Shown in pieces: positions 1 through 64,000 of a stretch of DNA of 64,000 bases. Source of the DNA: a virus. Positions within the stretch are counted from its first letter, which is position 1, and each line of letters opens with the position of its first letter. The stretch lies in IMG/VR virus record IMGVR_UViG_3300043444_000140, positions 1-64,000 of that record; one strand, written 5' to 3'. A model generated the notes under the pieces. That model worked only from the letters and a program-made list of their open reading frames with translations. It was not told the origin of the DNA and searched no databases. The position numbers and the translations under genes are program-made.

Positions 1-1
1 C

Positions 2-679
2 TTCATACTTACTAGGTTCTGGAAACATGTCAGCCAGGATAGTTTCTTTTAGTAGGGTAAACGATTTGTCTTCGCTAGATATAAACGGATAGTCATTTCC
101 AGTATAAGAGAGTTCGTTCATATAACTTTCACGATGGTATCTCTTAACGTCTGTAATCGTCTCTGACGCTATTTGATAAAGGTTACCATATATAGACCTG
201 GTCTGAAATGGCAAATAAGCAATGTCAGCCAATTTTTCTTTATTGAGTATCATTGGCACGTGGATATCGTAGTCAATTGGGTTTTTTATTCCAAGTCTTT
301 TTAGGCAATCCATGGTTTTCTTTAATGAGATCACATATCCAGATGTAGGATTTACTTGGCGGTATCTAGCGATTTTGTCAGACAACAATCCACCGCTATA
401 GGTCTTAAGTCTTTTAACAGGCTTGATCAAAAAGAAATCATCGTTCATATAGATAAAGTTCTTAGAAACCTCTGGATGTTTTGCTACAGCACCCAGGGCA
501 TAGCGAATGTTGTTAAACTTAGTAGACTTATCTTCTACAGGAATGAAGTCACCAACATACCAATCTGGTTTATATCCTACAACCCATATACGGCTCTCTG
601 GCAGGTTTTTAACTACAGATCGAATAGAATATCTAAGTTCTTCGTTTTCACCTTTACGACAGATGTAGACTATGTCCAT
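2..679 (-). CDS. Stealth-family-like (hexose-1-phosphate transferase-like) protein, runs off window
   Basis: Hand translation from ATG 679: MDIVYICRKGENEELRYSIRS...FIYMNDDFF; ELRYSxRS and NDDFF match Stealth CR2 motifs; absent from ORF track because truncated. Confidence 0.6.
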   Translation of the reverse strand, partial: MDIVYICRKGENEELRYSIRSVVKNLPESRIWVVGYKPDWYVGDFIPVEDKSTKFNNIRYALGAVAKHPEVSKNFIYMNDDFFLIKPVKRLKTYSGGLLSDKIARYRQVNPTSGYVISLKKTMDCLKRLGIKNPIDYDIHVPMILNKEKLADIAYLPFQTRSIYGNLYQIASETITDVKRYHRESYMNELSYTGNDYPFISSEDKSFTLLKETILADMFPEPSKYE

Positions 680-684
680 AACGA

Positions 685-1329
685 TTAGGCTATCGAACTA
701 TTGACCCACAGACCAGTGGATGCTTGGTACTTAAGAACCTGACCGTCTTGTGGGTCGGTAATCTTTACATTGTGAAGTTCTTCAAGTTCATACCCATTCT
801 GGACCTTTACAAAAATCTGACCATTGACCTGTTGACCCCTCGTTACAACTCCGAGGTATACAAGGTGAGCAGGAGCCACAGGCTTACCAGCAAGACCAAA
901 GATCAGTGCACCATTAACTCCAAGCCAAATAGGATCTCCAGTGTTTGCAGAAGACGTGTCGAGTCCCTCAAGAAGACCTTCTGTAATCACAAATCCGAAT
1001 TCATTTGCACCGATAGTTTCAGCCATAATACCCATGGTCTTAGATGAAGTGGTTTCCGAGGCATTGGATGCTACGCCAACTGGGATGTTGGTAGAACTAT
1101 TATTAACAATCTTGGTGTACACTGGGGTACCTTTAGTAATTGTTGCTCCATTAGCATTCTTTACAATGTGCTTAACAGTACTTGTATAGTTTTCGATCCA
1201 CTCAGTGTTATAGTCACTTCCGTCTACCTTTGCCAAAATGTCTCCAGCAACTCCACCAGGAGGCACTCCAGGTCCAGCAGGACCCTCTGGTCCAGGAATT
1301 CCATCAGTGTGATTCGTAAATCTAGACAT
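685..1329 (-). CDS. Fibre-like virion protein with short collagen-like stretch
   Basis: GPEGPAGPG triplets; NANGATITKGTPVY domain shared with 31167..31679; LEELHNVKIT fibre motif. Confidence 0.55.
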   Translation of the reverse strand: MSRFTNHTDGIPGPEGPAGPGVPPGGVAGDILAKVDGSDYNTEWIENYTSTVKHIVKNANGATITKGTPVYTKIVNNSSTNIPVGVASNASETTSSKTMGIMAETIGANEFGFVITEGLLEGLDTSSANTGDPIWLGVNGALIFGLAGKPVAPAHLVYLGVVTRGQQVNGQIFVKVQNGYELEELHNVKITDPQDGQVLKYQASTGLWVNSSIA

Positions 1330-1610
1330 TAGTTACCACTCTCAAGATTGGTTTTCATTACAGCAATCTTAGAGTTATTGGTATCTGTGATTGCGAACAA
1401 GCCATCTCTTCCTTGAAGTTCCCAAGAAATTGCGTGTCCAGGAGCAATACGATATCCATAGTTTGAAGAGGTAACCCCTTCTCCACCAAGATAAACATAT
1501 GCAGAAGAGTCAACATTTTGGATCGTAATGTCCATGCCAGAGTGTAGGACTGCTGGGGTAAGCCTAGTGGCGGTAGAGTTGCTAAGTGTTGTAAGTGCGT
1601 GAGTAGTCAT
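1329..1610 (-). CDS. Hypothetical small beta-rich protein (leaderless start)
   Basis: TATAAT-6nt-ATG at 1610; overlaps start of next gene. Confidence 0.6.
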   Translation of the reverse strand: MTTHALTTLSNSTATRLTPAVLHSGMDITIQNVDSSAYVYLGGEGVTSSNYGYRIAPGHAISWELQGRDGLFAITDTNNSKIAVMKTNLESGN

Positions 1611-1628
1611 ATGACTATTATACACTAG

Positions 1629-1835
1629 TTATTCTGATAGTAATTGATAAGCCCAGTTGAGAACATCTACAGCAATCTGGTCATTAGCCATGTCTTTTTG
1701 GTGCAAAAGGGCACGGAACTTTTCGAAGAAGTGAATTCTTTCATAGGCGATGGCAAGATCAAACACTTGCTCTCCAGCAGGACCAAGAACACCAACTAGC
1801 CTAGTTACTTCACGTAGAATTTCTTCGGAATCCAT
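1629..1835 (-). CDS. Hypothetical protein (leaderless)
   Basis: TATAAT-6nt-ATG at 1835. Confidence 0.55.
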   Translation of the reverse strand: MDSEEILREVTRLVGVLGPAGEQVFDLAIAYERIHFFEKFRALLHQKDMANDQIAVDVLNWAYQLLSE

Positions 1836-1873
1836 TCTACAATTATACCGCTGTTTTCTGGTATAATTATTAT

Positions 1874-2083
1874 ATGAATAATTGTACACTTTGTAATGGT
1901 GAATTGGTAAATATCATCTATGGATACCCAACACCGAAGTTAATTGAGATGGCTAAGACTGATGGCATTGTCCTGGGAGGCACACCAAAGGGCTTCAGAC
2001 CTACTCACTACTGCCATGCTTGCCAGGAACAGTTTCCACAGAATGACCCTGCGTATCCAGACTTCTCGTATCAAGATCTTTAA
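1874..2083 (+). CDS. Small Zn-ribbon protein
   Basis: CxxC...CxxC; TGGTATAAT-6nt-ATG. Confidence 0.6.
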   Translation: MNNCTLCNGELVNIIYGYPTPKLIEMAKTDGIVLGGTPKGFRPTHYCHACQEQFPQNDPAYPDFSYQDL

Positions 2084-2213
2084 GCACGTTTTCTAGGTAT
2101 GCACCACGTCTAAACATGGCTACGATTTCTTCCCCTGTAACCTCATAGTCAAAGTCGTCATACACTATGGTATATGTTCTATCTGGGAAAATCGGGTATC
2201 TAAACTTTGACAT
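2001..2213 (-). CDS. Hypothetical protein (leaderless)
   Basis: TGCTATAAT-6nt-ATG at 2213. Confidence 0.45.
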   Translation of the reverse strand: MSKFRYPIFPDRTYTIVYDDFDYEVTGEEIVAMFRRGAYLENVLKDLDTRSLDTQGHSVETVPGKHGSSE

Positions 2214-2271
2214 GATACAATTATAGCATTTTGGGGTAGACACGGTATTGGTTAGATGGTATAATTATAGG

Positions 2272-2805
2272 ATGAAAAATAACAAGTATAGAATTCAGAC
2301 AATTATTGCCCTGTTCGTAATGCCTCTTGCAGTTACCAACCCAGCACAGGCTGCCCCAGTTGTTACACCTACTGTTGTTACAGCAAAGCCAGACAAGACA
2401 ATGGAACTTCTAAAGCCAATCAAGCCTGTTAAGGTTGTTTACACAAAGAAGACAAGGCTCAAGCCACATGAACTAAAGGATATCCTACATGAGGTCGGAT
2501 TCCGAGGAGAAGGTTTGAAGAAGGCGTGGGCAACTGCCATGAAGGAGTCTACAGGGCGACCACTAGCACACAATCGCAATAGCAATACAGGAGACAACTC
2601 GTATGGTCTGTTCCAGATCAACATGATTGGCTCACTAGGTCCTGCACGTTTGAAGCAGTTCGATCTAGACCACAACAAAGAACTGTTTGACCCATACACC
2701 AATGCCAAGATTGCATTCCACATGTCTAATGGTGGCAAGGATTGGTCAGCGTGGCACGGCATCACAGAGACAACACTGTCCTGGATGAAGAAGTTTCCCA
2801 AGTAA
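2272..2805 (+). CDS. Secreted lytic transglycosylase (SLT/lysozyme-like)
   Basis: Signal peptide ending AQA; catalytic KES, GLFQIN, DP..NA, WSAW motifs; leaderless start after TGGTATAAT. Confidence 0.8.
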   Translation: MKNNKYRIQTIIALFVMPLAVTNPAQAAPVVTPTVVTAKPDKTMELLKPIKPVKVVYTKKTRLKPHELKDILHEVGFRGEGLKKAWATAMKESTGRPLAHNRNSNTGDNSYGLFQINMIGSLGPARLKQFDLDHNKELFDPYTNAKIAFHMSNGGKDWSAWHGITETTLSWMKKFPK

Positions 2806-2813
2806 GGATAATT

Positions 2814-3038
2814 ATGGACATCAATAACCTAGCAAACATGCGTCTATCTGACTTTGAGCAGATCGGCAAGGCGGAGTACAACAAGGGCTTTAGGGCTGCA
2901 CTGGAGACAGTAACTAATCTATTAGACAAGCAAGTATGCGAAGACTTTCTCGCTGACGACGTATGTGACCACGATGGTTGCAGTAAGTTCTCGGCGTTGA
3001 GCCAAGGCATTATCACTGTTAAGAATAATATCCAATAA
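2814..3038 (+). CDS. Hypothetical protein
   Basis: AAGGA RBS then ATG 2814. Confidence 0.5.
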   Translation: MDINNLANMRLSDFEQIGKAEYNKGFRAALETVTNLLDKQVCEDFLADDVCDHDGCSKFSALSQGIITVKNNIQ

Positions 3039-3138
3039 AAGTTCGGCGGTAAATAAGAGAACAAATACAAGACTCCGTCTTGACATTCTCTAGTATCCAC
3101 CATATAATTAATATATCCAAATAACACTAAGGAAATAT

Positions 3139-3381
3139 ATGCTACCCCTAGTAGAAATTAACACTGAATCATTTTCGGCAGTAGTCCCAAATATTAACGA
3201 TATGCCTGCTATGCGTCTTATGGCGATCCAACTTGCACAGAGTTTTGAATGGCAGTACGGCATGATGATGAATCTCTTGCGTGAGAACATTGCTCCCGAA
3301 CTCCAGGACAAGTTTGATAATCTTAGTAATGCTGAGATGCAAAAAATTATTGTCCAATGGGTTGACAACGCAGCCTGGTAA
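3139..3381 (+). CDS. Hypothetical protein
   Basis: TTGACA-N17-TATAAT promoter at ~3080-3108 and AAGGA RBS. Confidence 0.6.
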   Translation: MLPLVEINTESFSAVVPNINDMPAMRLMAIQLAQSFEWQYGMMMNLLRENIAPELQDKFDNLSNAEMQKIIVQWVDNAAW

Positions 3382-3425
3382 CGGTATACTGTATATATAA
3401 AGTTTCCGTTAAACAAAGGACAAAC

Positions 3426-3923
3426 ATGCAAACTTTCATGCCATTCAAATCTTTCTATCACACTGCCCAGGCATTAGACAATAAGCGTCTTAACAAACAA
3501 ATCCTGGAGTGCTACCAAATCCTCAATGTCCTATCAAACGACGATCCTCATGCTGGATGGCGTAATCATCCTGCTGTCAAGATGTGGCGTGGCTTTGAGA
3601 TGGGTCTATATCAGTACGCTATGGTCATGATTGAAGAGGCTGACAAGCGTGGTATCAAGACAGAGAACAACCTTCGTAATCTAGAGAACCTTAACGAGAG
3701 AGCGTACAAGGATTGGGGCTATGGTATGCCTCTCTGGATGGACGACAAAAAGGTTATGGCACGTGTGACAACTACACACAAAGCAAACCTATATCGCAAG
3801 GACCCAGAGCACTACTTTGAGTTCGCTACCGCCGTCGAAAACCCAAACAACAATCCATGTTGCGATCGTTGTAACTACTATTGGGTTGCCCACCGCCCAG
3901 ACCTACTTAAGGAAGTTGCATAA
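3426..3923 (+). CDS. Pyrimidine-dimer DNA glycosylase-like protein (MSMEG_6728 family)
   Basis: MQTFxP, LDxKRLxKQxxE, GWRNHPAVKMWRG, HKANLYRKDP motifs. Confidence 0.8.
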   Translation: MQTFMPFKSFYHTAQALDNKRLNKQILECYQILNVLSNDDPHAGWRNHPAVKMWRGFEMGLYQYAMVMIEEADKRGIKTENNLRNLENLNERAYKDWGYGMPLWMDDKKVMARVTTTHKANLYRKDPEHYFEFATAVENPNNNPCCDRCNYYWVAHRPDLLKEVA

Positions 3924-4210
3924 TGCCACTACATGTAGATATCCGTCTTAATGACAAAGTAATTGAAAGATTGCATATCGGCAGAATCTTAGGCACAGAA
4001 GAAGAAGATAGCGAGAATACTTATTTTGCTATTCTTGGAGAATATCCTGCGTGGGCTATGGAGTGGGCAGATGGTAGTTACTTTACCCACCGCTATGGCG
4101 ATGGTGCACTAAAGTGCATTGAACGTGCTATTGCTGCAATTTATAATCCTGAACAGGATCTATCAGAAGAAAAGGTTAGCAAGATTTGGAATAGCCGTGG
4201 ACACAATTGA
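3923..4210 (+). CDS. Hypothetical protein
   Basis: TAATG coupling to upstream gene. Confidence 0.55.
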   Translation: MPLHVDIRLNDKVIERLHIGRILGTEEEDSENTYFAILGEYPAWAMEWADGSYFTHRYGDGALKCIERAIAAIYNPEQDLSEEKVSKIWNSRGHN

Positions 4211-4336
4211 CGACATTTTAAAGGCAGTAGCCCTACTCGTTCGTAATGGATATACCGTTACCTATGAAGCACCACCAATTGGAAAAGCAGGTACTGGGGT
4301 TTATCTCCATGTCACCGACGAACTTAAGGAAAACAA

Positions 4337-4627
4337 GTGAGCGTAAACCAAGAAGCATTTGATGCTTACATGAAAATATCTCAAGAGATTGAGGACTCCC
4401 TTATTGCTGAGATGGGTCAAGAGGCATACGATGCAAGTCAGCATTGGGTAAACAACCCTCTAATTAGTCCTATTAGCAAAGTACACAACTTTGAAGAGCA
4501 CGAAAAGTGGGTTCGTAAAGACCAGACTGAACGCATTATCAAACTGCTAGAAGATGAAAACAATGACGAGATGAGTATTGACTACCAGAGTTATCTTATC
4601 GCTCTTATCAAAGGAGAGAACAAGTGA
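4337..4627 (+). CDS. Hypothetical protein
   Basis: GTGA overlaps at both ends, AAGGA RBS. Confidence 0.55.
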   Translation: MSVNQEAFDAYMKISQEIEDSLIAEMGQEAYDASQHWVNNPLISPISKVHNFEEHEKWVRKDQTERIIKLLEDENNDEMSIDYQSYLIALIKGENK

Positions 4628-5790
4628 AACAAATAACTAACAAACTATTTAACTGGGCATCAATTCTAGATGACAAAACACTTGAGCAGGCTAAGACAAC
4701 TTCGTCAATGCCGTTTGTATTTCCACACCTAGCCCTGATGCCAGATGCACACCTTGGTAAGGGATCAACTGTTGGGTCAGTTATACCTACAGAGGGTGCA
4801 ATTATGCCTGCTGCAATTGGAGTAGACATTGGTTGTGGAATGATGGCTATTAAGACCAATAAGACTGTAGATGATTTGGCTACCGTGGATCTTAAGGGAT
4901 TGCGTGAAGCGATTGAGTCTGCCATTCCATTGTCAGCGTTCAAGCATAACCAGACTGTTTATCCAGACGCACTTGATGCTGCTGAAGAATTGTTAGAGGA
5001 TGCACTAGATGCAGGATTTAATCCATCTGACTATGCTTCTAACTGGATGCACCAGATTGGTTCCCTTGGCTCTGGAAATCACTTTATTGAGATTACTAAA
5101 GATGAAGATGGATCTATCTGGCTATTCCTGCACTCAGGTTCACGTGGAGTTGGCAATAAGATTGCTACACATCACATTGCTGTTGCACAGGAATATGCAA
5201 AGAAGAACTTTATCACCCTTGCAGATCCAGATTTGGCATACCTTGTAGAAGGCACTCAGGAGTTTCACCGTTATATCCTAGAAATGTACTGGGCACAAAA
5301 GTTTGCATTCAAAAACCGTGACGTAATGATGAATCGTGTCAAGAAGGCATTCAAACAATATGCAGGGGATTTTGAAATCATTGAGGAGATTAACTGCCAC
5401 CATAACTTTACTCAACTTGAGAATCATTGGAGCAAGGATTTATGGATTACTCGCAAGGGTGCTATCTCTGCCAAGGAAGGTGAGATGGGACTTATCCCAG
5501 GTTCGATGGGAACTGCATCATATGTTGTTGAAGGACTTGGCAATCGCCTATCATTCTGCACTGCACCACATGGGGCTGGACGTGAATACTCTCGTAATGA
5601 AGCACGTAAGACCTTTACAAAAGAGTCTCTAGATGCTATGATGGAAGGTATTGAATGGTCAAAGTCTGACGCATTCATTGATGAACATCCAAACGCATAT
5701 AAGGACATTGACGTAGTAATGGAAGACGCAAAGGATCTTGTAAAGATTCGTCACACACTACGACAGATTATTAACATTAAGGGAGACTAA
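4624..5790 (+). CDS. rtcB: RNA-splicing/repair ligase RtcB
   Basis: PDAH, GVDIGCG, GSLGSGNHF, HSGSRG, HHN, RKGA, PGSMG, HGAGR, DExPxAYKDI motifs all present. Confidence 0.95.
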   Translation: MKQITNKLFNWASILDDKTLEQAKTTSSMPFVFPHLALMPDAHLGKGSTVGSVIPTEGAIMPAAIGVDIGCGMMAIKTNKTVDDLATVDLKGLREAIESAIPLSAFKHNQTVYPDALDAAEELLEDALDAGFNPSDYASNWMHQIGSLGSGNHFIEITKDEDGSIWLFLHSGSRGVGNKIATHHIAVAQEYAKKNFITLADPDLAYLVEGTQEFHRYILEMYWAQKFAFKNRDVMMNRVKKAFKQYAGDFEIIEEINCHHNFTQLENHWSKDLWITRKGAISAKEGEMGLIPGSMGTASYVVEGLGNRLSFCTAPHGAGREYSRNEARKTFTKESLDAMMEGIEWSKSDAFIDEHPNAYKDIDVVMEDAKDLVKIRHTLRQIINIKGD

Positions 5791-5793
5791 TTA

Positions 5794-6204
5794 ATGAACA
5801 AGAAACTAATTGCAGCAACACTAATTGCCCTAGCAGCAACTACCTCACTATCTGGTTGTGCTACCCAGGCAGATGGCGTATCCTACAACCTTTCGCAAGA
5901 GGCAGAGAAGTTCCAGGTATTGCGTAGGATCGTATTCTTCAACGGCATTACTGATAAGTATCTGCTGGAGTTGCAGGGGTATTGTGCAGTAGACACTGGT
6001 GACAACTCGGCATTGGCTGGGGCATTGGAAGTCACATGTATGACTGGACCAAATAAGTATAAGAAGCATTATCTTGGTCTAAGTGACAATGTGTCATACT
6101 TTGTTGAACAACTTGAAGCAAATAATGCAAAGGCTTTCCACTATCAGGTTAACTTCCATCCAGAAAACATTATTCCAGATATTTCAATTACTACTGAAGG
6201 TTAA
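5794..6204 (+). CDS. Putative lipoprotein
   Basis: Basic N-terminus, hydrophobic stretch, LSGC lipobox. Confidence 0.7.
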   Translation: MNKKLIAATLIALAATTSLSGCATQADGVSYNLSQEAEKFQVLRRIVFFNGITDKYLLELQGYCAVDTGDNSALAGALEVTCMTGPNKYKKHYLGLSDNVSYFVEQLEANNAKAFHYQVNFHPENIIPDISITTEG

Positions 6205-6205
6205 A

Positions 6206-6607
6206 ATGACGCTATACTATGTAAAACAAGATGACACCATTTGGGGTTGTGGAGACCCTGCGTGTTGTGGTGAATATTATGAAGAGATTGAAGAGTCTTT
6301 CGTGGAATGTACGTGTGGTATTCCTGAAAGGGATATGACCGCTGATCATCTGCATGTTTGCAATGGTGGTGGACCAGTTCTGGAATGGCGTAAGGCTAAG
6401 AAGAAGGAAGTTTTGGCATTCAGGGATGGCGAAACCAATATCTACTACGAGGCTTTTGAGAAGGGTATTGAGTTCCAGAAGAACGAAGACGCTCGTAAAC
6501 TTAAGACCAAGAGAGACAAGACTATCCACGAACTTGTACACGAGGGCTATACCGTCATCGTTCAGGGTGCTGGGGCAACTGAGACTTACTATAAGGAAGA
6601 AGCATGA
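6206..6607 (+). CDS. Hypothetical Cys-containing protein
   Basis: GAAGG RBS, ATG 6206, coupled to next gene. Confidence 0.5.
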   Translation: MTLYYVKQDDTIWGCGDPACCGEYYEEIEESFVECTCGIPERDMTADHLHVCNGGGPVLEWRKAKKKEVLAFRDGETNIYYEAFEKGIEFQKNEDARKLKTKRDKTIHELVHEGYTVIVQGAGATETYYKEEA

Positions 6608-6840
6608 TTGATTCATCAGATCAGGTAACTATTGTCATTACCAAGGTTATGTACGAGGGAGAGCCAAGCCACTGGGGTCTAGACGTTTCTCACAATGGGG
6701 AAGAACTAGGCAGTGGTACCGCACCGACTTTTGCTGGGATATACGACATGGGATACAGCATTATTGCTGGTGGCGATAAGCACAGCAACTGGGAAGTAAA
6801 TCCCTGGACTACTTTTGACGCAAACGAAAGAAACAAATGA
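6604..6840 (+). CDS. Hypothetical protein
   Basis: ATGA overlaps. Confidence 0.5.
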   Translation: MIDSSDQVTIVITKVMYEGEPSHWGLDVSHNGEELGSGTAPTFAGIYDMGYSIIAGGDKHSNWEVNPWTTFDANERNK

Positions 6841-7511
6841 GCGACCTACTCCTAGTGTTCCCCGAAGTATCGGAAGACCTTGTATCTAATATGATGGTAT
6901 CCATTACCAAGAAGATTGATCAGACTGGTAGTGAAATTGCTATCCAGGGATTCCTTGGTGGAGAGCACGGCTATGGTGCACACTACAAGAATGACGTGTT
7001 TGAGATGCGTCCATTCTATTGGGGTGACTGTACTTGTGAGCATGACGATCTTCGTAGTGCCTGGGAAAACGATAACGACCACGATAAAGACTGCTATCAG
7101 ACACTGTTTCACGAAATGCACTTTGTAAACTATGGAGTAGACTGGAACTTTGACAAGAAGCCTGGGCATGGGTGGGTCAAGGGTTCGGTAGAGGATGCCT
7201 GTGACTGTGTAGATACATTGTATAAACAGTTCGGCATTCCAGATGGTACGCCTGGCGGATACACGCACTGCACCTGCATGTACGATATTAATTATTCTAA
7301 CTTTGTTAAGTCTATTAGTCATTCAGAGGAATGTCAGATGGACAAGCCTAACTTCAAACACTATGCTTCTGGTATAGAGGTGGAGTGGTATAAGTACATT
7401 GGCAGAGGAATGGAGTACGACGAAGACGTTACTATTGAGCAGTGGGTAGATGTCTTCAAGGAATGTTTGGGGTCAATTGGAGGAAAAGATGAAACTACCA
7501 AAGATATTTAA
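6837..7511 (+). CDS. Hypothetical Cys/His-rich protein
   Basis: CTC, HxxxC repeats; ATGA overlap. Confidence 0.6.
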   Translation: MSDLLLVFPEVSEDLVSNMMVSITKKIDQTGSEIAIQGFLGGEHGYGAHYKNDVFEMRPFYWGDCTCEHDDLRSAWENDNDHDKDCYQTLFHEMHFVNYGVDWNFDKKPGHGWVKGSVEDACDCVDTLYKQFGIPDGTPGGYTHCTCMYDINYSNFVKSISHSEECQMDKPNFKHYASGIEVEWYKYIGRGMEYDEDVTIEQWVDVFKECLGSIGGKDETTKDI

Positions 7512-7728
7512 ATGGCGATTACGCCTAGTCCAGAAAGGCTATGACCTAGGCTGGAAGCATGGATACGAAGCAGGAATGAAAGAGAATCACAACCAGATTG
7601 TTGACCTTCTTAACAAGCATATCCATGATGTTGACTGGATGAAGGAAGATCCGTACACTCGTAAAGAGTTAGTTCAAGTTGTTAAGGACCATGCAGTAGA
7701 TAAGGAGCCAGTCGGTTGGGAGAAATAA
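7489..7728 (+). CDS. Hypothetical protein
   Basis: GGAGG RBS before ATG 7489. Confidence 0.55.
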   Translation: MKLPKIFKWRLRLVQKGYDLGWKHGYEAGMKENHNQIVDLLNKHIHDVDWMKEDPYTRKELVQVVKDHAVDKEPVGWEK

Positions 7729-7985
7729 TCAGTATGAGATTTGAACAGTTCAGAGAATGGCTAGCGTTCAAGATTTATCCAGATCTACACTTCTATATGA
7801 AGTTGAACAAGACTATTGGTGAATTGAACGAGAACAAAAGGATTGTAAAACTTATTGAACAGTCTAAGTTTAAGAACAAGAAAGCGGTAATTGACTTAGT
7901 AGAAACTAAGTTTGTTTACATGAATAGTCTTAAGCAGACACTAGACGACGCTTTTGAGGATCAAACATCTTCGGACGCTTCTTAG
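7716..7985 (+). CDS. Hypothetical protein
   Basis: ORF continuous with operon; start uncertain. Confidence 0.45.
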   Translation: MGEIISMRFEQFREWLAFKIYPDLHFYMKLNKTIGELNENKRIVKLIEQSKFKNKKAVIDLVETKFVYMNSLKQTLDDAFEDQTSSDAS

Positions 7986-8176
7986 AAGCCTTTCCGCTTG
8001 GACGAGAGTCGTTACGAGCACCTTTAACTTTTTTAGCCATACACAAATTATACCATAAACCAGGAGGGTATCATGGGAAGAATCATTGACATAGACGAAC
8101 TAATAGAAGAAGAACAGCCAGAGGAAGAACAACATCCACCAAAGATCTTTCGAGACATTGCACAGGCGGAATAGAC

Positions 8177-8374
8177 ATGGCAGGTAAGATAATCAAGATA
8201 GGCAATCCACACTACTGTGAGAAGCCTGATCTGTATAAATGGAGAAATCGTAAACTGCTAGAGGGAACTCAATGGCAGTGCGATGACTGCAACGATATCT
8301 ACGAGATAAAGAATAGTTACTATGCAGGATTCCATTGGGTAAAAATTTCGGGGAATTTAGAAGATGCTTCATAA
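8177..8374 (+). CDS. Small Zn-binding protein
   Basis: HxC...CxxC; last rightward gene before the non-coding block. Confidence 0.5.
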   Translation: MAGKIIKIGNPHYCEKPDLYKWRNRKLLEGTQWQCDDCNDIYEIKNSYYAGFHWVKISGNLEDAS

Positions 8375-9210
8375 TCCCTAGTATAAAATAAACCTAGTAG
8401 AAAGAATACACTTATATGGAATACATTGCTTTGGCTTTGATTGTTTTTGTATGTGCCTTTATAGGTTCATATCTGAGATAGTTATACACAGGATTTTGTC
8501 CAGAAATATCCCTGATTTCACAGAGTTATTAACAAGTTGCTAACAAGTTATCCACATAGTTATACACAGATTTATCCACAGAAATAGGGGAGTTATCCAC
8601 AAGTAAATCTTACTGATAATGATCGTCAATAGCGATATGAGAGATTTGGATATTGTTATTGGGTAATGGAGCCCATCATTAACAGGCTTCGTAATCATTT
8701 TCTCCCCAAATCCCCCTATCCAAATACCCAAATACCCCTATCACACATATCCAGATTTGTCAAGTATGCATAATATCCCTGATTTGTCAAGTCTTTTAGC
8801 CAAATTGTTATAAATCTTATTGATAATTATTTTCATTAACATCCCACAAATGTGGAAAAATATAGATGTTTCGTAATCTTTTTTATGAAAACATATCCAC
8901 ATTTTGGGGAAAAATAAATGACCATCGTAATGTCTTTATACTAGGGGTGTATTATATACTAGGGAGGATTCTTATCAAGAGATGTTATCCGTACCCTGGC
9001 TTCGCCAGCCCTTCGGGGGTATATAAAGAATGATCCCAATATCCCTAGTATAACAAATACCCTATATACAAATACAGCGTAGCCAGATATCCCTGATTTG
9101 GGGAAAAATAAACAGTGATCGTAATCTTTTTTTGATACTTGACAAATTGGGGAAAATATGATAGGGTTCGTAATCCCAATTTCGGGGAAAAATATTTAGA
9201 GGATCGTAAT
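8350..9210 (+). repeat. Non-coding block with six GGGG-N16-CRTAAT-type units plus ATATCC(C)TGATTT and TATACTAGGG repeats
   Basis: Units start at 8350, 8852, 8906, 9100, 9149, 9184; TATACTAGGG direct at ~8937, ~8955 and inverted at ~8376, ~9043. Confidence 0.8.
8482..8601 (+). promoter_or_regulatory. Cluster of co-oriented DnaA boxes
   Basis: TTATCCACA at 8548, 8572, 8593; TTATACACA at 8482, 8560; degenerate copies at 8526, 8537; 11-12 bp periodicity. Confidence 0.8.
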
Positions 9211-9292
9211 GATATTGTTATAAAAGATACTTGACATTTGGGATTTGGTGGATCGACCCACAGGGATCCCCCATGAGGGGACCACCTGATGT

Positions 9293-9577
9293 TTATTTAT
9301 ATAGTTCGTTATGGTCGCTAATGAGTCTGTCTTCTGTGATTCCAAAATGCTCACAGACATCATCAAATAGTTGGTCAATGATTTCTATTCCACGCTCTGT
9401 TGGTGTAGCGTATCCAACATAGACAGATAGAGCCATAGCGAAACTATCCTTGGTGTCTGGGTCTTCATAGAAATCTAGAAAGGCTGACCAATCGCTGTCG
9501 TCTTCATCACGATAGTCCATATGAATGTATGCGAGTATCTTTATCTTATTAGCAAGGGGAGTCTGTGTCATCTTCAT
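9293..9577 (-). CDS. Hypothetical protein, paralog of 9590..9862
   Basis: Alignable TP..K..IL....DYR.D..F; TTGACA-N17-GATAAT promoter, leaderless. Confidence 0.65.
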   Translation of the reverse strand: MKMTQTPLANKIKILAYIHMDYRDEDDSDWSAFLDFYEDPDTKDSFAMALSVYVGYATPTERGIEIIDQLFDDVCEHFGITEDRLISDHNELYK

Positions 9578-9589
9578 ACTACTATTATC

Positions 9590-9862
9590 TCACGCTCCGT
9601 CTTGTATGTCAAGTACATCATCTACCGTTTCGAATCCTGTGTCTTCCCTGTTCAATCCTGCTAGTAGAAGGTCAAACGCCTCATTGATAAAATTCTCTGA
9701 GAGAGCAGTCTTTTCAATGATCCCCTCGTATGTCGCATATGCCAGCGGTAGCCCTAGGTCAGCGTATTGGAAGAAATCCTGAAACTCTTCGTCCTGTCTG
9801 TAGTCTAGCCATAGTTCGGATAGAATGCTACATCTAGTAGTAAATGGTGTCTTGTCGCTCAT
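9590..9862 (-). CDS. Hypothetical protein
   Basis: GAGGA RBS; paralog of downstream gene. Confidence 0.65.
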   Translation of the reverse strand: MSDKTPFTTRCSILSELWLDYRQDEEFQDFFQYADLGLPLAYATYEGIIEKTALSENFINEAFDLLLAGLNREDTGFETVDDVLDIQDGA

Positions 9863-10049
9863 TGGTCAGTTCCTCTTCTTTCTCTGCCTGTGCTGCTTCC
9901 GCAATCATCATAAAGCGGTTGTAGATTACGGTTGGTGCTATTCGTGCTAGATAAATGCCTACTCTGTCTAAGTCAATCGTTAGGTGTCCAATCAGTTTGG
10001 TTATCGCATTTACAATCTTTTCTTCGTCTGTGGTTATTCTTCGTCTCAT
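9834..10049 (-). CDS. Hypothetical protein
   Basis: TTGACT-N17-TACAAT promoter, AGGA RBS. Confidence 0.6.
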   Translation of the reverse strand: MRRRITTDEEKIVNAITKLIGHLTIDLDRVGIYLARIAPTVIYNRFMMIAEAAQAEKEEELTNERQDTIYY

Positions 10050-10093
10050 TTGGTTTCCTATTCAGTTATACCGTTCCATTGTATCAAAAGTAA

Positions 10094-10210
10094 GGGGGCA
10101 AGTCAAGAGTAAGAAAGGTAACTCCTAACCTGCCCCCTGTGTAGTACGATAGTCAACCCCTTAACTATTTCCGTACTACTCTCCCTAGGAGCAATGCTCA
10201 ACCAGGGAAG
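10094..10210 (-). ncRNA. Three consecutive stem-loops (candidate structured 3'-UTR or sRNA)
   Basis: AGGGGGCA/TGCCCCCT, GTAGTACG/CGTACTAC, TCCCT/AGGGA stems. Confidence 0.45.
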
Positions 10211-10219
10211 TCTATTAAG

Positions 10220-10576
10220 TTAATCTTTGTACTTGGGGAATGATTCTAAGTATTGTTTAATACTGTCTGGCATTACGTCCCAATAATCCTTGAGGTACCC
10301 AGACATGCCGTACCATGCATCCCCACCTTCAAAGTACTCGTCGTTGTTGAGTCCTAGTGCACGAATTTCTTCAGCAGTCAACGATCGTGCCTCGCTAGCC
10401 TCCTCGTGTCCTGCATTCTCGTATGTGTACACGTGAATCATCCATGAGGTTGGGTCGTAGTACCATTCTCCAGTACGTGGGTCCTCCTCCTCACGCATGA
10501 AGATGTTAAGGTCGTAGTCGTACTCGGTCCTGCCTGCATTCCTGTTACGCAATGATGTCTGCATTGTCTTCTCCAT
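10220..10576 (-). CDS. Hypothetical acidic protein
   Basis: ORF in leftward operon; start probably at the second Met. Confidence 0.6.
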   Translation of the reverse strand: MEKTMQTSLRNRNAGRTEYDYDLNIFMREEEDPRTGEWYYDPTSWMIHVYTYENAGHEEASEARSLTAEEIRALGLNNDEYFEGGDAWYGMSGYLKDYWDVMPDSIKQYLESFPKYKD

Positions 10577-10973
10577 AAATCGCTTTCAAATCTTCAACAG
10601 TATCAATAGGGATGTTGATGTCTCCGTACTCACATTCGGTACAGTCTGGGTTACCGTCTTCAAAGCCCTCTTCGTCTGTACAGTCACAACGACGAGCACA
10701 CCAAGTAGGAACCTCTGTCCACTCGTCTTCCCAAGGGTTCTCGGTAATGTAGTAATGGATACGGTTTACGAAATGATAACCAGCGACAATGTAAGTACCC
10801 TCGTCGCCGTCTACCTCTGTCCAGATGTTCCTGTTGTCTGCTTTCTGAACGAACTCAAACTCCTCGCCATAAGTCTCAAAGTGAATAAGGCTGTCATCTG
10901 GATACTTGCTAATCTTGTTCTTGATTGGCTTGAAGGTATCTACCCAAGCGTCGTAGGTATAAAACTTGCTCAT
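10545..10973 (-). CDS. Hypothetical protein with C-terminal Cys motif
   Basis: CDC...CxxC; purine-rich RBS. Confidence 0.65.
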   Translation of the reverse strand: MSKFYTYDAWVDTFKPIKNKISKYPDDSLIHFETYGEEFEFVQKADNRNIWTEVDGDEGTYIVAGYHFVNRIHYYITENPWEDEWTEVPTWCARRCDCTDEEGFEDGNPDCTECEYGDINIPIDTVEDLKAIYGEDNADIIA

Positions 10974-10986
10974 TGGGGTCTCTCTC

Positions 10987-11523
10987 TTAGAAGTGGAAGT
11001 CTACAGGTACAAGATACCATACATCTGGGTTCTTGTCAATATCTTCAAGAAGATATTTCGTATTAGTACTTTGGTTGTCCATGTCAAAGAAGTAAGAGTT
11101 GAAATCCCATTCTCCATACGCCATGTCAATAACCTTCTTCAACTCATAGAGTTTCTGGAAGTGTTCAAAGTTCATCTGGTGTGGGTTATAGTCACTGATT
11201 ACCTTATCAATGATAGAGATATCTGTATGCTCAACATAGCGGTCAAACTCTGCCTTACGGCTTTCCATTGCTAGGTTGATACGCTCTACGAACTTATCCT
11301 TATCAGTACCAGCATGGATAATCATATTGGTCTTGCCCTCGGTATATGCCTCGGAAAAGTCATCGCTCTCACCTACATTCCAACGTCCGCCACCTACGAC
11401 AAACCAATCAAACCAACCACTCTGGTAGTCTGGGTTCAACATGTCATCAAGGTTGCTTCCGACGGTACGGTAAGCCTCGTCAACGTCATCTGCCTGTACA
11501 GCAATCCATTGTAATACGTGCAT
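10987..11523 (-). CDS. Hypothetical protein (FDWFVVGGGRW...LVPVDFH type)
   Basis: TTGACA-N17-TAAAAT promoter, AGAAAG RBS. Confidence 0.7.
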   Translation of the reverse strand: MHVLQWIAVQADDVDEAYRTVGSNLDDMLNPDYQSGWFDWFVVGGGRWNVGESDDFSEAYTEGKTNMIIHAGTDKDKFVERINLAMESRKAEFDRYVEHTDISIIDKVISDYNPHQMNFEHFQKLYELKKVIDMAYGEWDFNSYFFDMDNQSTNTKYLLEDIDKNPDVWYLVPVDFHF

Positions 11524-11555
11524 GGGGTTTCTTTCTCTAAGGGTTATACTCTATT

Positions 11556-12110
11556 TTACAGGATAGCGTTAGCGTTGTCAACTACCTCACGCAAATCAAG
11601 ATCTAGTCTTGCTCGGACAAACCCCTGTAGGTATTCCTCATGGGTAGGTAGTTTGTCTAGTGGGAACTCTACAGTTACCCCACCATGCTGACTAATAAAC
11701 TTATTAGTGTGGTAGTCTACAGTATAGACACCCTCACAGAATAGGTCGTCATTCTCAAACTCACGCTCGTCTACAAGTGGAACAGTTCCAGCAGACCAGC
11801 GAACTACGTTTAGGATGTCGCCACAAGTATCTCTACTAAAACTAGGAAGCATAGAAGAAAACTTCTTCAAGTGCGTAGTTTCGGGGTAGCGAGTATTGTA
11901 GTCATTATAGATAACTTCTCTATCAGTATCAGAGATAAAGTAACACTTGTCTAGTGCCAACTCCAACTCTTCTACAGCATAGCGGTCAGTAGTAAGGATA
12001 GATAGAATCTTGACACCCTGTCCCTCTGGATAGTGGTCCCATTGTCCGTATTGTGCTACTTTTAGGATGTTGTCTTTGTCAATTACTTTAGTTAGTCCAC
12101 GAGTTCCCAT
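11556..12110 (-). CDS. Hypothetical protein (MGTRG...QYGQWDHYPEG)
   Basis: AGAAAGG RBS before MGTRG at 12110. Confidence 0.7.
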   Translation of the reverse strand: MGTRGLTKVIDKDNILKVAQYGQWDHYPEGQGVKILSILTTDRYAVEELELALDKCYFISDTDREVIYNDYNTRYPETTHLKKFSSMLPSFSRDTCGDILNVVRWSAGTVPLVDEREFENDDLFCEGVYTVDYHTNKFISQHGGVTVEFPLDKLPTHEEYLQGFVRARLDLDLREVVDNANAIL

Positions 12111-12242
12111 TTGGGAAATCCTTTCTATTGGGGTTTGATACATCAATTATCTCAAATTTTGGGGAAAAAGTCAATAGGTTCGTAAAGGTATTTTGATCTT
12201 TATTTATATTATGTAAGGCTGATCGACCCCGAAGGGTCCCTG

Positions 12243-13366
12243 TTACAGGAATTCGAATGGGTCGGTATCACCGAAGTAGTCTTCGAAGTCTGCTAGGCTA
12301 GGGATGTTCTCCCCACCAAACAAATCATTCCAAACACTACCACCCTGACCATCTGCGTTCATCTCCTGACGCTCGTAGATGTCAAATGCGATTGGCTCAC
12401 TCATAGGTTTCCTCCTCAATTGGTGCGAACATCTGCTGTGCTCTGCGGTATGTCTTGTAGTCCCAAGTCTTTACGATTTCCCAGATACGTTCCATAGCAG
12501 CCTCTTGCTCTGCCAGTTTCTGCTCAATGGTTTCCATACTTTATCTTCCTATTCATCTTCTTGAACCAATTGTCATTTGCCATAGCCTCAATCCTATCAA
12601 ACTTGTCAATCATCTCTGAGAGGATATCTCGGTAGTAGTATGCCTGTTGCTGGTGAGTATAGTTCATATACTCTTCGTGTGCCTCGTTGCTAGCCATACT
12701 AGCATACTTAGCAATCCTTTTACTCTTCATCTTCATCTCCAAAGAAGTCAGCCCAGACATCTGTCTCCGTGACTCCGTCGCCATAGACTTCATCACGCAT
12801 ATATTCTAGGATATACTTTGCTCCCTCATTGAAAGCGTCTTGTTTTATTTTATCTAGTTCATTCATAGTATCTATTGTATCCTTACCTACTGACATTTAT
12901 TGTGTCCGATTCGTTTGTAGTAACTCTTCCATGTTTTGTAGCATTCCGTGCATTGGTATAAATCATAAGCAAGATCAGTTTTAATCTTCCTGGTTCGTAT
13001 CATTCATCATCCTTAGATAGTTCGTTGCCTGTTCGTGTTCCCATGGTTGGCAGGTTGGGCAATACTCTTGTTCTGCCTCGCAAATGTCGCAGAACGGATT
13101 ACAATCAAATGCTCCCTCGTGTCGGGGGCATACGATAGATTCGTGTTCAGTATTTAGGCATAGCATTAGCAAGAACCGTCATTTGGAATCTGGTCTTCTG
13201 GCACACCCATCATACGCAATACTGATTGGCTTCTTCCGATAAGACCCTCTAGGTAATCACCAAAGTTATCGTTGATGTCAAGACCCTCTTTCTCTTTTAT
13301 GAAAACCTTAGTATCCATAATTAGATAATCTATAATCTGTTGATTTGTCATTGGCTTGTCAGTCAT
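12243..13366 (-). other. Cluster of small leftward ORFs (e.g. 12243..12404, 12397..12537, 12981..13172, 13166..13366)
   Basis: Coupled starts/stops, RBSs, AATGTC-class promoters at 12892 and 13408. Confidence 0.55.
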
Positions 13367-13379
13367 TGTGGTTCCTTTC

Positions 13380-13796
13380 CTATGCGTCTATTGTATCTGA
13401 TACCACGGACATTGATTGGTCATACCCTCTAGCATAGTTCTGCCATAGAGCAAGGTTGTTCTCAAGGCGGTCTCCGAATACCCTCACAAAGTCAGCAAGG
13501 TCAATAGTCTTGTCAGAGATTAGAGGCTTCAGTTCCTCAATGGTGATGTCTTGGTATCCGCTGTTGAATTGACCTGCGTGGTAGTTTACAGGCACAAGTC
13601 CCTTGTCATCAGCAAACCAGCCAACGCCCTCGGAAACCACGGTAGCCAAACCATTCTTACCATTCACTACTACCATAGGTTCAGCAGTAATCTCTGTATC
13701 CTGATTAGAATAACGACTCTTGATAAGAGTAGCAGTCTTCTCTGGGTCTAGTAGGTGAACAATAGTTCCTTTTACACGGTTTTCATATCTTGACAT
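13380..13796 (-). CDS. Hypothetical protein
   Basis: AAAGGAG RBS, promoter at 13841. Confidence 0.7.
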   Translation of the reverse strand: MSRYENRVKGTIVHLLDPEKTATLIKSRYSNQDTEITAEPMVVVNGKNGLATVVSEGVGWFADDKGLVPVNYHAGQFNSGYQDITIEELKPLISDKTIDLADFVRVFGDRLENNLALWQNYARGYDQSMSVVSDTIDA

Positions 13797-14015
13797 TTTG
13801 TCTCCTTTGGGGTTGTGTATCTATTATACGGATACCCTCCGACATTTATAGGTAGCGACACGCCAGAAACTGGGAAAAATATCTGATCTTCGTAATTGAT
13901 TTTTAAATGATTGTATATCTTATTTGCATCGACACATCCCCTGGATCTTGTCAAGTCCCAAATTGGGATAAAGAAAAACCCTCACCGTTTCCAGTGAGGG
14001 CTAATCATTTTTGCT

Positions 14016-15032
14016 TTACGCCATTACGACAGACTGAACAATCTTCATCAGGCGGTTCTTCTCAGCGTTGATTACAGGGTCAAAGCCAGAAGCCGAAGCA
14101 TAAATGCTTTCGTTGTTTCCGCCACGAGAGTTGCGATACCAGTCTAGGCGTTCGGTTAGAGCGTTGTATGCTCCCCAAGCAGTTCCTGAAATGGTGTTGT
14201 TGAATTGTCCAACATAAATGTCGTTGAGCAAGTCAATCTTGCTGTCATACTTCTTGACAGAACCCTTAGCATCTTTTTCTGGGGCAGGGTAGGCAAGTTC
14301 AACAATCTTGTCAAAGTCAGCCTTAGTGATTTCTTTTTCAATCATAGCGTTAGCCATAAGTGAGAACTCGTCAATGTAAGTCTTAGCCAAGCCAAGAGCC
14401 TCACGAGCAACCGCAATCTTACCCTCAGCAGTCTGAGTGTGTCGGATTTTGAAAGTTTGCTTGACAGACTTCTTGCCCTTGAAAGCAGATAGAGCAAGGT
14501 TGAGAGTGTTAGCACAAACAACACGAACAGGCGTGATACTTGCCTGAATAGCAATAGAGCCATCGTGGCTAGTGTTGATTAGCAGGTAGTTGTCAATCTT
14601 GTCAGCACGACCATTAGGGTCTAGGGTAATGCTGTCTTGTAGAGCGATAGAGCCAAACACGACACGACCGTTCTTGATAGAGCCAGCAGTTTCCCAACGA
14701 CCGCCACCGTCTAGCAGGTTGTCACCAAATGAGAACAAGTCCTCGTTCTGAAGTGGAACATAACGCTCACCAACAACGCCAAGAACATCATTCTGGCTAC
14801 GGTCAAATGGGTTAGTTCGGGTAACGAATGAGTAAGACTTGTCAGATGAAAAGCCGTCTGGCAATGATACGTCCTCAAGGCGAACATTCCAATCGTTCAA
14901 GTGAGCAAGCGACAACATCTCGCTAGTGTTTACCTCGTTCTCGAATACGGTTCCGAGGTTGTGCCAAGCAGGCTGGCGGAGAGAAGCGAAAGCAACTTCG
15001 CCGTTCTGTCCGATTTCTAGGTCGTGAGCCAT
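14016..15032 (-). CDS. DUF932 / TIGR03299-family protein
   Basis: PAWHNLG, LGVVGERYVPLQN, ETAGS, SHDGS, TPVRVVCANT, IRHT, GTAWGAYNA motifs; AGAAAGG RBS; terminator at ~13977-14000. Confidence 0.9.
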   Translation of the reverse strand: MAHDLEIGQNGEVAFASLRQPAWHNLGTVFENEVNTSEMLSLAHLNDWNVRLEDVSLPDGFSSDKSYSFVTRTNPFDRSQNDVLGVVGERYVPLQNEDLFSFGDNLLDGGGRWETAGSIKNGRVVFGSIALQDSITLDPNGRADKIDNYLLINTSHDGSIAIQASITPVRVVCANTLNLALSAFKGKKSVKQTFKIRHTQTAEGKIAVAREALGLAKTYIDEFSLMANAMIEKEITKADFDKIVELAYPAPEKDAKGSVKKYDSKIDLLNDIYVGQFNNTISGTAWGAYNALTERLDWYRNSRGGNNESIYASASGFDPVINAEKNRLMKIVQSVVMA

Positions 15033-15182
15033 AAGGTTCACCTTTCTGTTAGTGGGGATTTCTGATAAGTCTATTATCCCAAATAAACATAAGTTTGTCA
15101 ATACTATTTGGGAAAAACTTTTGGCGTGTCGTAAACCCGATCTTAATCCAATGTCAGGGGCTGGGGGTCGATCCCCGAAGGG

Positions 15183-15213
15183 AGGCAGTTTACGTAGACA
15201 TGCCTAGGTCGTT
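15183..15213 (-). ncRNA. H-type pseudoknot copy 1
   Basis: GAC CU AGGCA U GUC UACGU AAAC UGCCU. Confidence 0.55.
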
Positions 15214-15244
15214 TGCACAGGGGGTAAAGAAAGGTTAAGAACCC

Positions 15245-15670
15245 CTATGCATCCTTACTCCAGATAATGTCGGTCTGGAAGTCACTGATAGTGCTGTGGG
15301 TAACCTCAAAGTCAAAGTCCCACTCTGGGTCTGGTTCCTCGCCAATCTCGTACTCAACATCAATGGTGAAGGTAACATTAACCTCAACCTGCTTGGTCTT
15401 GGTTAGTTCAACGCCCAACTGCTCCGCAATGTACTTGACAGTGTCCTCGTCGTGGTCCTCAAGTGCCTCAACAAGTACAGTCTTGACTTTGGCTTCGTAT
15501 GCCCACTTCTCATTGCGAATGCGGTTGATAGTTTCAATACGTTGTGAATCTAGTTCAAGACCCTTCGCAACTTTTGATTCAAGGTCAGCAATCTTCTCGT
15601 TCAACTGCTGTAGTACAGGGTGGGTGTTAGGGACGTAGTCGCCAACAGTTCCAGTAATCATTTCATCCAT
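15245..15670 (-). CDS. Hypothetical coiled-coil/acidic protein
   Basis: Promoter at 15718, AGAAAG RBS. Confidence 0.7.
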   Translation of the reverse strand: MDEMITGTVGDYVPNTHPVLQQLNEKIADLESKVAKGLELDSQRIETINRIRNEKWAYEAKVKTVLVEALEDHDEDTVKYIAEQLGVELTKTKQVEVNVTFTIDVEYEIGEEPDPEWDFDFEVTHSTISDFQTDIIWSKDA

Positions 15671-15721
15671 GGGTTCTTCTTTCTTTTGGTTAGGGTCTAA
15701 TTATACAGTGGGGGTCAGACA

Positions 15722-15949
15722 TTATGGCTTGTAGTCTAGAAGAATGTCTTGTGGGACTTCTCTGCCATACTCCCAGATAAGGCTCTCGTCAGCCCAATCG
15801 CCCTCGTCGCTAGGGTTGCCGTCTTCGTCTAGGTATCCCCATTCCTTAGCAATCTCTTCGGGTAGGTCATCAGTGTCAAGAACAAATAGTGAACGCTTGG
15901 TCTCAAAACGCCACCAGTCGCCATTCTCGTTTGCGATAAAAATTGCCAT
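15722..15949 (-). CDS. Hypothetical acidic protein
   Basis: AGAAAGGA RBS before MAIFIA; promoter at 15996. Confidence 0.65.
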   Translation of the reverse strand: MAIFIANENGDWWRFETKRSLFVLDTDDLPEEIAKEWGYLDEDGNPSDEGDWADESLIWEYGREVPQDILLDYKP

Positions 15950-16109
15950 TAGTTGTTCCTTTCTTTGCGATGTATCTATTATGCCATAGCCCTCCGACAT
16001 TTTGGGGATTTCGTAAGGTGTGTCGTAATTGAAATCGTCGATACCACCAGGATCATCGACCCCGAACCACCACAAAAGTCAAGCCTGGTTTTTGACTAAT
16101 GTGGTGTGG

Positions 16110-16139
16110 TGAGCCGTTTAGACACTTGCTCAGGTGTTT
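16110..16139 (-). ncRNA. H-type pseudoknot copy 2
   Basis: ACAC CU GAGCA A GUGU CU AAAC GGCUC. Confidence 0.55.
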
Positions 16140-16157
16140 AGGCGTAAGCCTATGGTT

Positions 16158-16607
16158 TTACAGCAAGTCCATTACAGACGAGTAGGTAGAAGCATTTACT
16201 TCTTCCTGCTGGGTCAGTTTGAGAACACGCAAGGTCTTCTCCAACATCTCCAAAGGTGTCGCATACTCACGACCAAATGAACGGCGAGAGTTCTGGTCTT
16301 CTGGCTTCTTTGGTGCGTCAGGGAAACCAAGTGCTACTCGGTCAATGCGAACATCAACAGAGTTGTTGTAGTCATTAGCAGACACACGAATAGGGTTGTC
16401 GTAGTTGTCGCCAACCAACTCAGGGTTCTCGGTTAGAGCCTTGATAGTTAGAGCAACAAGAGACTTCTTGTATGCGTTGTGGTCTGCTTCATACTGCTTT
16501 ACCAAAGCAGGGTAGTTAGCGGTTGCTTCCTTGATACCAGCAATCTTCTCTTCTACAAGAGCGATTAGAGATGCGGTTGGAACTTTTACAGCCAATGAAC
16601 GAGCCAT
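16158..16607 (-). CDS. Hypothetical protein
   Basis: Promoter at 16668, AGAAAG RBS. Confidence 0.75.
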   Translation of the reverse strand: MARSLAVKVPTASLIALVEEKIAGIKEATANYPALVKQYEADHNAYKKSLVALTIKALTENPELVGDNYDNPIRVSANDYNNSVDVRIDRVALGFPDAPKKPEDQNSRRSFGREYATPLEMLEKTLRVLKLTQQEEVNASTYSSVMDLL

Positions 16608-16752
16608 TAGTTTTCTTCTTTCTTTTAGGGGTTGTTTTGTTATGTGTCTATTGTAGCAATAGCCACCGACATTATACGATTACTCAGGGGCAAGCATTTC
16701 TAGAATACCTACCTCCAAGCAAAAGGGATTAGTTAGACATTTCCATAGTGTG

Positions 16753-16789
16753 TGAGCAGTTTTTTCACAAAGACATACTCAGGTCTTTT
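16753..16789 (-). ncRNA. H-type pseudoknot copy 3
   Basis: AAAGAC CU GAGUA U GUCUUU GUGAAA AAAC UGCUC. Confidence 0.55.
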
Positions 16790-16805
16790 GCCTACTGAAA
16801 GGCTA

Positions 16806-16961
16806 TTACTTTACAGTAGTCCAGCGGTCTTGACCATTTACATCAAGACGAACACGGAACGAACCTGTCTTGTTTGCGATTACTTCCTGAACGATACCAA
16901 CGATACCTGCTCGCTGAGTGGTGAACTGCGAGCCAACAGTAGGGGCGATTACATTTGCCAT
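16806..16961 (-). CDS. 51-aa beta-rich protein (not in ORF track)
   Basis: MANVIAPTVGSQFTTQRAGIVG...RWTTVK; AAAGGA RBS; TTGACT-N17-GAAAAT promoter. Confidence 0.65.
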   Translation of the reverse strand: MANVIAPTVGSQFTTQRAGIVGIVQEVIANKTGSFRVRLDVNGQDRWTTVK

Positions 16962-17302
16962 TTATTGCTTCCTTTGTTTGTAGTTATTATCAACTTTTGC
17001 TGATACTCTATTTTCCCATAGTTGGAAGTGAAAGTCAAGCATTTTCTCAATCTTTTTGTAAAAAGTTTTTATTTATTTCTTGCTCATTTCCAACTACTAA
17101 TAGTATAAGGGTAGCCTCCGACATTTTAGGGATTTGGCACGGCGTGTCGTAAAAAGATCTCGTAAGGTGTTCTAATGTCGGGGGTGGGGGTCGATCCCCT
17201 TTCGGGGTAGGTGATCAGTTATTGCTCAATAATAAACCAGATTATGATAGCGACTATGATTATTCCTATTGCAGTTTCCATACTCTATTATCCCATATCC
17301 CC

Positions 17303-18022
17303 CTACTTTTTACTAGCACTGAATAAAATGTCGTTGCGAGCAAACACACACTGCGAGCAAGCAACACAAGCAGAACCGTTAGTTGAAATCAAAGGCAACT
17401 TGCGATTGTTTTCAGGGCAGGGGATAGCAGACTTATCCTGAATAGTTTTGAAATCTGCCTTGCCTGTAGCAAAGTCTTTAGCAAGATAAGCCAACTTCAC
17501 GTCATACTGTTGCTTCAACTCAAAGCCCAATTCCTTGTTTGCTTCATCAGTTGAAAAGTAAAGTGATAGGTTGTCAATGTTGTTTAGCAACGGAATGGCA
17601 AAATCGCTTCGGGTGTATGCCCAAAATTGAACGGTAGAGTGTTTGCGAATAACATCTGCCCACGCATTAGTGTAATCAACGTTAAAGAAATCGCCGTCCC
17701 AGTGAATACGGAACAACTTTTCGGCATTACGCTTGTCACACTCGGCAACAAATTCGGTAATCATCTCGTCAATGAGGTTATACATCGTTAGGTAATCAGC
17801 GTCTTTGACTTGGTCCCAATTCTTAGTCAACACTTCACGAACGCCCTTGAATACTCGCTCAAGGTTTCCAGCGTAGCAAATCTTTTCACATACTGTGGTT
17901 GCTCCAGGGCATGAGTAAGCCTTACCACTAGGCAAGCCAAAAGTGTTAGCCATACTCGCTTGAGTGCCAGACTTGTTTACTTGGTTTGCTACCTTACGGT
18001 CTTTGCTCCTGATAAGTGCCAT
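17303..18022 (-). CDS. gp88-family (radical-SAM-like Cys motif) protein
   Basis: FGLP...CPGAT..C..ICYA, FRIHWDGDF, FWAYTRS, C-terminal CP...CxxCxxC. Confidence 0.75.
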   Translation of the reverse strand: MALIRSKDRKVANQVNKSGTQASMANTFGLPSGKAYSCPGATTVCEKICYAGNLERVFKGVREVLTKNWDQVKDADYLTMYNLIDEMITEFVAECDKRNAEKLFRIHWDGDFFNVDYTNAWADVIRKHSTVQFWAYTRSDFAIPLLNNIDNLSLYFSTDEANKELGFELKQQYDVKLAYLAKDFATGKADFKTIQDKSAIPCPENNRKLPLISTNGSACVACSQCVFARNDILFSASKK

Positions 18023-18141
18023 TGGGGTCTGCCTTTCTTAGTAGTTCTATTTTACAACTGACCACCGACATTTTGGGGATATTCTTAATCGTGTCGTAAA
18101 TTGATCTTGCACGGAGGGGGTCGACCCCGAAGGGGAGAGGA

Positions 18142-18462
18142 TTACTCCTCGTCCTCCTCGTAGTCGTCAACTAGCCAAGCGTCAAGGTGAGCGTGTTCAA
18201 TAACTGCCCAAGCAGGTGCGTGGTCTGAACCATCACGCCACCTAATCTGGAATGGCTCTCCGTTGCGGTCTACTCCGTCAAACGGTAGTTTGATTAGACG
18301 GTTAGTGTCGTCTTCCCAATAAGCGTCAATAGCCTCAACACAAACTGGAATCATCGCCTGTGGAATTGGTGGATAGTGATTAGCCGATAGGTGAATTGAT
18401 AGTTGTTGCTCTAGCGTAACGTCAAGGTTAGTTGCTAGGTCTAGTGCGGTCATTGCTCCCAT
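18142..18462 (-). CDS. Hypothetical protein
   Basis: HL..NHYPP motif; RBS and promoter at 18511. Confidence 0.7.
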   Translation of the reverse strand: MGAMTALDLATNLDVTLEQQLSIHLSANHYPPIPQAMIPVCVEAIDAYWEDDTNRLIKLPFDGVDRNGEPFQIRWRDGSDHAPAWAVIEHAHLDAWLVDDYEEDEE

Positions 18463-18515
18463 GGTGTTGCCTTTCTTTTGTTTGATAAGTCTATTTTACT
18501 TCAAGCCTCAGACAT

Positions 18516-18959
18516 TTAGTCTTCGTCTTCTTGTGCGTCATCGTAGCAGTCACGACACATCTCGTCATCGTAGACATCGTCATCGCCACACTTCTCGCAA
18601 CGCTCTGTCTGACAGTCCCATCCATCGCAACTTTCTTCGCCACATTCAAGGCACTCGTCAAACTCCCTAGCACCTTGCTCAATCAAAGTTTCAAAGCCCT
18701 CGTTAGGGTCAATACCCTCGGCGGTAGTGGAAACGGCTTCAACAAACTTCAAGCCACAACTCTCGGCATACCAGTGCTTGATAGTTTCATACATCTCACC
18801 AGCAGACATCTCGTCTTTGGTGTATAGAGGGTCATACTCATATTCACGCATTTTGACAACTTGTTCGTCATCCATCAAGACATAGATTTTGTGGCAGGTA
18901 TCAAAGGCAATAGCCTTAGCGTCTTCCATCTTGTCCCAGACTAGTCCCCAGTCAATCAT
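18516..18959 (-). CDS. Hypothetical protein with C-terminal Zn-finger repeats
   Basis: Several CxxC; AAGGAG RBS. Confidence 0.7.
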   Translation of the reverse strand: MIDWGLVWDKMEDAKAIAFDTCHKIYVLMDDEQVVKMREYEYDPLYTKDEMSAGEMYETIKHWYAESCGLKFVEAVSTTAEGIDPNEGFETLIEQGAREFDECLECGEESCDGWDCQTERCEKCGDDDVYDDEMCRDCYDDAQEDED

Positions 18960-19144
18960 TAGTTGCTCTCCTTGTTGTCTAGAATGTCTGCTACTTCATT
19001 TACGCCATCAACTTTGCCAACGGCATAGGCATAGTCAAAGATTTGACGGAAATTTACAATTGTGTAAATAGAAACATCGTGCTTCTCTGCCAACTCCTGA
19101 ATAGGGTTGTAGTAGTTCCAAAACTCTTGCTCTCGCTTGTCCAT
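18959..19144 (-). CDS. Hypothetical protein
   Basis: AGAAAGGA RBS, promoter at 19187. Confidence 0.65.
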   Translation of the reverse strand: MDKREQEFWNYYNPIQELAEKHDVSIYTIVNFRQIFDYAYAVGKVDGVNEVADILDNKESN

Positions 19145-21704
19145 AGTTATCCTTTCTTAGATACTTACATTATAGGGTGAGCCACCGACATTATAGGTGC
19201 TCGGCGATAGCCTTACGCTTGTTAGACTGACGGCTACCCTTGCGAGTAGCAGGTGTTTCTACTAGGTGTGGTGATAGCATTAGCGAACGGAATAGTTCGG
19301 CTGAGTGTGCCTTGCGGATAGCGTTGTTGATTTTGCTCATTGGCTTCTTTGTTTTCTTCATAGGATTATTATACAGGACACCTCAGACATTTAGGGGATT
19401 TGTTTCGGCGTGTCTTAATTTGATTCGTAAATGATTGGGCAGGAGGGGGAGGGTCGATCCCCGAAGGGATGGGACTAGAAGTCATCTCCATAGTAGCCGT
19501 AGTCCTCGTCAGTTCCCCAACCAGCAGAGGCTAGGGCATCGCCATCCATCCAGTCGCCATCCTCCTCAAAGGTGTCCTCCACCTCTGGGCAGTCGTTCTG
19601 GTCGTGTCCGCAGCAAGGGTAGTCTTCGCACATAGTTTTCCTTTCGTTGATAAAGCAATACTAACAGACGCTACCGACATTTTGGGGAAGATCTTTAGCG
19701 TGTCTTAATTTGATCTGGATCCTGGATCGGATCGACCCCGAAGGGTCTAGAATGGTGGAGCGTTGTCTGCTTCGCCCTGGCGGTATCCCCAGGTCTTGCC
19801 TAGGCGGTATGCGAAATAAACCAACACAATGTCAATCAAAAGATTGAAGCCGTTATAGAACATCATCAGTATCCTGCTTTCTCAAAAATTGCCAGTAGTT
19901 CTTCAAGGGTTGATTCTGGTAAAGCGTCAATCGCTTCTTCGTTGATTACATTCTCAAACATTTTCTTCAACTGCCTTTCTCTGGTAGTAGTCAATCCAAG
20001 AAACGATTTCTTCTCTTGGAACCATTCCCCAAACCATAGCGTCAAGGTATGATTGGAAATAAGGTGAGCGTTCGTCAACAGCGTCTTCGGCAGGGGTGTT
20101 GCGGTTGTAGTGAGCAAGGGCAAGAGCCTTGAATTGCTGTTCTAGTTCATACTTGTTCATTGTATGCCTTTCTTTGTTTGATAAGACTATTATAGAGTGA
20201 GCCACCGACATTTATTTTTCGGGGATTACAAAATGCTCATAAGCAAACTCAACATACTCTTTGTGGTAAAAGGTATCAAAAATAGTTAGCAGGTTGCCAA
20301 TACGGAATAGGCGAGGGTCGCCGTTAGGGTCATCAGTGCTTCCCGAGATACCTGCCAACTCAATTTCTTTCATTAGGTCTAGGATTTCGGTTTTTAGTGC
20401 TTCTAGTTTTTCGTTCATAGGATAATTATACAGACAGCCACCGACATTGATTGGCAAGACACGCCGATCTTTTGGGAAATTTTTTGGGAGATTTTTAATG
20501 CGGTACGTAAAGTCCATGGCAGGCGGTCGATCCGATCATCGACCCGATCCACCGACATTTGTCAAGTCGGTTTCTCGGCGTGTCGCTAGAACGGCGGTTG
20601 CAAACTTTCGTTTTCTTCTTCTAGTTCCCGAATGTTTTTTAGCAACACTACAACGGTAGCAGTTAGGCTTAGAACCATTACCAAACTAGCGAGAGCGAAG
20701 ATTGAGAAAATCAAAAATGTTTCGTTCATTAGTTGCCTGCCTTGTCTGCGAATACTGCGTCAATAAAACGCTGGTGAGAAAATCTTGGGTTGTCGTTCTC
20801 AAACATCTGTGCGAACTTGTCCGCAATGTCTGCGAGAATGATGAAGTCAATTTCATCAACCTTGCTGTTTAGAATGTTTGCGGTTTCTACGTAGTCTTTG
20901 CGTGTCATCATTTTTCTGTCCTTTGCTTGTTTTTGATTTTATTTTACTTTATGCCACAGACATTTTGTGGTCTGCGGTAAAGGTGAAGTAGCCCTCAAAG
21001 CGTGGGCTTGGGATTTTGTGAAGAAACTCTGGCTTGTCCCAAATGTTCTTGGCAATCAAGCCGAGTTCGCCACAAGTTGGGCAAGGGGTTAGTTCGTTAT
21101 CTGGATACATTTTCATTTCCTGTTCTTTGTTTGTTAGTTCTATCTTAGGGGAAGCCACCGACATTTTAGCGGTAGCCGTGTCCTAGGTAGTCTGCCCATT
21201 CGTTAGGGTCAAGTTCTAGGTAAGTGATAGCAGAACCCAAAGGCATCAAGCCCTTGTAGTCATTACACTCGTGGCAGACAAAAGTTCCGTTCTCGAAAAC
21301 GGTCTCACAAAATACACACATTAGTTTCATAGTTTTCCTTTCTTGATAATTCTATTTTAGACTAAGCCACCGACATTTAGACTTTGCCACCCATTGACTT
21401 GACTACTCGCATTAGCAAAGTGAGTTCACGCTCAAACTTTGGGTCTAGGTCTTGGTCAGCGTCAAGGGTAGCCATAGCAATTTCCACCATAGCGTTGTAT
21501 TCTGCTTGGAGGGTTGGGAGGTCCATTGGAGTCTTGTTCATTAGTTTACCTTTCTTTCTACTCTTATTATGGCATAGCCCACCGACATTTTAAGGACATT
21601 TTGGGGTGTTTTGGAAAAGATTAACTAGGTTAACATTTCCTGTGAATTTGATCGTTTTTGCATCTCGGGCGTGTCGGGGATCCGATCTTAAGCGTCTTAA
21701 AAAG

Positions 21705-21725
21705 TTATCCACAGAGTTATCCACA
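21705..21725 (+). promoter_or_regulatory. Pair of perfect DnaA boxes
   Basis: TTATCCACA at 21705 and 21717. Confidence 0.75.
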
Positions 21726-22227
21726 GGATCGACACAGATCCAGGCGGATGTCAAGACGACACGCCGATTAGCAGTGGATTTCTAGAATCTCTGCTATCTC
21801 TGAGGCGGTACGAGCGTACACCTCTTCATTACACTCAGGGCAGTAGCCTGAGTAGAAGCGGTCATCCCAGTGTAGAGGGACAATCTGACCATTGGTTAGT
21901 GAAACAATCATTCTGTTTCCTTTCTTTTATCTTGTTATTATCTTAGCATTAGGGGCGGACACTCGGTTAGTTTTTTGCTAACCAAGCAACGCAACCTTCG
22001 CAGGTCTTTACATTTTCTTCATAGATGTTGCCTTCGCAAACATCGCAGTGAGTGAACGGAATGTATAGAACCTTTCCGTTGTAGTATACCTTTTTTCCTT
22101 TTTTTAGTTCAGTCATTTTGACTTCCTTTCTTTTATCTATATATATCTAAACACATACCACCGACATTGTCAACCCGACACGCCGTGTTTTGGGGGAAAT
22201 TTTTTAAGCGTTATAAATCTGTTATAT

Positions 22228-22243
22228 TCGAACATCTGTTCGG
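22228..22243. promoter_or_regulatory. LexA (SOS) box
   Basis: TCGAAC-ATCT-GTTCGG vs actinobacterial TCGAAC-N4-GTTCGA. Confidence 0.7.
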
Positions 22244-23868
22244 ATCATCGACGCACTCGGGCGTGTCGGATCTCGGGCGTGTCGCTAACGTGTCTTGGTT
22301 AGCATTAGGGTCAAGTAGCGGTCCTGATTTTCTTTTGATAGCGTTGCCCAAGCCTTGCGGTCAAGGTAACGCTGTCCATTGCGAATTTCAGGGGTAGCGA
22401 ATACGATAGCGTTAGCCCAAGCCATGAAAGCCTTTTCGCTTCGGGTCATTCTTGCTTTTCTCATTAGTTAGCCTTTCTTAGTAGTTTTATTTTAGCCTAG
22501 CCCACCGACATTAATCAAGGGGCTTGCGTAGTCCTTGTTCCAGGAAGCGGTCAAAGTGCATTTTCTTTTCTGCCATAGCAGATACAAACTTTACACCGTT
22601 AGCCTTAGCGAAGAAGTCAATTGCAGGGTGTCCATACCAAGCAACCTGCACACCACGATAGACAGTGCCGTCCTCGGTCTTACCCGATACTACCCATTCA
22701 ATTCCTTTTGACATTAGTTGTCCTTTCTTTCTATTACTAACTTAGCAGGTGCTACCGACATTTATTAGATGTCGCAACCAATGCTAGCGTGGCAGTAGAT
22801 ACAAACCTCTTCGCCACAGCGTCCGCATTCGTCCTGTGGAGTGTGAGTATCGCAGATGTCGCAGTAGCCTAGGTCTTCTGCGTAGTATTCTTTTTGAGTG
22901 TTCATCTTGAACCTTTCTTTCTTTATCTACTATTACATTAGCACCCCCCACCGACATTTAAGTGTAAGACACGCCAATAAAATGGGGAAATTTATAACGT
23001 TCTTATAACGCCCCTGGATCCCTTATAAACAAAGGGCTGTAGAGGGGATCGACCCCCTTTCGGGGATCTTGTCAAGTCCTTACATCAACTTGTCTAGTAG
23101 GCGAGAAAACTGAGGGTAGAAAGCAAGGATTACAGCAAGCACAAAGCCAATCTGTGAACCAATAAAAAAGGTTTCACTAATTGTTTGGCTAGGCTCTGCC
23201 CCTAGCAGTAGCAGGGTAAGGTATAGGAACACATACGCACCAGCAACAAACGGAATAGATACAATGCCAAGGATTGCTCTACGGATTACATACTTCATTA
23301 TTATTTCCCTTCTTGTGAAAAGTCTACATCATCAATGAGCATTATGTCAATAAGCCCAATTAGGTATTCTAGTTCTTGAGTGTCCATTATTGATTAATTA
23401 AGATTACTAACGTTATAGCAATTATAAGCAGGGCTACAGACATTTAGATGATAGCCCATCCTGTTATCTGTCCTTTTTCATACATAGACTTGTAGAACTT
23501 TAGGACCTCTGCCTTGTGCTGTGGGTCATATGAGGGGTAGATTGTGGTACCGTCCTTGAGGATGATTTCTAGGTTCATGAGTGTTACCTTTCTTAGTTGT
23601 TATTAGTGTACAGTAGGGGTCAGACATTGAGTCTAGTGAATCTCACCATACTCTGACCAGCAGATTTCACAACCATACTCGCCAGCCTCCTTTACGAAGA
23701 CCTTTTCTACTACTACATCACATAGTTCACAAACTGAAAACATTTGTTACCTTTCTTTCTTTTATCTATTTATCTTTATATATATATCTAACCATAGACC
23801 ACTGACAAAGTCAAGACGACACGCCGATGATCTGGGAAATATTTTAACCCGTTATAAGATCGTTATAT

Positions 23869-23884
23869 TAGAACAAATGTTCGA
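23869..23884. promoter_or_regulatory. LexA (SOS) box between divergent promoters
   Basis: TAGAAC-AAAT-GTTCGA. Confidence 0.7.
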
Positions 23885-23988
23885 ATGCGTCGATGTCGTT
23901 ATCAATTCGTTATCAAACAATGGCGTGTCGCTATACAAATGTCTGTCGGGTGTGCTAATGTATTTATATCAAGAGATAAGGACAGAAG

Positions 23989-24255
23989 ATGTTTGTAGCA
24001 GAGATTTTCAACGTAGTAGTTGTAGAAGAAGTAGAAGATGGCGAAGTGTATGAATACACTCGCATTGAAGATGATTTCTCAATGTTTTTCGACATCAAGG
24101 CAGATGCAGAGATGTGGCTTGCAACTGCACCACAAACTGAAAAGCACCTAATGGAAGTGCAAAGCACTTGCGGTTGCCTAGAAGATGGCGACAAGGTTGA
24201 ATTGGTTATGAACTTTGGCGACCACGCTGTTGCTTACTGCCACCCTTGCTCATAG
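23989..24255 (+). CDS. Hypothetical acidic protein
   Basis: Rightward AATGTC promoter at 23938, AAGGA RBS. Confidence 0.65.
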   Translation: MFVAEIFNVVVVEEVEDGEVYEYTRIEDDFSMFFDIKADAEMWLATAPQTEKHLMEVQSTCGCLEDGDKVELVMNFGDHAVAYCHPCS

Positions 24256-24308
24256 GCAATTGTCGGCGGTATCAACTAAAATAAAAGCAATTAGAGATAG
24301 GAAATAGA

Positions 24309-24398
24309 ATGAACGGATACACTTATGACGAGCAGTTTGACACTAGCGACAGCACTTGCCCAGACTGCTACAAGTCTTATTCGCAATGCGATTGCTAG
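24309..24398 (+). CDS. 29-aa Zn-finger micropeptide
   Basis: MNGYTYDEQFDTSDSTCPDCYKSYSQCDC; own promoter and AGGA RBS. Confidence 0.55.
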   Translation: MNGYTYDEQFDTSDSTCPDCYKSYSQCDC

Positions 24399-24581
24399 GG
24401 GGCACTACCCCTATCAGTCTTTTTATTCTTGATGGGGGCACCAGGGGATCCCTGATCACTTGACAATGTGTGCTCACTATGTTATTATGTTATATTTTTG
24501 TAGAGCCTGTATCATACATCTTTACAAAATATTCAGATTTTTGTCAATTTGAAAATTTTTTCAGATTTGCCAGATATGAAT

Positions 24582-24608
24582 GTAACATTTTGGTAACGAT
24601 TTGGTTAA
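24582..24608 (+). promoter_or_regulatory. 11-bp-period RTAAC direct repeats (MtrA/GlnR-type box)
   Basis: GTAACATT-TTG-GTAACGAT-TTG-GTTAA. Confidence 0.5.
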
Positions 24609-24712
24609 TTTTCTATATTTGTATCACTACACTGATACATTTATAGCATTTGCGTAAGATTTGCATACATTCGGCGGTACACTGTAAACAATTTGTACGC
24701 TATAATATAGTT

Positions 24713-24787
24713 ATGAGCATCCAAGAAGTCCCAACAGACATTAAAAAAGAATGCAAGTGTGAAAACTGTAACTGTAGAAACAACTAG
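24713..24787 (+). CDS. Metallothionein-like micropeptide 1 (24 aa)
   Basis: MSIQEVPTDIKKECKCENCNCRNN; TATAAT-6nt-ATG. Confidence 0.55.
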   Translation: MSIQEVPTDIKKECKCENCNCRNN

Positions 24788-24800
24788 GAGGTGTCTTGAT

Positions 24801-24872
24801 ATGTGCGATAACGTAAACTGCTCTATGGGAGAATCTTGCAAGTGTGAAAACTGCAAGTGCGGTAAGAACTAA
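24801..24872 (+). CDS. Metallothionein-like micropeptide 2 (23 aa, 6 Cys)
   Basis: MCDNVNCSMGESCKCENCKCGKN; AGGAGGTG RBS. Confidence 0.6.
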   Translation: MCDNVNCSMGESCKCENCKCGKN

Positions 24873-25017
24873 GTTCCAATAAGGAATTTAACTGTGGACA
24901 TAAAGATCCACATCCATGTAATGCATCCGACGATGCCAAATAAAACATATTTTAATTTTTTCATACTAGCCTTCTATAAAAGTTTGGCGGTATAACAAGA
25001 GCCACAGGCTCTCTTGA

Positions 25018-25227
25018 TCACCATTTGCCCATAGGACATTTAGCACGACCTAGTGTAGTCTTCAACTTCATATAACATCCACACTGTCTGCATCTCGCTG
25101 ATCGCTTATTAAACCAAGGACACTCGTTACATATGGCGAGACGCTTCTCAATAAGTTCTCTATCGGACCTTTCCTCTGATGGGTCAAATAGATCAAAGAA
25201 GGTAACGTCCTTTGCAGGTTCTCTCAC
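25018..25227 (-). CDS. Small Cys-rich protein (DUF6171-like), copy 1
   Basis: R..IC..CP.F......C..CGC.M..KT.....CP..KW. Confidence 0.7.
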   Translation of the reverse strand: MREPAKDVTFFDLFDPSEERSDRELIEKRLAICNECPWFNKRSARCRQCGCYMKLKTTLGRAKCPMGKW

Positions 25228-25994
25228 CAGTTCATCTCCTCATTATATGTAACGGAATACTCACCACCAAAGATTTCGGCGTATGAGATTATATCCTTGT
25301 TATATTTTACCACAGTGTTCTTACCAACACGGTCGGATAAATACTTAATACCTGTCGTAAGGGGCAAATGTGATAAACCGAGGCTATCCAATGTACCGTT
25401 CATTTTTTCGATATACCTGGCTTTTCCCAAACGCTTGGATACAAATCCCTGTGTTGGATATTTTTCTTCAAGTTCTACGAGAAGATTGGAGATTTCTTCC
25501 GTAGGCTCGAAAACAAGATCAAGTTCGAGATGTCGCATCCGTTCCCACCAAGTTTTCATGTTTACGCCGTAACTTACAAGATTCTTATAGGTAGAATCGG
25601 CATAGGACATGTATGCTTGGGTTTGTTCGGATGTGGTTACTCTTGTTGCGAACGAAATTAAAAACGCCGTAGCGAAAGGATACTTATCCGTATATTTAGT
25701 TATGCCGAAATGCACATTCGGATTGAAAGACTTTGACGACATGTTATCCCCCGAACTTAAACGCTGGTGGTTCCCGATCGAAACAAAATCCGAAGTGTTC
25801 ATGTCGCAGTCTACAAACAAGCACTCTTTCGGGTCTACGCCGTCCGCTAGGACCATAACGTTCTTGTCGTAGGTTCCAACCACCACCGAACCGTTAAACG
25901 CCTCCAGGAGCCTTGCAGAGGTGAATCCGTCGATGTCGGGTGAAACGATTATTTTATTAGAATGATCAAGAGTTGAGAGAATACTGTTTTTCAT
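25224..25994 (-). CDS. DHH-phosphoesterase-like protein
   Basis: SPDIDG, FVDCD, GNH resemble DHH motifs I-III. Confidence 0.45.
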   Translation of the reverse strand: MKNSILSTLDHSNKIIVSPDIDGFTSARLLEAFNGSVVVGTYDKNVMVLADGVDPKECLFVDCDMNTSDFVSIGNHQRLSSGDNMSSKSFNPNVHFGITKYTDKYPFATAFLISFATRVTTSEQTQAYMSYADSTYKNLVSYGVNMKTWWERMRHLELDLVFEPTEEISNLLVELEEKYPTQGFVSKRLGKARYIEKMNGTLDSLGLSHLPLTTGIKYLSDRVGKNTVVKYNKDIISYAEIFGGEYSVTYNEEMNW

Positions 25995-26022
25995 TTTAAA
26001 AGCCCTTTATAATTAAAATACT

Positions 26023-26325
26023 ATGTCTTTAGAAGCAATGATTGGAACCCTAGTAGGTATATCTGCAATCATATCATCATCAGCCCTTGGTGTCAAGTGG
26101 CTAGTCAAACATTATTTTGATGACATCAGGCATGAACTAAAACCTAATGGAGGATCAAGCCTAAAGGATCAGGTTAACAGACTAGAAAAAGATATGCAAG
26201 AAGCAGAACAAACTCGTAGGGAAATGAATCAAAAAATAGATCACATGTATGAAGTTTTGCTAGATTATATTGCTAAGAACCAAAGACCTGCAACCCCATC
26301 AAGGTCTAAAAAACTCGAAAAGTGA
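26023..26325 (+). CDS. Membrane-anchored coiled-coil protein (holin-like)
   Basis: N-terminal TM helix, ELKPNGGSSLKD motif, coiled coil. Confidence 0.6.
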   Translation: MSLEAMIGTLVGISAIISSSALGVKWLVKHYFDDIRHELKPNGGSSLKDQVNRLEKDMQEAEQTRREMNQKIDHMYEVLLDYIAKNQRPATPSRSKKLEK

Positions 26326-26450
26326 TTATTATTATTATTATATATATAATATATACTATAGTTTTTATATCTTAATATCTTTTATCTTTATATCTCTTAT
26401 ATATATAGATATATTATACATAGAAATCCACCTTGTCAAGTCTTTTTTAT

Positions 26451-26488
26451 GTAAATTCTTTGTAACAATTTGTTAACATTCACGAAAC
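26451..26488 (+). promoter_or_regulatory. Four 11-bp-period repeats (MtrA/GlnR-type box)
   Basis: GTAAA-n6-GTAAC-n6-TTAAC-n6-GAAAC, just upstream of TGATATAAT. Confidence 0.5.
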
Positions 26489-26513
26489 AATCAAAATATG
26501 ATATAATTTTATT

Positions 26514-26565
26514 ACTAGTACCCAGGGTTGTCTCTCATACCCACCACCTTGGGTACTAGTTTTTT
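26514..26565 (+). ncRNA. Candidate ~52-nt single-hairpin sRNA
   Basis: TGATATAAT promoter, 14-bp stem ACTAGTACCCAGGG/CCTTGGGTACTAGT, C/U-rich loop, U-tract. Confidence 0.5.
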
Positions 26566-26587
26566 ATTATGATGTTATAATTAGTCT

Positions 26588-26959
26588 ATGACTATGCAAG
26601 ATCAATTTGGGCAGAAGCCTATTAGTTTGAAGTGGAACGTTGTTCGTGGTGATACCGCCAAACTTCGTGTCGAATTCCTTGAGAACGACGAAGTAACATA
26701 CTTTGATATCTCTGATTGGACATTTGCTTCTTCAGCATATGATAGCAAGGGAGATGCTGTTGACGAACTTGACGTAACTATCGGTGATGGATATGTTGAC
26801 ATTATAGCAGCGTCTGACATTACAGAAAACTGGGGAGTAGGATTCTCTTCGGTAGTTGCAGAACTAGCGTTTGATCTTGAAATAACTATTGGTAATGACA
26901 TCTGGACACCAATTATTGGAACCATCGTTGTATCGGCTGATATAACTGGAGGACTCTAA
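26588..26959 (+). CDS. Virion beta-sandwich protein (RGDT paralog 1)
   Basis: WNVVRGDT shared with 27079 and 31703. Confidence 0.6.
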   Translation: MTMQDQFGQKPISLKWNVVRGDTAKLRVEFLENDEVTYFDISDWTFASSAYDSKGDAVDELDVTIGDGYVDIIAASDITENWGVGFSSVVAELAFDLEITIGNDIWTPIIGTIVVSADITGGL

Positions 26960-27078
26960 TGGCTGTTATTAAAATATCTAGCCCAAGACCAGAATTGCCA
27001 CCAGTTATCCGTATTGGTCAAAAAATTTATAAGACAAACAAGTAACGTTTGTAGTGTATAATAATCTTTGGAGGAATT

Positions 27079-27459
27079 ATGGCATACCCTGGCTCATACA
27101 ACATTAACTACTATAGAGGAGATACTCTAGAGTTTAGAATTTACCCTAAAAATGCAAATGGAGAAACATTCTCTCTATCTGGATTTAGCACTGCTAAGTT
27201 TTGGATTCAGACACAAAGAGGTAACGCAGGATACGCTAGCAAGATTGAATGCCTAGCGTCAATTTCTTCAGACTATTCGTATGTGCTATGTGTTATTCCT
27301 CCAACAACAGAGGCAGGTTTGGCTCTTACAGCAGGAACCAACTATGTTTACGACGTTGAGGTATCTAAGACCGTTCCAGGATCTTACAACCTAGTGCACA
27401 CACTACTAACTGGAACCGTGTCTGTTACAGACCACGTAGCAGGATCGGTGGCTCCATAG
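27079..27459 (+). CDS. Virion beta-sandwich protein (RGDT paralog 2)
   Basis: YYRGDT...YVYDVEV...LLTG; GGAGG RBS. Confidence 0.6.
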   Translation: MAYPGSYNINYYRGDTLEFRIYPKNANGETFSLSGFSTAKFWIQTQRGNAGYASKIECLASISSDYSYVLCVIPPTTEAGLALTAGTNYVYDVEVSKTVPGSYNLVHTLLTGTVSVTDHVAGSVAP

Positions 27460-27460
27460 T

Positions 27461-28039
27461 ATGGTTGACATCGTTCTTGATTCCGATGAATTAACAGTTC
27501 TTGGTGGACCATCAACAGTATCTGTTCAGGTGGATATCGGAGCCGAAGGCGACCGTGGATCAATTTTTGTTGTCGGTACAGGTGAGCCAAACTCTCTAAC
27601 TCAGAACAACACAGTTCTTGGCGTAACAGTGCAAGCGTATGATATGTACATTAACGTTGAGAAGGGTAGTCTTTATAGCAAGATGTATCAGTATGTGCCT
27701 GGAGATGGTGGCATACTAACTTGGGATCCAGTACTAACATTGCTTCCAGGATCATATGCCGTAAATAAGAGCGTCACCTTTTCATCTGGATCAGCATCAA
27801 TCTCCGACATCGCAGTAGCAGATATTGTAGACCTAGAGTCTATTTCTGGATTGACTGCTTCAAACTTTAATGTTCAGATCTCTTTTGTTGGCACAAACTC
27901 TGTTGCATCAGCAGTTACGGTATCAAATCCATCTGGAGGATTCTTGCCAATCGCCATCAAAGCACATGAATTTGATGGAACATCGTGGACTGCTCTCAGC
28001 GGTTCAAAAACAGTACACGTTCTCATTACTGTGGTATAA
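27461..28039 (+). CDS. Putative minor tail/fibre protein
   Basis: GxxGDRGS motif, beta-rich, context. Confidence 0.55.
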   Translation: MVDIVLDSDELTVLGGPSTVSVQVDIGAEGDRGSIFVVGTGEPNSLTQNNTVLGVTVQAYDMYINVEKGSLYSKMYQYVPGDGGILTWDPVLTLLPGSYAVNKSVTFSSGSASISDIAVADIVDLESISGLTASNFNVQISFVGTNSVASAVTVSNPSGGFLPIAIKAHEFDGTSWTALSGSKTVHVLITVV

Positions 28040-28058
28040 TCGTTTAAGGTGATTAATT

Positions 28059-28490
28059 ATGGCTGAAACTATTGGTGCACTAGTACCTACCTCAATACCG
28101 TCTCTTACGGAAAACGCAGATATACAGGCTGCTCTAAGACTGTACCACTATGGTGAAAACTTTGATCACACCAACAATGACGCAGGCGATCTTAATCCAG
28201 ACTCAGTTGCTGGACACATTAACGATCTAGATGAAAGAGTTACTGCAGTAGAGACCTCTGGTCCAGGAAGCAAGTATACTGCCGAGGCAGGTCTTCCAGC
28301 AACAATTCCAGATGGCTATATCTGGGTTGACTCAAATGCAAGCCTTGGATCTCAACCAGGTCTTGTAGCAGCCTATCAAACATCAACGCCATCAAATCCA
28401 GTTCTTGGATCTCTATGGGTAGATAGCACGGACACAAATGCACTATCGCTTAAGGTATATGATGGATCTACTTGGAAGGTGATTGTATAA
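28059..28490 (+). CDS. Putative fibre protein
   Basis: Repeated GxxWVDS motif, LKVYDGSTW. Confidence 0.55.
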   Translation: MAETIGALVPTSIPSLTENADIQAALRLYHYGENFDHTNNDAGDLNPDSVAGHINDLDERVTAVETSGPGSKYTAEAGLPATIPDGYIWVDSNASLGSQPGLVAAYQTSTPSNPVLGSLWVDSTDTNALSLKVYDGSTWKVIV

Positions 28491-29134
28491 TGCCACAAAC
28501 AAAGAGCAATGAGTCTAAAGTTGCATACATCTACTCAGCAGAAACTCAGACTTGGCATCCAGTAATTGGTATTGCAAGCACTCAGGCTAACTATACCTGG
28601 ACAGGAACCCACAACTTCAATGACCAGGTCGTAACATTTGAAGAGGTAGTTAGGGCACAGGCTGGTGTCAATAATTTTGATAATGAAACTGCACGTGACG
28701 TAGCCCTTTCGTCACCAGATCATGGAACAGTTGCTTTTGTTAAGACGGTAAACGGAGTTAGCAATGCAAATCAAATCCAGTATTACTCTGGCACAGCACC
28801 TTCAGGTTCGTGGGTAAACTACGCAGACGTATCTTTTGTTCCAAAGACATCAAACTATACCGTCGCCCTATCTGACTCTGGTAAGGCAATTACAGTAAAC
28901 TCTGGTTCAGCAGTAACGATTACAGTTCCTGTAAATTCATCTGTTCCATTTGCAATTGGAACAAGAATTGACGTTATTACGATTGGTAGCGGAGCAGTAG
29001 ACTTTGGAACCTCTGCTGGAGTAATTTTAAATAGCAAAAACTCGTGGAAAAAACTAAATGCCCAGTATTCTGCTGCCACCCTATTGAAGATTGACACAAA
29101 CACCTGGGTACTAATCGGTGACTTAAAGTCTTAG
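28490..29134 (+). CDS. Fibre protein with C-terminal WVLIGDL adaptor domain (module A)
   Basis: C-terminal ~90 aa aligns with C-terminus of 34863..36449. Confidence 0.7.
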   Translation: MPQTKSNESKVAYIYSAETQTWHPVIGIASTQANYTWTGTHNFNDQVVTFEEVVRAQAGVNNFDNETARDVALSSPDHGTVAFVKTVNGVSNANQIQYYSGTAPSGSWVNYADVSFVPKTSNYTVALSDSGKAITVNSGSAVTITVPVNSSVPFAIGTRIDVITIGSGAVDFGTSAGVILNSKNSWKKLNAQYSAATLLKIDTNTWVLIGDLKS

Positions 29135-29147
29135 GAGGGATGTAACG

Positions 29148-29729
29148 TTGGGTCTTGTAGGATATTTCGCTTCATCTTCTTCTAGAGTTATCGTTCCAAG
29201 CGTTCTTGGGCAGTCTGCCAGTTCTGCAAGTTCTATTCTGACCGCTGCAGGATTAACACCGCTTAGTGGAGGCTCTACATCTACAAATGCAACCTCTGGT
29301 AATGATGGCACAGTAGCGTCACAATCAATTTCCTCTGGCTCAGACGCTGAACGTGGCACTAACGTTTCATACGTTCTATATTCTTACACAGCACCATGTG
29401 TGCCTAACTGGCAAGTAACAAACACTACATCATCTTGCAGTAATTGCCAAACAACGTACTATGATACCTATACAGACGTAAATGGATGTGGACAGCAGCC
29501 ATACACATCTCCTAGATCTGGTGGATCTTGCGATTCTGGAACTACATCAACTCAAATTCAGGATTACGTAGAACTAGTTGGACAAAGTATGAATTCTTGT
29601 ACGTACTGGGGATACAGAAGAACTATTGTTACCAACATCTGCACCAACACAGTGGTTTCGGACACAACTGTACGTCGCCCAGAAGGAGACTACACTCAGA
29701 CTGGCACTGGCGGAACATGTGCCAACTAA
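29148..29729 (+). CDS. PASTA-domain plus Cys-rich putative fibre-tip protein
   Basis: VPSVLGQSASSASSILTAAGL...GTVASQS...GTNVSY PASTA pattern; Cys/Thr-rich C-half; AGGAGG RBS, TTG start. Confidence 0.7.
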   Translation: MGLVGYFASSSSRVIVPSVLGQSASSASSILTAAGLTPLSGGSTSTNATSGNDGTVASQSISSGSDAERGTNVSYVLYSYTAPCVPNWQVTNTTSSCSNCQTTYYDTYTDVNGCGQQPYTSPRSGGSCDSGTTSTQIQDYVELVGQSMNSCTYWGYRRTIVTNICTNTVVSDTTVRRPEGDYTQTGTGGTCAN

Positions 29730-29744
29730 TGATATAATTAATTT

Positions 29745-30056
29745 ATGAAAGACAAAGAAACCGCTAAGGTCAAGATAACAGTACTGGTTGGCGAAGAACT
29801 AGTCGGTGCCCACTACATATACGATGAAAACTACGATCTATATAAAGACCTAATTTCTGCAATAAAACGTGAAAACGTAGATAGCATCAGACTTATAGAC
29901 AATCCAAATGATAACTCTGGAAGACTAAAATATAAAACTTTTGGCTTTTTTGAGGGTACAGAACTGGTCGCCACACAAAGCCTTCTATACCCAAACCTTG
30001 AGGGTATGATTGCTGCATACCAGTCAGATCCAACCTTTATAATAGAAGAGTTCTAG
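29745..30056 (+). CDS. Small accessory protein (SDPTF motif)
   Basis: IAAYQSDPTF resembles motifs in 37496 and 38438. Confidence 0.55.
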   Translation: MKDKETAKVKITVLVGEELVGAHYIYDENYDLYKDLISAIKRENVDSIRLIDNPNDNSGRLKYKTFGFFEGTELVATQSLLYPNLEGMIAAYQSDPTFIIEEF

Positions 30057-30057
30057 A

Positions 30058-30303
30058 ATGAGCGAAGATAAAGAACTTACACCATGGCAAAAGTATAAGC
30101 AAAATCTTGGAGAAACTAGACCGTGGGATTTGCTAAACCCAAATACTGAATATGTATCAGACAAAGAGGCATCAAGAAGATATGCAATTTGCAGAGAATG
30201 TCCATTCTTCATATCAATTACAACTCAGTGCAAAAAGTGTGGCTGCCTAATGATAGGTAAAACTAGGATTGCAAAAGCGGAATGCCCAGAACATAAGTGG
30301 TAA
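30058..30303 (+). CDS. Small Cys-rich protein (DUF6171-like), copy 2
   Basis: RPWDL...ICRECPFF...QCKKCGCLM..KT....CP.HKW. Confidence 0.7.
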   Translation: MSEDKELTPWQKYKQNLGETRPWDLLNPNTEYVSDKEASRRYAICRECPFFISITTQCKKCGCLMIGKTRIAKAECPEHKW

Positions 30304-30339
30304 AAGAAAACCCCCAGAATTAACTGGGGGCTTCTTTTT
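30303..30339. terminator. Bidirectional intrinsic terminator
   Basis: CCCCCAG/CTGGGGG stem flanked by A- and T-tracts between convergent genes. Confidence 0.8.
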
Positions 30340-30341
30340 AT

Positions 30342-30920
30342 TTACAGTGTATCTATTAGACTTCTATAACTAATCTTAGAATAGTTACCGCCAAATTGTT
30401 TTACCGATTCGATTCTAGTTACCTCGCCTTTTCTGGGAGCATGAATCATTTCACCATTACCGATATAGATACCAACGTGGTACGCCTGCTTTGAGCCAAT
30501 ATATTTAAATACGACTAGGTCTCCAGGCTTTGGGTTTTTTGTTTTTGTTCCAGCATCATCCTGCACAGATGCACGATGCTCTAGAGATATATCTAGTTGT
30601 TCATAGAACCACATTGTAAGTCCAGAACAGTCCCATCCAGCAGGGGTGTTGCCAGAAAAGACATACCAGGTTTTTCCAACGGTATTCTTCAGTTTGTTAA
30701 CAACTGAAACTACCCTAACCCCATTATCAAGCAATGCCTCATTTCTAAGATATTCCTTGCTCATAAGAGTGGCAGTTGCCTTATACTCAAAAATTGAATT
30801 CAGGCTGTGATCTGTTGAAACACTTTGTTTTATTTCTTTAGTTGTAGTAGCACCTGCAGGTGAAGAGCAGGTTGTTAATACTAGGACTGAGAGCCCTATT
30901 GCAGCAATTTTAAGATTCAT
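30342..30920 (-). CDS. Secreted NlpC/P60 peptidoglycan peptidase
   Basis: YVFSG...WDCSG, PGDLV, HVGIYIGNGEMIHA; signal peptide; AAGGAGG RBS. Confidence 0.9.
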   Translation of the reverse strand: MNLKIAAIGLSVLVLTTCSSPAGATTTKEIKQSVSTDHSLNSIFEYKATATLMSKEYLRNEALLDNGVRVVSVVNKLKNTVGKTWYVFSGNTPAGWDCSGLTMWFYEQLDISLEHRASVQDDAGTKTKNPKPGDLVVFKYIGSKQAYHVGIYIGNGEMIHAPRKGEVTRIESVKQFGGNYSKISYRSLIDTL

Positions 30921-30949
30921 TTTGCTACCTCCTTTTTATTCTTTTCGTA

Positions 30950-31117
30950 GTTACGGTCCTGTCACGACCTTGGCGACAATATTTTTATTAGTGCGATAGC
31001 AAAAAATATTGGTCTTGGATTGTCACGATTGTCACTTTGTTGTTACGCTGTTTCATCATATTCCTCCTTAACGGAAAGACTTCCTTGTTGAAGGGAAGTC
31101 GTCCTATAATTATATCA
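30950..31117 (-). promoter_or_regulatory. nlpC leader: promoter, 5' hairpin, 23-aa uORF (30988..31059), two GTnAC-n6-GTnAC boxes
   Basis: TGATATAAT; GACTTCC/GGAAGTC stem; AAGGAGG-ATG uORF; boxes at 30950-30965 and 31031-31046. Confidence 0.55.
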
Positions 31118-31166
31118 GTATTTGCTACTGAATACTAATAGAATAATTCGTGATATAATTAACCTT

Positions 31167-31679
31167 ATGGCAACAGGAGAATCCCTCAATTTAGAACTAC
31201 CGTATCCGTTAGAGTCGGACCCAGTAAACGTACACGGAGACATTAAGACACTGGTAGACCGACTAGATATCGTCCTTCCATCGGCATCATACGTTGAAAT
31301 TCCTGTAATAAACAAGAGTGGATCATCTATTAGTGCAGGAACGCCAATTTACGTAACAGGGCACGACTCAACAAACGTTGAGGTAGACTTTTTCACTCCA
31401 GATATTACAAGTCCAATCCTAGGTCTAATGAAGGCAGCCACAGCAAACGATGCTGTTGGAGTTGCAGTTATTACTGGAATTCTTTCTGGAGTAAATACAT
31501 CTTCATACTCAGAGGGAGCAACATTGTATGTTGGAGAAAATGGCGGTCTGGTCTCCACCGTGCCAACTGGCGGTAGCCCAGCCGTAGGAATTGTGGCATA
31601 CGCAGATGCTACCAATGGAATTATTATTATTGGAGCAAAGGGAAACCCAACCTGGGGCTCTTTGAAGTCTGGTCTTTAA
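31167..31679 (+). CDS. Putative fibre/virion protein
   Basis: LELPYP..SD.V...DI..L start; SISAGTPIY domain; leaderless after TGATATAAT. Confidence 0.6.
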   Translation: MATGESLNLELPYPLESDPVNVHGDIKTLVDRLDIVLPSASYVEIPVINKSGSSISAGTPIYVTGHDSTNVEVDFFTPDITSPILGLMKAATANDAVGVAVITGILSGVNTSSYSEGATLYVGENGGLVSTVPTGGSPAVGIVAYADATNGIIIIGAKGNPTWGSLKSGL

Positions 31680-31702
31680 TCAATCGGTGGTATAATTTTA
31701 AT

Positions 31703-32059
31703 ATGGCTAGATCAAATGTATACGAGATGGGAAGCGTCCCTCCACAAATTATTTGGACCATTGTTCGTGGCGACACTGCATCATTTCGTGTCTACGTAAC
31801 AGATGACGCAAAACTCCCACTGCTCCTAGAAGAGTGGACTATAAAGGCTGACATTAAGCGTTCTGGCACATTGGTTGTATCCCTATCACCAGAACAAAAA
31901 GAAACAGACGGAGAAGGAGAGTTTACGGTTTCGCTGCTAGACTCGGAATCTGAACTGCTTGAGACTGGAGACATATTTGACATTCAGTTGTCAAACGACT
32001 CATATGTCTGGACAGTTGCCCAGGGATCCATGAAGGTAATTGAGGACGTGACCGACTAA
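31703..32059 (+). CDS. Virion beta-sandwich protein (RGDT paralog 3)
   Basis: WTIVRGDT. Confidence 0.6.
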   Translation: MARSNVYEMGSVPPQIIWTIVRGDTASFRVYVTDDAKLPLLLEEWTIKADIKRSGTLVVSLSPEQKETDGEGEFTVSLLDSESELLETGDIFDIQLSNDSYVWTVAQGSMKVIEDVTD

Positions 32060-32286
32060 TGATTAGGACTACTCTAACTAGAACAGAGTATCCAATTTTA
32101 AAAAGGTTGTCACAGTCTGAATATCCAAGAAAAGTAAAAATTTCTCAAAAGTCTATTAAAGTAAAAATCAACAATGATCTGCCATTTCGTGTTAAATTTT
32201 TGCCAGGCATTGTGACTGGATCAAGCCCAACAAATCCAGCACCAATTGGTATCGCTATCGTTGGTGTGAATAATTATATTCTTTAA
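32059..32286 (+). CDS. Small basic protein
   Basis: TAATG coupling. Confidence 0.5.
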   Translation: MIRTTLTRTEYPILKRLSQSEYPRKVKISQKSIKVKINNDLPFRVKFLPGIVTGSSPTNPAPIGIAIVGVNNYIL

Positions 32287-32306
32287 TAACTGATATAATA
32301 GTTTAT

Positions 32307-32744
32307 ATGGCACGAGCAACCCTAGCACATGTGAAATCAAAGTTTGAATCTGGAGACAGACCTACTCAGGCTGACTATCTAGATCTCATTGATACCCTTG
32401 TGCAACAGGCTACAGACTTGGGTTCTTCTGGAAACAATGAGAGTTCTGTTAGTGGAATTGAAAATCCAACTACAGTAGACTCCTATGACTGCACTACCTG
32501 GCGTTTTGTCAAGTACATGGTCACAATTTCTAAAACATCCACAAGCCAGTTCTACGCCACAGAGATTTCTATACTTTTTGACGGCACAAACATTAACGTC
32601 ACAGAGTACGGAACAATGGACAACGATGGGAATATGGGAACCATTAGCGTCTCTAGATCAGGAGATACAGTATCACTTATTGTAACTCCTGGAGCAATAA
32701 AGCCAGTTACCGTTCGATTCGCTCGTATGGGACTTAAGGCATAA
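32307..32744 (+). CDS. Putative virion protein
   Basis: FESGDRPTQADY..LID N-terminus; C-domain similar to C-terminus of 32759..34468. Confidence 0.6.
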   Translation: MARATLAHVKSKFESGDRPTQADYLDLIDTLVQQATDLGSSGNNESSVSGIENPTTVDSYDCTTWRFVKYMVTISKTSTSQFYATEISILFDGTNINVTEYGTMDNDGNMGTISVSRSGDTVSLIVTPGAIKPVTVRFARMGLKA

Positions 32745-32758
32745 TCTAAGGAGATAAA

Positions 32759-34468
32759 ATGGCAACAGTAAACAAAGACTTTAGAATTAAAGCAGGTCTT
32801 GTTGTTGAGGGAGCAAATGCTACCGTTAATGGCGAAGACATCATTACCACAGGAAGTTCGACAGACGACCTACAAGAGGGCAGTACTAATCTGTACTTTA
32901 CCGCTCAAAGAGCAGCAGACGCAGTAGCAGATGAAATCAGTTCGGCAGTATCTACAGCGGTAGATGCACTAACTACAGATGTTATTGAAGAAGGAACAAC
33001 AAACCTTTACTTTACTAATGAACGTGCTCAGGACGCTATCGGGACCGCAATTACAAATGGAACTCAGTCTGGTATTACAGTAACCTATGATGACACAGAT
33101 GGTGAAATTGCCTTCACAGTTGCTGACCAGTGGACAGGTAAAACAACCGATGACCTATCCGAGGGTGCAACAAACCTCTACTTCACCAACCAGAGAGCAC
33201 TTGACGCAACTGCCTCTGCTTACGACGTAGCAGGTGCAGCATCTACAGCCCAGGCTGCAGCAGAAAGTTATGCAGACGGCGTAGCAACTAGTGCAGAAAA
33301 CGCTGCAAAGTTGTATGCTGACGGTCTTGCAGTTAACTACGATCCTGCAGGTTCTGCAGATGCAGCAGAGGCTGCAGCAAATACCTATGCAGACGGAGTT
33401 GCTCTTACAGCAGAAAACAATGCAAAGGGTTATGCAGATACAGTTGCTCTCACGGCAGAGCAGAGTGCTAAGTCATATGCAGACTCTCTTGCAACTAACT
33501 ATGATCCAGCAGGATCTGCCCAGACAGCAGAAACAAACGCTGCATCTTATACAGACACAGCAATTGCAAACCTAGTTGACGGTGCACCAGCACTACTTGA
33601 CACCCTTAACGAACTTGCTGCAGCAATTAACGATGACGCATCATTCGCATCAACAATTGCTACATCAATTGGCGAAAAGGTTTCTAAGTCTGGCGATACC
33701 ATGACTGGAGAACTTGTTCTTGCAGCAGACCCAACACAGGCTCTTGCAGCAGCAACCAAGCAGTATGCAGACTCTGTAGCATCAGATGCATACAATGACG
33801 CAATTGCAACTGCAGATGGAACTGCCCAGACCTACGCAAACACTGCAGAGAATAATGCAAAGTCTTACGCAGACACTAACTTTGTTAACGTTGCAGATCT
33901 GCCTGGACAGTTGGATGACTATGTTCCACTAACAGACAAGGGCACAGCAAACGGTGTAGCAACACTAGACAGCAATGGCTTCGTTCCATCTTCACAGTTG
34001 AACATTGACGTATCTGGAGACATCTCTACAGCAATCAACGCACTTACAACATCGGATATTGAAGAGGGAACAAACCTATACTTCACTGACGAACGTGCAA
34101 TTGATGCGGTATCAGCAGCAGATATCTATCCAAATGCAGTTATTGTTAACAACGTATCTAAGACTGTTGCAAACACCCAGTCTGTATCTACCGCTTCTAC
34201 CGTCTCTGGAATCACCTGGGCAAAGGCAGACTACAAGTCTGCAAAGTTGGTAGTAAAGGCAGCAACTGCAACACATTCACAGGTATCTGAGATTATGGTT
34301 ACCCTAGACTCTTCGGACAACGTAGCGATTACCGAATTTGGTATTGTTTACACCGACACAGAGTTGGCTACCGTTACCGCAGATGTTTCTGGTACTGATG
34401 TTCGTGTTCGTGTAACAACTCTAAACGCATCAACAACTGTAACTGTAGTTGGAACACTATTGATCTAA
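32759..34468 (+). CDS. Long tail-fibre-like protein with internal repeats
   Basis: Four T.D..EG.TNLYFT..RA repeats, multiple A..YAD repeats, AP.LLDTLNELAAAI motif. Confidence 0.75.
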   Translation: MATVNKDFRIKAGLVVEGANATVNGEDIITTGSSTDDLQEGSTNLYFTAQRAADAVADEISSAVSTAVDALTTDVIEEGTTNLYFTNERAQDAIGTAITNGTQSGITVTYDDTDGEIAFTVADQWTGKTTDDLSEGATNLYFTNQRALDATASAYDVAGAASTAQAAAESYADGVATSAENAAKLYADGLAVNYDPAGSADAAEAAANTYADGVALTAENNAKGYADTVALTAEQSAKSYADSLATNYDPAGSAQTAETNAASYTDTAIANLVDGAPALLDTLNELAAAINDDASFASTIATSIGEKVSKSGDTMTGELVLAADPTQALAAATKQYADSVASDAYNDAIATADGTAQTYANTAENNAKSYADTNFVNVADLPGQLDDYVPLTDKGTANGVATLDSNGFVPSSQLNIDVSGDISTAINALTTSDIEEGTNLYFTDERAIDAVSAADIYPNAVIVNNVSKTVANTQSVSTASTVSGITWAKADYKSAKLVVKAATATHSQVSEIMVTLDSSDNVAITEFGIVYTDTELATVTADVSGTDVRVRVTTLNASTTVTVVGTLLI

Positions 34469-34479
34469 AACACCACGAG

Positions 34480-34512
34480 AATACCCCCCATGAAATACTG
34501 GGGGGTATTTTT
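34480..34512 (+). terminator. Intrinsic terminator
   Basis: AATACCCCCCA/TGGGGGGTATT stem, T-tract. Confidence 0.8.
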
Positions 34513-34546
34513 AATTAATGGTATAATTAGAACTTAGGAGAGCATT

Positions 34547-34804
34547 TTGACGACATCAAACAAAGACTTTAAGGTTAAAAATGGCATTGCCGTAGCAGGT
34601 AGTGGTACTTTTGGCGGACCAGTAGTCGTTGGATCTCCTACAGAACTAAACCATGCAGTTACATTAGAATATCTAGACGGATTACTGGCATCGCTAAACA
34701 TCACAAACGTAGATGGTGGAAACGTAGAAGGCGTTTCGGTGATTGACGGTGGAGACCCAGACACAACAGTTTGGGCTAGCACTCTAGACGGCGGTAATGT
34801 TTAA
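34547..34804 (+). CDS. Small fibre-associated protein
   Basis: NKDFKVKNG shared with N-terminus of 32759; DGG repeats. Confidence 0.6.
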   Translation: MTTSNKDFKVKNGIAVAGSGTFGGPVVVGSPTELNHAVTLEYLDGLLASLNITNVDGGNVEGVSVIDGGDPDTTVWASTLDGGNV

Positions 34805-34862
34805 TAATTATGTTATAATTAATTTGTACGCATGGGTAGACCCCACTAGGAGATTTTAAAAT

Positions 34863-36449
34863 ATGGCACAAAGAATGCAGCAAAGAAGAGGAACTGCTTC
34901 TCAATGGACATCTGCTAATACCGTTTTGGCTGCAGGTGAGATTGGTTTTGAAACAGATACCAATCAGTTTAAGATGGGTGACGGAGTTACCGCCTGGTCT
35001 TCACTATCGTACTTTAAGAACTTTGAAGATCTAGATACTAGCGGATACATCAAGGATGAAGAGAAGGGTGCCAATAATGGTGTTGCTACTCTCGATGGCT
35101 CTGGAAAACTAACATCCTCACAACTACCAACAATTGACGAACTAGCACAAGATGCTATAAATACCGCAATTATTGCAGGTAGTGGAATTGTCAAGGATTA
35201 TGACGATACAGCCAACCAGATTACAATTGCCGTTTCCGAATCTATCTCTACAACACAATACGTAGACGACGAGATTTCAACACACAATGGTGTCACGACA
35301 AACGTGCATGGAATTGCAGACACATCTCTTCTGGTCACTACAGCAGGAACCCAAACACTTACAAACAAGACATTGTCTGCTGCAGACAACTCCATCACTG
35401 TAAATCTCGCTGACGTTGTTGATGTCACCGCCTCAGTATCAGAATTAAACATTTTAGATGGTGCAACGCTAACAACTACAGAACTTAACTACGTTGACGG
35501 GGTGACCTCAGCGATTCAAGACCAACTGGACGATAAGGCTAATCTTTCTGGTGCAACATTTACAGGTGACGTAACTGTAGAAACAAACATCATCGTTGAG
35601 GGAAACCTTACCGTTTCTGGAACAACGACCACAATAGATGTTACAAATCTAGACGTTACAGACCCACTAATCTATTTGGCTTCAGAGCAATACGATGCAG
35701 ACGTACTTGACATCGGTATTTTTGGTGCATATGGAGATTCAAATCCTGGACACGCACATACAGGTCTTGTCCGTGATGCATCTGACGGAGGTAAGTGGAA
35801 ACTTGTTTCTGGAGCATCAGAGCCAACAGCAAACGTAATTGACTTTACTGGAGTAACATATGACACGCTAAAGGTTGGAGCACTTGAGACTGCAGGTATT
35901 ACTGCAACTGGAGATGTAGACTTTACAGGTGCAACAGTGACTGGAATTGATGCACTTCCATCTCAAACTGGAAACAGTGGAAAGTATCTTACAACAGATG
36001 GCACAGATGCATCTTGGGCGACCTTAAATGCAAGCCCAGCACTTGACGACCTATCTGACGTAACAGTCACTTCAGCAGCATCTAGTGACGTTGTATACTA
36101 CAATGGCTCTGCTTGGGTGAACAAGTACGTTCAGTCAATTCCAACCCTTACAAATGGTCAGTCTGGAACATCGTATACCTTGGTTCTTGGAGATGCTGGT
36201 AAAATTGTCGAAGTTTCAAACTCTTCTGCAATCACTCTAACTATTCCAACTAATGCCGATGTCGCATATCCAGTAGGAACACAAATCACAATTCTTCAAA
36301 CAGGTGCAGGACAAATTACTGTGGCTGCTCCTTCTGGCGGTACTTTAAATGCTACTCCAGGAACTAAACTTCGTGCTCAGTGGTCATCTGCAACACTTCT
36401 AAAGAGAGCAACAGACACCTGGGTGCTGATCGGAGACCTGACAGCATAA
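34863..36449 (+). CDS. Tail fibre with Mtd-N/hyaluronidase-type N-terminus and WVLIGDL C-terminal domain (module B)
   Basis: QRRGTASQWTSAN.VLAAGEIGFETDT..FKMGDG..AW..L.Y. Confidence 0.8.
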   Translation: MAQRMQQRRGTASQWTSANTVLAAGEIGFETDTNQFKMGDGVTAWSSLSYFKNFEDLDTSGYIKDEEKGANNGVATLDGSGKLTSSQLPTIDELAQDAINTAIIAGSGIVKDYDDTANQITIAVSESISTTQYVDDEISTHNGVTTNVHGIADTSLLVTTAGTQTLTNKTLSAADNSITVNLADVVDVTASVSELNILDGATLTTTELNYVDGVTSAIQDQLDDKANLSGATFTGDVTVETNIIVEGNLTVSGTTTTIDVTNLDVTDPLIYLASEQYDADVLDIGIFGAYGDSNPGHAHTGLVRDASDGGKWKLVSGASEPTANVIDFTGVTYDTLKVGALETAGITATGDVDFTGATVTGIDALPSQTGNSGKYLTTDGTDASWATLNASPALDDLSDVTVTSAASSDVVYYNGSAWVNKYVQSIPTLTNGQSGTSYTLVLGDAGKIVEVSNSSAITLTIPTNADVAYPVGTQITILQTGAGQITVAAPSGGTLNATPGTKLRAQWSSATLLKRATDTWVLIGDLTA

Positions 36450-36970
36450 TGGCACTATCAATTGGTAGAGTAGCAGCATCAGTTAGAAAACGCTTTGTTG
36501 ACACGTTTACTAGAACCAATACGTCTGGCTCCCTGGGTACCGCTACCGATGGATCTTCTTGGAATGCCACAAAAGGAACATTTACTGTAGACACCAACAA
36601 GGCAAAGGCAGCAACTACCGACTATCAGATTGCAACTCAGTCAATGCCATACCCAAACGTTGACCTTACGATTAAGTCTGTAACACAGGGTACTGGTGCA
36701 GCATTGTGGGTTACAGACTCTGGCAATTGGTGGGCAGTTGGCACAGACACTGGAGCAGGACAGTCCTGCAACTGTCAAACATGTTCTAATGCGTCATACG
36801 ATCCTGGATACTATTATGCTGGAAACACAAACTATGTTTATTCATGCCAGACATGCTCTAGTTATGGATGTAGCACATGTTACAACGCTTATACATGTCA
36901 GACATGTTATAACGCAAGCAATGCGATCTACTACTATCAGTCTTCAAACGGAGCCTGCATGATGCAGTAA
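36449..36970 (+). CDS. Cys/Tyr-rich tip protein, N-half
   Basis: TAATG coupling; DTFTR.N...LG beta-sandwich start, then CQTC repeats. Confidence 0.7.
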   Translation: MALSIGRVAASVRKRFVDTFTRTNTSGSLGTATDGSSWNATKGTFTVDTNKAKAATTDYQIATQSMPYPNVDLTIKSVTQGTGAALWVTDSGNWWAVGTDTGAGQSCNCQTCSNASYDPGYYYAGNTNYVYSCQTCSSYGCSTCYNAYTCQTCYNASNAIYYYQSSNGACMMQ

Positions 36971-36987
36971 GGGAAAGGTATAGAAAA

Positions 36988-37470
36988 ATGGGAAGAACTT
37001 GTCTTATTGGTTACAACGCTAGCAATCCGTATTCGTGCAATTGTAGCGGAGGTAACGCATACTCTTGTAACTGTTCAACAAATTATTACTCTTGTAACTG
37101 TGCCACTAACGTTTCTGGGTACAACTCTGTCTATGTTGCACCATCATATTATGCAGGATATACCTATAGTTGTAACTGTCAAACATGCTATCCAATTTAC
37201 ATAAGAGTAATCCAGTCAGCAGCATCTGTGATAAGCACAATAACAACATGGACACTAACTGCTTTAGCCCAATCACTGAGAATCAAGACAAACTCAAATC
37301 AGATTACCGTTCAGGCATTTTCAGACGACAGTCTAGTAACTCAGATTGGATCAGACCTGGTATACACTGGTTCTGGTGTAGTAGTAACATCAAACTATGG
37401 AATTGTAGTTTATCCATCTTCAACTTCCCAGGGTACTACCCTAGGAACAGTTGAGATTAATAAAAACTAA
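36988..37470 (+). CDS. Cys/Tyr-rich tip protein, C-half
   Basis: GAAAGG RBS; YSCNC repeats, then beta-rich end. Confidence 0.7.
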   Translation: MGRTCLIGYNASNPYSCNCSGGNAYSCNCSTNYYSCNCATNVSGYNSVYVAPSYYAGYTYSCNCQTCYPIYIRVIQSAASVISTITTWTLTALAQSLRIKTNSNQITVQAFSDDSLVTQIGSDLVYTGSGVVVTSNYGIVVYPSSTSQGTTLGTVEINKN

Positions 37471-37495
37471 TATATAATATATACAGGAGGAAAAT

Positions 37496-37732
37496 ATGTC
37501 AGAAAACTTACCAGTAGTACCGACACTAGATAGTGCGGTTCCAGTACCAAGAAACAACGACTATGACCTAGCAATGGTCATTGAGGGCGTAGTTTATGAG
37601 GTCATGAACGTAGATGGAAAGTCTGCAGCCAGATTCTTGGCACAGCCTACCTTTGTTCAGGTCGCAGCAAACTCAGTGTTTCCTGGATGGGTCTACAACT
37701 CAGACACTCAAACATTTTCGCAGCCAGAGTAG
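37496..37732 (+). CDS. Small accessory protein
   Basis: AMVIEGVVYEVM...FLAQPTFVQV; paralog of C-half of 38438. Confidence 0.6.
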   Translation: MSENLPVVPTLDSAVPVPRNNDYDLAMVIEGVVYEVMNVDGKSAARFLAQPTFVQVAANSVFPGWVYNSDTQTFSQPE

Positions 37733-37763
37733 TGTATGATATAATCATATAGAGGAGTTCTAT

Positions 37764-38438
37764 ATGAAACTAATACACTTTTTTGCTAAAAAAGAATTTG
37801 ACGATTTAGGTCAGCCTTTACCGATGAAAAACGTTCTGCCAGACTGGTGGAAAAACGGTGAGGCTGATCTTTCGTCTGGTGAAGCAGGAATGAAAAAATG
37901 CATCCCATTCCTAGACGTAATGTTAAGTGGGTATACGCTTACCACACCGATCGATATTTTTGTATCTAAAAAAGAAGATGGATCTGTCCACGTATCGTGG
38001 AATGCAGAAAAGGGTCTTGCAGATTTTGTTGGAGACAGACCAGAAGAGTTGGGGAGAACTATTCCTAGACCAGCAGGTCACCTAGACACGCACTTTGTCT
38101 TTAAGGGGTTTTGGGGCTGGAAGGTTCCAAAGGGGTACTCTGTACTAGTTACCCACCCATTTAATAGATTTGATCTACCATTCACAACAATGTCAGCACT
38201 TATGGATAGCGACGAATTTTACCCACCAGGAAATATTCCGTTTTTCCTAAAGGACGGCTTTGTTGGTGTCATTCCTGCAGGAACGCCATTTGCACAACTG
38301 CTACCAGTAAAGAGAGACTCCTGGAAGATGATTGATAACAATCAGGGACTTATGGATTACCACCACATCCACAACGTTGTTAGAAAGCCAGGTAACTCAT
38401 ATAAGAAACTTATGTGGCACCGAAAGGAATACAACTAA
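37764..38438 (+). CDS. DUF6065-like protein, copy 1
   Basis: KKCIPFLD...GY, P.GYS.L..HP.NR.DLPF, IPAGTP..Q..P.KR; family name unverified. Confidence 0.55.
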   Translation: MKLIHFFAKKEFDDLGQPLPMKNVLPDWWKNGEADLSSGEAGMKKCIPFLDVMLSGYTLTTPIDIFVSKKEDGSVHVSWNAEKGLADFVGDRPEELGRTIPRPAGHLDTHFVFKGFWGWKVPKGYSVLVTHPFNRFDLPFTTMSALMDSDEFYPPGNIPFFLKDGFVGVIPAGTPFAQLLPVKRDSWKMIDNNQGLMDYHHIHNVVRKPGNSYKKLMWHRKEYN

Positions 38439-38818
38439 TGGCTAAGAAAAAGTTTGAAGAGAAAGATCATCTGCACAAGCATCAGCACAGCGATGGACCA
38501 GTAGTTATGTCTACGCTAGATCTTATTAAGTTGCTTCTTTTGAATAAGTTTGCTTTTGGACCAAAGGATCCAGTAGAGGATGAAGAGATTGAAGTGCTTA
38601 GAGAGCGAAAGACTCCAAAGAATGTTTCCATAAATCACATTGCCGTAATCTTAGACGGTCAGGTGCAGGAAGTTATCCGTGCAGAAAATAGGCTAGCAGC
38701 ACTACTTCTTAGCGATCCAGAATTTGTTGAGTTCGATGTTCACCAACAAGTTATGGTTGGAGACTATTTTTCAGACGGTAAGTTTATAAAGGGAGATTTA
38801 GATGGCAAAGAAGATTAA
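38438..38818 (+). CDS. Small accessory protein
   Basis: IAVILDGQVQEVI...LLLSDPEFVE. Confidence 0.6.
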   Translation: MAKKKFEEKDHLHKHQHSDGPVVMSTLDLIKLLLLNKFAFGPKDPVEDEEIEVLRERKTPKNVSINHIAVILDGQVQEVIRAENRLAALLLSDPEFVEFDVHQQVMVGDYFSDGKFIKGDLDGKED

Positions 38819-39500
38819 GTTTTACTCTACTAACACAAAGTTTGAACTAGAAAAGCCAGTACCAGCATCAAAGGCAGTTCCTCAATGGTTTAGGAAAATG
38901 AAAAATGTCAAAGATCACAACATGACAATTAAGAGATGTGTTCCAGTTCTAGATGCACTAACATCTGGATATATGATCACTCTGAATGCTGACATGATCT
39001 GGGATAACGAGTCTGAGTCATTCCTGACTAAATCAAAACTCCCTATGAACTCAGATCACATGCCAATGCAAACAGAAGACATGGATATCTCGGATGACCT
39101 TGCTCCACAGCCACACAAATGGCTAAACTATTGGTACATAAAGACACCACCAGGATACAGCACACTCTTTGTTCATCCACTCAACAGAACAGACCTACCA
39201 TTCCAAACAATTGCTGGTGTCGTGGATACTGACAAGCATCCAACTCCAGTAAACTTTCCATTCTTCCTGAAGAAGGGTTTCTTTGGCACTATTCCTGCAG
39301 GAACTCCGATAGTTCAAGCAATACCCTTTAAGAGAGATGACTGGAATGCCAAGATTATTGATCAAGGCAAGTCATACTCTTATCCAAAAGCATTTGAGTC
39401 CTTTAACCCACCTTTTGCGTGGTATAAGCGTAAGTGGTGGACAAGAAAGAGGTACTCTGTAGATAATACAAAAGAGGTAAACCTACATGACGAGCAATAA
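38802..39500 (+). CDS. DUF6065-like protein, copy 2
   Basis: Clear paralog of 37764..38438. Confidence 0.55.
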   Translation: MAKKIKFYSTNTKFELEKPVPASKAVPQWFRKMKNVKDHNMTIKRCVPVLDALTSGYMITLNADMIWDNESESFLTKSKLPMNSDHMPMQTEDMDISDDLAPQPHKWLNYWYIKTPPGYSTLFVHPLNRTDLPFQTIAGVVDTDKHPTPVNFPFFLKKGFFGTIPAGTPIVQAIPFKRDDWNAKIIDQGKSYSYPKAFESFNPPFAWYKRKWWTRKRYSVDNTKEVNLHDEQ

Positions 39501-39774
39501 ACTTCCAAAAGTTCCAAAACTTGTACCACCAACAAACGCAGAGCCAAAACTTAAGCCTGTCAGACCGTGGGATCTATTCAATAAAAATAAAGAGCGTGTT
39601 TCAAAAGACATTAAAGATGAAAGAATGTCTATATGCGAATCATGCCCATTCTTTATTCAATCAACAAAACAGTGTAAAAAGTGTGGATGTCTTATGCACT
39701 TAAAAACACAACTTGCAGATGCATATTGCCCTATGGGAAAGTGGCACCAAGTAGATCCTTCTTTTAAGGAATAA
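39487..39774 (+). CDS. Small Cys-rich protein (DUF6171-like), copy 3
   Basis: RPWDL...ICESCPFF...QCKKCGCLMHLKT....CPMGKW. Confidence 0.7.
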   Translation: MTSNKLPKVPKLVPPTNAEPKLKPVRPWDLFNKNKERVSKDIKDERMSICESCPFFIQSTKQCKKCGCLMHLKTQLADAYCPMGKWHQVDPSFKE

Positions 39775-39810
39775 GACTAGTAAGTATGGTAGAATTGACT
39801 AGGAGATCTC

Positions 39811-42800
39811 ATGCCTAGTCAATCTAACATTTACGCTGAAAAAGTTTACAGCGAACACCCAATATCTTTATGGTCACTGGATGACCAACTTGACTACGTT
39901 TCATATATCTCGGAAGAAAATCGTGACGTGTCTACATGGACTGCATCTGGAAATGACGTAGACATTTCATTGTCCACATTGAACATTGGACAAAAGTTTT
40001 CTAATGGGCTCTACAAGATTGTTGCAACCAAGACAGAACTAGAAAGTTTGTCTGAATTTCGGCTACTTAGTCAAAATATTGTAAATCTGGGAGACCTTGA
40101 CGACACCCTGTCAACCTTCTCCATAGGCTCATACTTCTACTCAGATACTGAGTATGTTAAAAGCATTACTATAGGCTATAGGTATGTTGAAGAAATAACC
40201 AATCAGAATGTCTATGTCACTAAAACGTTTGAGACAAACATCAGTAAAAACTGGATATATCTTGCAGAAACGTTCGACATCCCAAACTACACTAGCAACA
40301 TTCAACTGATAATTGACATCAAATACTACGACAGCGAAGATCCACAAACAGAGTACACCTTTTATGTAAATGGACTAAGTCTTGGTCAATGGTCAGAAGA
40401 GTTCCAATCAGAATCTCTAGGACTGTCGTACAAGAGCGACGGCAGTGGCGAGATTATAGACTTTCCAACTGACATCTCTCTCGATGGTGCGACACAGGCA
40501 GTTGTAGCCTCTGCTTATGGATTGCAGGACAACAAGGGGTATTACCTAGCCACACAAAACAAGATTTACGCAAAAAACTCAGGTTTGCCAATGGTATTTG
40601 GATCTGCAAGCGTAACATCATTGCTGTATAACGAAGCCCTACCATCGCTGATCGTTCCAGGAGAAGGATTTCTGAATAGCGTAGGTAAGTATAACTCCTA
40701 CACATTTGAAGCATGGATGCGTATAGACTCAATATCGGTAGAGGCTCACAGAATTTTTGGTCCACTCGGATCTTTGGATGGTGTCTATGTTGATAACGAA
40801 AGAATTTATTTAAAGATATCTGACACTATCAAGTCTGCCACGGTAACTGAGTGGGGAAGACCATCGCTAGTTCACATCAAGTATACTCCAAACAATGTAG
40901 CCTTAGTAATGAATGCACAGGAAATCATTTCTATTGACATAGATGCAGAAGCCCTATACCTTCCAGAGCAAACAGACGCATTTGGTAGAAGCCAAGACTG
41001 GCTAGGGTTCTACGCCTCAGACGACGTGGCTATTGACGTTGATTGCGTTGGAGTGTACCCATATGAAGTAGACAAGACAATGGCAAAAAGAAGATGGGTC
41101 TATGGTCAAAACGTAGAATACCCAGAAAACTTAAACTCGGCATTTGACGGTAAGACAATTGCCATAGATTATCCTAGAGCAAACTACACAACAAACTTTG
41201 TTTTTCCCAAAAACAGTGCATGGTCTAGAGGTATTTCAGAGAACCTATCATTTGCAAATAATTCTATATCTTCCCCAGTCTACTCTTTGCCAGATGTAGT
41301 TCTCGAAAGCGGATCTCCATCCACATGGCTTGTAGATCAGCAAGACTGCCAGTTCGAATCCGACATGTACTTTAGAATGAAGCCAAATGCAAATTGGCAA
41401 GACGTTGACGGGTATTTGTATCTAGATAGTTTGTCTTTTATTAATAAACCAGTTCGTGCATTGTATGGAATTTTTAAATCGGTTCAAGATGTATCATCAG
41501 AAGAGGTACTATTAAAGTTGAGGGACAAGACCAATGGAAACTCCCTATCTGTAACTGTTCTGGGAAACTCTGTCAAGTATAGTCTTTCATACTTTGGTAC
41601 CGAAACAGTTATAAAGTCGGTAAGCGTTGCAACTATTGGTGAAATGTTTGTTGCTGGTATAGACTTTAAAAAAGTGTCTTCTGCATTTGGACAGAGCCTA
41701 GTGTCGTTCCTTTCAAATCAGAACAACCTAGAACTTTTTATTTGTGGAGACTCCCAGCACGGAAGAGTCTTCTCTGGAAATGTTTATAACATCAGCATAT
41801 CTACCGACAGGAATGCTAGAAGTATTGGGTATATGTTCGGTGGCGACGGTATCGCCATAGACAAAGACTCATTCCTAGAGATTGCATACGATGCAGGAAG
41901 CACATACTTTGGAAACAATCCAGACTACTGGTCAGCACTGCTAGATGGCGGAGACCCATACTCAGTAACCTCAGACGCATTCTTTGCCCACACAGCAACA
42001 TACAAACTATATGCAAAAACATTCTTTGACGAATACAGACTTGACATTGCTACTTCTTCTACCTGGGAAGACTTTGTTCCATTGTCAAACTTTGCTAAGT
42101 ATGTCCAGGACGGCACTGAGGCAAGTTATTATGATCTAGACTTTTTGCAATTCAACATTGGTCACCCTGCCCCAGGAAAATTCATAGAACAAAAGACAAA
42201 AGATGGTGCATGGACATATGCCGAACTTCAAGCAGAATATAATACTCCAGTTCAGTATTCTTATGCAGAATTAGACAACGAACTATTTAGCGGATTTGCG
42301 TCCTACGGAGACTTGCAAAAGAAAACAAGAACTCAGTATGTGTACGATACAGAAAACCTTTCAGTTAGAACATACGTTACTTTTCAGTCGCTCTCTGGTG
42401 GTGCGAACACAACACTTGAGTCATACACAAATACAGAGCGAGTCGGTAGCAACAATCTGGTAAAGGCTGGTGACGAGTGGATAAATACCAAATATGAAGT
42501 AATTGACGGTACAGTTATATATCCACCGAAGTCTGTAAACTTCTATGACCTAGCAATTGTTGTTCACGTGGAAATGGTCTCAGATGGAATTTTGACCAAG
42601 CCAGTAAGGGTAACCACAATAGATCTAACTTCTCAAGCACTTGACGTAAAGTCTCCAAGTCCAATAGGGACAAAGTTTGGAATTCCAATTTATCCATATA
42701 CAAAGAATGGCATCTACTTCAACTATAAGGCAGTAAATCCATTCAAGATCTATAAGCAGAGTACGCCGTACCTATTTTTAAATAGAAGTTCTGGAATCGA

Positions 42801-43542
42801 ACTTGTTGGAGATTTTGAGCCATTGGTAAACCGTGGTCTCACAGTGCCATTAAACCCTAGGGCTTCGTCAAAGTTTAGCGTGTCCGCTATGCAAATGCTT
42901 TTTAAATATAGCAAAGACTACTTCCCGTATTCGTCCACCCCAATCTTTGAGATACAGTCAAAGAATTCCTACATAAAGTTCTATTTGGTAGCAACTCAAC
43001 CAGACGGAAAGAGAGCCAAAATCTATGCAATCAACTCCGAGACTGGGCTAGAAGAAAACGGAATAGCATTTTATATTAATGGAAAACTGGTCAAGAGTCC
43101 TACAATTACCGTTAAAGAATGGGCAATGCTTGGAATTTCTTTTGTCAAAAAACTTAGCCTAGACAGTTATTCTGGAGCCTTTAGGCTTAATGGTCCAATT
43201 ATGGTTAACCACATGTCCTACTACCAGTCAAGTGGATTGCAAGAAAAGATATATACAGCATTCAGAGTTTGGGATCGTGTTAAGGAAAACATTGCGTCTG
43301 AAAGCCTGGACTGGACATTCTGGAAGGGTAGCATTCTTGCTGGTCAAACATACTCCTGGAACAACGTTCTGGTGATTGGAACAAACAGTTTTTTTGGAGT
43401 CAGTCTACCTAACATATATAAGACGTATACAGGAACAAACAAGATAGTCTTTGACGACAATAGCGGAATTGCGTTAAGTAGTTACAGGTTTAGAACCTAT
43501 AGAAAACTATCCCAGACTACATTTACTAAGAAGCCATCATAA
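39811..43542 (+). CDS. Large minor virion protein, probably with ConA/LamG-like domains
   Basis: 1243 aa; HPISLWSLDD and YTFEAWMR patterns; context. Confidence 0.6.
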   Translation: MPSQSNIYAEKVYSEHPISLWSLDDQLDYVSYISEENRDVSTWTASGNDVDISLSTLNIGQKFSNGLYKIVATKTELESLSEFRLLSQNIVNLGDLDDTLSTFSIGSYFYSDTEYVKSITIGYRYVEEITNQNVYVTKTFETNISKNWIYLAETFDIPNYTSNIQLIIDIKYYDSEDPQTEYTFYVNGLSLGQWSEEFQSESLGLSYKSDGSGEIIDFPTDISLDGATQAVVASAYGLQDNKGYYLATQNKIYAKNSGLPMVFGSASVTSLLYNEALPSLIVPGEGFLNSVGKYNSYTFEAWMRIDSISVEAHRIFGPLGSLDGVYVDNERIYLKISDTIKSATVTEWGRPSLVHIKYTPNNVALVMNAQEIISIDIDAEALYLPEQTDAFGRSQDWLGFYASDDVAIDVDCVGVYPYEVDKTMAKRRWVYGQNVEYPENLNSAFDGKTIAIDYPRANYTTNFVFPKNSAWSRGISENLSFANNSISSPVYSLPDVVLESGSPSTWLVDQQDCQFESDMYFRMKPNANWQDVDGYLYLDSLSFINKPVRALYGIFKSVQDVSSEEVLLKLRDKTNGNSLSVTVLGNSVKYSLSYFGTETVIKSVSVATIGEMFVAGIDFKKVSSAFGQSLVSFLSNQNNLELFICGDSQHGRVFSGNVYNISISTDRNARSIGYMFGGDGIAIDKDSFLEIAYDAGSTYFGNNPDYWSALLDGGDPYSVTSDAFFAHTATYKLYAKTFFDEYRLDIATSSTWEDFVPLSNFAKYVQDGTEASYYDLDFLQFNIGHPAPGKFIEQKTKDGAWTYAELQAEYNTPVQYSYAELDNELFSGFASYGDLQKKTRTQYVYDTENLSVRTYVTFQSLSGGANTTLESYTNTERVGSNNLVKAGDEWINTKYEVIDGTVIYPPKSVNFYDLAIVVHVEMVSDGILTKPVRVTTIDLTSQALDVKSPSPIGTKFGIPIYPYTKNGIYFNYKAVNPFKIYKQSTPYLFLNRSSGIELVGDFEPLVNRGLTVPLNPRASSKFSVSAMQMLFKYSKDYFPYSSTPIFEIQSKNSYIKFYLVATQPDGKRAKIYAINSETGLEENGIAFYINGKLVKSPTITVKEWAMLGISFVKKLSLDSYSGAFRLNGPIMVNHMSYYQSSGLQEKIYTAFRVWDRVKENIASESLDWTFWKGSILAGQTYSWNNVLVIGTNSFFGVSLPNIYKTYTGTNKIVFDDNSGIALSSYRFRTYRKLSQTTFTKKPS

Positions 43543-43560
43543 TATGGTATACTAGTGGTT

Positions 43561-43938
43561 ATGAATAATGAAAAACCACGCTTTCCTGGTCAAATTGGTG
43601 ACTCAAAAGTAACAGTATTAGACAAGCAGTATGAATGGGGCATCTATGTTTGGATCAAGGCAAACGGAAAGCCATTTACAGACGGACATGGTAGCGTACT
43701 AAACATCCCATCTCACAGAGGCGACGGTATTCAAATAGAAAAACTTAAGAGAGAAGCAGCATACCTAGGTCAGCCCGATGGTCGTGCCGAGTTCTATCCA
43801 GGTATGGCAAGAATTTCAGAAGAAGAGTACTCTGAGCAGGTAGACAGAATGAAGAATGGTCTTATTCCAAACCTTAACGATCTAGGTGCTGTACAAGCAG
43901 CGAAAGATACTATCGCAATGTATGGAGATGAAGAGTAA
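43561..43938 (+). CDS. Hypothetical protein upstream of portal
   Basis: TGGTATACT-7nt-ATG; coupled to portal. Confidence 0.6.
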   Translation: MNNEKPRFPGQIGDSKVTVLDKQYEWGIYVWIKANGKPFTDGHGSVLNIPSHRGDGIQIEKLKREAAYLGQPDGRAEFYPGMARISEEEYSEQVDRMKNGLIPNLNDLGAVQAAKDTIAMYGDEE

Positions 43939-45581
43939 TGTCAGAGCACTATATCCGTGACCTTGGGCTAGACGAACTGCAAAAGCAGGATGACACCTTT
44001 AAGGCACAAGACCCATTCAATCGTTCATGGGAAGAACTTAAGGGATTCTCTGGTATTGAGAAAAACTTTAAGCGTAGAACAGATAGAATCGAAAAGGCTA
44101 ATAATGACTCTGTCGTAGAGAGCACCCTACAGTACAACAATGTTGACGTAACCTCACTAGGCTACCAGGACAGTGCTTTGGCTGTACGTGGCGGTATCAA
44201 TGGAGCATCTTCAAAGGAAATTAATCCAGGTAAGGTATACCGCAATGGATATGGTCTATTCGACGTAATTACCCCACCATGGAACCTATACGAACTATCA
44301 AACTATTACGACAGATCATTTGCTAACCACGCAGCAATTGATGCTAAGGTAGAAAACATTGTTGGTCTAGGATATGACATGCAGGCTACCCAGAGAGTCC
44401 TAATGGCTCTTGAGGCATCTGACAATCCATCTGCAACAGACAAGGCACGTAAGCGTATAGAACGTGCAAAGGTAGAGGTCAAGGAGTGGTTCGAATCACT
44501 TAACTCTGACGAGTCAATGACATCAACCTTTATGAAGGTTTGGACAGACTATGAGTCTACTGGAAATGGATATCTAGAAATTGGTAGAACTATTACTGGA
44601 GAGATTGGCTATGTAGGTCACATCCCTGCTACAACAATGCGTGTACGTCGCTTGCGTGACGGATACATCCAGATCATTGGAAATAAGGTTGTTTACTTCC
44701 GTAACTTTGGTGCAAAGAACGTAAACCCAATCACAAACGATCCACGACCAAACGAAATTATTCACATTAAGCAGTATTCGCCATTGAACTCTTTCTATGG
44801 AGTCCCAGACATCCTTGCTGCTATTGGGGCATTGCAGGGTGACCTGCTTGCGTCACAGTACAACATTGACTACTTCACCAACAAGGGTGTGCCTCGCTAT
44901 ATCGTAACTCTTAAGGGTGCAAAACTTTCAGAAGAGGCAGAGGACAAGATGTTCCGATTCCTACAGACAAGCCTAAAGGGACAGAACCACAGAACTCTAT
45001 ACATTCCACTTCCAGGAGACTCAGATACCAATAAGGTTGAGTTTAAGATGGAGGCAGTCGAAAGCGGTACACAAGAGGCATCGTTCAACGAATACCGTAT
45101 CCGTAACCGTGACGACATTCTAGTTGCTCACCAGGTACCTCTATCAAAGATTGGTGGCGGTGACTCAGCAGCCATTGCTGCAGCACTAGCACAAGACCGC
45201 ACATTCAAGGAGCAGGTAGCCAGACCAGCACAACGCAACCTTGAGAAGGTACTTAACAAGATCATCAAAGAGAAGACAGACATTGTTGAACTCAAGTTTA
45301 ATGAACTGACCCTGACAGATGAAATTGCACAGTCACAGATTATCGAGCGTTACGTTCGTAATCAGGTTATGACTAGAAACGAAGCACGTGAAGTTCTTGG
45401 TCTTCCACAGATGGAGGAGGCAGACGAGTTTCTTGAGTTGAACGCAAGACAGGCTGCAGACGCTACAGCAAACACAGCACAGACCAGACAGAGGGACGCA
45501 GAGAGAAGTTCAAACTCTTCGGACAACTCTGCAACGGTTGCTGGTAGAAATCCGAAAGGTGAAGGACGCTCCGTTCAATAA
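43938..45581 (+). CDS. Portal protein
   Basis: TGNGYLEI.R, NEIIH, FYGVP, YF.N..VP, VMT.NEARE.LGLP motifs. Confidence 0.9.
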   Translation: MSEHYIRDLGLDELQKQDDTFKAQDPFNRSWEELKGFSGIEKNFKRRTDRIEKANNDSVVESTLQYNNVDVTSLGYQDSALAVRGGINGASSKEINPGKVYRNGYGLFDVITPPWNLYELSNYYDRSFANHAAIDAKVENIVGLGYDMQATQRVLMALEASDNPSATDKARKRIERAKVEVKEWFESLNSDESMTSTFMKVWTDYESTGNGYLEIGRTITGEIGYVGHIPATTMRVRRLRDGYIQIIGNKVVYFRNFGAKNVNPITNDPRPNEIIHIKQYSPLNSFYGVPDILAAIGALQGDLLASQYNIDYFTNKGVPRYIVTLKGAKLSEEAEDKMFRFLQTSLKGQNHRTLYIPLPGDSDTNKVEFKMEAVESGTQEASFNEYRIRNRDDILVAHQVPLSKIGGGDSAAIAAALAQDRTFKEQVARPAQRNLEKVLNKIIKEKTDIVELKFNELTLTDEIAQSQIIERYVRNQVMTRNEAREVLGLPQMEEADEFLELNARQAADATANTAQTRQRDAERSSNSSDNSATVAGRNPKGEGRSVQ

Positions 45582-45633
45582 ATGTGTTATAATAAAGTAA
45601 CAAAGTTTAAAAAGGGCTCTATAATTAACTAGT

Positions 45634-46965
45634 ATGACTATTTCAAAAGCACATTGGGACACTGAAGGCGAAAACGTTCGCCTATCAATGCCGTTCAGCA
45701 AGGTTGATCAGGAACGTCGCATCGTTTCTGGCTTCGCCACGCTTGACAATGTTGACAGACAAAAAGACATTGTTACAGCAGAAGCCTCTATGAAGGCTTT
45801 CTCTAAGTTCCGTGGGAACATTCGTGAAATGCACCAGCCACTAGCAGTAGGCAAGATGGTAGCGTTCAGAGAAGACAAGTATTTTGACCCTGAGACCAAG
45901 AAGTTCTATTCTGGTGTTTATGTTTCTGCATACGTCTCAAAGGGTGCACAGGACACCTGGGAGAAGGTACTTGATGGTACCCTTTCAGGTTTTTCAATTG
46001 GCGGTAGAATGAATAAGTACGAAGATGCTTATGACGAGAAGATGGATTCTGCCATTCGTATTATTAAGGAGTATGACCTACATGAACTTTCATTGGTAGA
46101 CACTCCAGCAAATCAATTTGCAAATATCCTATCTGTTCAAAAGGTGGATGGCGTAGACACCATCAAGGGTGATGTTGCTAACGTAGAAATTGAAAACGTA
46201 TTCTGGGATCCAGAATCTGGAGTTGTTAAGATTTCAGAGAACGAGGTTGAGGTAAGCCCAGCCACAGGAAACCAAATGCAAAATATAGGTTTTGTCGAAA
46301 AGTCAGATAATGAAAAACTAGACATGATAAAGTTCTTAGTTGACAGTGCTAAAGGCATTAATACTAAGATGAATAAGGAGGCTAGTCCTATGAATGAAAC
46401 AACAAACGAAGTAGCAGTTGAAGAAACTGTTGCAGTTGAAGAAACACAGGTCGCTCCAGAGGCAGATGCTACAGAGGAAGCAGTTGAGGCACCAGCCGAG
46501 ACCGTAGACGCTGTTGAATCAGCAGTTGAGAAGGCAGCAGATGCTGACGAGGACGACGTTCCTGGTACTGAAGTTATGGAAGAATCAGAAGATTCTGACA
46601 AGGACGAGATGACCGAGAAGTCGGAGACTGTTGAAGAAGTATCTAAAGCAGATGCTGTTGCTGAATCAGTAGCAGAGATCAAGAACACTCTAACATCAGC
46701 CTTTAGCGATCTAGCATCAACCATCAAGTCTCTACAGACTCAGGTTGATGAACTAAGCAAGTCTGTGGATTCCGTAAAAAATGAGGTAACGGATTCAAAG
46801 CAGATTTTCAATGAATTTGGAAAGAGAGTGGACGCTGTTGAGGCAGACACCGCTTTCCGCAAGTCTGGCGATCTAGGCGAGATCGTACAGGAAAATGAAC
46901 CAGAACAGGTTCAGAAATCCCTATGGGACGGTCGTTTCCTCAAAACTGCCGATCTATTTAGATAA
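45634..46965 (+). CDS. HK97-type prohead protease fused to acidic scaffold
   Basis: VSGFA...VD...D, REMH, GFSIGG, ELSLVD.PAN; acidic coiled-coil C-half. Confidence 0.9.
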   Translation: MTISKAHWDTEGENVRLSMPFSKVDQERRIVSGFATLDNVDRQKDIVTAEASMKAFSKFRGNIREMHQPLAVGKMVAFREDKYFDPETKKFYSGVYVSAYVSKGAQDTWEKVLDGTLSGFSIGGRMNKYEDAYDEKMDSAIRIIKEYDLHELSLVDTPANQFANILSVQKVDGVDTIKGDVANVEIENVFWDPESGVVKISENEVEVSPATGNQMQNIGFVEKSDNEKLDMIKFLVDSAKGINTKMNKEASPMNETTNEVAVEETVAVEETQVAPEADATEEAVEAPAETVDAVESAVEKAADADEDDVPGTEVMEESEDSDKDEMTEKSETVEEVSKADAVAESVAEIKNTLTSAFSDLASTIKSLQTQVDELSKSVDSVKNEVTDSKQIFNEFGKRVDAVEADTAFRKSGDLGEIVQENEPEQVQKSLWDGRFLKTADLFR

Positions 46966-46996
46966 CAAAATAAAAATCACTCAGGAGGTGAACAAT

Positions 46997-48145
46997 ATGT
47001 CGGAAGAAATTATTAAAAATCAGCCAGGAACATCTGGTAACCTAGGCGGAACCGCCCCAGGTCTTTACCAGGGTCAGGGTGCATTTGCATCAGGTTCAGA
47101 AGATGGTACCAACGTTCCAGGTAACTATACAACCGCTGGTGCAATTGGAAACATTCCAACCGCACTGACAGGTGTAACAAATGGTGCAAACGCTGTCAAT
47201 CCTTCGGGAGAAGCAGGTAGCGGTATCCTTCGTCCAGAACAGGCAAGACGTTTCATTGATTACGTATGGGATGCTACTGTACTCGCCAAGGATGGTCGCC
47301 GTGTGACCATGAGAGCAAACACTATGGAACTTGAAAAGGTTAACGTAGGTGAGCGTGTAATTCGTGCTGCTACTCAGGCTGTTGGTGACTACACCAACGC
47401 TGGTGCAGCATTCACAAAGGTAGAACTTACCACCAAGAAGATTCGTCTTGACTGGGAAGTTTCTGCAGAAGCACTTGAAGACGGTATTGAAGGTGGTGCT
47501 CTAGAGGATCACCTAGTACGTCTTATGACAAATGCATTCGCAAATGACATTGAGGATCTAGCAATCAACGGTACTGGCGACAGTGGCGATGGTGCATTCC
47601 TTGGTATCATGGATGGTTTTGTCAACAAGGCAAAGACCAATGGCGATGCTCACGAGTCAGTAGTAACTGTCTCAGGCAACGCTTGGACTCCAGATGTTAT
47701 GCAGGACATTATCTTGGCTATGCCTCGTAAGTACCGTGCACTTAAGTCTAACCTTAAGTTCTACGCAGGTACTGATGCATTCCAGGGTATTATCAAGCAC
47801 AACGGTACCCTTGCAGACGCAATCGCAGAAGCATTTGCTGGTACTCCAGCAGGTACTCCAGCAAACCGTCAGGCATACCTTGACGGTGCAGGTCAGACAT
47901 TCGGTGGAGCACGTACTACTCGTGTTCTAGGAATTGACGTGCAGGAAGTTCCTTACTACCCTGCAGGTTACGTTGACCTAACATTCCCTCAGAACCGTAT
48001 TTGGGGTTTCCAGAGAGACATCACTGTAAACCGTGAATACAAGCCGAAGAAGGACACAATTGAATACACAGTATTCGTCCGCTTTGGTGTACAGTGGGAA
48101 GAAGAGGATGCAATCGCATTCGCAGACGCTGGTGCAGATTCGTAA
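46997..48145 (+). CDS. Major capsid protein
   Basis: G.L.PEQ..RFI, ALEDGIEG, DIEDLAINGT; AGGAGGT RBS; follows protease. Confidence 0.9.
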   Translation: MSEEIIKNQPGTSGNLGGTAPGLYQGQGAFASGSEDGTNVPGNYTTAGAIGNIPTALTGVTNGANAVNPSGEAGSGILRPEQARRFIDYVWDATVLAKDGRRVTMRANTMELEKVNVGERVIRAATQAVGDYTNAGAAFTKVELTTKKIRLDWEVSAEALEDGIEGGALEDHLVRLMTNAFANDIEDLAINGTGDSGDGAFLGIMDGFVNKAKTNGDAHESVVTVSGNAWTPDVMQDIILAMPRKYRALKSNLKFYAGTDAFQGIIKHNGTLADAIAEAFAGTPAGTPANRQAYLDGAGQTFGGARTTRVLGIDVQEVPYYPAGYVDLTFPQNRIWGFQRDITVNREYKPKKDTIEYTVFVRFGVQWEEEDAIAFADAGADS

Positions 48146-48160
48146 TCTGTAACACCCTTT

Positions 48161-48195
48161 AAGAGGGGGCAGGGCTTCGGCTCTGCCCTCTTTTT
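48161..48195 (+). terminator. Intrinsic terminator after capsid gene
   Basis: GC-rich stem with TTCG loop and T-tract. Confidence 0.8.
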
Positions 48196-48233
48196 CATTA
48201 TAATCTGTTATAATTAATATTTAGGAGGTTCTT

Positions 48234-48605
48234 ATGTCAGATGAACTAATTAATGAAGAAGAGCAATTTCTAGCACTACTCGCAGAAGAGGCAGAAGAGA
48301 TTGCAGCGAAGAAAGAGGCGGAAGCCACTGAAGAAGTCGCAGAAGAAAAAGAAGAGCCAGTACTTGTAGAAGAAAAGGTTTTTGACGTAGCAGAGGAAAA
48401 GCCTGCAAAGGCTGCAAAGACTGAAAAGAAGTCAGCAGAGAAGACAGTAGCCCTTTTGTCTACAAGAAACGTAAACTGGAATGGCGTTGGTTCTGTACAG
48501 GTTGGTTACAACATTGTTACTGAAGAGCAGGCAGAAAAGTGGCTTACTCGTAACCACATTACTCTTGCAACACCAGAAGACGTTGCCAAGGGGTACGGTC
48601 TATAA
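48234..48605 (+). CDS. Acidic hypothetical head-associated protein
   Basis: Own promoter and AGGAGG RBS. Confidence 0.55.
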   Translation: MSDELINEEEQFLALLAEEAEEIAAKKEAEATEEVAEEKEEPVLVEEKVFDVAEEKPAKAAKTEKKSAEKTVALLSTRNVNWNGVGSVQVGYNIVTEEQAEKWLTRNHITLATPEDVAKGYGL

Positions 48606-49730
48606 ATGGAGATTTTGAGAGTTCCACCATATCCAATTACAACAACCTGGAATTTGCCAGACAACAACTATGATTACATAGTATATGTTGAGGATTTGGT
48701 GGATCACTCAATTGAAGAGACCACAGTCACATCAAGTTCTACAGGCGTAGTTACCTATGTCTTGCCAGTAGCAAAGGTACAGTTTGATAGACAGTTCCTT
48801 ATCAGATTCTACGATCAAGAACATGAGCACATTATCCTGGAGTCAAATCTTGACATCGTTAGACCATATGTAGACCCAAACACACTGGGCGTAACCGCAT
48901 CTGAGATTTCAGATTACAAGAAATGGGAACTCATTGCAAGATCCCTAATTGACACTCATACAGGCATTGGTTTTTATAACCACAAATCTATCCTTCAGGT
49001 CCAGGGTAATGGACTAGACTACATGCCAGTATGGCGTGACGCAAACCGTGTGCTAAAAGTATACGAGAACAATGCTATGATCTACAATGGAGAAGACGTG
49101 GCAATCTCAATTACCGACTTTGCCACAACAGGAACAGACACAGTCATAGAAACAGCCTCTGCTCACGGTTTCTCAGTTGGAGACTCAATCACTCTAGCAG
49201 GATTTACAGATACGGATTATAACACTACTTATTCGGTTGCCGAAGTTGTGTCTACAACTGAATTTAGAATTGCAACAACTGTAGAGCCAACACTTAACGG
49301 TGCCGAAACAGTAAAGAGAGTTTGGGCTTACACTTTCAAGGTAACACTAGACAACTCTGCTATCGTAAAAGAATTCACAGGATATACAAACATCATCACA
49401 ACAAACTATCCTAGGCTTCCAATTGCTAGAGGAGATTATGCATACGACGAAAGCAATTATGGAACATTCGTAAATGGTGCAGACTATCTGTTTGTTCTCG
49501 ACGAGGGTTTCCGTGCCATTCCACCAGACGTTGAAAGAGCAGCAGCGATGCTTATTGACGATCTGAAGTGTGGTAGATTAGACTACTACCAGAAGTATGT
49601 CACTACATACAACACAGACCAGTATAGAATTCAGTTCGACAAGAAGATGCTAGAAGGAACAGGTAACCTCATAGTAGACAAGATACTTGATAAGTATATG
49701 AAGTCTATTACTAAAGTTGGGGTGCTATAA
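48606..49730 (+). CDS. Head-tail adaptor-like protein with inserted beta domain
   Basis: ARSLID.HTG, IP.DVERAA.ML, ILDKY; position. Confidence 0.65.
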   Translation: MEILRVPPYPITTTWNLPDNNYDYIVYVEDLVDHSIEETTVTSSSTGVVTYVLPVAKVQFDRQFLIRFYDQEHEHIILESNLDIVRPYVDPNTLGVTASEISDYKKWELIARSLIDTHTGIGFYNHKSILQVQGNGLDYMPVWRDANRVLKVYENNAMIYNGEDVAISITDFATTGTDTVIETASAHGFSVGDSITLAGFTDTDYNTTYSVAEVVSTTEFRIATTVEPTLNGAETVKRVWAYTFKVTLDNSAIVKEFTGYTNIITTNYPRLPIARGDYAYDESNYGTFVNGADYLFVLDEGFRAIPPDVERAAAMLIDDLKCGRLDYYQKYVTTYNTDQYRIQFDKKMLEGTGNLIVDKILDKYMKSITKVGVL

Positions 49731-50179
49731 TGCCTACCTGCGAATCAACCAGTTTTACCTTTCCACTGCTTGCAGACATCTTTTACCCAATTGTTGAGCA
49801 AACTGCTTTGGGAAGCATTAAGAAGCAGTGGATTCACGACAAAACTCTAGCCTGTAGCCTAACAACAGCAGGATCAGCACTGGCAGAGGATGTTAAGCCA
49901 AACGTAAACATTACAAAAGAACTTATCTTGCTAGGACGAATTAGGTCAGACATTCGGGTATCAAGTTCAGACTCAAGAAACGCCATCACCAACATCCTGA
50001 TAACAAACATTAGAGATGTAAATGGTAATGAGATATATGTAGAGACATCTGGACCAAGATCTGGAAAGTCTACGCTATTTGAAATTGCAACCAATGAGCC
50101 TTTTATCAATCCTTTTGGCAGTGTCGAATACTACAAGGTAGTTCTCAGAAGATCAGAAAACCAAGGAACTGATGTCTAA
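49730..50179 (+). CDS. Putative head closure protein
   Basis: Size and position. Confidence 0.5.
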   Translation: MPTCESTSFTFPLLADIFYPIVEQTALGSIKKQWIHDKTLACSLTTAGSALAEDVKPNVNITKELILLGRIRSDIRVSSSDSRNAITNILITNIRDVNGNEIYVETSGPRSGKSTLFEIATNEPFINPFGSVEYYKVVLRRSENQGTDV

Positions 50180-50844
50180 TGTTAACAATGAGCCTAGACC
50201 TTAAAGCATTTAACAAGGATATGAAAAATATTCTGGCATACTCTAATGGATTTCTAGAAGGTGCAGAGAGAGCCAAGCCAGCACTACTGGGTCTGCTTGG
50301 TGCTAGAATTTCAGAAATGCTAAAAGAGTTTGTAGACTCAAATGCCAGGGTGAACCCAGAGACACTTCACCACGTATATGAGTGGTATCAAACAGGAAGT
50401 CCAAACTCAAGACTATTTGAAATTAACTACACAGTTACAGGAGGTGGACTATCAATGTCTTCCTCATTCAGTCAATCCAGAAGCATTAAGTCTGGATCAA
50501 GGGTGCCATTCTACAACAAGGCTTTTATCATGGAGAATGGTGTTCCTGTAACAATTACACCAAAGACAAAGTTGGTTTTTGACGTTGATGGAGAGACCGT
50601 CTTTACGTCAAAGCCAGTAACTGTCAATAATCCTGGAGGACCAACAAAGGGTGAATACCAAAAGGTATTCGATTTATTCTTTGACGTATACCTAAAGCAG
50701 TCATTTTTGAATGATGCAGGCATTCTTGGAAACCTAAGACAGGCAAAAGATTTTGACGCTAAGTTTTCGTCTGCAAAACGTGGGGGCAGGGCATTAGGAC
50801 TAACAACAGGGTATAATTGGATGATGAAGGCAGGTAAAGAATAA
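50179..50844 (+). CDS. Putative neck/tail completion protein
   Basis: Position. Confidence 0.45.
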   Translation: MLTMSLDLKAFNKDMKNILAYSNGFLEGAERAKPALLGLLGARISEMLKEFVDSNARVNPETLHHVYEWYQTGSPNSRLFEINYTVTGGGLSMSSSFSQSRSIKSGSRVPFYNKAFIMENGVPVTITPKTKLVFDVDGETVFTSKPVTVNNPGGPTKGEYQKVFDLFFDVYLKQSFLNDAGILGNLRQAKDFDAKFSSAKRGGRALGLTTGYNWMMKAGKE

Positions 50845-51386
50845 TGGCAAAGACATATCCACCAGTATTTATTAACAACTATCTTAAAGAAAAGATCAAC
50901 GCATACTTTGAGTCAAATCCTTTTGACGGTATAGTGAATGAAGTAAACATTCCATTCTTCCCCACAACGCCAACAGATATAGACGCACTGACAGAAACAT
51001 TCCCAACAAGCCAGGGAACCTTTGCGGTATACGATAGAATGTTTAAGTACAGAAGAACCCCATTCCCACACATCAAGTCAGAGCAACTTTTATACTACTT
51101 TTACAAGATGCAGGGTGACTCAGAACTTATGATGGAAATATCTCAATTAGCATACGAACTTCTAGACCGTGAGGACGAGTCAGCCCAGGAGATAAATGAC
51201 TGGATTCGTTCAAAGGTGGTCAATGGAGTAGTTACCTTTTCTGGAGTAGACTTTTATCCTGTATTTTTCCATAGAATTAAGATGTACCAACTAGAAGAAA
51301 CTAGGGATATTGTGGACTTCGGTACAGCCAGAACCTTTGCTGGTAACAAGATAATTATTGATTACGATTACCATCAAACTGTATAA
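50844..51386 (+). CDS. Putative tail terminator
   Basis: Immediately before tail tube gene. Confidence 0.45.
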   Translation: MAKTYPPVFINNYLKEKINAYFESNPFDGIVNEVNIPFFPTTPTDIDALTETFPTSQGTFAVYDRMFKYRRTPFPHIKSEQLLYYFYKMQGDSELMMEISQLAYELLDREDESAQEINDWIRSKVVNGVVTFSGVDFYPVFFHRIKMYQLEETRDIVDFGTARTFAGNKIIIDYDYHQTV

Positions 51387-51456
51387 AAAGGCTGTTATAC
51401 TTATAACTGAGGAAACATCGCCCAAAATTCCATAAAGAAATAAGAGGTGAAAAATT

Positions 51457-52158
51457 ATGGCATATACAAGAGGAACTAACACCAACATCATCGTTGGTGC
51501 AGCAGCACTATTTGTTTACAAGCCAGGTCAACTCGATGACCCAGCGAACCAACTACCAACATACGTTGATGGTATTTCGTACAAGGACGAGTTGTCAGGC
51601 TACATTGCAGATGCATTCTGGAACGGAAGCCCAGCCCAGACATCATCGAACGCAACTAGAGCAGCAAACTTCGAGAACATCGGTTACACCAGCAATGGTC
51701 TAGAACTACAGTTCCAGCCTGACTTCGGTGAAGTACAGGTTGACCAACTTCTTGACGTTGCAAAGTTGTACAAGCAAGGTATGCAGGTTAACCTAAATAC
51801 TTCGTTCGCAGAGGCAACTCTAGAGAACTTGCTTTACGCAACCGCAGCCAACCCAGACGACTTCGACAACGGAGTAACTAACCCAGACCTAAAGGAACTA
51901 ACCCTTTCTGCAGGTGACCTAGGTGAGTGCCCAATCGAGCGAGGTATCGTTGCAGTTGGTCCAGGTACTGGAGAATGTCAGCCTGACGAGCAGGTTGAGC
52001 GTATCTACATCGGTTACCGTGCACTCTCAATTGAGAATGTTACTGTATCGGCAAAGCGTGACGAGGCAACAATGTTTGAAGTATCATTTAGAATGCTTCC
52101 AGACAACTCTGCTTCTTACGGTAAGATCGTAGACCGTACCATCCCAGCAGTATCGTAA
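51457..52158 (+). CDS. Major tail (tube) protein
   Basis: NIIVGA, IGYTSNGLEL, VQVDQ, EATLENL; followed by terminator ~52174-52212. Confidence 0.85.
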   Translation: MAYTRGTNTNIIVGAAALFVYKPGQLDDPANQLPTYVDGISYKDELSGYIADAFWNGSPAQTSSNATRAANFENIGYTSNGLELQFQPDFGEVQVDQLLDVAKLYKQGMQVNLNTSFAEATLENLLYATAANPDDFDNGVTNPDLKELTLSAGDLGECPIERGIVAVGPGTGECQPDEQVERIYIGYRALSIENVTVSAKRDEATMFEVSFRMLPDNSASYGKIVDRTIPAVS

Positions 52159-52226
52159 ATATAACTTAATATAGGAAGCCGTCCAGTTTAACTACTGGGC
52201 GGTTTTCTTTTTGGTATACTTAGTAG

Positions 52227-52907
52227 ATGGCTACCGCAATATACAAATCTGCAATAATTGAAACCATTGATCGTGAGGAGATATACATCACTCCACTAAA
52301 AATCAAGTATCTAAGGTTGTTCATGGAAGAATTTGGCAATGTAAGAAAGTCTTCAAATAATGACGATGCCTTCACGTTTGTTTCTAAGTGTGCCCTGATC
52401 GCCATGAAACAGTACAAGCCAGAGATAAAGACAATTGAGCAGGTAGAAGACTCTTTTGACCTAGCAACGCTCTATACAGTTCTTGATATAGCAGCAGGCA
52501 TTAGCATGAAGAGCCCAGAAGACTCTGGAGAAAGTATCCCTGAGCAGGCTAATAGCAAAGAAAACAACTCTTGGGAAACTATAGACCTTGCTAAGTTGGA
52601 GTCAGAGGTGTTCTTGCTGGGTATTTGGAAAGACTATGAGGAACTAGAGTCATCTCTATCAATGCCAGAGTTATCGGAAACTCTCAACGCTAAACGAGAG
52701 CAGTCGTATAATGAAAAGAAGTTTATGGCATCACTCAAGGGTATTGACATTGACGGTGGTAAGCCAGAAGAGAACGCATGGGAAAAACTAAAGAACAAGG
52801 TTATGAATAAGGGTAAAGACTCTAACGACATTACTTCGCTTACTGGAGCAAGGGCTAGAAAAGCAGGCTTTGGTATCGGTATGGGCATGTCGTATGAAAA
52901 ACACTAA
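52227..52907 (+). CDS. Tail assembly chaperone, long (GT-like) form
   Basis: N-terminal ~95 aa paralogous to 52962; C-half ELESSLSMPEL helical domain; position. Confidence 0.7.
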   Translation: MATAIYKSAIIETIDREEIYITPLKIKYLRLFMEEFGNVRKSSNNDDAFTFVSKCALIAMKQYKPEIKTIEQVEDSFDLATLYTVLDIAAGISMKSPEDSGESIPEQANSKENNSWETIDLAKLESEVFLLGIWKDYEELESSLSMPELSETLNAKREQSYNEKKFMASLKGIDIDGGKPEENAWEKLKNKVMNKGKDSNDITSLTGARARKAGFGIGMGMSYEKH

Positions 52908-52961
52908 TCTTAAATCTTTTGTTTATGTTATAATTAATAAGACCTTTAAAGGAGGAAACAC

Positions 52962-53276
52962 ATGGCAACAACCGTAAATGAAGCAAAGACAGTTACTATG
53001 CTTGACGGAACTAAAATTGAAATTAGACCACTAAAGATCTCTCTTCTTCGTCCATTCATGGACAAGTTCGAGAAGATCGCAGAGGTCGCAGACAATAACT
53101 CAAAATCAATGGACCTTCTTCTAGAATGTGTGGCTATTGCTATGAAGCAGTACAAGCCAGAACTAGCAGAGAAGCCAGCAGACTTGGAAGATCTTCTTGA
53201 CCTTCCAACAGTCTATGAAATTGTGGAGGAAGCATCTGGACTTAAGATTGCCCAGACTGCTGCTACACTACTGTAG
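52962..53276 (+). CDS. Tail assembly chaperone, short (G-like) form
   Basis: PLKI..LR.FM..F, IAMKQYKPE; AAGGAGG RBS. Confidence 0.75.
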   Translation: MATTVNEAKTVTMLDGTKIEIRPLKISLLRPFMDKFEKIAEVADNNSKSMDLLLECVAIAMKQYKPELAEKPADLEDLLDLPTVYEIVEEASGLKIAQTAATLL

Positions 53277-53306
53277 CAAAAAATAAAATAAAAGAGGTGT
53301 TTATGG

Positions 53307-56300
53307 ATGGCTGATTCCCAGACTAATATCAATATAAATATTGATACCAGTCAAGCCCTAGCAAACCTGCAGGCTTTGCAGTCTCAGATATCAGCCTTCC
53401 AAACCTCGATGGCTCGTGGCACTGCCACGCAAGCAGCAAACGCTGCCAAACTAAGACAAAACCTAATAAACGACATCAATGCAACTAAAAAGTTTGCAGC
53501 AGGTATCACAGATATCAAGACCACTACAGAGTCGTTTACAACCTCACTTGAGAAAAACAAGTTCTCAATGGGGCAATACTTTAAGTATGCTGGTGGTGCA
53601 ACAAAGAATTTCGGTAAACTATTCAAAACCGAAATGGCAACTATTGATAAGGTTGCTCGTGAACGTGTCAAAGACCTACAGACCCAATACATCCAACTAG
53701 GTCGTGACGCAAACGGTGCCATGAAGGCAATTTCCGTAAGACCACTAGTTCTTGACATGGAAAACCTGGGAACCAAAACAGCCATCGCTGCCCAGAAACA
53801 ACAGATTCTAAACCAACTCCTAAAGCAGGGGTCAACAAACATGCTCAACTGGGGTAAGAACACCCAGTGGGCAGGTCGTCAGTTGATGGTTGGTTTTACA
53901 GTTCCTCTAACTATGGCAGGTACTGCAGCAGCCAAAGCATTCATGGACATGGAGCAGGCTGCAATTAAGTTTAGCAGGGTATACGGAAGTTTTGGAACAA
54001 CTACTAAAGACGTAGACGCAATGGTAGACTCAGTAAAGAGACTAGCCTCCGAGTTTACAAAGTACGGTGTTGCGGTGTCAGACACAATGACCATGGCTGC
54101 AGATGCTGCAGCAGCAGGTAAAGAGGGCGTTGAACTATTAGAGCAGGTAACTAACGCAACCAGGCTTGCAATTCTTGGTAACGTAGATCAGCAACAAGCA
54201 CTGGAAACAACAATGTCTCTAACAAATGCGTTTGGTATTGCTGCAGAAGAACTCACAGGGAAGATCAACTTCCTTAACGCAGTTGAAAACCAAACCGTTA
54301 CCGCCATTGAAGACCTTACAATTGCTATTCCAAAGGCTGCTCCAGTTATTCAGCAACTTGGTGGAGACGTAGAAGACCTAGCATTCTTCCTAACAGCAAT
54401 GAAGGAAGGTGGAATTAACGCATCAGAAGGTGCTAACGCACTTAAGTCTGGTCTTGCATCTTTGATTAATCCAACCAACAAGGCATCTGAGTTCCTGCAG
54501 AGTTTTGGCATTAACGTAAAGAACATCGTTGAGTCAAACATGGGAGACGTTAAGGGTCTAGTTGTTGAGTTTGCATCAGCCCTCGACACCCTAGATCCAC
54601 TAAACCGTGCACGTGCCATCGAACAGATGTTTGGTAAGTTCCAGTTCTCACGTCTATCAACATTGTTCCAGAACGTAATTGACGAGGGTAGCCAGGCAAA
54701 CAAGGTTCTGGGGCTTACAAGGGCAACCTCTGAAGAATTGGCAATCCTATCTGAGCGAGAGTTGAAGAAGGTTGAAAGTTCTCCAATGTTCAAGTTCCAG
54801 AAGTCAATCGAAGACATCAAGGCAAAACTTGTTCCAATTGGAGAAGCATTCCTAAAGGCTATTACTCCTGTTATTGATTTCGTAGGAAAGTTCCTAGACG
54901 GATTTAATAAGATGTCCGAGGGTGCAAAGAGTTTCTGGATTACAACCACAGCAATCCTTGCTGGTGTTGGTCCAGCACTTCTAATGACAGTTGGTCTTGT
55001 TGCTAACGGTATTGCAAACCTTATTAAGATGTTTGCATCTATCAAGTCATTCATTAACAGAACTTCGCAAGATACGAATGCTTTGGGTGAATCAACCTCA
55101 TACATGACCGCAGAGCAGATCAGAGCAGCAGCGGTCGCTGCATCACTTGAGCAGGTACACCAAACCCTAGAACAAAGATTTACATCAGAAGCAGCCTCAG
55201 TAGACAAACTGACGCAGGCTTACGGAAGAAACATCGCAGCACAATCTGCATACAGTAACGCAAACCTTATTCCAACAACTCCAGTTAGGGGTGCAAAGAA
55301 ATTTGCAACTGGTGGATTTGTGTCTGGTCCTGGAACAGGAACGTCGGATTCAATCCCTGCCATGCTGTCAAATGGCGAAGCAGTTATCCCAGCAAAGTCA
55401 GTTGCACAAAACCCTGACCTAGTTAGAGGCTTGATTGCAGGAAACGTTAAGGGTTACTCTCAAGGTGGAATTGCTAATGGCAAGGCGGTCGTAGCCTTTG
55501 GTGCACACCAACCATTCACAGTCGCTCACGAGATGATCGCAAGAATGGGTATGGATATGGCTGCCGAGTCAGGTGCCACATTCAAGCAGTTCTCAACTGC
55601 CCAGGGTAAGTCGAAGAGATCTCTACTCACTGACGACCTAAAGAAGAAACTTATCCAGGAGTCTATTGGTATAACTCCAGACATTACCAAGAACCCATTC
55701 ACCCTGATGGAGTCCCTATCTGCACAAGGTATCAAGGACGTAACCCTACTTCTTGGTCAAGACAGAATGGCTGCTGGAGTATTCGACAAGGCAGCAGCAG
55801 ACTACGGAATTACTCTACGCAAGGTTGCTATCCCTAGAGATCCAGGATCACCATCTGGCACCGAGACAAGACTAGCAATTTCAAACAACAACACCAGAAG
55901 ATATCAGGAACTAATTGCCTCTGGTGCATCTCAGGCGACCAAGGATGAAGTATTTAAGCAGATGAAGTCTGCCATGTCAATGCCAAAGATGGCTAAGGGC
56001 GGTATCGTTTCTGGACCTGGAACAGGAACCTCAGATTCAGTTCCAACTCTGCTATCTCGTGGCGAAGCGGTAATCCCTGCTAAGTCGGTAGCAAGCAATC
56101 CAGAACTAGTAAGAGGACTGATTGCAAATAACATTCCAGGATTCAGCGAAGGCTTTGACTCGACAGGACTAATAAGTGCTGCTATGGCTAAGTATCGTGG
56201 ATCAAAGCCCGAAGTATTCCAGGCTCAGTTTGAAAGAGAACTTGAAGACATTCTCAAAACAACTGGAGATACTCAAACAATGCTACTTGAGCAACTTCAA

Positions 56301-59300
56301 AAGTACGTAGATACAACAAAGACTACTGCAAAAGCAACCATGAAGAGGTTCATGTCTCAAAACGAAGAGCAGGGGAAAAACCTAAGACCGTTATACAACA
56401 GGAAGGCTGCACAACAGGCTGGAGGAGACTTTGCTCACGTAGAAGATAGCAGGGAAGTTTCTGCACAGTATGTTCTAGACAACAGCCCAAACCTTCAGGC
56501 AGGGCACAGAGAGAGACTGGAAAGACTAGTTGCAAATAATCCAGATTATAAGGTTATGGCTGGAAGTGGCTTGGGCTTTACTCAGTCAAATGCACTTAAT
56601 CTAAAAATGAGCAGAGGGAAAAAGAGTGCTCCTGTAGAAGAATTTTTGGCAGATTTTGAATCAAGAGGTGTCGGAAAATGGACCCAGAGTGCTGAGATTG
56701 CTGGTCTTAAGATGGCAGATATTTCTGACGAACTAAAGATTTACGACGACGCACTTGCTGCTGGGGTAAGGCAATGGCAAGGAATGAATCCAACTCTTGA
56801 GTTGACCCAGCAAGAGTTTGCAAACATAGAGCGTAACGTTAGAACAACTATCGCACCACAAATACCAGTTGTCGCTCAGGCTTTTGGAGATCTTGCAAAT
56901 GAACTACATGATCTAAGATACCTTGTGGGAGAAAAGGAATTTGCAGCAACTGGAATTAAGAAGAACCCATATAGACAGTTCCCAAGAAAGGGCAAAAAAT
57001 CCGCAACTGATGCATTGTCTCCAGTGCCACTAAGCGAAATGCCACTAACACTTTCAAATGAATTTGCAGATGAAGCAGCGGTACAGGCACAGACAAAGTC
57101 TCCATCTAAGAGAACACGCAAGGTAGCAAAAGACACTGTTGATGGATACGTTCTTGAACTTGAGAATGGTGAAGCAAGAGTTGCAGAAGCAGCAGCCACA
57201 GCAGAAAAGAAGCGTGGTAAGATGGCTGGCATTGGCGACAAGGCATCTGGGTTCTTTGCAAGAAGAAAGCAACAGGCTGCACTAGACAAGCAGATGGCTG
57301 CAGAAAGAACTGCCATTGCGTCTGAGTTGCTTCTAGCAACCGATAAGGAGTACGGGGCACTTGCTGCACAAAGACAACTCTTAAACAGAAAGGTAACACT
57401 AACTGACGCAGAGTATGCTGACCTATTAAAGACCATCAACTTGATGGGGGTAAAGGAAGCAGAGATTGCTACCGACATCAAGAACAATGGTGCTGAGTCT
57501 AAGGTACTTAAAGAGAGAATTGCCCTTGCTGCAGAACGTGGCATTGCAATTAATGCTGAACAGGCTGCAAACCTAAAGGAACAAAAACTAAGTCGTCGTG
57601 AAAGACTGGGCAACTTCGTCAGGGGTGGTGCTGGAAGAATGTCTGGAATCGGCATGACAGCATCTATGGTTGCTGGCTCATTGACGATGATTCCTGGAGC
57701 AATTGGAGAAATGGCACAGAGCATTACCCCAGTAATTGGTGGCTTGTCTATGATGTCTATGATGATTCAGGGTCCAGTTAGTGCTGGTATCGTAGGACTA
57801 GTCGCTGCCATCGGTGCAGTTGTTTATGGATTTATGCAATACAACGCATCAATTGACAAGGGTATTGACAAGGCTCTTGCATTTGGAGATGCTCTAGGAA
57901 GCGGTACAAAGGCTATGCAGGGCTTGGCAGAGTTTGCTGGTAACGTAACCGCATCAGAAGTCCTAGATAGACGTAGAACTCAGGCTGTAAACCCATATCA
58001 GGTTGTAAGCGGTAAGACGACCTTTGGAGAGTCATACCTAGAGTCTGATGGTGGCAAGGCAATGGCTAAGGCTATCGGAGACCAGGCTAAGGTTTCTGGT
58101 AAGGCTGGCGTTGGTGGAAACATGAAGAACCAACTAGTATCTGCTGTTCTTTCTGGGGCATTGGGTGCAGCACAGGCTAGAAGCATTGCAGTTAATCTTG
58201 GTAGAGAACTTGGCGACGAAGAACTGGGTATTAGAGTTGCTGGAGAAATTGCAGAACTTGTGGGTCCAAATGGAGAAAACGTTCTTAAGGATGGCTTGGC
58301 TATTAGGGTCAAGATGATGCAAGAAACTAGAGGTCAGATTGGAAGTTCTGCAGCAAACCTAAACCAAATGGGTGGCTTTACAGGAACAGAAATGCTTCAG
58401 ACTGGTGGTGGCATCGCAGCAGGTGCAGGTGCTGGAGCCGTTGCAGGTGCAGTGATTGGATCATTCCTTGGACCAATTGGAACTGGTGTTGGGGCTATTG
58501 TCGGAACTATTGCAGGTGGAATCACTGGTGGTCTTCTAGGTGCTCAAGAACATGCAGAACGTCTGGGGTATCTAGCAGGAGCAACCGTATCTATTCAGTC
58601 AACTGCACTAGAGCAACAAAAGCAAATGCTAGACTCTCTAGAACTAGACTACGAGAAGCGTATTGAGGCTGCCAAGGCTGCTGGCGACACCGCAAAGGCA
58701 GATGAACTTCAGAACAAGTTGATTGCTGAAAGACAAAATCTTCTAAAGCAGAACGCACTCACCCAGCAAACAATTACTGATTCGTTTAAGAATTCACAAT
58801 ACCAGAATGAGATGATGGCTGGTGTAGACAAGGCTATCGAGAAAAAGTACAAAGACACCCCAATGGAGGACATCGCCAAGGTCGCAAGAGACAAACTAGG
58901 TGGCATCCAAAATAGAGAACAGCAATTCACCATGAAGATGCTTCTCAATACAAACGTAGATCCATTGCAGATGCTTGCCATTACAGACATCATGGGCACC
59001 GACCAATCAGCAATCTCTAAGGTTCTAAACATTAATGCAAACCTTGGTGGATCAAACCTAAACCAGGTAATGGCAATCTCTGGACTATTTACTGACCAAA
59101 ATGGCAAGCCAGCCACCCAAATTCAAAAAGACTTCATTATCAGGATGTCTTCCGTTACAGACGGAGAGCAAGCAAACAAGTTGATGACTCTATACTCAGA
59201 ACTTGGAAAGTCTGGTATGGGATGGGTAAATGCTTCGGTACTTGTTGACTTTGTATCAAAGAACCCAGCACTCGAAACCAAGTTGATGAATGATATCCAA

Positions 59301-62003
59301 GAGATCAAAGATCTTCGAGGCAATAAACTTTCAGTAGACATTGTGTCAAAGGCAAGTATCTTGAATGCAGACGAGATGGCAATCCTTAGAGATGACATGG
59401 AGTACTTCAATAGCATTGACACTAAAGAAGGACAACAACTATACTTGCAGACCGTTGCAACATATTCTGGAGTTGCAAAGATTGATGACCCAGGATTCCA
59501 GTCTTGGCTAGCAGCCGAGGGTAAGGCGTACAGGGCAGACTCTTATGGATGGATCAAGTATGTAGAGTGGCTAGCACAGAGAGCAACCAACACGAGAATT
59601 GGTGCCAATGCCTTTGCAAAGGACCCTAACGATACTCCTAGCAGCACAAGCAGTGGTCCATCAGCATCTTGGCTAGACGATTACGTTAAGGGCGTTAGAG
59701 ACCTAACAAATGCTTCTCAGGGTCTAACAGTTGGCTATGCAGCCTCGGCAAAGGCTTTAGATGCTTTTGCAAAGAAGAGTTCAAGTTTTAAGAATTCATT
59801 TAATGGTCTTGCCAATAACCTATATGCCTCTGGTATTAGCCAGGACATCATTGACAACATTCTTGGTATGCCAAAGGAAGAAGCCGAAAAAGAAATGAAG
59901 CGATTCTTTGACAAGAATGGCAAGGTAACAGAATTCCTAAAGAGGCTTCAAAAAACAGCAGCAATCACCAGAATTGCCAAAACAGTAGAGTCTGGACTGC
60001 AGTCAACAAGGTCAATCTATGACAGGGTGGATGCAACAAAGGCACTAGCCCTAGGCAATAAGAACGCAGCACTAACCTCAGAAATGCTTGCTGATTCAGA
60101 TATGGTTGTTGCCCTTGCAGGTGTAAAACTTATTGGCAACCTAAAGGATCAGAAGGATGCTGTAGAGAAGTTGACCAAGGCAAAACTTGCAAGCCTTGCT
60201 ATGGACAGACTGTCTAAGGGTAAGACTCAGAACGAAATTGATGATGCTCAAATCAAGATTGACGTTCTAGAGGCTGAAAACAACATCTACCAAAATGGAC
60301 TAGACATTATTTCCAAGAAGGCAGAAAAGATTGCAGAAGTTTACGATCGCCAAATCAAGGCACTCCAAGAGGTAAAGTCTGTAAACGACGAAATTTCAAG
60401 ACAAAAGCAGGGCGAACTAGACATTGCGGATGCACTATCTCGTGGTGACATTGGTGCTGCTGCAAAGGCTGCCCAACAACTAAGAGCACAAAATGCACAG
60501 GCTGCTGCAGAGGCACAAATGAAGGCTCTAGAAGATGCAAAGCAGAGAGCAATGGACTCAATAACTGTAGAGATTAATGGTCAAAAACTAACAAGAGCAG
60601 ACCTTGAGCAGAAGATGTATGATATCCAACTCCAGGTTCTTGAGATTAGAAAAGACGAAATTGTTCAAAACGAACTAATTCTTGCACAACAAAGACAAAG
60701 TTTAAACAGCCTTATTGCTCAAACAGCAGAGCAGATTAAGAGAAATGCTGAAGCAGGCAAGCCAATTACCCAAACCATTACTAAGGTCATTAAGACTGTC
60801 AGTTCTGGTAGTGGTGGCAATGGCGGAGGAAATCCAAATACAACTAATAACAACGATCCAAAAACAGAACTACCAACAACAATAACTCCACCAACCGCCA
60901 AGAGTTTGCTTGGTATTGGAACAAGCAAAGCAAAAGACTCGTCAGTAATTAAGAGCATGGATCCAAAAACAAGCAGTGACAAAGCCATCAAGGACTTTGG
61001 AACATTGTTTGCCGAAGGAGATAAGAGTGGGTTCACAAACTATGCAACAGATGCGATTGCCAAGCGAGCACTAAGTGCAGACAAGTATAAGGACTGGAAA
61101 GCATGGTTTGAAAAGTATTCTGCAGCAGAGACCATGGTCTCTTCGCTATACGGTACGAATGCAAAGACTGTTCTTGGAAGCATTAAAACTGGAACAAGAA
61201 ACAAAGAAAATATTAACAATATTGCTACAAGCATGTACAATGCTTATGGTGCCAAAGTAACAGGGGAGCAAAAAACCGAAGGCTTTGCAGACCTGTCTCC
61301 AGAACTTCGTGGAGCACTTAACTATCTGGTAACCCTAAATAGCAGTTTCCAGGCAAACAAGCAAGAACTTGCAACCGCTACAAGCACCATTAAGGGTTAT
61401 AAGTCAGCATATGAAAAGATTGACAGTCTTGCATCTATGAGAAAAACCTGGAGTGACGCTAAGGGTGCAGCAAAGAAGAATACAGAATATCAAAAACTAA
61501 TAGATGCTTATGGAGCATCCTTCGATTCAGATGTTCAGAAATACCTAACTTCTAGCAACTTGATGAAGCAAAATGTGTCCAACGCATATTCAACCAGGAA
61601 AGCACTGATAGACGCAAAATACAAAGAGTCAGACTTTTCTTGGATTCCAGGATACTTCTCTGGAATTGTGACACAAAACCCTGCATACAATGCAGATGTG
61701 AATAAGATTATTCCATCTAAGATTAAGTACTACTCTGTAGGAGATCTTGCAAAGGGCACCGACGTTGTCCCTGCAATGCTAACACCAGGTGAGTTTGTGG
61801 TCACTCAGCCAGCAGTTAAGAACTTTGGGGTAGACAATCTAAGGGCAATCAATAGTGGCACCTACGGCGGAGATTCAGTGTATAATTATAGTGTCAATGT
61901 AAATGTCTCTAATACAGGTGCTAATGCAAATGATATTGCCAGAACCGTAATGACACAGATTAAGCAAATTGACGCACAAAGACTTAGGAGCAACAATCTA
62001 TAA
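53307..62003 (+). CDS. Tape measure protein with inserted nucleotidyltransferase-like domain
   Basis: 2898 aa, Ala-rich helical, TP901-type core, TM-like segments, GPGTGTSDS repeats. Confidence 0.92.
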   Translation: MADSQTNININIDTSQALANLQALQSQISAFQTSMARGTATQAANAAKLRQNLINDINATKKFAAGITDIKTTTESFTTSLEKNKFSMGQYFKYAGGATKNFGKLFKTEMATIDKVARERVKDLQTQYIQLGRDANGAMKAISVRPLVLDMENLGTKTAIAAQKQQILNQLLKQGSTNMLNWGKNTQWAGRQLMVGFTVPLTMAGTAAAKAFMDMEQAAIKFSRVYGSFGTTTKDVDAMVDSVKRLASEFTKYGVAVSDTMTMAADAAAAGKEGVELLEQVTNATRLAILGNVDQQQALETTMSLTNAFGIAAEELTGKINFLNAVENQTVTAIEDLTIAIPKAAPVIQQLGGDVEDLAFFLTAMKEGGINASEGANALKSGLASLINPTNKASEFLQSFGINVKNIVESNMGDVKGLVVEFASALDTLDPLNRARAIEQMFGKFQFSRLSTLFQNVIDEGSQANKVLGLTRATSEELAILSERELKKVESSPMFKFQKSIEDIKAKLVPIGEAFLKAITPVIDFVGKFLDGFNKMSEGAKSFWITTTAILAGVGPALLMTVGLVANGIANLIKMFASIKSFINRTSQDTNALGESTSYMTAEQIRAAAVAASLEQVHQTLEQRFTSEAASVDKLTQAYGRNIAAQSAYSNANLIPTTPVRGAKKFATGGFVSGPGTGTSDSIPAMLSNGEAVIPAKSVAQNPDLVRGLIAGNVKGYSQGGIANGKAVVAFGAHQPFTVAHEMIARMGMDMAAESGATFKQFSTAQGKSKRSLLTDDLKKKLIQESIGITPDITKNPFTLMESLSAQGIKDVTLLLGQDRMAAGVFDKAAADYGITLRKVAIPRDPGSPSGTETRLAISNNNTRRYQELIASGASQATKDEVFKQMKSAMSMPKMAKGGIVSGPGTGTSDSVPTLLSRGEAVIPAKSVASNPELVRGLIANNIPGFSEGFDSTGLISAAMAKYRGSKPEVFQAQFERELEDILKTTGDTQTMLLEQLQKYVDTTKTTAKATMKRFMSQNEEQGKNLRPLYNRKAAQQAGGDFAHVEDSREVSAQYVLDNSPNLQAGHRERLERLVANNPDYKVMAGSGLGFTQSNALNLKMSRGKKSAPVEEFLADFESRGVGKWTQSAEIAGLKMADISDELKIYDDALAAGVRQWQGMNPTLELTQQEFANIERNVRTTIAPQIPVVAQAFGDLANELHDLRYLVGEKEFAATGIKKNPYRQFPRKGKKSATDALSPVPLSEMPLTLSNEFADEAAVQAQTKSPSKRTRKVAKDTVDGYVLELENGEARVAEAAATAEKKRGKMAGIGDKASGFFARRKQQAALDKQMAAERTAIASELLLATDKEYGALAAQRQLLNRKVTLTDAEYADLLKTINLMGVKEAEIATDIKNNGAESKVLKERIALAAERGIAINAEQAANLKEQKLSRRERLGNFVRGGAGRMSGIGMTASMVAGSLTMIPGAIGEMAQSITPVIGGLSMMSMMIQGPVSAGIVGLVAAIGAVVYGFMQYNASIDKGIDKALAFGDALGSGTKAMQGLAEFAGNVTASEVLDRRRTQAVNPYQVVSGKTTFGESYLESDGGKAMAKAIGDQAKVSGKAGVGGNMKNQLVSAVLSGALGAAQARSIAVNLGRELGDEELGIRVAGEIAELVGPNGENVLKDGLAIRVKMMQETRGQIGSSAANLNQMGGFTGTEMLQTGGGIAAGAGAGAVAGAVIGSFLGPIGTGVGAIVGTIAGGITGGLLGAQEHAERLGYLAGATVSIQSTALEQQKQMLDSLELDYEKRIEAAKAAGDTAKADELQNKLIAERQNLLKQNALTQQTITDSFKNSQYQNEMMAGVDKAIEKKYKDTPMEDIAKVARDKLGGIQNREQQFTMKMLLNTNVDPLQMLAITDIMGTDQSAISKVLNINANLGGSNLNQVMAISGLFTDQNGKPATQIQKDFIIRMSSVTDGEQANKLMTLYSELGKSGMGWVNASVLVDFVSKNPALETKLMNDIQEIKDLRGNKLSVDIVSKASILNADEMAILRDDMEYFNSIDTKEGQQLYLQTVATYSGVAKIDDPGFQSWLAAEGKAYRADSYGWIKYVEWLAQRATNTRIGANAFAKDPNDTPSSTSSGPSASWLDDYVKGVRDLTNASQGLTVGYAASAKALDAFAKKSSSFKNSFNGLANNLYASGISQDIIDNILGMPKEEAEKEMKRFFDKNGKVTEFLKRLQKTAAITRIAKTVESGLQSTRSIYDRVDATKALALGNKNAALTSEMLADSDMVVALAGVKLIGNLKDQKDAVEKLTKAKLASLAMDRLSKGKTQNEIDDAQIKIDVLEAENNIYQNGLDIISKKAEKIAEVYDRQIKALQEVKSVNDEISRQKQGELDIADALSRGDIGAAAKAAQQLRAQNAQAAAEAQMKALEDAKQRAMDSITVEINGQKLTRADLEQKMYDIQLQVLEIRKDEIVQNELILAQQRQSLNSLIAQTAEQIKRNAEAGKPITQTITKVIKTVSSGSGGNGGGNPNTTNNNDPKTELPTTITPPTAKSLLGIGTSKAKDSSVIKSMDPKTSSDKAIKDFGTLFAEGDKSGFTNYATDAIAKRALSADKYKDWKAWFEKYSAAETMVSSLYGTNAKTVLGSIKTGTRNKENINNIATSMYNAYGAKVTGEQKTEGFADLSPELRGALNYLVTLNSSFQANKQELATATSTIKGYKSAYEKIDSLASMRKTWSDAKGAAKKNTEYQKLIDAYGASFDSDVQKYLTSSNLMKQNVSNAYSTRKALIDAKYKESDFSWIPGYFSGIVTQNPAYNADVNKIIPSKIKYYSVGDLAKGTDVVPAMLTPGEFVVTQPAVKNFGVDNLRAINSGTYGGDSVYNYSVNVNVSNTGANANDIARTVMTQIKQIDAQRLRSNNL

Positions 62004-62659
62004 TGACCACATCGTCTTATATGGCAGGAAGAAAGAAGTACGCCAGACCACAGGCACTACTACTCTCTGATGTTCCAGGAACCCTAACAGAGGATGGATT
62101 CTACGTACCAGTAGGATACGAGTTGGGGTCTAACGAAGATATTGTTTCTGCATCATCGGAAGACCTGGGTACATTTCTAATCCTGTCAGACGACAACCGT
62201 CAAGACATTTCTTTCAAGCCTATCCGAATCGAAAAGCGTGAGCGTATGATTAATGGTCGTATGCGTTCATACCACGTAGCAGACAAGTTGCAGATATCCA
62301 CATCTTGGGAAAGACTGCCATCAAGAAGTTTTGCATCTTCTCCAGAATTTGACGAAGAGGGAAACCCAGTTCTAAGAACCAAGTCTACTCTTGCTTCTGG
62401 AATGAGCCAGATGTTTACAACAGATGGTGGTGCAGGTGGCGTTGAGTTGCTAGACTGGTATGAAAACCACAAGGGATCGTTCTGGCTATTTCTATCTTAC
62501 GACAGACATGATAATTTTGTGGGGGACTACAAATATAACCAGTTGCACAAGTACTCAGACATTATAGAAGTATTCTTTACAGACTTCTCATACTCTGTAG
62601 AAAAAAGAGGACAGGGCTTTGACTTTTGGAACATATCCTTTAGCCTGGAAGAGGTATAG
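62003..62659 (+). CDS. Putative distal tail protein
   Basis: Follows TMP; RMINGRMR, ends FSLEEV. Confidence 0.6.
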   Translation: MTTSSYMAGRKKYARPQALLLSDVPGTLTEDGFYVPVGYELGSNEDIVSASSEDLGTFLILSDDNRQDISFKPIRIEKRERMINGRMRSYHVADKLQISTSWERLPSRSFASSPEFDEEGNPVLRTKSTLASGMSQMFTTDGGAGGVELLDWYENHKGSFWLFLSYDRHDNFVGDYKYNQLHKYSDIIEVFFTDFSYSVEKRGQGFDFWNISFSLEEV

Positions 62660-62661
62660 GA

Positions 62662-64000
62662 ATGTTTTATGATGCAAAACTACAAGAACACCTGGAGACA
62701 TCTTCTTCAGTAAAGAATAAATCGCTAATCGTTGCCGAATGGAACATGAATATTCCAGACAACATTTCTATGGTGGGCAACTATCGCTATAGAAAAGACT
62801 CAGCCACATACAGGTTTCTTCCAGTACAGTTTTTGGAAAATGATCCAGCCCACAAAGGTGCGACTCTATCAGACGTAGTTGTTGACAACGGATTTGACGT
62901 TGACGATAACCCAATTCAATTCTCTTCTGCAGACAAGAAAGAAAGTTTCTATTACTCGCTTGACGAGTGTCTTGGCAAGTTTCGTCCACGCTCTGGAATT
63001 AACAAGGTAAGGTTCTTTGGACAGGATTCGGGCGTACACTTTCTAAATGGAACAACAGAAAATGGCTTGGGTCAGTCATTCCTTGACACGAATAGACCAA
63101 GATACTATGCTCCAGATAAGGGAGATAAGTTTAAGTACTGGACATCATTTAGATTTGAAAGTGGACTAGAGTATGGAGTAGCCAATAAGGCTATAGCAGG
63201 ATCTGCGGAGTACAAGATTGACGATGCAGTGCCATTTGTTGTATACAAAGACAGTGTTCCTGCAAACAGGGTAGTTGTCAAGATGCAAACAAATGTGGGA
63301 ACCGTTACTGTTGGACCAGTATTGACAGAGCAGGGAACCATTCCAGACCCACTATATGGAATAAGCAACGCAACTGTGCCAGTTAGATGGAAGATTCAAG
63401 GTCTAGTAGGCAACAACTGGGAAGATCTAAAGTCCTTTGATTCTAACTCTATTAGAAGAAGCGGTAAACCAATCATCGGTGAAGATGGATATGTAGAACT
63501 ATCGTATGGATTGATTGTGCCAGAAGAATATAGGGATATCTTTATTCAGGCAGAGACATATTATACTGCATCAGTGCTACCAATTAAGGCTGTCAACGGG
63601 TACGCATACCTGATTAAGAATTCTCTAGACGATGTAGGGACATACCACATCTGGATTGATGATGCACAAGAGTACAAGACGTTTGTTCCAAAGTACGGTT
63701 GGGAAGTTGCAGAAGAGACTGTAGACAGATTCACACACTACGTAGTTGACACAACCAATCCAGACAACTTTAAGGACACTACTAATCAGTTTAGAAAGAC
63801 ATTCAGAGAGTACCAAGAACTTCGTGGAATTAGAATTGTGGTAGACTCTATGAAAAAGTTTGACTCTACCTTCGACCTAATTGAGATGTCTACACGCCTA
63901 GCAGTAAACATAACCGAAAAGACAAAGAGCGTATCTGTTAAGAAGATAGCGTCCGATCTAGGAATTAGCGGTCTTCCTGTTGGACAACTATTAGCATCTA
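62662..64000 (+). CDS. Large tail tip/baseplate protein, truncated by window
   Basis: ATG 62662 after GAGG; MFYDAKLQEHL...AEWNMN; appears open to the end. Confidence 0.6.
   Translation, partial: MFYDAKLQEHLETSSSVKNKSLIVAEWNMNIPDNISMVGNYRYRKDSATYRFLPVQFLENDPAHKGATLSDVVVDNGFDVDDNPIQFSSADKKESFYYSLDECLGKFRPRSGINKVRFFGQDSGVHFLNGTTENGLGQSFLDTNRPRYYAPDKGDKFKYWTSFRFESGLEYGVANKAIAGSAEYKIDDAVPFVVYKDSVPANRVVVKMQTNVGTVTVGPVLTEQGTIPDPLYGISNATVPVRWKIQGLVGNNWEDLKSFDSNSIRRSGKPIIGEDGYVELSYGLIVPEEYRDIFIQAETYYTASVLPIKAVNGYAYLIKNSLDDVGTYHIWIDDAQEYKTFVPKYGWEVAEETVDRFTHYVVDTTNPDNFKDTTNQFRKTFREYQELRGIRIVVDSMKKFDSTFDLIEMSTRLAVNITEKTKSVSVKKIASDLGISGLPVGQLLAS

Follow-up and report, generated by a model that had tools for sequence, protein, structure and literature searches.

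Predicted promoter cassettes and phased candidate host-factor sites in a leftward small-gene block of a freshwater actinophage

Described systems and the gene block

Many very small early genes located in a long terminal repeat, with strong promoters and ribosome sites of their own, are known from other phages (PMC6873191, PMC5764925). The terminal-repeat early blocks of SPO1 and of the cultured Streptomyces phage Peebs resemble the present locus in that each, or nearly each, tiny gene of unassigned function has its own promoter and ribosome site; here, however, the terminal repeat is presumed. SPO1 differs further in having canonical sigma-A promoters for its early genes. Peebs has homologues of genes found here (DUF932 at 56% identity), cassettes of the same layout and a TGTC-N12-TAnnnT core in its terminal repeat, where TGTC-N12-TAGACT occurs six times on the coding strand and not once on the other. 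Tetraloop hairpins of the CCC-TTCG type likewise follow stop codons in Peebs. Nonetheless, Peebs is devoid of DnaA boxes, SOS boxes, GACACGCC and 11-bp repeats.

Coliphage T5, like the phage studied here, is virulent and has a long terminal repeat (a presumed one here) with leftward early genes. Both carry consensus DnaA pairs with a 3-bp gap in non-coding DNA and a host-type LexA box alongside, a pairing of sites that is common to this actinophage group and an unrelated coliphage. The phage family and the host phylum are different, and the LexA box here is of the actinobacterial or Gram-positive type. In contrast to T5, the boxes are also helically phased upstream of individual promoters, the large array lies at the presumed outer rather than inner repeat end, and the DnaA pair and SOS boxes of the window (the whole 64,000-nucleotide stretch analysed) occupy neighbouring spacers instead of being adjacent. 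The PeSL cassettes of T4-type phages also repeat a stem-loop and an early promoter between small variable genes of a plastic region (PMC4122927), but their sequence differs, and the present cassettes combine a promoter lacking a -35 element with weak hairpins and added host-factor sites.

Three types of regulatory site offer further comparisons. WhiA contacts GACAC upstream of the -35 region and WhiB links WhiA to sigma region 4 (PMC10243135); WhiA sites are reported to occur in either orientation without a fixed position (PMC3781837). WhiA/WhiB-activated Streptomyces promoters such as sepX have template-strand GACAC just upstream of the -35 region, available WhiB (from the phage itself in the present case) and a contact of the alpha-CTD type upstream (PMC10243135). 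The present site is a candidate WhiA site that differs in being conserved over 8 bases, as against the 5 described for WhiA specificity, and most promoters of the class lack it. GlnR and AfsQ1 sites are of the GTnAC-n6-GTnAC type. The MtrA consensus of S. coelicolor is KTRACC-N5-GTKACN (PMC5650626), and the sites of such actinobacterial OmpR-family regulators resemble the repeats found here: two direct repeats of 5–6 bp that recur every 11 bp and stand in phase upstream of promoters. The half-site of the present repeats is GTTAY, however, and grades into TTACGA; the match is one of architecture and points to no specific regulator. The stoperators of cluster-A mycobacteriophages are short asymmetric sites with many intergenic, transcription-oriented copies. 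The TGTCGGTGG-type site is likewise short, repeated between genes and oriented with transcription, but it sits a fixed 10 nt from the -10 element and is therefore part of the promoter; moreover, the cultured relatives are lytic.

The source is a freshwater actinophage, distant kin of the Streptomyces cluster-BE phages (family Stanwilliamsviridae). Its encoded WhiB and its kinship with Streptomyces phages make an actinobacterial host plausible; in metagenome bins, the matches have taxon labels that disagree with one another. No DnaA, LexA, OmpR-type or Lsr2 DNA-binding domain was found encoded by the phage itself. ORF maps place small minus-strand ORFs nearly throughout 9293–25994, and the stretch is, on balance, probably a leftward-transcribed early "host-takeover" block of a lytic phage. 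Its distal part (9293–13796, minus strand) is dense in small genes, among which no Pfam families were found, and has predicted canonical promoters of the TTGACA-N17-(G/T)ATAAT type, for example at 9612–9584, 11581–11553 and 12174–12146. The top-scoring sigma-70-type matches there are on the minus strand. A generic sigma-70 scan gave no enrichment in the region (35 found, 34.9 expected).

Predicted promoters and their phased upstream sites

Read on the minus strand, each spacer consists of a stop codon, a hairpin, a predicted promoter, AGAAAGG and an ATG. The sequence-only reading had presented about 15 composite spacers as a modular catalogue of host DNA-binding sites with a plus-strand grammar. 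Its motifs are present and all exceed the dinucleotide-shuffle expectation of the window, and the vocabulary shared by the 15 spacers (feature table) is all but missing from 300 random 260-nt windows taken from the rest of the genome and recurs in 62 uncultured relatives. The strand was mistaken, however, and most of the supposed grammar amounts to ordinary hairpin, promoter and ribosome-site signals of the minus strand. What had been read as the "GACATT promoter end" is AATGTC, the promoter core, in reverse complement. What stands of the catalogue are conserved, consensus-matching candidate host sites: DnaA 9-mers in phased pairs, actinobacterial-type SOS boxes, OmpR-family-type 11-bp repeats and a GACAC-containing 8-mer.

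The predicted promoter class, AATGTCKG(TGG)-N7-TAnnnT, has 19 copies between 13823 and 23628 (minus strand), and AGAAAGG and a small ORF come after each of them. On the coding strand it takes the form AATGTCGGTGG-N7-TAnAAT, with the -35 element absent. The pattern AATGTCKG-N10-TAnnnT was observed 20 times, 19 of them on the minus strand, against 0.11 in dinucleotide shuffles of the window, and about three minus-strand variants with CATAAT or TTAGAT at -10 lie at about 15976–16000, 21566–21593 and 22141–22167. Among the 62 relatives the class occurs 283 times on the gene strand and 23 times on the opposite one, and TAnnnT fills the -10 slot in 83% of 577 gene-strand cores. About 350 (348) promoter contexts are non-redundant, with TTGAC at -35 in only 8%. 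The DUF932 promoters of orthologues in relatives have TTGACA, then TGTCGGTGG within the 17-nt spacer, then TAAAAT. Motifs, strand bias, spacing, phasing and conservation are direct observations; activity and timing of the class are predictions from them.

The 8-mer GACACGCC occurs 14 times in the window, in both orientations, against 0.68 in dinucleotide shuffles; all copies lie within 13857–23929, which holds 14 of the 15 copies of the 107-kb genome. In the transcribed sense, GGCGTGTC starts 14–18 nt upstream of the core at 13857, 20458, 22177, 22968 and 23818, and at 23922 for a plus-strand promoter. In relatives its distance from the core peaks at 17–18 nt (29 of 43 non-redundant cases). 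The 11-bp RTAAC/GTTAY repeats reported earlier are borne out: GTTAY-N6-GTTAY was found six times against 0.58 in window shuffles, five of these being the direct repeats at 22210, 22994, 23851, 23898 and 24582 (22210–24597). Relatives have RTAAC repeats 38, 47–48, 58–59 and 69 nt, GTTAY repeats 31, 42–43 and 52–54 nt, and TTACGA or TTAAGA 17, 28, 38–41, 49–51, 61 and 73 nt upstream of promoter cores.

The putative DnaA box TTATCCACA was observed five times (0.77 in dinucleotide shuffles of the window), at 8548, 8572, 8593, 21705 and 21717, to which TTATACACA adds 8482 and 8560. A perfect pair with a 3-bp gap (21705–21725, plus strand) lies between an inverted GACACGCC pair, about 120–140 nt upstream of the promoter core 21582–21588. 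At least one perfect box is present in 43 of 59 loci. In relatives, successive boxes most often lie 12 bp (51 cases) or 21 bp (18 cases) apart, and the boxes themselves peak 64–66 and 76–77 nt upstream of the core. In four of five near-complete relatives they are confined to the early region (8, 4, 9 and 12 boxes, against 0–1 in the reversed control); one near-complete relative has a single box.

Putative SOS boxes are rarer. CGAAC-N4-GTTC was observed three times (0.20 in window shuffles), including at 22229 and 23871; these near-perfect matches to the actinobacterial-type consensus comprise a palindrome, CGAAC-N4-GTTCG (22229–22242), and TCGAAC-N4-GTTCT (23869–23884), which is located within a divergent promoter region. 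Their distance to GGCGTGTC is 57 nt at 22229 and in the paralogous copy and 58 nt in relative L018, and in L007 and L018 a perfect 16-mer TCGAAC-N4-GTTCGA lies 22–24 nt from a DnaA pair. Few relatives have SOS boxes. The boxes are set back some 95 nt from the nearest predicted start, on its upstream side, unlike in classical LexA repression, where the site lies over the promoter.

The block would be built of more than 20 mini-cassettes, in each of which the preceding stop codon is followed in turn by a short GC hairpin or a GTCGATC element, a zone of upstream regulatory sites, the promoter, a strong ribosome site and a tiny ORF. The predicted promoters would pair a normal -10 (TAnAAT), usually without a -35, with a TGTCGGTGG box that is invariant and spans roughly -28 to -20. 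Further upstream, the expected register is GGCGTGTC near -46, half-sites of the TTACGA/GTTAY type around -57, -68, -79 and -90, then a T-tract and CCCC, with paired DnaA boxes and/or an SOS box beyond in some cassettes. Host RNA polymerase with the main sigma factor would use the -10, and box-bound protein(s) would supply the missing -35 contact. Every binding protein named is a candidate: the GACAC-containing 8-mer might be occupied by host WhiA together with WhiB from host or phage, and the 11-bp repeats by an OmpR-type regulator or a phage protein. Expression of units bearing DnaA or SOS sites would follow the replication-initiation and DNA-damage state of the host.

The block also contains a plus-strand mini-operon (23922–24413), recognised by sequence reading, a promoter match and a hairpin. 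Its first predicted promoter is of the AATGTCKG class (GGCGTGTC at 23922, core 23938, -10 at 23956), followed by an ORF (23989–24255), a second predicted promoter (24258–24282), another ORF (24309–24398) and a terminator-like hairpin (24396–24413). The spacer near 24450, listed with the others, is the weakest of the 15 and really a plus-strand unit.

The non-coding end region and alternative readings

A gene-free stretch of 950 bp (8340–9292) forms the conserved outer end of the early block and is probably the edge of a long direct terminal repeat. Within it, an array of five putative DnaA boxes in one orientation (8482–8601, plus strand; three perfect TTATCCACA and two TTATACACA) has spacings of 12 and 21 bp, and most relatives covering the region have a 2–5-box cluster in the same place, just past TTACGA repeats. 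These repeats form a bipartite unit, TTACGA-N9-TATTTTTCC(CC), with five copies on the minus strand (8854–9209) and a strand bias in relatives of 184 to 4. The unit corresponds to the GGGG-N16-CGTAA that had been proposed as a general spacer component; it exists, but the region has just 7 occurrences, 4 of which fall within 8906–9209. A hairpin block at 8990–9022 (minus strand) has an invariant CTGGC/GCCAG stem and a variable loop in the alignment of six relatives, and no Rfam match was found for it. That alignment stops at the last conserved block (8340–8392, minus strand), a degenerate TTACGA...CCCCGAAA unit. About 25 relatives have this block, with at least 12 different flanks straight after CCCCGAAA-N-TTTT; since clade-wide homology ends just past it, it is a candidate terminal-repeat boundary. 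Synteny with the Peebs terminal repeat suggests, short of proof, that the early block represents a long terminal repeat in collapsed form, with its start near 8340: Peebs has two copies of a DUF932 gene 1.2–2.4 kb from the end, right-arm plus-strand genes adjoining the repeat, and about 900 nt of end-proximal non-coding DNA with four TTTACGA repeats, no more than 700 nt from the physical left end.

An unlikely alternative is that these features make 8340–9292 a T5-like injection-stop region, or a terminase recognition and cutting region at the repeat edge, with no part in transcription control. For T5-like phages, which have 3-bp-gap DnaA pairs in the untranslated part of the terminal repeat, a pause of injection that depends on DnaA has been proposed (bioRxiv 10.1101/866236); the T5 DnaA pair with a perfect LexA box at 6182–6228, inverted at 9411–9518, was confirmed here. 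The conserved element order, the sharp end of homology and the end-proximal Peebs repeats are also in its favour. However, the T5 pause is itself a proposal, no relative's contig was observed to stop near 8340, and, if the Peebs synteny holds, the array sits at the outer repeat end, unlike the T5 stop signal, which occupies the inner end. Motifs of the end region also occur upstream of promoters within the block, and the DNA-entry idea would apply only to the end-proximal array. That array might alternatively be a DnaA-dependent phage origin, as its uniform orientation and spacing recall chromosomal-origin arrays. This is very unlikely: the adjoining DNA is unconserved, just moderately AT-rich and nearly missing in relative L034, every replication gene recognised in the window is far from the array, several early promoters have identical box pairs scattered upstream of them, and the analogous T5 boxes are considered an unlikely origin.

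Titration is a rather poor candidate, if a slightly better one than an origin. The DnaA, LexA and repeat sites would soak up host regulators non-transcriptionally as phage DNA replicates, blocking host replication initiation or triggering the SOS response. The sites are exact, conserved consensus matches, the phage lacks the cognate DNA-binding domains, and the host may be a small freshwater cell with few regulator molecules. Nevertheless, each genome offers just 7 DnaA-type and 2 convincing SOS boxes, SOS boxes are absent from most relatives, and one near-complete relative has a lone DnaA box. The sequence-only reading had favoured a non-transcriptional role on the ground that many sites are not placed like ordinary operators. 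This argument fails because, across the roughly 350 non-redundant promoters, the upstream sites prefer sharp distances from the core, phased by 10–11 bp. Their order is fixed as well, running from DnaA pair and SOS box through direct repeats and GGCGTGTC to the promoter. A decoy needs no set position; such phasing is as expected for activator or co-regulator sites and therefore favours a block that may read host state. Least probable is that the hairpin-promoter units are PeSL-like homology patches for small-gene swaps, with the extra motifs as passengers. The same promoter and upstream modules do stand before many unrelated tiny ORFs across relatives, whose early gene content varies, the spacers at 22141–22285 and 23781–23932 are indeed near-paralogous (76% column identity), and PeSLs in T4-type phages provide a precedent (PMC2839356, PMC4122927). 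But such exchange is compatible with a regulatory role and leaves the phasing and the consensus-perfect DnaA and LexA sites unexplained.

Post-stop elements and orphan hexamers

The tetraloop hairpins that had been described are present, as short, weak folds. The post-stop element CCC-TTCG-GGGGATCGACCCC is exemplified by the weakly folding copy at 15164–15190 (minus strand), with further copies at about 17187, 18117, 19440–19465 and 23044 and variants at 12215 and 9245–9290. Five hairpins are no more stable than their shuffles (z +0.99 to -0.66) and two reach z -1.6 to -1.7; as terminators they appear too weak for confidence. The sole strong intrinsic terminator (13977–14002, minus strand; 11-bp stem and U-tract) is located downstream of the DUF932 gene and folds with -21.7 kcal/mol (z -5.0).

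The "orphan" TTGACA hexamers on the minus strand (13925–23075; TTGACA at 23075, 21754, 20565, 16082 and 13954) all have GTCGAT(G/C) 16–17 nt further on in place of a -10. This pattern occurs five times in the minus-strand block and nowhere else in the 107 kb, and is common only to the phage and its closest relative. A pattern scan also located three copies of CCTRRGYA...AAACNG directly after stop codons (15170–16783, minus strand; starts at 15208, 16134 and 16783), an element that in the alignment forms a conserved block upstream of the DUF932 gene.

Relationships of the phage and its probable host

The virus record comprises 107,035 bp with a G+C content of ~ 42%, is rated 99% complete, and contributes its first 64 kb as the window. 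None of 50,697 phage records matched the region at the nucleotide level, and relatives were reached through protein searches only. Among cultured phages, those of Streptomyces cluster BE (Stanwilliamsviridae) are nearest at the protein level, with 47–49% identity between the portal proteins. The gene directly upstream of the portal gene (39811–43542, plus strand) encodes a 1243-aa protein that matches no PHROG family. The 361-aa DUF932 protein encoded at 14016–15101 is 56% identical to its cluster-BE counterpart. The cluster-BE gene has two copies in each record and lies 1.2–2.4 kb from the genome end; it is thus part of the ~ 11-kb direct terminal repeat of these phages. The DUF932 protein was also used to retrieve 62 loci from uncultured viral contigs (54–92% identity, ~ 1 Mb in total), which constitute the set of relatives.

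A WhiB-family protein is encoded at 98416–98589 (50.6 bits, above the cut-off). Together with the kinship to Streptomyces phages, this predicted gene makes the actinobacterial host assumed in the sequence-only reading a reasonable one, the low G+C content notwithstanding. When genome bins were searched for the host, the five contigs found were mis-binned phage sequence and their taxon labels were inconsistent; one mis-binned relative came from a lake time series. DnaA C-terminal, LexA, OmpR-type (Trans_reg_C) and Lsr2 DNA-binding domains were not found among the proteins encoded by the phage, so that any protein binding the corresponding sites would be a host protein or an unrecognized phage protein. 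Beyond the window, an ORF at genome positions 106579–107035 (L069:1420–1875) runs off the contig end and has an N-terminal helix-turn-helix of the sigma-70 region-4/LuxR type (Sigma70_r4_2, 27.2 bits; GerE, 24 bits). Its product may be a regulator that binds the GACA-type boxes, or else the small subunit of a terminase.

Predicted early genes and promoter cassettes

Nearly all ORFs in 9293–25994 are on the minus strand. The ~ 45 minus-strand ORFs encode 30–361 aa, with DUF932 and GP88 the only recognized families, and the coding strand of the block carries ~ 22 predicted promoters and 17 AGAAAGG sites. Dense packing of small genes of unknown function, together with numerous promoters and strong ribosome sites, is the layout of host-takeover regions of the SPO1/T5/BE1 type; in both SPO1 (PMC6873191) and BE1 (PMC5764925) small early genes with their own strong promoters occupy the terminal repeat. 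An Rfam search of 8000–26500 identified no family, and a tRNA search of the window found none. Many tiny ORFs (29–60 aa) between 19000 and 24400 start with or contain CxxC pairs, may encode zinc-ribbon mini-proteins, and belong to families found again 3′ of DnaA/LexA modules in different relatives. On the minus strand, a CCTRRGYA...AAACNG element that is conserved in relatives comes just after stop codons in three copies (15170–15208, 16100–16134 and 16745–16783).

The sequence-only reading described the spacers of this block as a modular catalogue of host DNA-binding sites. Every motif that it listed was found where it had been placed and far above the shuffled expectation: GACACGCC occurs 14 times (0.68 expected), which accounts for all but one of the 15 genomic copies, GTTAY-N6-GTTAY six times (0.58 expected) and CGAAC-N4-GTTC three times (0.20 expected). 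Comparison of the 15 named spacers with 300 random windows from elsewhere in the genome confirmed that the shared vocabulary is specific to the block, and the two spacers called near-paralogous (22141–22285 and 23781–23932) align at 76% identity. The proposed composite grammar holds insofar as modular sites resembling those of host factors are real, but most of it is gene-expression punctuation read backwards. On the minus strand, the order is stop codon, a CCCC-TTCG-GGGG/GTCGATC element, an upstream zone, promoter, AGAAAGG and ATG; the supposed GACATT promoter end is the promoter core in reverse complement. The GGGG-N16-CGTAA pattern, which corresponds to the bipartite repeat unit TTACGA-N9-TTTTTCCCC, TTACGA-N9-TATTTTTCCCC or TTACGA-TTTTCCCC, is real but limited to seven places in the region, of which four lie within 8906–9209. 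The tetraloop hairpins exist, with stems of 4–7 bp, but fold no better than shuffled sequence; the sole convincing intrinsic terminator is at 13977–14002 (z −5.0).

The spacer at ~ 24450 was counted as one of the set but belongs to a plus-strand unit embedded in the leftward block. Promoter pattern and sequence reading delimit this predicted mini-operon to 23922–24413. Its two genes (23989–24398) encode an 88-aa protein and a 29-aa Cys-rich peptide, and the unit has two early-class promoters and a terminator-like hairpin of its own. On the minus strand, the ORFs that overlap it at 23964–24194 and 24343–24477 are probably spurious. The plus-strand promoter also means that at least one seemingly inverted GACACGCC copy is the upstream element of a divergent promoter.

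Twenty-five sites gave the promoter consensus AAATGTCGGTGGc-N6-TAnAATA. With a fixed 10-nt gap, the pattern has 19 minus-strand copies and a single plus-strand copy (0.11 expected), and occurs 283 times on the gene strand versus 23 on the other strand in the 62 loci of the relatives. In a promoter of the sigma-70 type, the box would fall within the 17-nt spacer. The orthologous promoters of DUF932 in relatives have TTGACA followed by TGTCGGTGG and TAAAAT, although TTGAC is present at −35 in only 8% of 348 non-redundant promoters. The 9.3–13.8 kb part has canonical TTGACA-N17-GATAAT promoters instead; thus the block contains two promoter classes, possibly two temporal classes. Given the fixed distance of the box to the −10 element, stoperators of the cluster-A type were rejected. 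GTCGATC was considered as a −10 substitute in a general class of dead promoters and dropped, as it is rare in relatives; the five TTGACA-N16/17-GTCGAT sites are confined to this phage and the relative closest to it. A functional requirement for GATC in the spacers was likewise dropped, because 15 of the 62 relative loci lack GATC altogether.

Sites phased upstream of the promoters

Distances in non-redundant contexts are given relative to the first position of the promoter core (the AATGTC-type box). GGCGTGTC, the GACACGCC element in transcribed-sense orientation, peaks 17–18 nt upstream of the core, with 29 of 43 non-redundant cases in relatives at 16–20 nt, and starts 14–18 nt upstream at six promoters in the window. 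The other sites form ladders with 10–11-bp steps: RTAAC-N6-RTAAC at 38, 47–48, 58–59 and 69 nt, GTTAY-N6-GTTAY at 31, 42–43 and 52–54 nt, TTACGA/TTAAGA at 17, 28, 38–41, 49–51, 61 and 73 nt, and DnaA boxes at 64–66 and 76–77 nt. These ladders hold the sites on one helix face relative to the promoter. Several relatives share a fixed order of DnaA pair, SOS box 22–24 nt on, 11-bp repeats, GGCGTGTC and promoter.

The sequence elements recur in the 62 loci: besides the promoter pattern and the TTACGA unit, the ~ 1 Mb contains 176 copies of the DnaA 9-mer TTATCCACA and 190 copies of the 11-bp repeat, each against a chance expectation below 10 as estimated from pattern length. TTATCCACA, which matches the Schaper–Messer consensus TTWTNCACA, occurs as five perfect boxes in the region (0.77 expected) together with two one-mismatch boxes. 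Five near-complete relatives have 8, 1, 4, 9 and 12 perfect boxes, nearly all in the early block, versus 0–1 for the reversed control word. Successive DnaA boxes in 59 loci are most often 12 bp apart (51 cases), followed by 21 bp (18) and 11 bp (10), a helical spacing that would allow cooperative binding at the predicted boxes.

The SOS-like 16-mers at 22227–22242 (CCGAAC...GTTCGA) and 23868–23883 (TCGAAC...GTTCTA) each deviate at one outermost base from the TCGAAC-N4-GTTCGA palindrome, the actinobacterial/Gram-positive type of SOS box. Perfect copies are present in L007 and, twice, in L018, two loci of relatives, and SOS boxes occur in only a minority of the relatives. A further SOS-like site at 13757 is probably due to chance. 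In both copies in the window and in L018, the SOS box is 57–58 nt upstream of GGCGTGTC. The SOS boxes do not overlap a predicted promoter as in LexA-style repression; they lie ~ 95 nt upstream of the predicted start, and the one at 23869 is between divergent promoters. In L007 and L018, a LexA box of the host type stands next to a DnaA pair whose boxes are 3 bp apart, and in the window the DnaA pair (21705–21725) and the SOS boxes (22229 and 23869) occupy separate neighboring spacers.

Placement on one helix face is what would be expected of activator or co-regulator sites and is not required of a pure decoy. The phasing thus speaks against the decoy role that had been proposed for the sites and argues for transcriptional coupling instead. 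We consider it fairly probable that the block is an early host-takeover region made of promoter cassettes, in which −35-less promoters depend on bound proteins and DnaA and LexA act as conditional inputs. Such promoters would depend on proteins at the TGTCGG box and at the phased upstream sites, DnaA and LexA would contribute at some units, and the terminal array of DnaA boxes and TTACGA units would serve a distinct function at the genome end. Candidates for two of the upstream slots come from actinobacterial regulators. In the WhiA/WhiB–polymerase structure, WhiA reads template-strand GACAC upstream of −35 and WhiB bridges to sigma region 4 (PMC10243135); the orientation and approximate place of GGCGTGTC, which contains GACAC on its other strand, fit this arrangement, with WhiA as a candidate binder. 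Counting against the fit, WhiA specificity covers five bases with no fixed orientation (PMC3781837). The direct repeats, 5–6 bp long and recurring every 11 bp, keep phase with the promoter and have the form of sites for OmpR-family response regulators. The S. coelicolor MtrA consensus consists of two 6-bp direct repeats 11 bp apart (PMC5650626), and the GTTAY repeats fit this architecture rather than a particular regulator, the consensus match being partial.

A possible genome end and comparison with other phages

The interval 8340–9292 is a convergent gap without genes that is conserved block by block in relatives. Its elements follow one another in this order: the hairpin of the last gene; TTACGA-N9-TATTTTTCCCC repeats; a hairpin whose CTGGC/GCCAG stem is invariant; further repeats; a conserved segment that stops right before the DnaA array; the array; a stretch of variable sequence; and, as the final unit, TTACGA...CCCCGAAA. 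Across the relatives (~ 1 Mb), the TTACGA-N-TTTCC unit occurs 184 times on the gene strand versus 4 on the other. Homology stops immediately beyond the final unit, a sharp clade-wide boundary at ~ 8340; ~ 25 relatives carry the end block and at least 12 different sequences come after it. A search for relatives' contigs ending exactly at the boundary found none, and many matches of the 16-mer used were unrelated coding sequence. In the cultured Streptomyces cluster-BE phage Peebs, right-arm plus-strand genes reach the right terminal repeat, whose first ~ 900 nt are non-coding and include TTTACGA repeats. The synteny with this repeat and the sharp boundary are indirect support for a terminal repeat in the present phage, and the arrangement at 8374/8340 resembles that expected of a collapsed one. 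The alignment of relatives makes it unlikely that the DnaA array is a replication origin.

The terminal repeat of Peebs contains the same cassette of tetraloop hairpin after the stop, TGTCSGG, −10 and ribosome site. Six coding-strand promoters have TGTC exactly 12 nt before TAGACT/TAGAGT, and none is on the other strand. Unlike the present phage, Peebs lacks DnaA boxes, SOS boxes, GACACGCC and the 11-bp repeats. The PeSL cassettes of T4-type phages combine a stem-loop and an early promoter between variable genes (PMC2839356, PMC4122927). The units of the present phage have the same order of stem-loop then promoter, but their hairpins are not distinguishable from shuffles in folding. Like modules precede unlike ORFs in different relatives.

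The DnaA-box section of a preprint on phage T5 describes the boxes in untranslated DNA of the terminal repeat as "always in pairs separated by 3 bp", proposes that these pairs stop DNA injection, and within that section makes no mention of LexA (bioRxiv 10.1101/866236). In the T5 genome (NC_005859), a DnaA pair with a 3-bp gap at 6182–6228 is followed 10 nt on by a perfect E. coli LexA box, and an inverted copy of the pair and LexA box at 9411–9518 is inside the annotated injection-stop region. T5 and the actinophage clade (L007 and L018) thus appear to have the same DnaA-pair/LexA composite, each with the LexA consensus of its own type of host, which on sequence grounds would be convergence. 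A broader reading, advanced here tentatively and with less confidence than the promoter-cassette explanation, is that two unrelated families of virulent long-terminal-repeat phages, T5-like phages of enterobacteria and Stanwilliamsviridae-like freshwater actinophages, independently placed the same nucleoprotein module (a phased DnaA-box pair beside the host's own type of LexA box) in their first-expressed DNA. The actinophage module would be wired in helical register to −35-less promoters with WhiA-type and response-regulator-type sites, and either the phage would read the replication, damage and cell-cycle state of the host, or DnaA and LexA would hold the incoming DNA before takeover.

The start of the infection programme of large virulent actinobacterial phages is poorly known, and this stretch presents a concrete and widely conserved cis-regulatory code. 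Its promoter class has the TGTC-N12-TAnnnT core in common with BE phages of Streptomyces that are in culture and can therefore be tested at the bench now, and its upstream slots are filled, phage by phage, with consensus sites for DnaA, LexA and the binder of the 11-bp repeats. The two-step DNA entry of T5 is still unexplained, and recurrence of the composite there suggests a general role of DnaA and LexA at the front end of long-terminal-repeat genomes. If the predicted binding is true, strictly lytic phages, and not only temperate ones, would sense the replication and damage state of the host.

The genome also displays an extreme, lineage-specific avoidance of restriction sites. AGCT, GGCC, CCGG, GCGC and CGCG are each absent from all 107 kb, versus 226–399 copies expected from base composition, while TCGA is at 0.38 and TGCA at 1.58 of expectation. 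The all-or-none sets differ among the relatives, with CCGG absent from 53 of the 62 loci, CGCG from 48, AGCT from 23 and GATC from 15.

What the first reader, a model, noticed from the sequence alone, without database searches (positions are those of the whole stretch)
13000..24460. GATC is excluded from early genes but concentrated in the spacers
Seen: by eye I count 33 GATC between 13.0 and 24.5 kb, all intergenic (five within 19690-19733, five within 21650-21740, four within 20466-20549). None falls in roughly 9 kb of coding sequence, while GATC is common in late genes. Most spacers also hold a quasi-palindromic GGRTCGAYCC-type core in either orientation (9251, 12221, 15165, 16055, 17189, 18119, 19452, 19730, 20525, 23047). 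Inference: simple restriction avoidance would remove sites everywhere, so their retention between autonomous transcription units suggests a function. Options are restriction/methylase decoys where cutting leaves each unit intact, a methylation readout, or programmed nick/recombination sites.
Basis: partly seen in the sequence, partly recalled or inferred. Interest (0 to 1): 0.82.

Follow-up and report, generated by a model that had tools for sequence, protein, structure and literature searches.

The report
GATC kept only between early genes
In this lake phage of actinobacteria, the early genes have lost nearly all short restriction-type palindromes, yet GATC piles up in the gaps between them, which suggests that breaks or binding there are tolerated or even used.

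Summary
Window 13,000-24,460 holds 33 GATC. None lies in 7.9 kb of early coding DNA, where a codon-preserving shuffle expects 27.1 +/- 4.0. Spacers hold 31 against 11.9 +/- 3.1 expected. Late genes are at expectation (O/E 1.0).

It is one part of a larger pattern:
- The 107-kb genome has no AGCT, CCGG, CGCG, GCGC or GGCC at all.
- The early block is also depleted for 14 of the 16 four-base palindromes, and for GCNGC, GGNCC, GTNAC and GANTC.
- Within the block, the purge covers whole transcription units, from core promoter to stop codon.
- The gaps between units lack only the five genome-wide banned words. They hold other palindromes near expectation, and GATC at 2.9-fold excess.

Relatives agree. 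In 65 related contigs that carry GATC, the gaps are 2.2-fold enriched and early genes hold 0.24 of expectation. Fifteen relatives have no GATC. Other lineages keep a different spacer-only palindrome (GTAC, GCGC, CGCG, ACGT or CCGG).

About 27 early promoters match the actinobacterial PafBC type, which single-stranded DNA switches on.

My best reading is restriction avoidance whose cost depends on position, in a leading module like the T5 first-step-transfer region. The surplus GATC may serve as break points that supply PafBC with single-stranded DNA. That last step is inference.

The scan noted the same GATC/AGCT pattern in another genome (e1-5991097).

The parts
12870..24460 (-). Early block of about 30-35 small leftward genes. 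Most have their own promoter. The block is purged of nearly all four-base palindromes.
   Evidence: Gene calls; palindrome statistics.
13885..13947 (.). GATC pair (13885, 13944) in the gap downstream of the DUF932 gene.
15139..15173 (.). GATC pair. The one at 15170 lies inside a C4-TTCG-G4-ATCGA-C4 element. The one at 15139 sits 8 nt before a TTACGACACGCC box.
17156..17216 (.). Three GATC (17156, 17193, 17213) around a CCCC-GAAA-GGGG hairpin and a TTACGACACGCC box.
19690..19733 (.). Cluster of five GATC directly after an ACCC-TTCG-GGGT hairpin. The GATCC/GGATC arms can form a second stem.
20466..20549 (.). Four GATC between inverted CGACACGCC / GGCGTGTC boxes.
21650..21740 (.). Five GATC flanking two tandem DnaA-box consensus sites (TTATCCACA at 21705 and 21717), bracketed by inverted GGCGTGTCG / CGACACGCC boxes.
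22243..22272 (.). GATC pair next to two direct CGACACGCC boxes.
23017..23068 (.). Three GATC in and around a GATCCCC-GAAA-GGGGGTC hairpin and a GGGATCGACCC core.
23829..23861 (.). GATC pair in the divergent control region at the upstream end of the block.
12874..23626 (-). Array of about 27 PafBC-type promoters (tGTCgg-N10-tA-N3-T), each just upstream of an early gene. The spans from promoter to stop codon contain no GATC.
   Evidence: 36 matches in the window against 10.7 +/- 3.5 expected. Consensus from PMC8635444. for the GATC-free spans.
14016..15032 (-). DUF932-family early gene, used as the anchor for finding relatives. Its homologue lies in the 11-kb terminal repeat of Streptomyces BE1 phages.
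   Evidence: PMC5764925.
17303..18022 (-). GP88-family early gene, also homologous to a gene in the terminal repeat of phage Peebs.
8175..9292 (.). A 1.1-kb non-coding region at the downstream edge of the leftward block. It holds three DnaA-box consensus sites, repeated GATTACGA-N12-14-TTTTTCCCC units and 7 GATC.

Best explanation
The block at 13-24.5 kb is the phage's leading, host-takeover module. It corresponds to the terminal-repeat gene block of Streptomyces BE1 phages, and in its logic it resembles the first-step-transfer region of T5.

This DNA is exposed to host restriction enzymes before the early anti-defence proteins exist. Every early transcription unit, from the core promoter to the stop codon, has therefore been cleared of short palindromes.

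The cost of a site depends on where it lies. A site inside a unit stops an early gene from being expressed. A site in the gap between two self-contained units does not. The gaps therefore lack only the five palindromes that are banned genome-wide. I take those five to be targets of enzymes the phage cannot neutralise. The gaps hold the other palindromes at about chance level.

GATC goes further and is kept at 2-3 times chance in the gaps. The early promoters are of the PafBC type, which the host switches on only when single-stranded DNA is present. I therefore propose that the surplus GATC are break or nick points. A hit by a host GATC enzyme there would leave all units intact and, after end resection, supply the single-stranded DNA that fires these promoters.

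Shown: the redistribution of GATC, the split between units and gaps, the same pattern across the family, and the promoter type.
Inferred: that this DNA enters first, that the late DNA is protected by early proteins, and that breaks at GATC feed PafBC.
For: - Early CDS hold 0 GATC against 27.1 +/- 4.0 expected. Late CDS have O/E 1.0.
- 14 of the 16 four-base palindromes are depleted in early CDS only. So are GCNGC, GGNCC, GTNAC and GANTC.
- In a k-mer ranking of early CDS, 13 of the 15 most depleted four-base words are palindromes. This points to an agent that acts on DNA, of the restriction type.
- Five palindromes are absent from all 107 kb.
- In this genome's gaps, GATC is 20 against 6.8 expected, and the five banned words are 0 against 14.1. 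ACGT, CATG, GTAC, TGCA and TTAA are near expectation. Promoter and 5'UTR segments hold 0 GATC against 2.8.
- Across the family, gaps hold 305 GATC against 137 expected. GATC is the only palindrome above 1.2. Unit segments hold 5 against 60, and early CDS have O/E 0.24.
- Over 305 spacers, no GATC lies between -10 and +45 of the promoter motif (about 60 expected). Density is 8-16 per kb between -35 and -110.
- The enrichment survives a shuffle that also excludes all banned words.
- GATC flanks show no longer consensus. Individual sites turn over: 43-63% are conserved, against a 36-42% background. So density is maintained, not a particular longer motif.
- Fifteen relatives and Streptomyces phage Peebs lack GATC entirely, so enzymes directed at GATC act on this phage family.
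- The promoters match tGTCgg-N10-tA-N3-T (PMC8635444). PafBC requires single-stranded DNA, for example from resection at double-strand breaks (PMC11804915).
- In T5-like and T7-like phages, restriction acts only through sites in the leading region (PMC10644984, PMC12455610).
- The DUF932 and GP88 genes lie in the terminal repeat of BE1 phages (PMC5764925).
Against: - Nothing shows that this block enters first or is a terminal repeat in this phage. The record is a collapsed linear assembly.
- No anti-restriction gene was identified among the early proteins. Most have no family match.
- Relative G003 keeps 15 GCGC in its early spacers although GCGC is almost absent from its late genes (O/E 0.02). 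This does not fit the rule that only sites of enzymes the phage can neutralise are tolerated in gaps.
- The depletion in promoter and 5'UTR segments may partly reflect their conserved consensus sequence.
- Relatives without GATC keep the same promoter and spacer layout. GATC is therefore dispensable.
- A cut in incoming DNA is normally lethal. Repair from a second repeat copy is assumed, not shown.
- The relatives are not independent samples.
Confidence: 0.35

Rival explanations
1. Incidental constraint. The GATC are parts of the spacers' regulatory or structural elements: the C4-tetraloop-G4-core-C4 element, the TTACGA and CGACACGCC boxes, and hairpin stems. They cannot be removed without loss of function. 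They are a costly leftover of the purge, not something selected for its own sake.
For: - 7 of the 33 GATC lie in the GG(A)TCGA(T)CC element, which occurs only in early spacers.
- At three orthologous spacers, the close relative L001 has GTGCGC where this genome has GATCGA. This genome bans GCGC, so the core looks like a replacement forced by that ban.
- Four GATC sit at a fixed 8-nt distance from a TTACGACACG box.
- Other lineages carry a different palindrome in the same element (GTAC, CGCG, ACGT).
- Relatives without GATC keep the same architecture.
Against: - About 26 of the 33 GATC lie outside that element, in varied contexts with no flank consensus.
- Only 17% of TTACGAC boxes in relatives carry the GATC.
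- Sites are barely more conserved than the background, yet their density stays high in 55 of 65 loci.
- The two palindromes most completely purged from early CDS (GATC at 0, TCGA at 0.06) include the one most enriched in spacers. This is the opposite of what a choice of low-cost words would give.
Confidence: 0.25
2. Methylation readout. A host GATC methyltransferase, either an orphan enzyme or part of a restriction system, marks the spacer sites on parental DNA. Methylated and newly replicated unmethylated spacers then differ in promoter or terminator activity, which would time the shut-off of early genes.
For: GATC clusters lie 35-110 nt upstream of promoters, next to operator-like boxes and DnaA-box consensus sites. 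Density is maintained rather than exact position. Methylation-sensitive GATC clusters are known in Dam-positive systems such as oriC, P1 pac and Mu mom (established knowledge).
Against: - The phage encodes no D12, N6_N4 or C5 methyltransferase.
- The host is an actinobacterium, given the WhiB gene and the PafBC-type promoters. This group generally lacks Dam, SeqA and MutH (established knowledge).
- GATC never overlaps a core promoter.
- The idea does not explain why GATC must be absent from early coding DNA.
Confidence: 0.1
3. RNA-level selection. An endoribonuclease active early in infection cuts GAUC. Early mRNAs therefore avoid it, while GAUC in read-through spacer RNA acts as a processing site that leaves mRNA 3' ends protected by hairpins. 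This would resemble RNase III processing of T7 early RNA, or RegB in T4.
For: GATC is missing from exactly the transcribed part of each unit. Seven or eight sites sit directly 3' of UUCG or GAAA tetraloop hairpins that lack a U-tract, so these hairpins look like stabilisers rather than terminators.
Against: - The depleted words in early genes are almost all palindromes (13 of the top 15). That is the signature of enzymes that read DNA.
- Whole-genome GATC bans in relatives show selection on GATC at the DNA level.
- I know of no GAUC-specific RNase.
- Late mRNAs are full of GAUC.
- My crude comparison of hairpin and terminator counts found no difference between relatives with and without GATC.
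Confidence: 0.08
4. Roadblock or regulator. A protein that binds GATC organises or insulates the early promoters from upstream. The same sites inside units would block RNA polymerase and are therefore removed. The protein could be from the host or the phage.
For: GATC are enriched upstream of promoters and absent from -10 of the promoter motif (about -40 relative to the inferred transcription start) to the stop codon. Inverted CGACACGCC boxes bracket several clusters, which suggests DNA looping.
Against: A four-base site with no flank preference, irregular spacing and rapid turnover is a poor operator. No candidate protein was found. Relatives without GATC manage without such sites.
Confidence: 0.07

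Closest known systems
First-step-transfer (terminal-repeat, pre-early) region of T5/BF23, and the leading region of Autographiviridae
   Same: Restriction acts on these phages only through sites in the DNA that enters first, so that region is cleared of sites while the rest of the genome keeps them (PMC10644984, PMC12455610). Here the early block is cleared of at least 14 palindromes while late genes are not. T5 has a non-coding border region rich in repeats and DnaA boxes. This phage has something similar at 8175-9292.
   Different: First entry and two-step injection are not shown for this phage. The purge here covers almost the whole four-base palindrome vocabulary. It distinguishes transcription units from the gaps between them, and one palindrome is enriched in the gaps. 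I found no such pattern reported for T5.
Terminal-repeat gene block of Streptomyces cluster BE1 phages (Stanwilliamsviridae, e.g. Peebs)
   Same: Both have a run of 20-25 small leftward genes next to a syntenic structural module. The DUF932 and GP88 homologues appear in the same order, and the portal proteins are 47-49% identical (PMC5764925).
   Different: Peebs has no GATC at all in its first 50 kb. It does not avoid the other palindromes, and it has no array of PafBC-type promoters.
PafBC-dependent (RecA-NDp) promoters of mycobacteria and other actinobacteria
   Same: The consensus is tGTCgg-N10-tA-N3-T, with a -26 element in place of a -35 element (PMC8635444). About 27 copies drive the early genes here.
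   Different: These are phage promoters. Dependence on PafBC is untested, and some copies also carry a TTGACA -35 hexamer. No GATC link has been described for host PafBC promoters, as far as my searches show.
Promoter-plus-stem-loop early cassettes of T4-type phages, and the SPO1 host-takeover module
   Same: Many tiny early genes, each with its own promoter and a hairpin, in a region whose gene content varies greatly between relatives. This comparison rests on my own knowledge of those systems.
   Different: Those cassettes are not known to be defined by the presence or absence of restriction-type palindromes.
Dam-controlled GATC clusters (oriC/SeqA, P1 pac, Mu mom, IS10)
   Same: Local clusters of GATC in non-coding control DNA, in one case next to DnaA-box consensus sites (21650-21740).
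   Different: The phage has no Dam-type methylase. The host is an actinobacterium. GATC never overlaps a core promoter.

Membership tests
T5-type leading-region restriction-site avoidance | Recognition sites are absent from the early or leading region but present at normal frequency in the rest of the genome. | tested here: met
   Early CDS O/E: GATC 0, TCGA 0.06, TTAA 0.09, CATG 0.17, TGCA 0.22, GTAC 0.28, ACGT 0.29. Late CDS O/E is about 0.7-1.3, except TCGA at 0.4.
T5-type leading-region restriction-site avoidance | The region is a direct terminal repeat that is injected first. | not testable with these tools
   The only evidence is homology of two genes to the BE1 terminal repeat (PMC5764925). 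The record is a collapsed linear assembly with no read data.
T5-type leading-region restriction-site avoidance | The region encodes host-takeover or anti-restriction functions. | tested here: inconclusive
   Only DUF932 and GP88 were recognised. Eight other early proteins matched no Pfam or PHROG family.
PafBC-dependent (RecA-NDp) promoters | The sequence tGTCgg-N10-tA-N3-T upstream of the gene. | tested here: met
   36 matches with at most 1 mismatch, against 10.7 +/- 3.5 expected. 27 of them are on the early strand between 12.87 and 23.63 kb. Consensus from PMC8635444.
PafBC-dependent (RecA-NDp) promoters | Transcription requires PafBC together with single-stranded DNA. | not testable with these tools
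   This needs in vitro transcription or a pafBC mutant host.
Dam/SeqA-type GATC methylation control | A GATC adenine methyltransferase encoded by the phage or the host. | tested here: not met
   The phage has no match to PF02086, PF01555 or PF00145. The host is unknown but actinobacterial.
Dam/SeqA-type GATC methylation control | GATC overlaps the promoter hexamers or a regulator site whose binding is sensitive to methylation. | tested here: not met
   No GATC lies between -10 and +45 of the promoter motif in 305 spacers.
Programmed nicks of T5-like virion DNA | Site-specific single-strand interruptions in packaged DNA. | not testable with these tools
   This requires virion DNA. No MutH/Sau3AI-like or DpnII-like gene was found in the phage.
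Intrinsic terminators | A GC-rich stem followed by a U-tract. | tested here: not met
   The spacer hairpins have 4-7 bp stems with UUCG or GAAA loops and no T-run. Only one canonical terminator was found, at 14002-13977.

The most novel reading that the evidence does not exclude
The phage turns restriction into a start signal. The inter-unit gaps of the leading module display sites for host restriction enzymes, GATC here and other palindromes in sister lineages. The self-contained early units around them carry none. A cut at a gap leaves every unit intact. Resection of the new ends then produces single-stranded DNA, which activates the host factor PafBC and so fires the roughly 27 PafBC-type early promoters. 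An attack by the host's defence would thus trigger the phage's takeover and anti-defence programme. The damaged repeat copy would later be restored from the second copy.
Probability: 0.15. Interest if true: 0.9.

Novelty: new variant of a known kind. Interest (0 to 1): 0.66.

Why it matters
Avoidance of restriction sites is usually treated as a genome-wide count. Recent work shows that only the first-injected region matters for some phages.

This genome and about 65 relatives add a finer rule. Within the leading region, selection appears to protect transcription units rather than the DNA as a whole. One restriction-type word is actively kept in the gaps, next to promoters that respond to single-stranded DNA.

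If breaks there are tolerated or used, three things follow:
- Predictions of phage sensitivity to restriction from sequence would need to take position into account.
- The many autonomous mini-operons in phage takeover modules would have a rationale.
- Restriction and the actinobacterial DNA-damage response would be linked.

The lineage-specific sets of banned palindromes (at least 24 combinations in 80 loci) are also a readable record of the restriction enzymes met by uncultured lake actinobacteria.

Tried and rejected
- **Chance or codon usage.** Rejected by the codon-preserving shuffle and two kinds of spacer shuffle.
- **Side effect of banning other words.** A shuffle that also excluded all banned words did not raise the expected GATC count.
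- **GATC as part of one longer recognition site.** Flanks of one base and of +/-8 bases show no consensus. CGATCC and GGATCC are only mildly favoured.
- **Strong conservation of individual sites.** Not seen: 6 of 14 sites are conserved against L001 and 12 of 19 against L004, where 36-42% is expected from background identity.
- **GATC-bearing spacers as preferred recombination joints.** Gene presence and absence changes just as often across 1-bp junctions, so the test was uninformative.
- **Relatives without GATC using canonical terminators instead.** My crude scan found no difference.
- **Spacer hairpins as unusually stable structures.** Z-scores against shuffles were not significant, ranging from -2.3 to +0.7.
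- **A phage-encoded Dam, N6/N4 or C5 methylase, or a MutH/Sau3AI-like or DpnII-like nuclease.** None was found.
- **Host assignment from MAG bins.** Seven hits were scattered over unrelated taxa, probably from mis-binning.
- **DNA similarity to named phages.** None was found at megablast level.
- **PafBC-type promoters in Streptomyces phage Peebs.** Not enriched.


Full report
**What the window is**

The window is the first 64 kb of a 107,035-bp virus record that CheckV rates 99% complete. G+C content is 42.5%. No named phage matches at the DNA level.

At the protein level, the closest named relatives are Streptomyces cluster BE1 phages:
- The portal, protease, capsid and tail genes are syntenic with theirs, and the portal proteins are 47-49% identical.
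- Two genes of the block under study have homologues in the same order inside the roughly 11-kb direct terminal repeat of phage Peebs. These are the DUF932 gene at 14016-15032 and the GP88-family gene at 17303-18022 (PMC5764925).

The genome encodes a WhiB protein, and its early promoters are of an actinobacterial type (see below). The host is therefore almost certainly an actinobacterium. The IMG/VR collection holds 414 related contigs, and I fetched 80 of them as loci.

**Checking the observation**

I called genes with a codon-usage score. On those calls, none of the 33 lies in the 7,939 bp of coding DNA and all lie in the 3,522 bp of spacers. Coding DNA elsewhere has 3.5 GATC per kb.

| Test | Expected | Observed |
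|---|---|---|
| Codon-preserving shuffle, 30 early genes | 27.1 +/- 4.0 (min 17 of 300) | 0 |
| Late coding DNA | O/E 1.07 and 0.99 | |
| Dinucleotide shuffle, early spacers | 11.9 +/- 3.1 (max 22 of 500) | 31 |
| Same, with all banned words also excluded | 12.6 +/- 3.2 (max 21) | 30 |

Both halves of the observation are real. The early block as a whole has about as many GATC as chance predicts. They have been moved out of the genes and into the spacers.

**The larger pattern**

GATC is not alone.
- The whole genome contains no AGCT, CCGG, CGCG, GCGC or GGCC. Each would be expected 226-399 times.
- In the early genes, 14 of the 16 four-base palindromes are depleted: TCGA 0.06, TTAA 0.09, CATG 0.17, ATAT and TGCA 0.22, GTAC 0.28, ACGT 0.29. 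Only CTAG is at 1.0. In late genes these words are near expectation, except TCGA at 0.4.
- The interrupted palindromes GCNGC, GGNCC, CCNGG, GTNAC and GANTC show the same early-only depletion. GCNGC, GGNCC, GTNAC and GANTC are also depleted in the spacers.
- Of the 15 most depleted four-base words in early genes, 13 are palindromes. This is the signature of enzymes that read double-stranded DNA, not of RNA-level selection.

A depletion confined to the early or leading block matches what is known for T5-like phages and some T7-like phages. In those, restriction acts only through sites in the first-injected DNA (PMC10644984, PMC12455610).

**Anatomy of the spacers**

Read in the direction of transcription (minus strand), a long spacer holds the following, in order:
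1. A short hairpin (CCCC-TTCG/GAAA-GGGG) without a T-run, usually followed by (A)TCGA(T)CCCC.
2. A variable stretch with TTACGA and CGACACGCC boxes. The CGACACGCC box occurs 11 times in both orientations, only in this block.
3. A TTTCCCC tract.
4. The promoter ATGTCGGTGG-N8-TATAAT.
5. The ribosome-binding site AAGAAAGG.

Short spacers of 46-55 bp hold only the promoter and leader, and they carry no GATC.

A note from another window of this scan pointed out that this promoter has the PafBC type. I checked this against the literature. The published consensus is tGTCgg-N10-tA-N3-T, with a -26 element replacing the -35 element (PMC8635444). It matches 36 times in the window against 10.7 +/- 3.5 expected. 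Of these, 27 are on the early strand, just upstream of early genes. PafBC activates transcription only when it binds single-stranded DNA, such as arises from resection at double-strand breaks (PMC11804915).

**Units versus gaps**

I split each spacer at 10 nt upstream of the promoter motif into a gap (upstream part) and a unit part (promoter and leader). Counts are observed against expected.

| | This genome: gap | This genome: unit part | Family: gap | Family: unit part |
|---|---|---|---|---|
| GATC | 20 / 6.8 | 0 / 2.8 | 305 / 137 (O/E 2.23) | 5 / 60 |
| Five genome-wide banned words | 0 / 14.1 | | | |
| ACGT, CATG, GTAC, TGCA, TTAA | near expectation | | | |

In the family (60 non-redundant relatives that carry GATC), GATC is the only palindrome above 1.2 in the gaps.

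Further family results:
- Early coding DNA has GATC at O/E 0.24. Early spacers have more GATC than expected in 55 of 65 loci.
- Over 305 spacers, not one GATC lies between -10 and +45 of the promoter motif, where about 60 are expected. Density is 8-16 per kb from -35 to -110.
- From the coordinates, a complete GATC digest of 13-24 kb would give 12 fragments. Each would carry one to five intact genes and at least one promoter.

The selection therefore separates self-contained transcription units from the DNA between them.

**Is GATC itself the unit of selection?**

- The flanks show no consensus.
- Only 7 of the 33 GATC lie in the GG(A)TCGA(T)CC element.
- Only 17% of TTACGAC boxes in relatives carry a GATC at the fixed offset.
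- Individual sites are conserved at 43-63% against the two closest relatives, where background identity predicts 36-42%.

Density is kept. Position and context are not.

GATC is also dispensable. Fifteen of the 80 loci have none yet keep the same promoters and boxes. Streptomyces phage Peebs has none in 50 kb.

**Family-wide palindrome bans and spacer-only palindromes**

The 80 loci show at least 24 different combinations of totally absent palindromes.

In several lineages a palindrome that is purged from genes survives only in the early spacers. It often sits in the same G-tract/core/C-tract element that follows the hairpin.

| Record | Palindrome | Early CDS (obs / exp) | Early spacers | Other CDS O/E |
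|---|---|---|---|---|
| G001 | GTAC | 0 / 41 | 17 | 0.30 |
| G002 | CGCG | 0 / 12 | 9 | 0.11 |
| G003 | GCGC | 0 / 17 | 15 | 0.02 |

ACGT and CCGG behave this way in other lineages.

Where this genome has GGGGATCGACCCC, the close relative L001 has GGGTGCGCCCCCC at three orthologous spacers. This genome bans GCGC, so part of its GATC and TCGA excess replaces a banned core.

**Interpretation**

The data require that the cost of a site depends on its position. A model in which every site is equally lethal cannot explain a complete purge of 27 expected sites from genes while 33 remain a few dozen bases away.

The most economical reading uses the agent already evident in this family, restriction enzymes. 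It has three steps:
- Before the early proteins act, the leading DNA is exposed.
- A cut inside a unit stops an early gene from being expressed.
- A cut between units does not, and it could be repaired from a second repeat copy.

Words banned genome-wide would then mark enzymes the phage cannot neutralise, and these are banned in the gaps too.

The surplus of GATC needs a positive reason. The promoters respond to single-stranded DNA, so break points that supply such DNA are an attractive candidate. This step is inference.

The reading has weaknesses:
- First entry, the terminal repeat and anti-restriction genes are not demonstrated.
- GCGC in G003 breaks the rule about enzymes the phage can neutralise.
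- Part of the depletion in promoter and leader segments may come from their conserved consensus.

The rivals are incidental motif constraint, a methylation readout, RNA-level selection and a GATC-binding roadblock protein. Each explains some features and fails on others, as set out in their entries. No methylase or GATC nuclease gene was found in the phage.

**Verdict**

The finding is real, statistically strong and shared by a large family of uncultured lake phages.
- The purge itself is a known kind of thing, restriction avoidance in a leading region. Here it is carried to an extreme and resolved to the level of transcription units.
- The retained and enriched GATC between units, next to PafBC-type promoters, is not something I could find described.
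- Its mechanism remains open.

The scan noted the same GATC/AGCT pattern in another genome (e1-5991097). It has also noted the PafBC-type promoter arrays many times.

Noticed in passing
whole genome (window 1-64000 and beyond): AGCT, CCGG, CGCG, GCGC and GGCC are completely absent from all 107,035 bases, in coding and non-coding DNA alike. Each would be expected 226-399 times.
   Followed up: yes
L001-L080 (IMG/VR relatives): The phage family shows at least 24 different combinations of totally absent four-base palindromes. CCGG and CGCG are missing almost everywhere, while AGCT, GCGC, GGCC, GATC, GTAC, CATG and TCGA are missing in particular lineages. This looks like a record of differing host restriction enzymes.
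   Followed up: partly
L003/G001, L007/G002, L018/G003, L054, L064: The conserved spacer element C4-tetraloop-G4-core-C4 carries a core that differs by lineage (GTAC, CGCG, GCGC, ACGT, CCGG). In each case the core is a palindrome otherwise purged from that lineage's genes. The core is uniform within a genome but differs between close relatives.
   Followed up: partly
window 12874-23626, minus strand: About 27 early promoters match the PafBC (RecA-NDp) consensus tGTCgg-N10-tA-N3-T. Several begin directly at the stop codon of the preceding gene (TAA-ATGTCGG).
   Followed up: yes
window 8548-8601 and 21705-21725: Five perfect DnaA-box consensus sites (TTATCCACA) occur in two intergenic clusters. 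About one would be expected in the whole genome. The second cluster lies among five GATC.
   Followed up: no
window 8175-9292: A 1.1-kb non-coding region holds about six repeats of GATTACGA-N12-14-TTTTTCCCC plus DnaA-box consensus sites. It recalls the repeat-rich border of the T5 first-step-transfer region.
   Followed up: no
window 13856-23930: The box CGACACGCC / GGCGTGTCG occurs 11 times, only in early spacers and in both orientations. Copies often bracket a spacer as an inverted pair or abut the promoter. It is probably an operator for an unknown regulator.
   Followed up: partly
window 10000-10500 and 15000-15500: Two short stretches inside the purged zone have normal or high palindrome density (29 and 14 counted words per 500 bp, against 0-8 in most neighbouring 500-bp bins). 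They may be recent insertions.
   Followed up: no
L090 (Streptomyces phage Peebs, 1-50000): Peebs has no GATC in its first 50 kb but normal levels of the other palindromes. It has no enrichment of PafBC-type promoters.
   Followed up: partly
G000:C1:98416-98589: A WhiB-family gene (50.6 bits) lies outside the window. It supports an actinobacterial host.
   Followed up: no
window 19000-24000: Most of the tiny early genes here have homologues in only 0-6 of the 80 related loci. Gene content changes even across 1-bp gene junctions, so this is a hyper-variable region.
   Followed up: partly

Follow-up and report, generated by a model that had tools for sequence, protein, structure and literature searches.

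Organisation of the locus

In the window (i.e., the whole 64,000-nucleotide stretch of viral DNA that was analysed), two ORFs follow one another on the plus strand immediately behind a tail-fibre gene. Gene 1 (36449–36970; 173 aa, 10 Cys) starts with an ATG at 36449, the A of which is shared with the TAA stop codon of the upstream fibre gene (i.e., TAATG), and ends with a TAA at 36968–36970. A spacer of 17 nt on the same strand (36971–36987), which carries an SD-like GGGAAAGG (36971–36978) located 9 nt 5′ of the next ATG, separates it from gene 2 (36988–37470; 160 aa, 10 Cys). Both genes are read in different frames, and the gene 2 frame is open from position 36913 onwards, resulting in a 58-nt overlap with the end of gene 1.

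Each ORF appears to be composite. The first 106 residues of gene 1 (36449–36766, plus strand) would make up the N-terminal half of a ConA-like beta-sandwich, the homologous part of the structure models reaching pLDDT values from above 90 to 98. Residues 107–173 and the stop codon (36767–36970, plus strand) span the ascending arm of a putative stalk, in which a CxCxxC motif is followed by three CxxC motifs, a YNASN stretch and a final Cys situated 3 residues ahead of the stop. Gene 2 opens with MGRTC, and its residues 1–67 (36988–37188, plus strand) run through a second YNASN, three CxC motifs and a CxCxxC motif as the putative descending arm, after which residues 68–160 and the stop codon (37189–37470, plus strand), beginning with YPxYIRV, would provide the C-terminal half of the sandwich. 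Written as tokens (with H for CxCxxC, B for CxxC, A for CxC and c for a single Cys), the pair reads HBBBc for gene 1 and cAAAH for gene 2, i.e., a mirror with a CxCxxC on either side at the base, the three CxxC opposite the three CxC, and one Cys opposite the other at the tip. Outside the terminal Cys, the two sides of the junction have just 3 and 4 further residues, and His is absent from the window's 134-residue insert.

The upstream gene (34863–36449, plus strand) encodes a 528-aa protein with a Pfam Mtd_N match at residues 6–43 (E-value of 3.8e-13) and with matches to PHROG tail-fibre and minor-tail families. Downstream of the pair (37496–39774, plus strand) lie conserved genes for, in order, a 78-aa protein, a DUF6065-like protein of 224 aa, a 134-aa protein, a DUF6065-like protein of 232 aa and a Cys-rich, DUF6171-like protein of 95 aa. 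The 224-aa and 232-aa proteins both match phrog_7084, with the DUF6065 assignment coming from Atlas, and the DUF6171 match of the 95-aa protein (E-value of 1e-5, 26.3 bits) fell just below the 27-bit cut-off. The order of fibre gene, family gene (i.e., the counterpart of the pair) and downstream genes was kept in ca. 40 related loci; in these, the part of the fibre gene encoding the C-terminal domain lies directly 5′ of the family gene, which it always precedes in relatives. The downstream genes are candidate accessory or maturation genes, and the family protein is probably the distal adhesin of the fibre, with the stalk aiding receptor contact.

A large family of mostly fused proteins

Neither gene product had a match in Pfam or PHROG, and neither half, nor a 1243-aa neighbour, matched INPHARED phages at the DNA or protein level. 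Searching the PDB by sequence, including with a profile of 78 members, yielded no relative; the matches obtained paired the Tyr/Ser/Asn-rich arm with antibody heavy chains at chance level (E-values of 0.07–8). Likewise, a literature search on Cys-rich fibres of freshwater actinophages and on "disulfide ladder" hairpins returned nothing on the family, for which we thus found no annotation, solved structure or literature.

Homologues were nevertheless abundant, the family comprising 794 clusters at 50% identity (E-value ≤ 1e-3), with lengths of 245–569 aa among the best 150 of these 794. The members are almost always fused (270–570 aa), i.e., both halves form one ORF, and among the IMG/VR loci a single one (L002) was non-fused. 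The nearest fused form shares only 57% identity with the window pair. Across the family, the insert between the two halves ranges from 60 to 370 residues and holds from 4 to more than 40 Cys. It is not invariably the fastest-evolving part of the protein, given that the inserts of the window and of the related locus L020 are 91% identical, with flanks at 80–84%.

The split forms are themselves diverse, with ca. 11 gene-1 and 9 gene-2 protein clusters that are intact and split down to ca. 50% identity. In an alignment of 12 split forms, residues Q164, S166, N167 and C170 of the gene-1 tail (QxSNxxC) were invariant, as were M1, G2, R3 and C5 of the gene-2 head (MGRxC) in 9 split forms. We infer that these conserved tip residues serve assembly or binding, although the invariance of the MGRxC head could stem in part from constraints on translation initiation. 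The GNR[FY]C motif found in some fused forms was also considered as the ancestor of this head and dismissed, since it is located off the apex in the mirrored register. Three more, distant split pairs (P0003/P0033, P0004/P0038 and P0006/P0036), the adjacency of which rests on the equal recorded size of the partners' contigs, also have mirrored arms (i.e., HHHc/cHHH, Hccc/cccH and HBc/cAH). A single origin of the split was not rejected (AU p-value of 0.82).

The split is genuine and conserved

The junction DNA was compared between the window and the loci L002, L020 and L021. The L002 junction is identical to that of the window. L020 and L021, at 85% identity to the window, kept the stop codon, the SD and the ATG around a spacer of 15 nt, and the 2 nt by which it is shorter place both halves in one frame with a TAA and a TAG between them. 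Moreover, Logan contigs from other studies, spanning 36512–37600 and 36748–37030, cross positions 36968–36990 without any indel, and sequencing runs of 10 studies contain the sequence; no RNA run was listed among them. The two-gene split is therefore genuine and conserved. The initial annotation had described the break as clean, in contrast to an indel error, and had pointed to reads over 36960–36990 as the place to verify it; the bridging contigs, the conserved signals in L020 and L021 and the conserved terminal motifs bear this out. The fused homologues with a variable apex that it had foreseen also exist, fused forms with variable inserts being the norm.

The most trivial explanation of the break would be an error of assembly or sequencing, or else a pseudogene created by a recent inactivating mutation. 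The gene-pair region does consist of repetitive, low-complexity sequence that includes direct repeats of 27 nt, a type of sequence prone to misassembly. Against this stand the identical junction in contigs of other studies and the recurrence of the sequence over 10 studies, together with split forms at 50–95% identity in which both halves are open and the terminal motifs invariant, leaving this explanation a negligible probability. Scarcely more credible is the production of one fused protein by programmed recoding over the junction, whether by frameshifting, stop read-through or a ribosome hop. The 58 nt over which the gene 2 frame is open within gene 1 would offer room for a frameshift, but no slippery heptamer (X XXY YYZ) was found in 36913–36970. 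Since the shorter spacer of L020 and L021 brings both halves in frame with two stop codons in between, conserved recoding is excluded. The conservation of the SD and ATG, the M-G-R that opens every gene-2 form, and the halves being called as separate proteins in many independent assemblies argue in the same direction. An intein is equally absent, as judged from the lack of a Pfam domain in either half and from the few residues outside the terminal Cys at the junction.

The pair has the features expected of gene fission: fused orthologues span both halves in the same order, and the halves are intact, adjacent, equipped with their own start signals and conserved over diverged lineages. We put the probability at about 75% that the ORF pair represents a natural gene fission in a large family of tail-fibre-module proteins of freshwater phages that lacks annotation, and that the two chains of the pair must co-fold.

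Both flanks contribute to one predicted lectin-like fold

An AF2 model of the fused member P0111 had a mean pLDDT of 83.6, with both flanks above 90. The L020 pair was modelled as a read-through (i.e., a single chain with a 6-residue linker, serving as a proxy for the heterodimer, with an alignment of fused homologues underlying the model) and reached pLDDT values of 97–98 in both halves. In an exhaustive structural search with VIA-align, the best match was the CBM66 domain 4b1m (Z-score of 16.8, rmsd of 2.4 Å over 150 residues), alongside the baseplate of mycobacteriophage Douge (8zdo; Z-score of 15.2) and the receptor-binding domain of TM4 gp23 (9n6a; Z-score of 14.5). These three matches cover model residues ca. 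15–277, i.e., both halves and up to the last residue, and the matches in BFVD were actinophage minor tail proteins. Foldseek against the PDB returned nothing at an E-value ≤ 1e-3, yet listed the same lectin folds as the exhaustive search.

In the models, the whole domain adopts a two-sheet antiparallel beta-sandwich or jelly roll, as is typical of ConA-like folds, and this supports the flanks of gene 1 and gene 2 being one ConA-like lectin/CBM beta-sandwich. The relation holds at the level of the predicted fold, as neither Pfam, PHROG nor the PDB by sequence places the family in a curated sequence family. The stalk, in contrast, had no confident secondary structure in the AF2 models (pLDDT of 37–65).

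The arms are predicted to pair in nested order

The arms were scored in mirrored register (i.e., first motif against last), in direct-repeat register and after shuffling. Motif types agreed at 0.91 in the mirrored register vs. 0.53 when shuffled and 0.31 in the direct register, for 21 fused homologues with informative motifs. Cys spacing agreed at 0.66 vs. 0.29 when shuffled (53 inserts; Wilcoxon p-value of 2e-10), and overall the direct register scored 0.21–0.31 vs. 0.66–0.91 for the mirrored one. All 103 fused inserts have an even number of Cys, as mirror pairing by its nature requires, whatever the chemistry. In 102 of the 103 fused members, no Cys is found outside the insert; in 102 of 103, too, the clamp types on the N-side and C-side co-vary, with an independent-contrast test of this covariation having little power at only 2 supported pairs. 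Mirrored CxC:CxxC pairs numbered 44 where 13.7 were expected, and rungs of a single Cys on each arm dominated (627 c:c vs. 44 CxC:CxxC). Moreover, between L014 and L016, whose flanks are 96% identical, SPSYP/GYYYA has changed to GYYYA/SPSYP, i.e., a reciprocal swap at the same mirrored rungs.

Together, these sequence patterns support a nested pairing of the arms. The mirrored Cys ladder over two genes noted in the initial annotation thus reappears in our ORF reading, with an agreement above shuffled controls, and its proposals that the arms pair in nested order and that the flanks are two halves of one beta-sandwich have held up, the former through the mirror statistics and the reciprocal swaps of complementary repeats between relatives, the latter through confident models of each half and structural matches that bridge both.

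It might still be argued that no pairing of the arms occurs within a single protein, the Cys-rich repeats rather building a solenoid braced by disulfides, like that of beetle antifreeze proteins, or pairing only between the subunits of an oligomer. AF2 indeed yielded no confident hairpin, and a regular two-stranded sheet would not be expected to show repeat periods of 5, 7, 8 and 9 residues. However, a solenoid stacks neighbouring repeats and hence predicts agreement in the direct register, whereas it is the mirrored register that scored high, and the reciprocal swaps at mirrored positions and the clamp covariation point to contacts between the N-arm and the C-arm. Antiparallel pairing between subunits would be expected to leave the same mirror signal. 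All in all, we regard these arrangements as improbable and retain nested pairing within the protein.

More tentatively, the arms might recognise each other by a small code, made up of repeat modules that are complementary but not identical (i.e., CxC/CxxC, SPSYP/GYYYA and KxDWYR/AxYAYN). Provided that complementarity is maintained, modules might then be gained, lost or exchanged between the arms, making the stem a tunable receptor probe on a lectin base and the open-tipped two-chain form, with the invariant residues of its tail and head, a specific binding tip. Since pairing would be encoded along the whole stem, such a stem would tolerate a cut at the loop. If this were true, module changes would resemble compensatory changes in an RNA helix, and phages would possess a cross-linked receptor probe that is tunable in length and surface.

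Disulfides or metal sites as possible staples

The initial annotation had named either Zn or disulfides as the staple. The rungs are fairly likely to be cross-arm disulfides; a single-Cys rung would then hold one bond, a CxC:CxxC rung two and the CxCxxC clamp three, and the bond at the tip of the split pair would link the two chains. Our preference for disulfides over metal sites is based on the composition of the inserts. The Cys count leaves a remainder of 2 upon division by 4 in 60 of 103 inserts, and a monomer therefore cannot seat all of these Cys in Cys4 sites. In addition, the motifs lack a Gly/Pro knuckle signature.

The possible counter-proposal that the rungs are metal sites, with a Cys4 Zn site at each CxC:CxxC rung and a Cys6 cluster at the CxCxxC clamp, would leave the split, the co-folding and the nested arms unchanged, and several observations speak for it. 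In DnaJ, Zn is bound by CxxC pairs in nested order, and T4 gp37 is another protein with a metal ladder; four-Cys CxC and CxxC rungs are common in the family, and the 20 Cys of the window pair can be divided into metal sites. Virions assemble in the reducing cytoplasm, and the 107-kb record contains neither thioredoxin nor DsbA and just one glutaredoxin, located outside the window. The search for an Erv1/Alr sulfhydryl oxidase had no match in the record either, with the search controls likewise matching nowhere. Finally, the module includes a conserved DUF6171-like protein that is small and rich in Cys. Opposed to the metal reading are the prevalence of one-Cys-vs-one-Cys rungs (627 vs. 44 four-Cys rungs), the Cys counts and the lack of His in the window's insert. 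In a trimeric fibre, axial rings of six Cys could hold metal, cf. the HxH iron ladder of T4 gp37, but to our knowledge ConA-like adhesin domains do not interweave as trimers. The disulfide reading in turn raises the question of how a protein whose paired Cys number from 20 to more than 40 would mature inside a reducing host cell.

Proposed architecture and significance

In the architecture that we propose, the ancestral single chain would have been a ConA-like lectin/CBM beta-sandwich, the middle of which was replaced by a two-armed stalk rich in Tyr, Ser, Asn and Cys. The ascending and descending arms would pair antiparallel and nested, each Cys lying opposite a Cys motif of the other arm. 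In the lineage of the window, the coding sequence would then have been interrupted within the loop at the apex, between the last Cys pair. As such, gene 1 would encode the N-half of the sandwich and the ascending arm, and gene 2, from its own SD and ATG, the descending arm and the C-half. Co-folding of both chains would be needed to complete the sandwich and zip the stalk, the tip of which would then bear the short C-terminal tail of one chain and the short N-terminal head of the other.

Hundreds of diverged members of the family occur in freshwater phages, located within the host-recognition module, and its proteins are probable host-recognition proteins. If the model holds, they represent a new phage-adhesin architecture consisting of a lectin-fold base and a cross-linked stalk of variable length, and the split pair offers a clear example from nature of one domain that stems from two genes and needs reassembly, which could make it useful for protein complementation studies and split-binder engineering. 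The heterotypic arm pairing and reciprocal swaps would then also be a rare instance of compensatory covariation of whole repeat modules, which could serve the prediction or design of stapled two-chain scaffolds.

Comparison with known systems

The closest parallels at the fold level are the ConA-like lectin/CBM domains of phage receptor-binding proteins (e.g., 4b1m, 9n6a and 8zdo, and the DUF7257 actinophage minor tail proteins), which resemble the predicted two-sheet beta-sandwich of the family flanks with Z-scores of 14.5–16.8. The position of the family gene in a tail-fibre module, right behind the fibre gene, is shared with them as well. In contrast to these proteins, to which no sequence relation is detectable (8–10% identity), the family carries a Cys-ladder insert of 60–370 residues in the middle of the domain, and the lineage of the window encodes this single domain in two genes.

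As for the stalk, cystine ladders such as those of theta-defensins and HAP2 also have antiparallel arms with successive, nested cross-arm Cys pairs, and the family displays this parallel-rung arrangement as read from its sequences, not from bonds. In green-alga HAP2, moreover, a cystine-ladder-like insert is found in a loop of a beta-rich domain (PMC6327110), similar to the placement of the stalk. However, these ladders comprise three disulfides in 18–37 residues, vs. 4 to more than 40 Cys (with the disulfides being inferred) in the family, which also differs in its mixed rungs (1+1, 2+2 and 3+3 Cys), its complementary but non-identical arm repeats and, in some members, its open tips. The DnaJ/Hsp40 zinc finger likewise staples a hairpin-like excursion by nested Cys motifs (outer with outer, inner with inner). 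The comparison is an analogy of topology only, since the four CxxCxGxG motifs of DnaJ are absent from the family, in which CxC, CxxC or CxCxxC is followed by Tyr, Ser or Asn instead of GxG, the rungs are CxC/CxxC or Cys/Cys, and the rung number is highly variable.

Among phage fibres, the long-tail-fibre needle of T4 gp37 reportedly contains an HxH iron ladder (PDB 2XGF, said to have been described by Bartual et al. in 2010). As proposed for the stalk, it is a fibre-tip element in which the chain runs out to the tip and back, and residues that form metal sites or cross-links recur at regular intervals on both passes. T4 gp37 is nonetheless His-based and a single chain, with HxH on both passes of an interwoven trimer, whereas the window stalk is devoid of His and would stand on a lectin-fold base.

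Finally, split or "fractured" genes provide examples of gene fission (PMC2677866), and naturally split proteins share with the pair the adjacent, co-oriented genes with their own start signals, the products being parts of a protein that is fused elsewhere. Since no intein or other ligation element is present, only the Cys pair at the tip could reunite the two chains covalently. What sets the pair apart from these proteins is that the cut falls within one predicted structural domain, where the inserted stalk has its apex, and not between domains.

The split between two adjacent genes

Within the window, which covers the initial 64 kb of an IMG/VR virus record of 107 kb that is ~99% complete, gene 1 (plus strand, 173 aa) is best placed from the ATG at 36449, where its homologues also have their start Met, to the TAA at 36968–36970, and this ATG has its A in common with the TAA of an upstream 528-aa fibre gene. 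A 17-nt spacer, with the SD-like GGGAAAGG located 9 nt ahead of the gene-2 ATG, leads to gene 2 (plus strand, 36988–37470; 160 aa), which lies in a different frame. The C-terminal motifs of gene 1 are CxCxxC, three times CxxC and one Cys, while gene 2 begins with one Cys, three times CxC and CxCxxC (i.e., HBBBc/cAAAH, with H = CxCxxC, B = CxxC, A = CxC and c = single Cys; 10 Cys per gene), so that the mirror-nested Cys motifs reported by the initial annotation were accurately described. Tyr, Cys, Ser and Asn make up 60% of the 134 residues of this Cys region, which contains a single Asp and a single Arg and lacks His, Lys and Glu. In the DNA, the outermost motifs, or base clamps (36767–36783 and 37171–37187), are 17-mers that are 94% identical and 404 nt apart, and 27-nt direct repeats occur within each arm (36862–36915 and 37060–37109). 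Through both kinds of repeat, rungs (i.e., the facing Cys motifs of both arms) could plausibly be expanded, contracted or deleted.

Logan contigs from runs of other studies span the junction without an indel (cf. 36512–37600 in X7 record 12, and 36748–37030 in X14 record 8), and the stretch is held whole or partly by 20 runs from 10 studies. The junction is identical in an IMG/VR contig with 95–99% identity to the window (L002), and the TAA, SD-like motif and ATG are all retained in two related loci with 85% identity (L020 and L021). These independent sequences bear out the proposed clean two-gene arrangement as opposed to an indel error. Conserved recoding across the junction could be ruled out as well: the L020/L021 spacer measures 15 nt and places both halves in one frame with a TAA and a TAG between them, thereby excluding a conserved frameshift, hop or read-through, and no slippery heptamer was found in the 58-nt stretch of open gene-2 frame.

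Short forms of gene 1 (11 protein clusters, 145–188 aa) and gene 2 (9 clusters, 128–171 aa) were found down to ~50% identity. Every gene-1 form ends in an invariant Q-x-S-N-x-x-C followed by 2–3 residues, and every gene-2 form starts with M-G-R-x-C. Three further split pairs, with partners assigned from source sequences of equal recorded size, have mirrored arms as well (HHHc/cHHH, Hccc/cccH and HBc/cAH). The split forms group together in a tree of the N-terminal domain, and a tree with these forms as one clade was not rejected (AU p = 0.82; likelihood above that of the free search). The first ~55 residues of a fused protein with period-5 GCTGY-type arms (P0193) are almost identical to those of a split protein (P0006), a likeness that indicates mosaic recombination of split with fused lineages in the N-terminal domain, and this recombination blurs the tree. 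In this split, gene fission has divided one single domain, and neither an intein nor recoding is involved.

Fused homologues and fold of the two halves

A profile of 16 fused forms retrieved 794 clusters (at 50% identity) with E ≤ 1e-3, including 253 with E ≤ 1e-30, and the best 150 of the 794 measured 245–569 aa. Since all IMG/VR and JGI loci except L002, L020 and L021 contain a single ORF, the fused homologues that the initial annotation had expected are in fact the rule in the family. The fused form nearest to gene 1 has only 57% identity to it, so that close relatives showed no polymorphism of split and fused forms. Neither half had sequence matches in Pfam, PHROGs, INPHARED phages or PDB, and the protein lies outside every curated family tested by sequence, while its modelled fold is that of a ConA-like phage lectin domain.

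The AF2 model of a fused homologue with the arm orientation of the window (P0111, HBBccAAH) reached a mean pLDDT of 83.6 (>90 in both flanks; 46–65 in the insert). In an exhaustive structural comparison, this model matched CBM66 (4b1m; Z 16.8, rmsd 2.4 Å over 150 residues), the mycobacteriophage Douge baseplate protein (8zdo; Z 15.2), the TM4 gp23 receptor-binding domain (9n6a; Z 14.5) and many legume-lectin-like and GH43-appended sandwiches. Each match spans model residues ~15–277, and therefore covers both halves. Foldseek weakly returned the same folds, and the next BFVD relatives after family members were minor tail proteins of Arthrobacter, Gordonia, Mycobacterium, Rhodococcus and Streptomyces phages. 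The in-frame L020 halves, modelled with both stops read as Gly (P0189), yielded a pLDDT of 97–98 in both halves and below 50 in the insert, although this is a single-chain proxy rather than a heterodimer and its signal is largely inherited from fused homologues. Together, the models support the proposal that the flanks of gene 1 and gene 2 form two halves of one beta-sandwich.

Nested pairing and proposed chemistry of the stalk

Among 103 fused members, the insert Cys count is always even, and 102 have no Cys outside the insert. The first and last insert motifs co-vary (N-side CxC with C-side CxxC in 61; CxCxxC with CxCxxC in 41), with one exception that is probably mis-anchored. In mirrored register, CxC stands opposite CxxC 44 times (vs. 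13.7 expected) and opposite CxC once. Mirror agreement amounted to 0.91 for motif type (vs. 0.53 shuffled) and 0.66 for Cys spacing (vs. 0.29 shuffled; Wilcoxon p = 2e-10), whereas the direct register that a solenoid stalk predicts scored only 0.31 and 0.21, respectively. Several fused forms have the flipped orientation (N-arm CxC, C-arm CxxC) compared to the window and P0111. The most telling case is a pair of loci with 96% identical flanks, in which two mirrored rungs have SPSYP-type repeats on the N-arm opposite GYYYA-type repeats on the C-arm in L014, and the reverse at the same rungs in L016. Inside these same inserts, KxDWYR stands opposite AxYAYN at one rung and the two are reversed at the next. 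Such arm swaps are compensatory covariation of whole repeat modules, which argues for direct contact between arms in antiparallel order and sustains the nested pairing initially proposed, although the same mirror signal would arise if arms of different subunits in an oligomer paired in antiparallel fashion.

Single Cys opposite single Cys makes up 627 rungs in the family, vs. 44 four-Cys rungs, and the insert Cys count is 2 modulo 4 in 60/103 members; a monomer can therefore not place all its Cys in Cys4 metal sites. The simplest uniform reading of these patterns would be a ladder of cross-arm disulfides, as in theta-defensins and the ladder-like loop insert of algal HAP2 (PMC6327110). Such a ladder would make the tip rung of split forms a disulfide across the two chains, linking the gene-1 Cys 3–4 residues from the end to Cys5 of gene 2. 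Against this reading, the cytoplasm in which the protein is synthesised is reducing, searches of the 107-kb record returned no thioredoxin or DsbA, and no thiol oxidase was found there either (in an Erv1/Alr search whose controls matched nowhere). The only thiol-redox gene found in these 107 kb was of the glutaredoxin family (79205–79375 of the record, outside the window; E 2.5e-15). For the rungs with four and six Cys, metal sites thus stay a live, albeit less likely, rival to the disulfide ladder.

Gene context and likely role

The gene order is kept in ~40 loci at 30–60% identity (L002–L042), and runs from a fibre gene whose C-terminal domain is conserved over the Cys-ladder lectin gene to (37496–39774 in the window) a 78-aa protein, a DUF6065-like protein (224 aa, 37764–38438; phrog_7084), a 134-aa protein, a second DUF6065-like paralogue and a Cys-rich DUF6171-like protein (phrog_13558). 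The proteins encoded downstream may help the fibre tip to assemble or mature. Among isolated viruses, the 224-aa DUF6065-like protein only matched 50 records at ~30% identity, nearly all haloarchaeal tailed viruses (HF1, HF2, HRTV, HJTV) and one cyanophage, a cross-domain spread that is unusual for a fibre-module gene. A second, shorter fibre-tip module (28472–30303) consists of a 220-aa fibre sharing the C-terminal domain of the 528-aa fibre, a 193-aa protein that has scattered Cys and falls outside the Cys-ladder family, a 103-aa protein and an 81-aa DUF6171-like protein. Moreover, a 569-aa fibre protein (32759–34468) carries Ala-rich repeats and, near both ends, several copies of a conserved ~15-residue motif, EG(T)TNLYFT..RA; all its PHROG matches are to tail or tail-fibre families.

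The insert has diverged more rapidly than the flanks in several fused phages that are closely related (76% vs. 95–100% identity), which is not the case between the window and L020. The most likely role of the Cys-ladder lectin is that of a distal adhesin, because of its place directly behind the fibre gene with stop and start overlapping, a lectin fold in common with solved phage receptor-binding domains and a paratope-like stalk composition.

The overall reading of the initial annotation is supported; the two chains are predicted to co-assemble physically, and the proposed stalk conformation and chemistry are putative, as is binding to a receptor. The protein resembles ConA-like phage lectin domains at the fold level, but has no sequence membership in the families tested. 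Its stalk would work like a cystine ladder, yet by far exceeds known ladders in length and is built in a more modular way; it resembles the DnaJ-type staple in its nested stapling but lacks the DnaJ motif, and, unlike T4 gp37, it has no His ladder.
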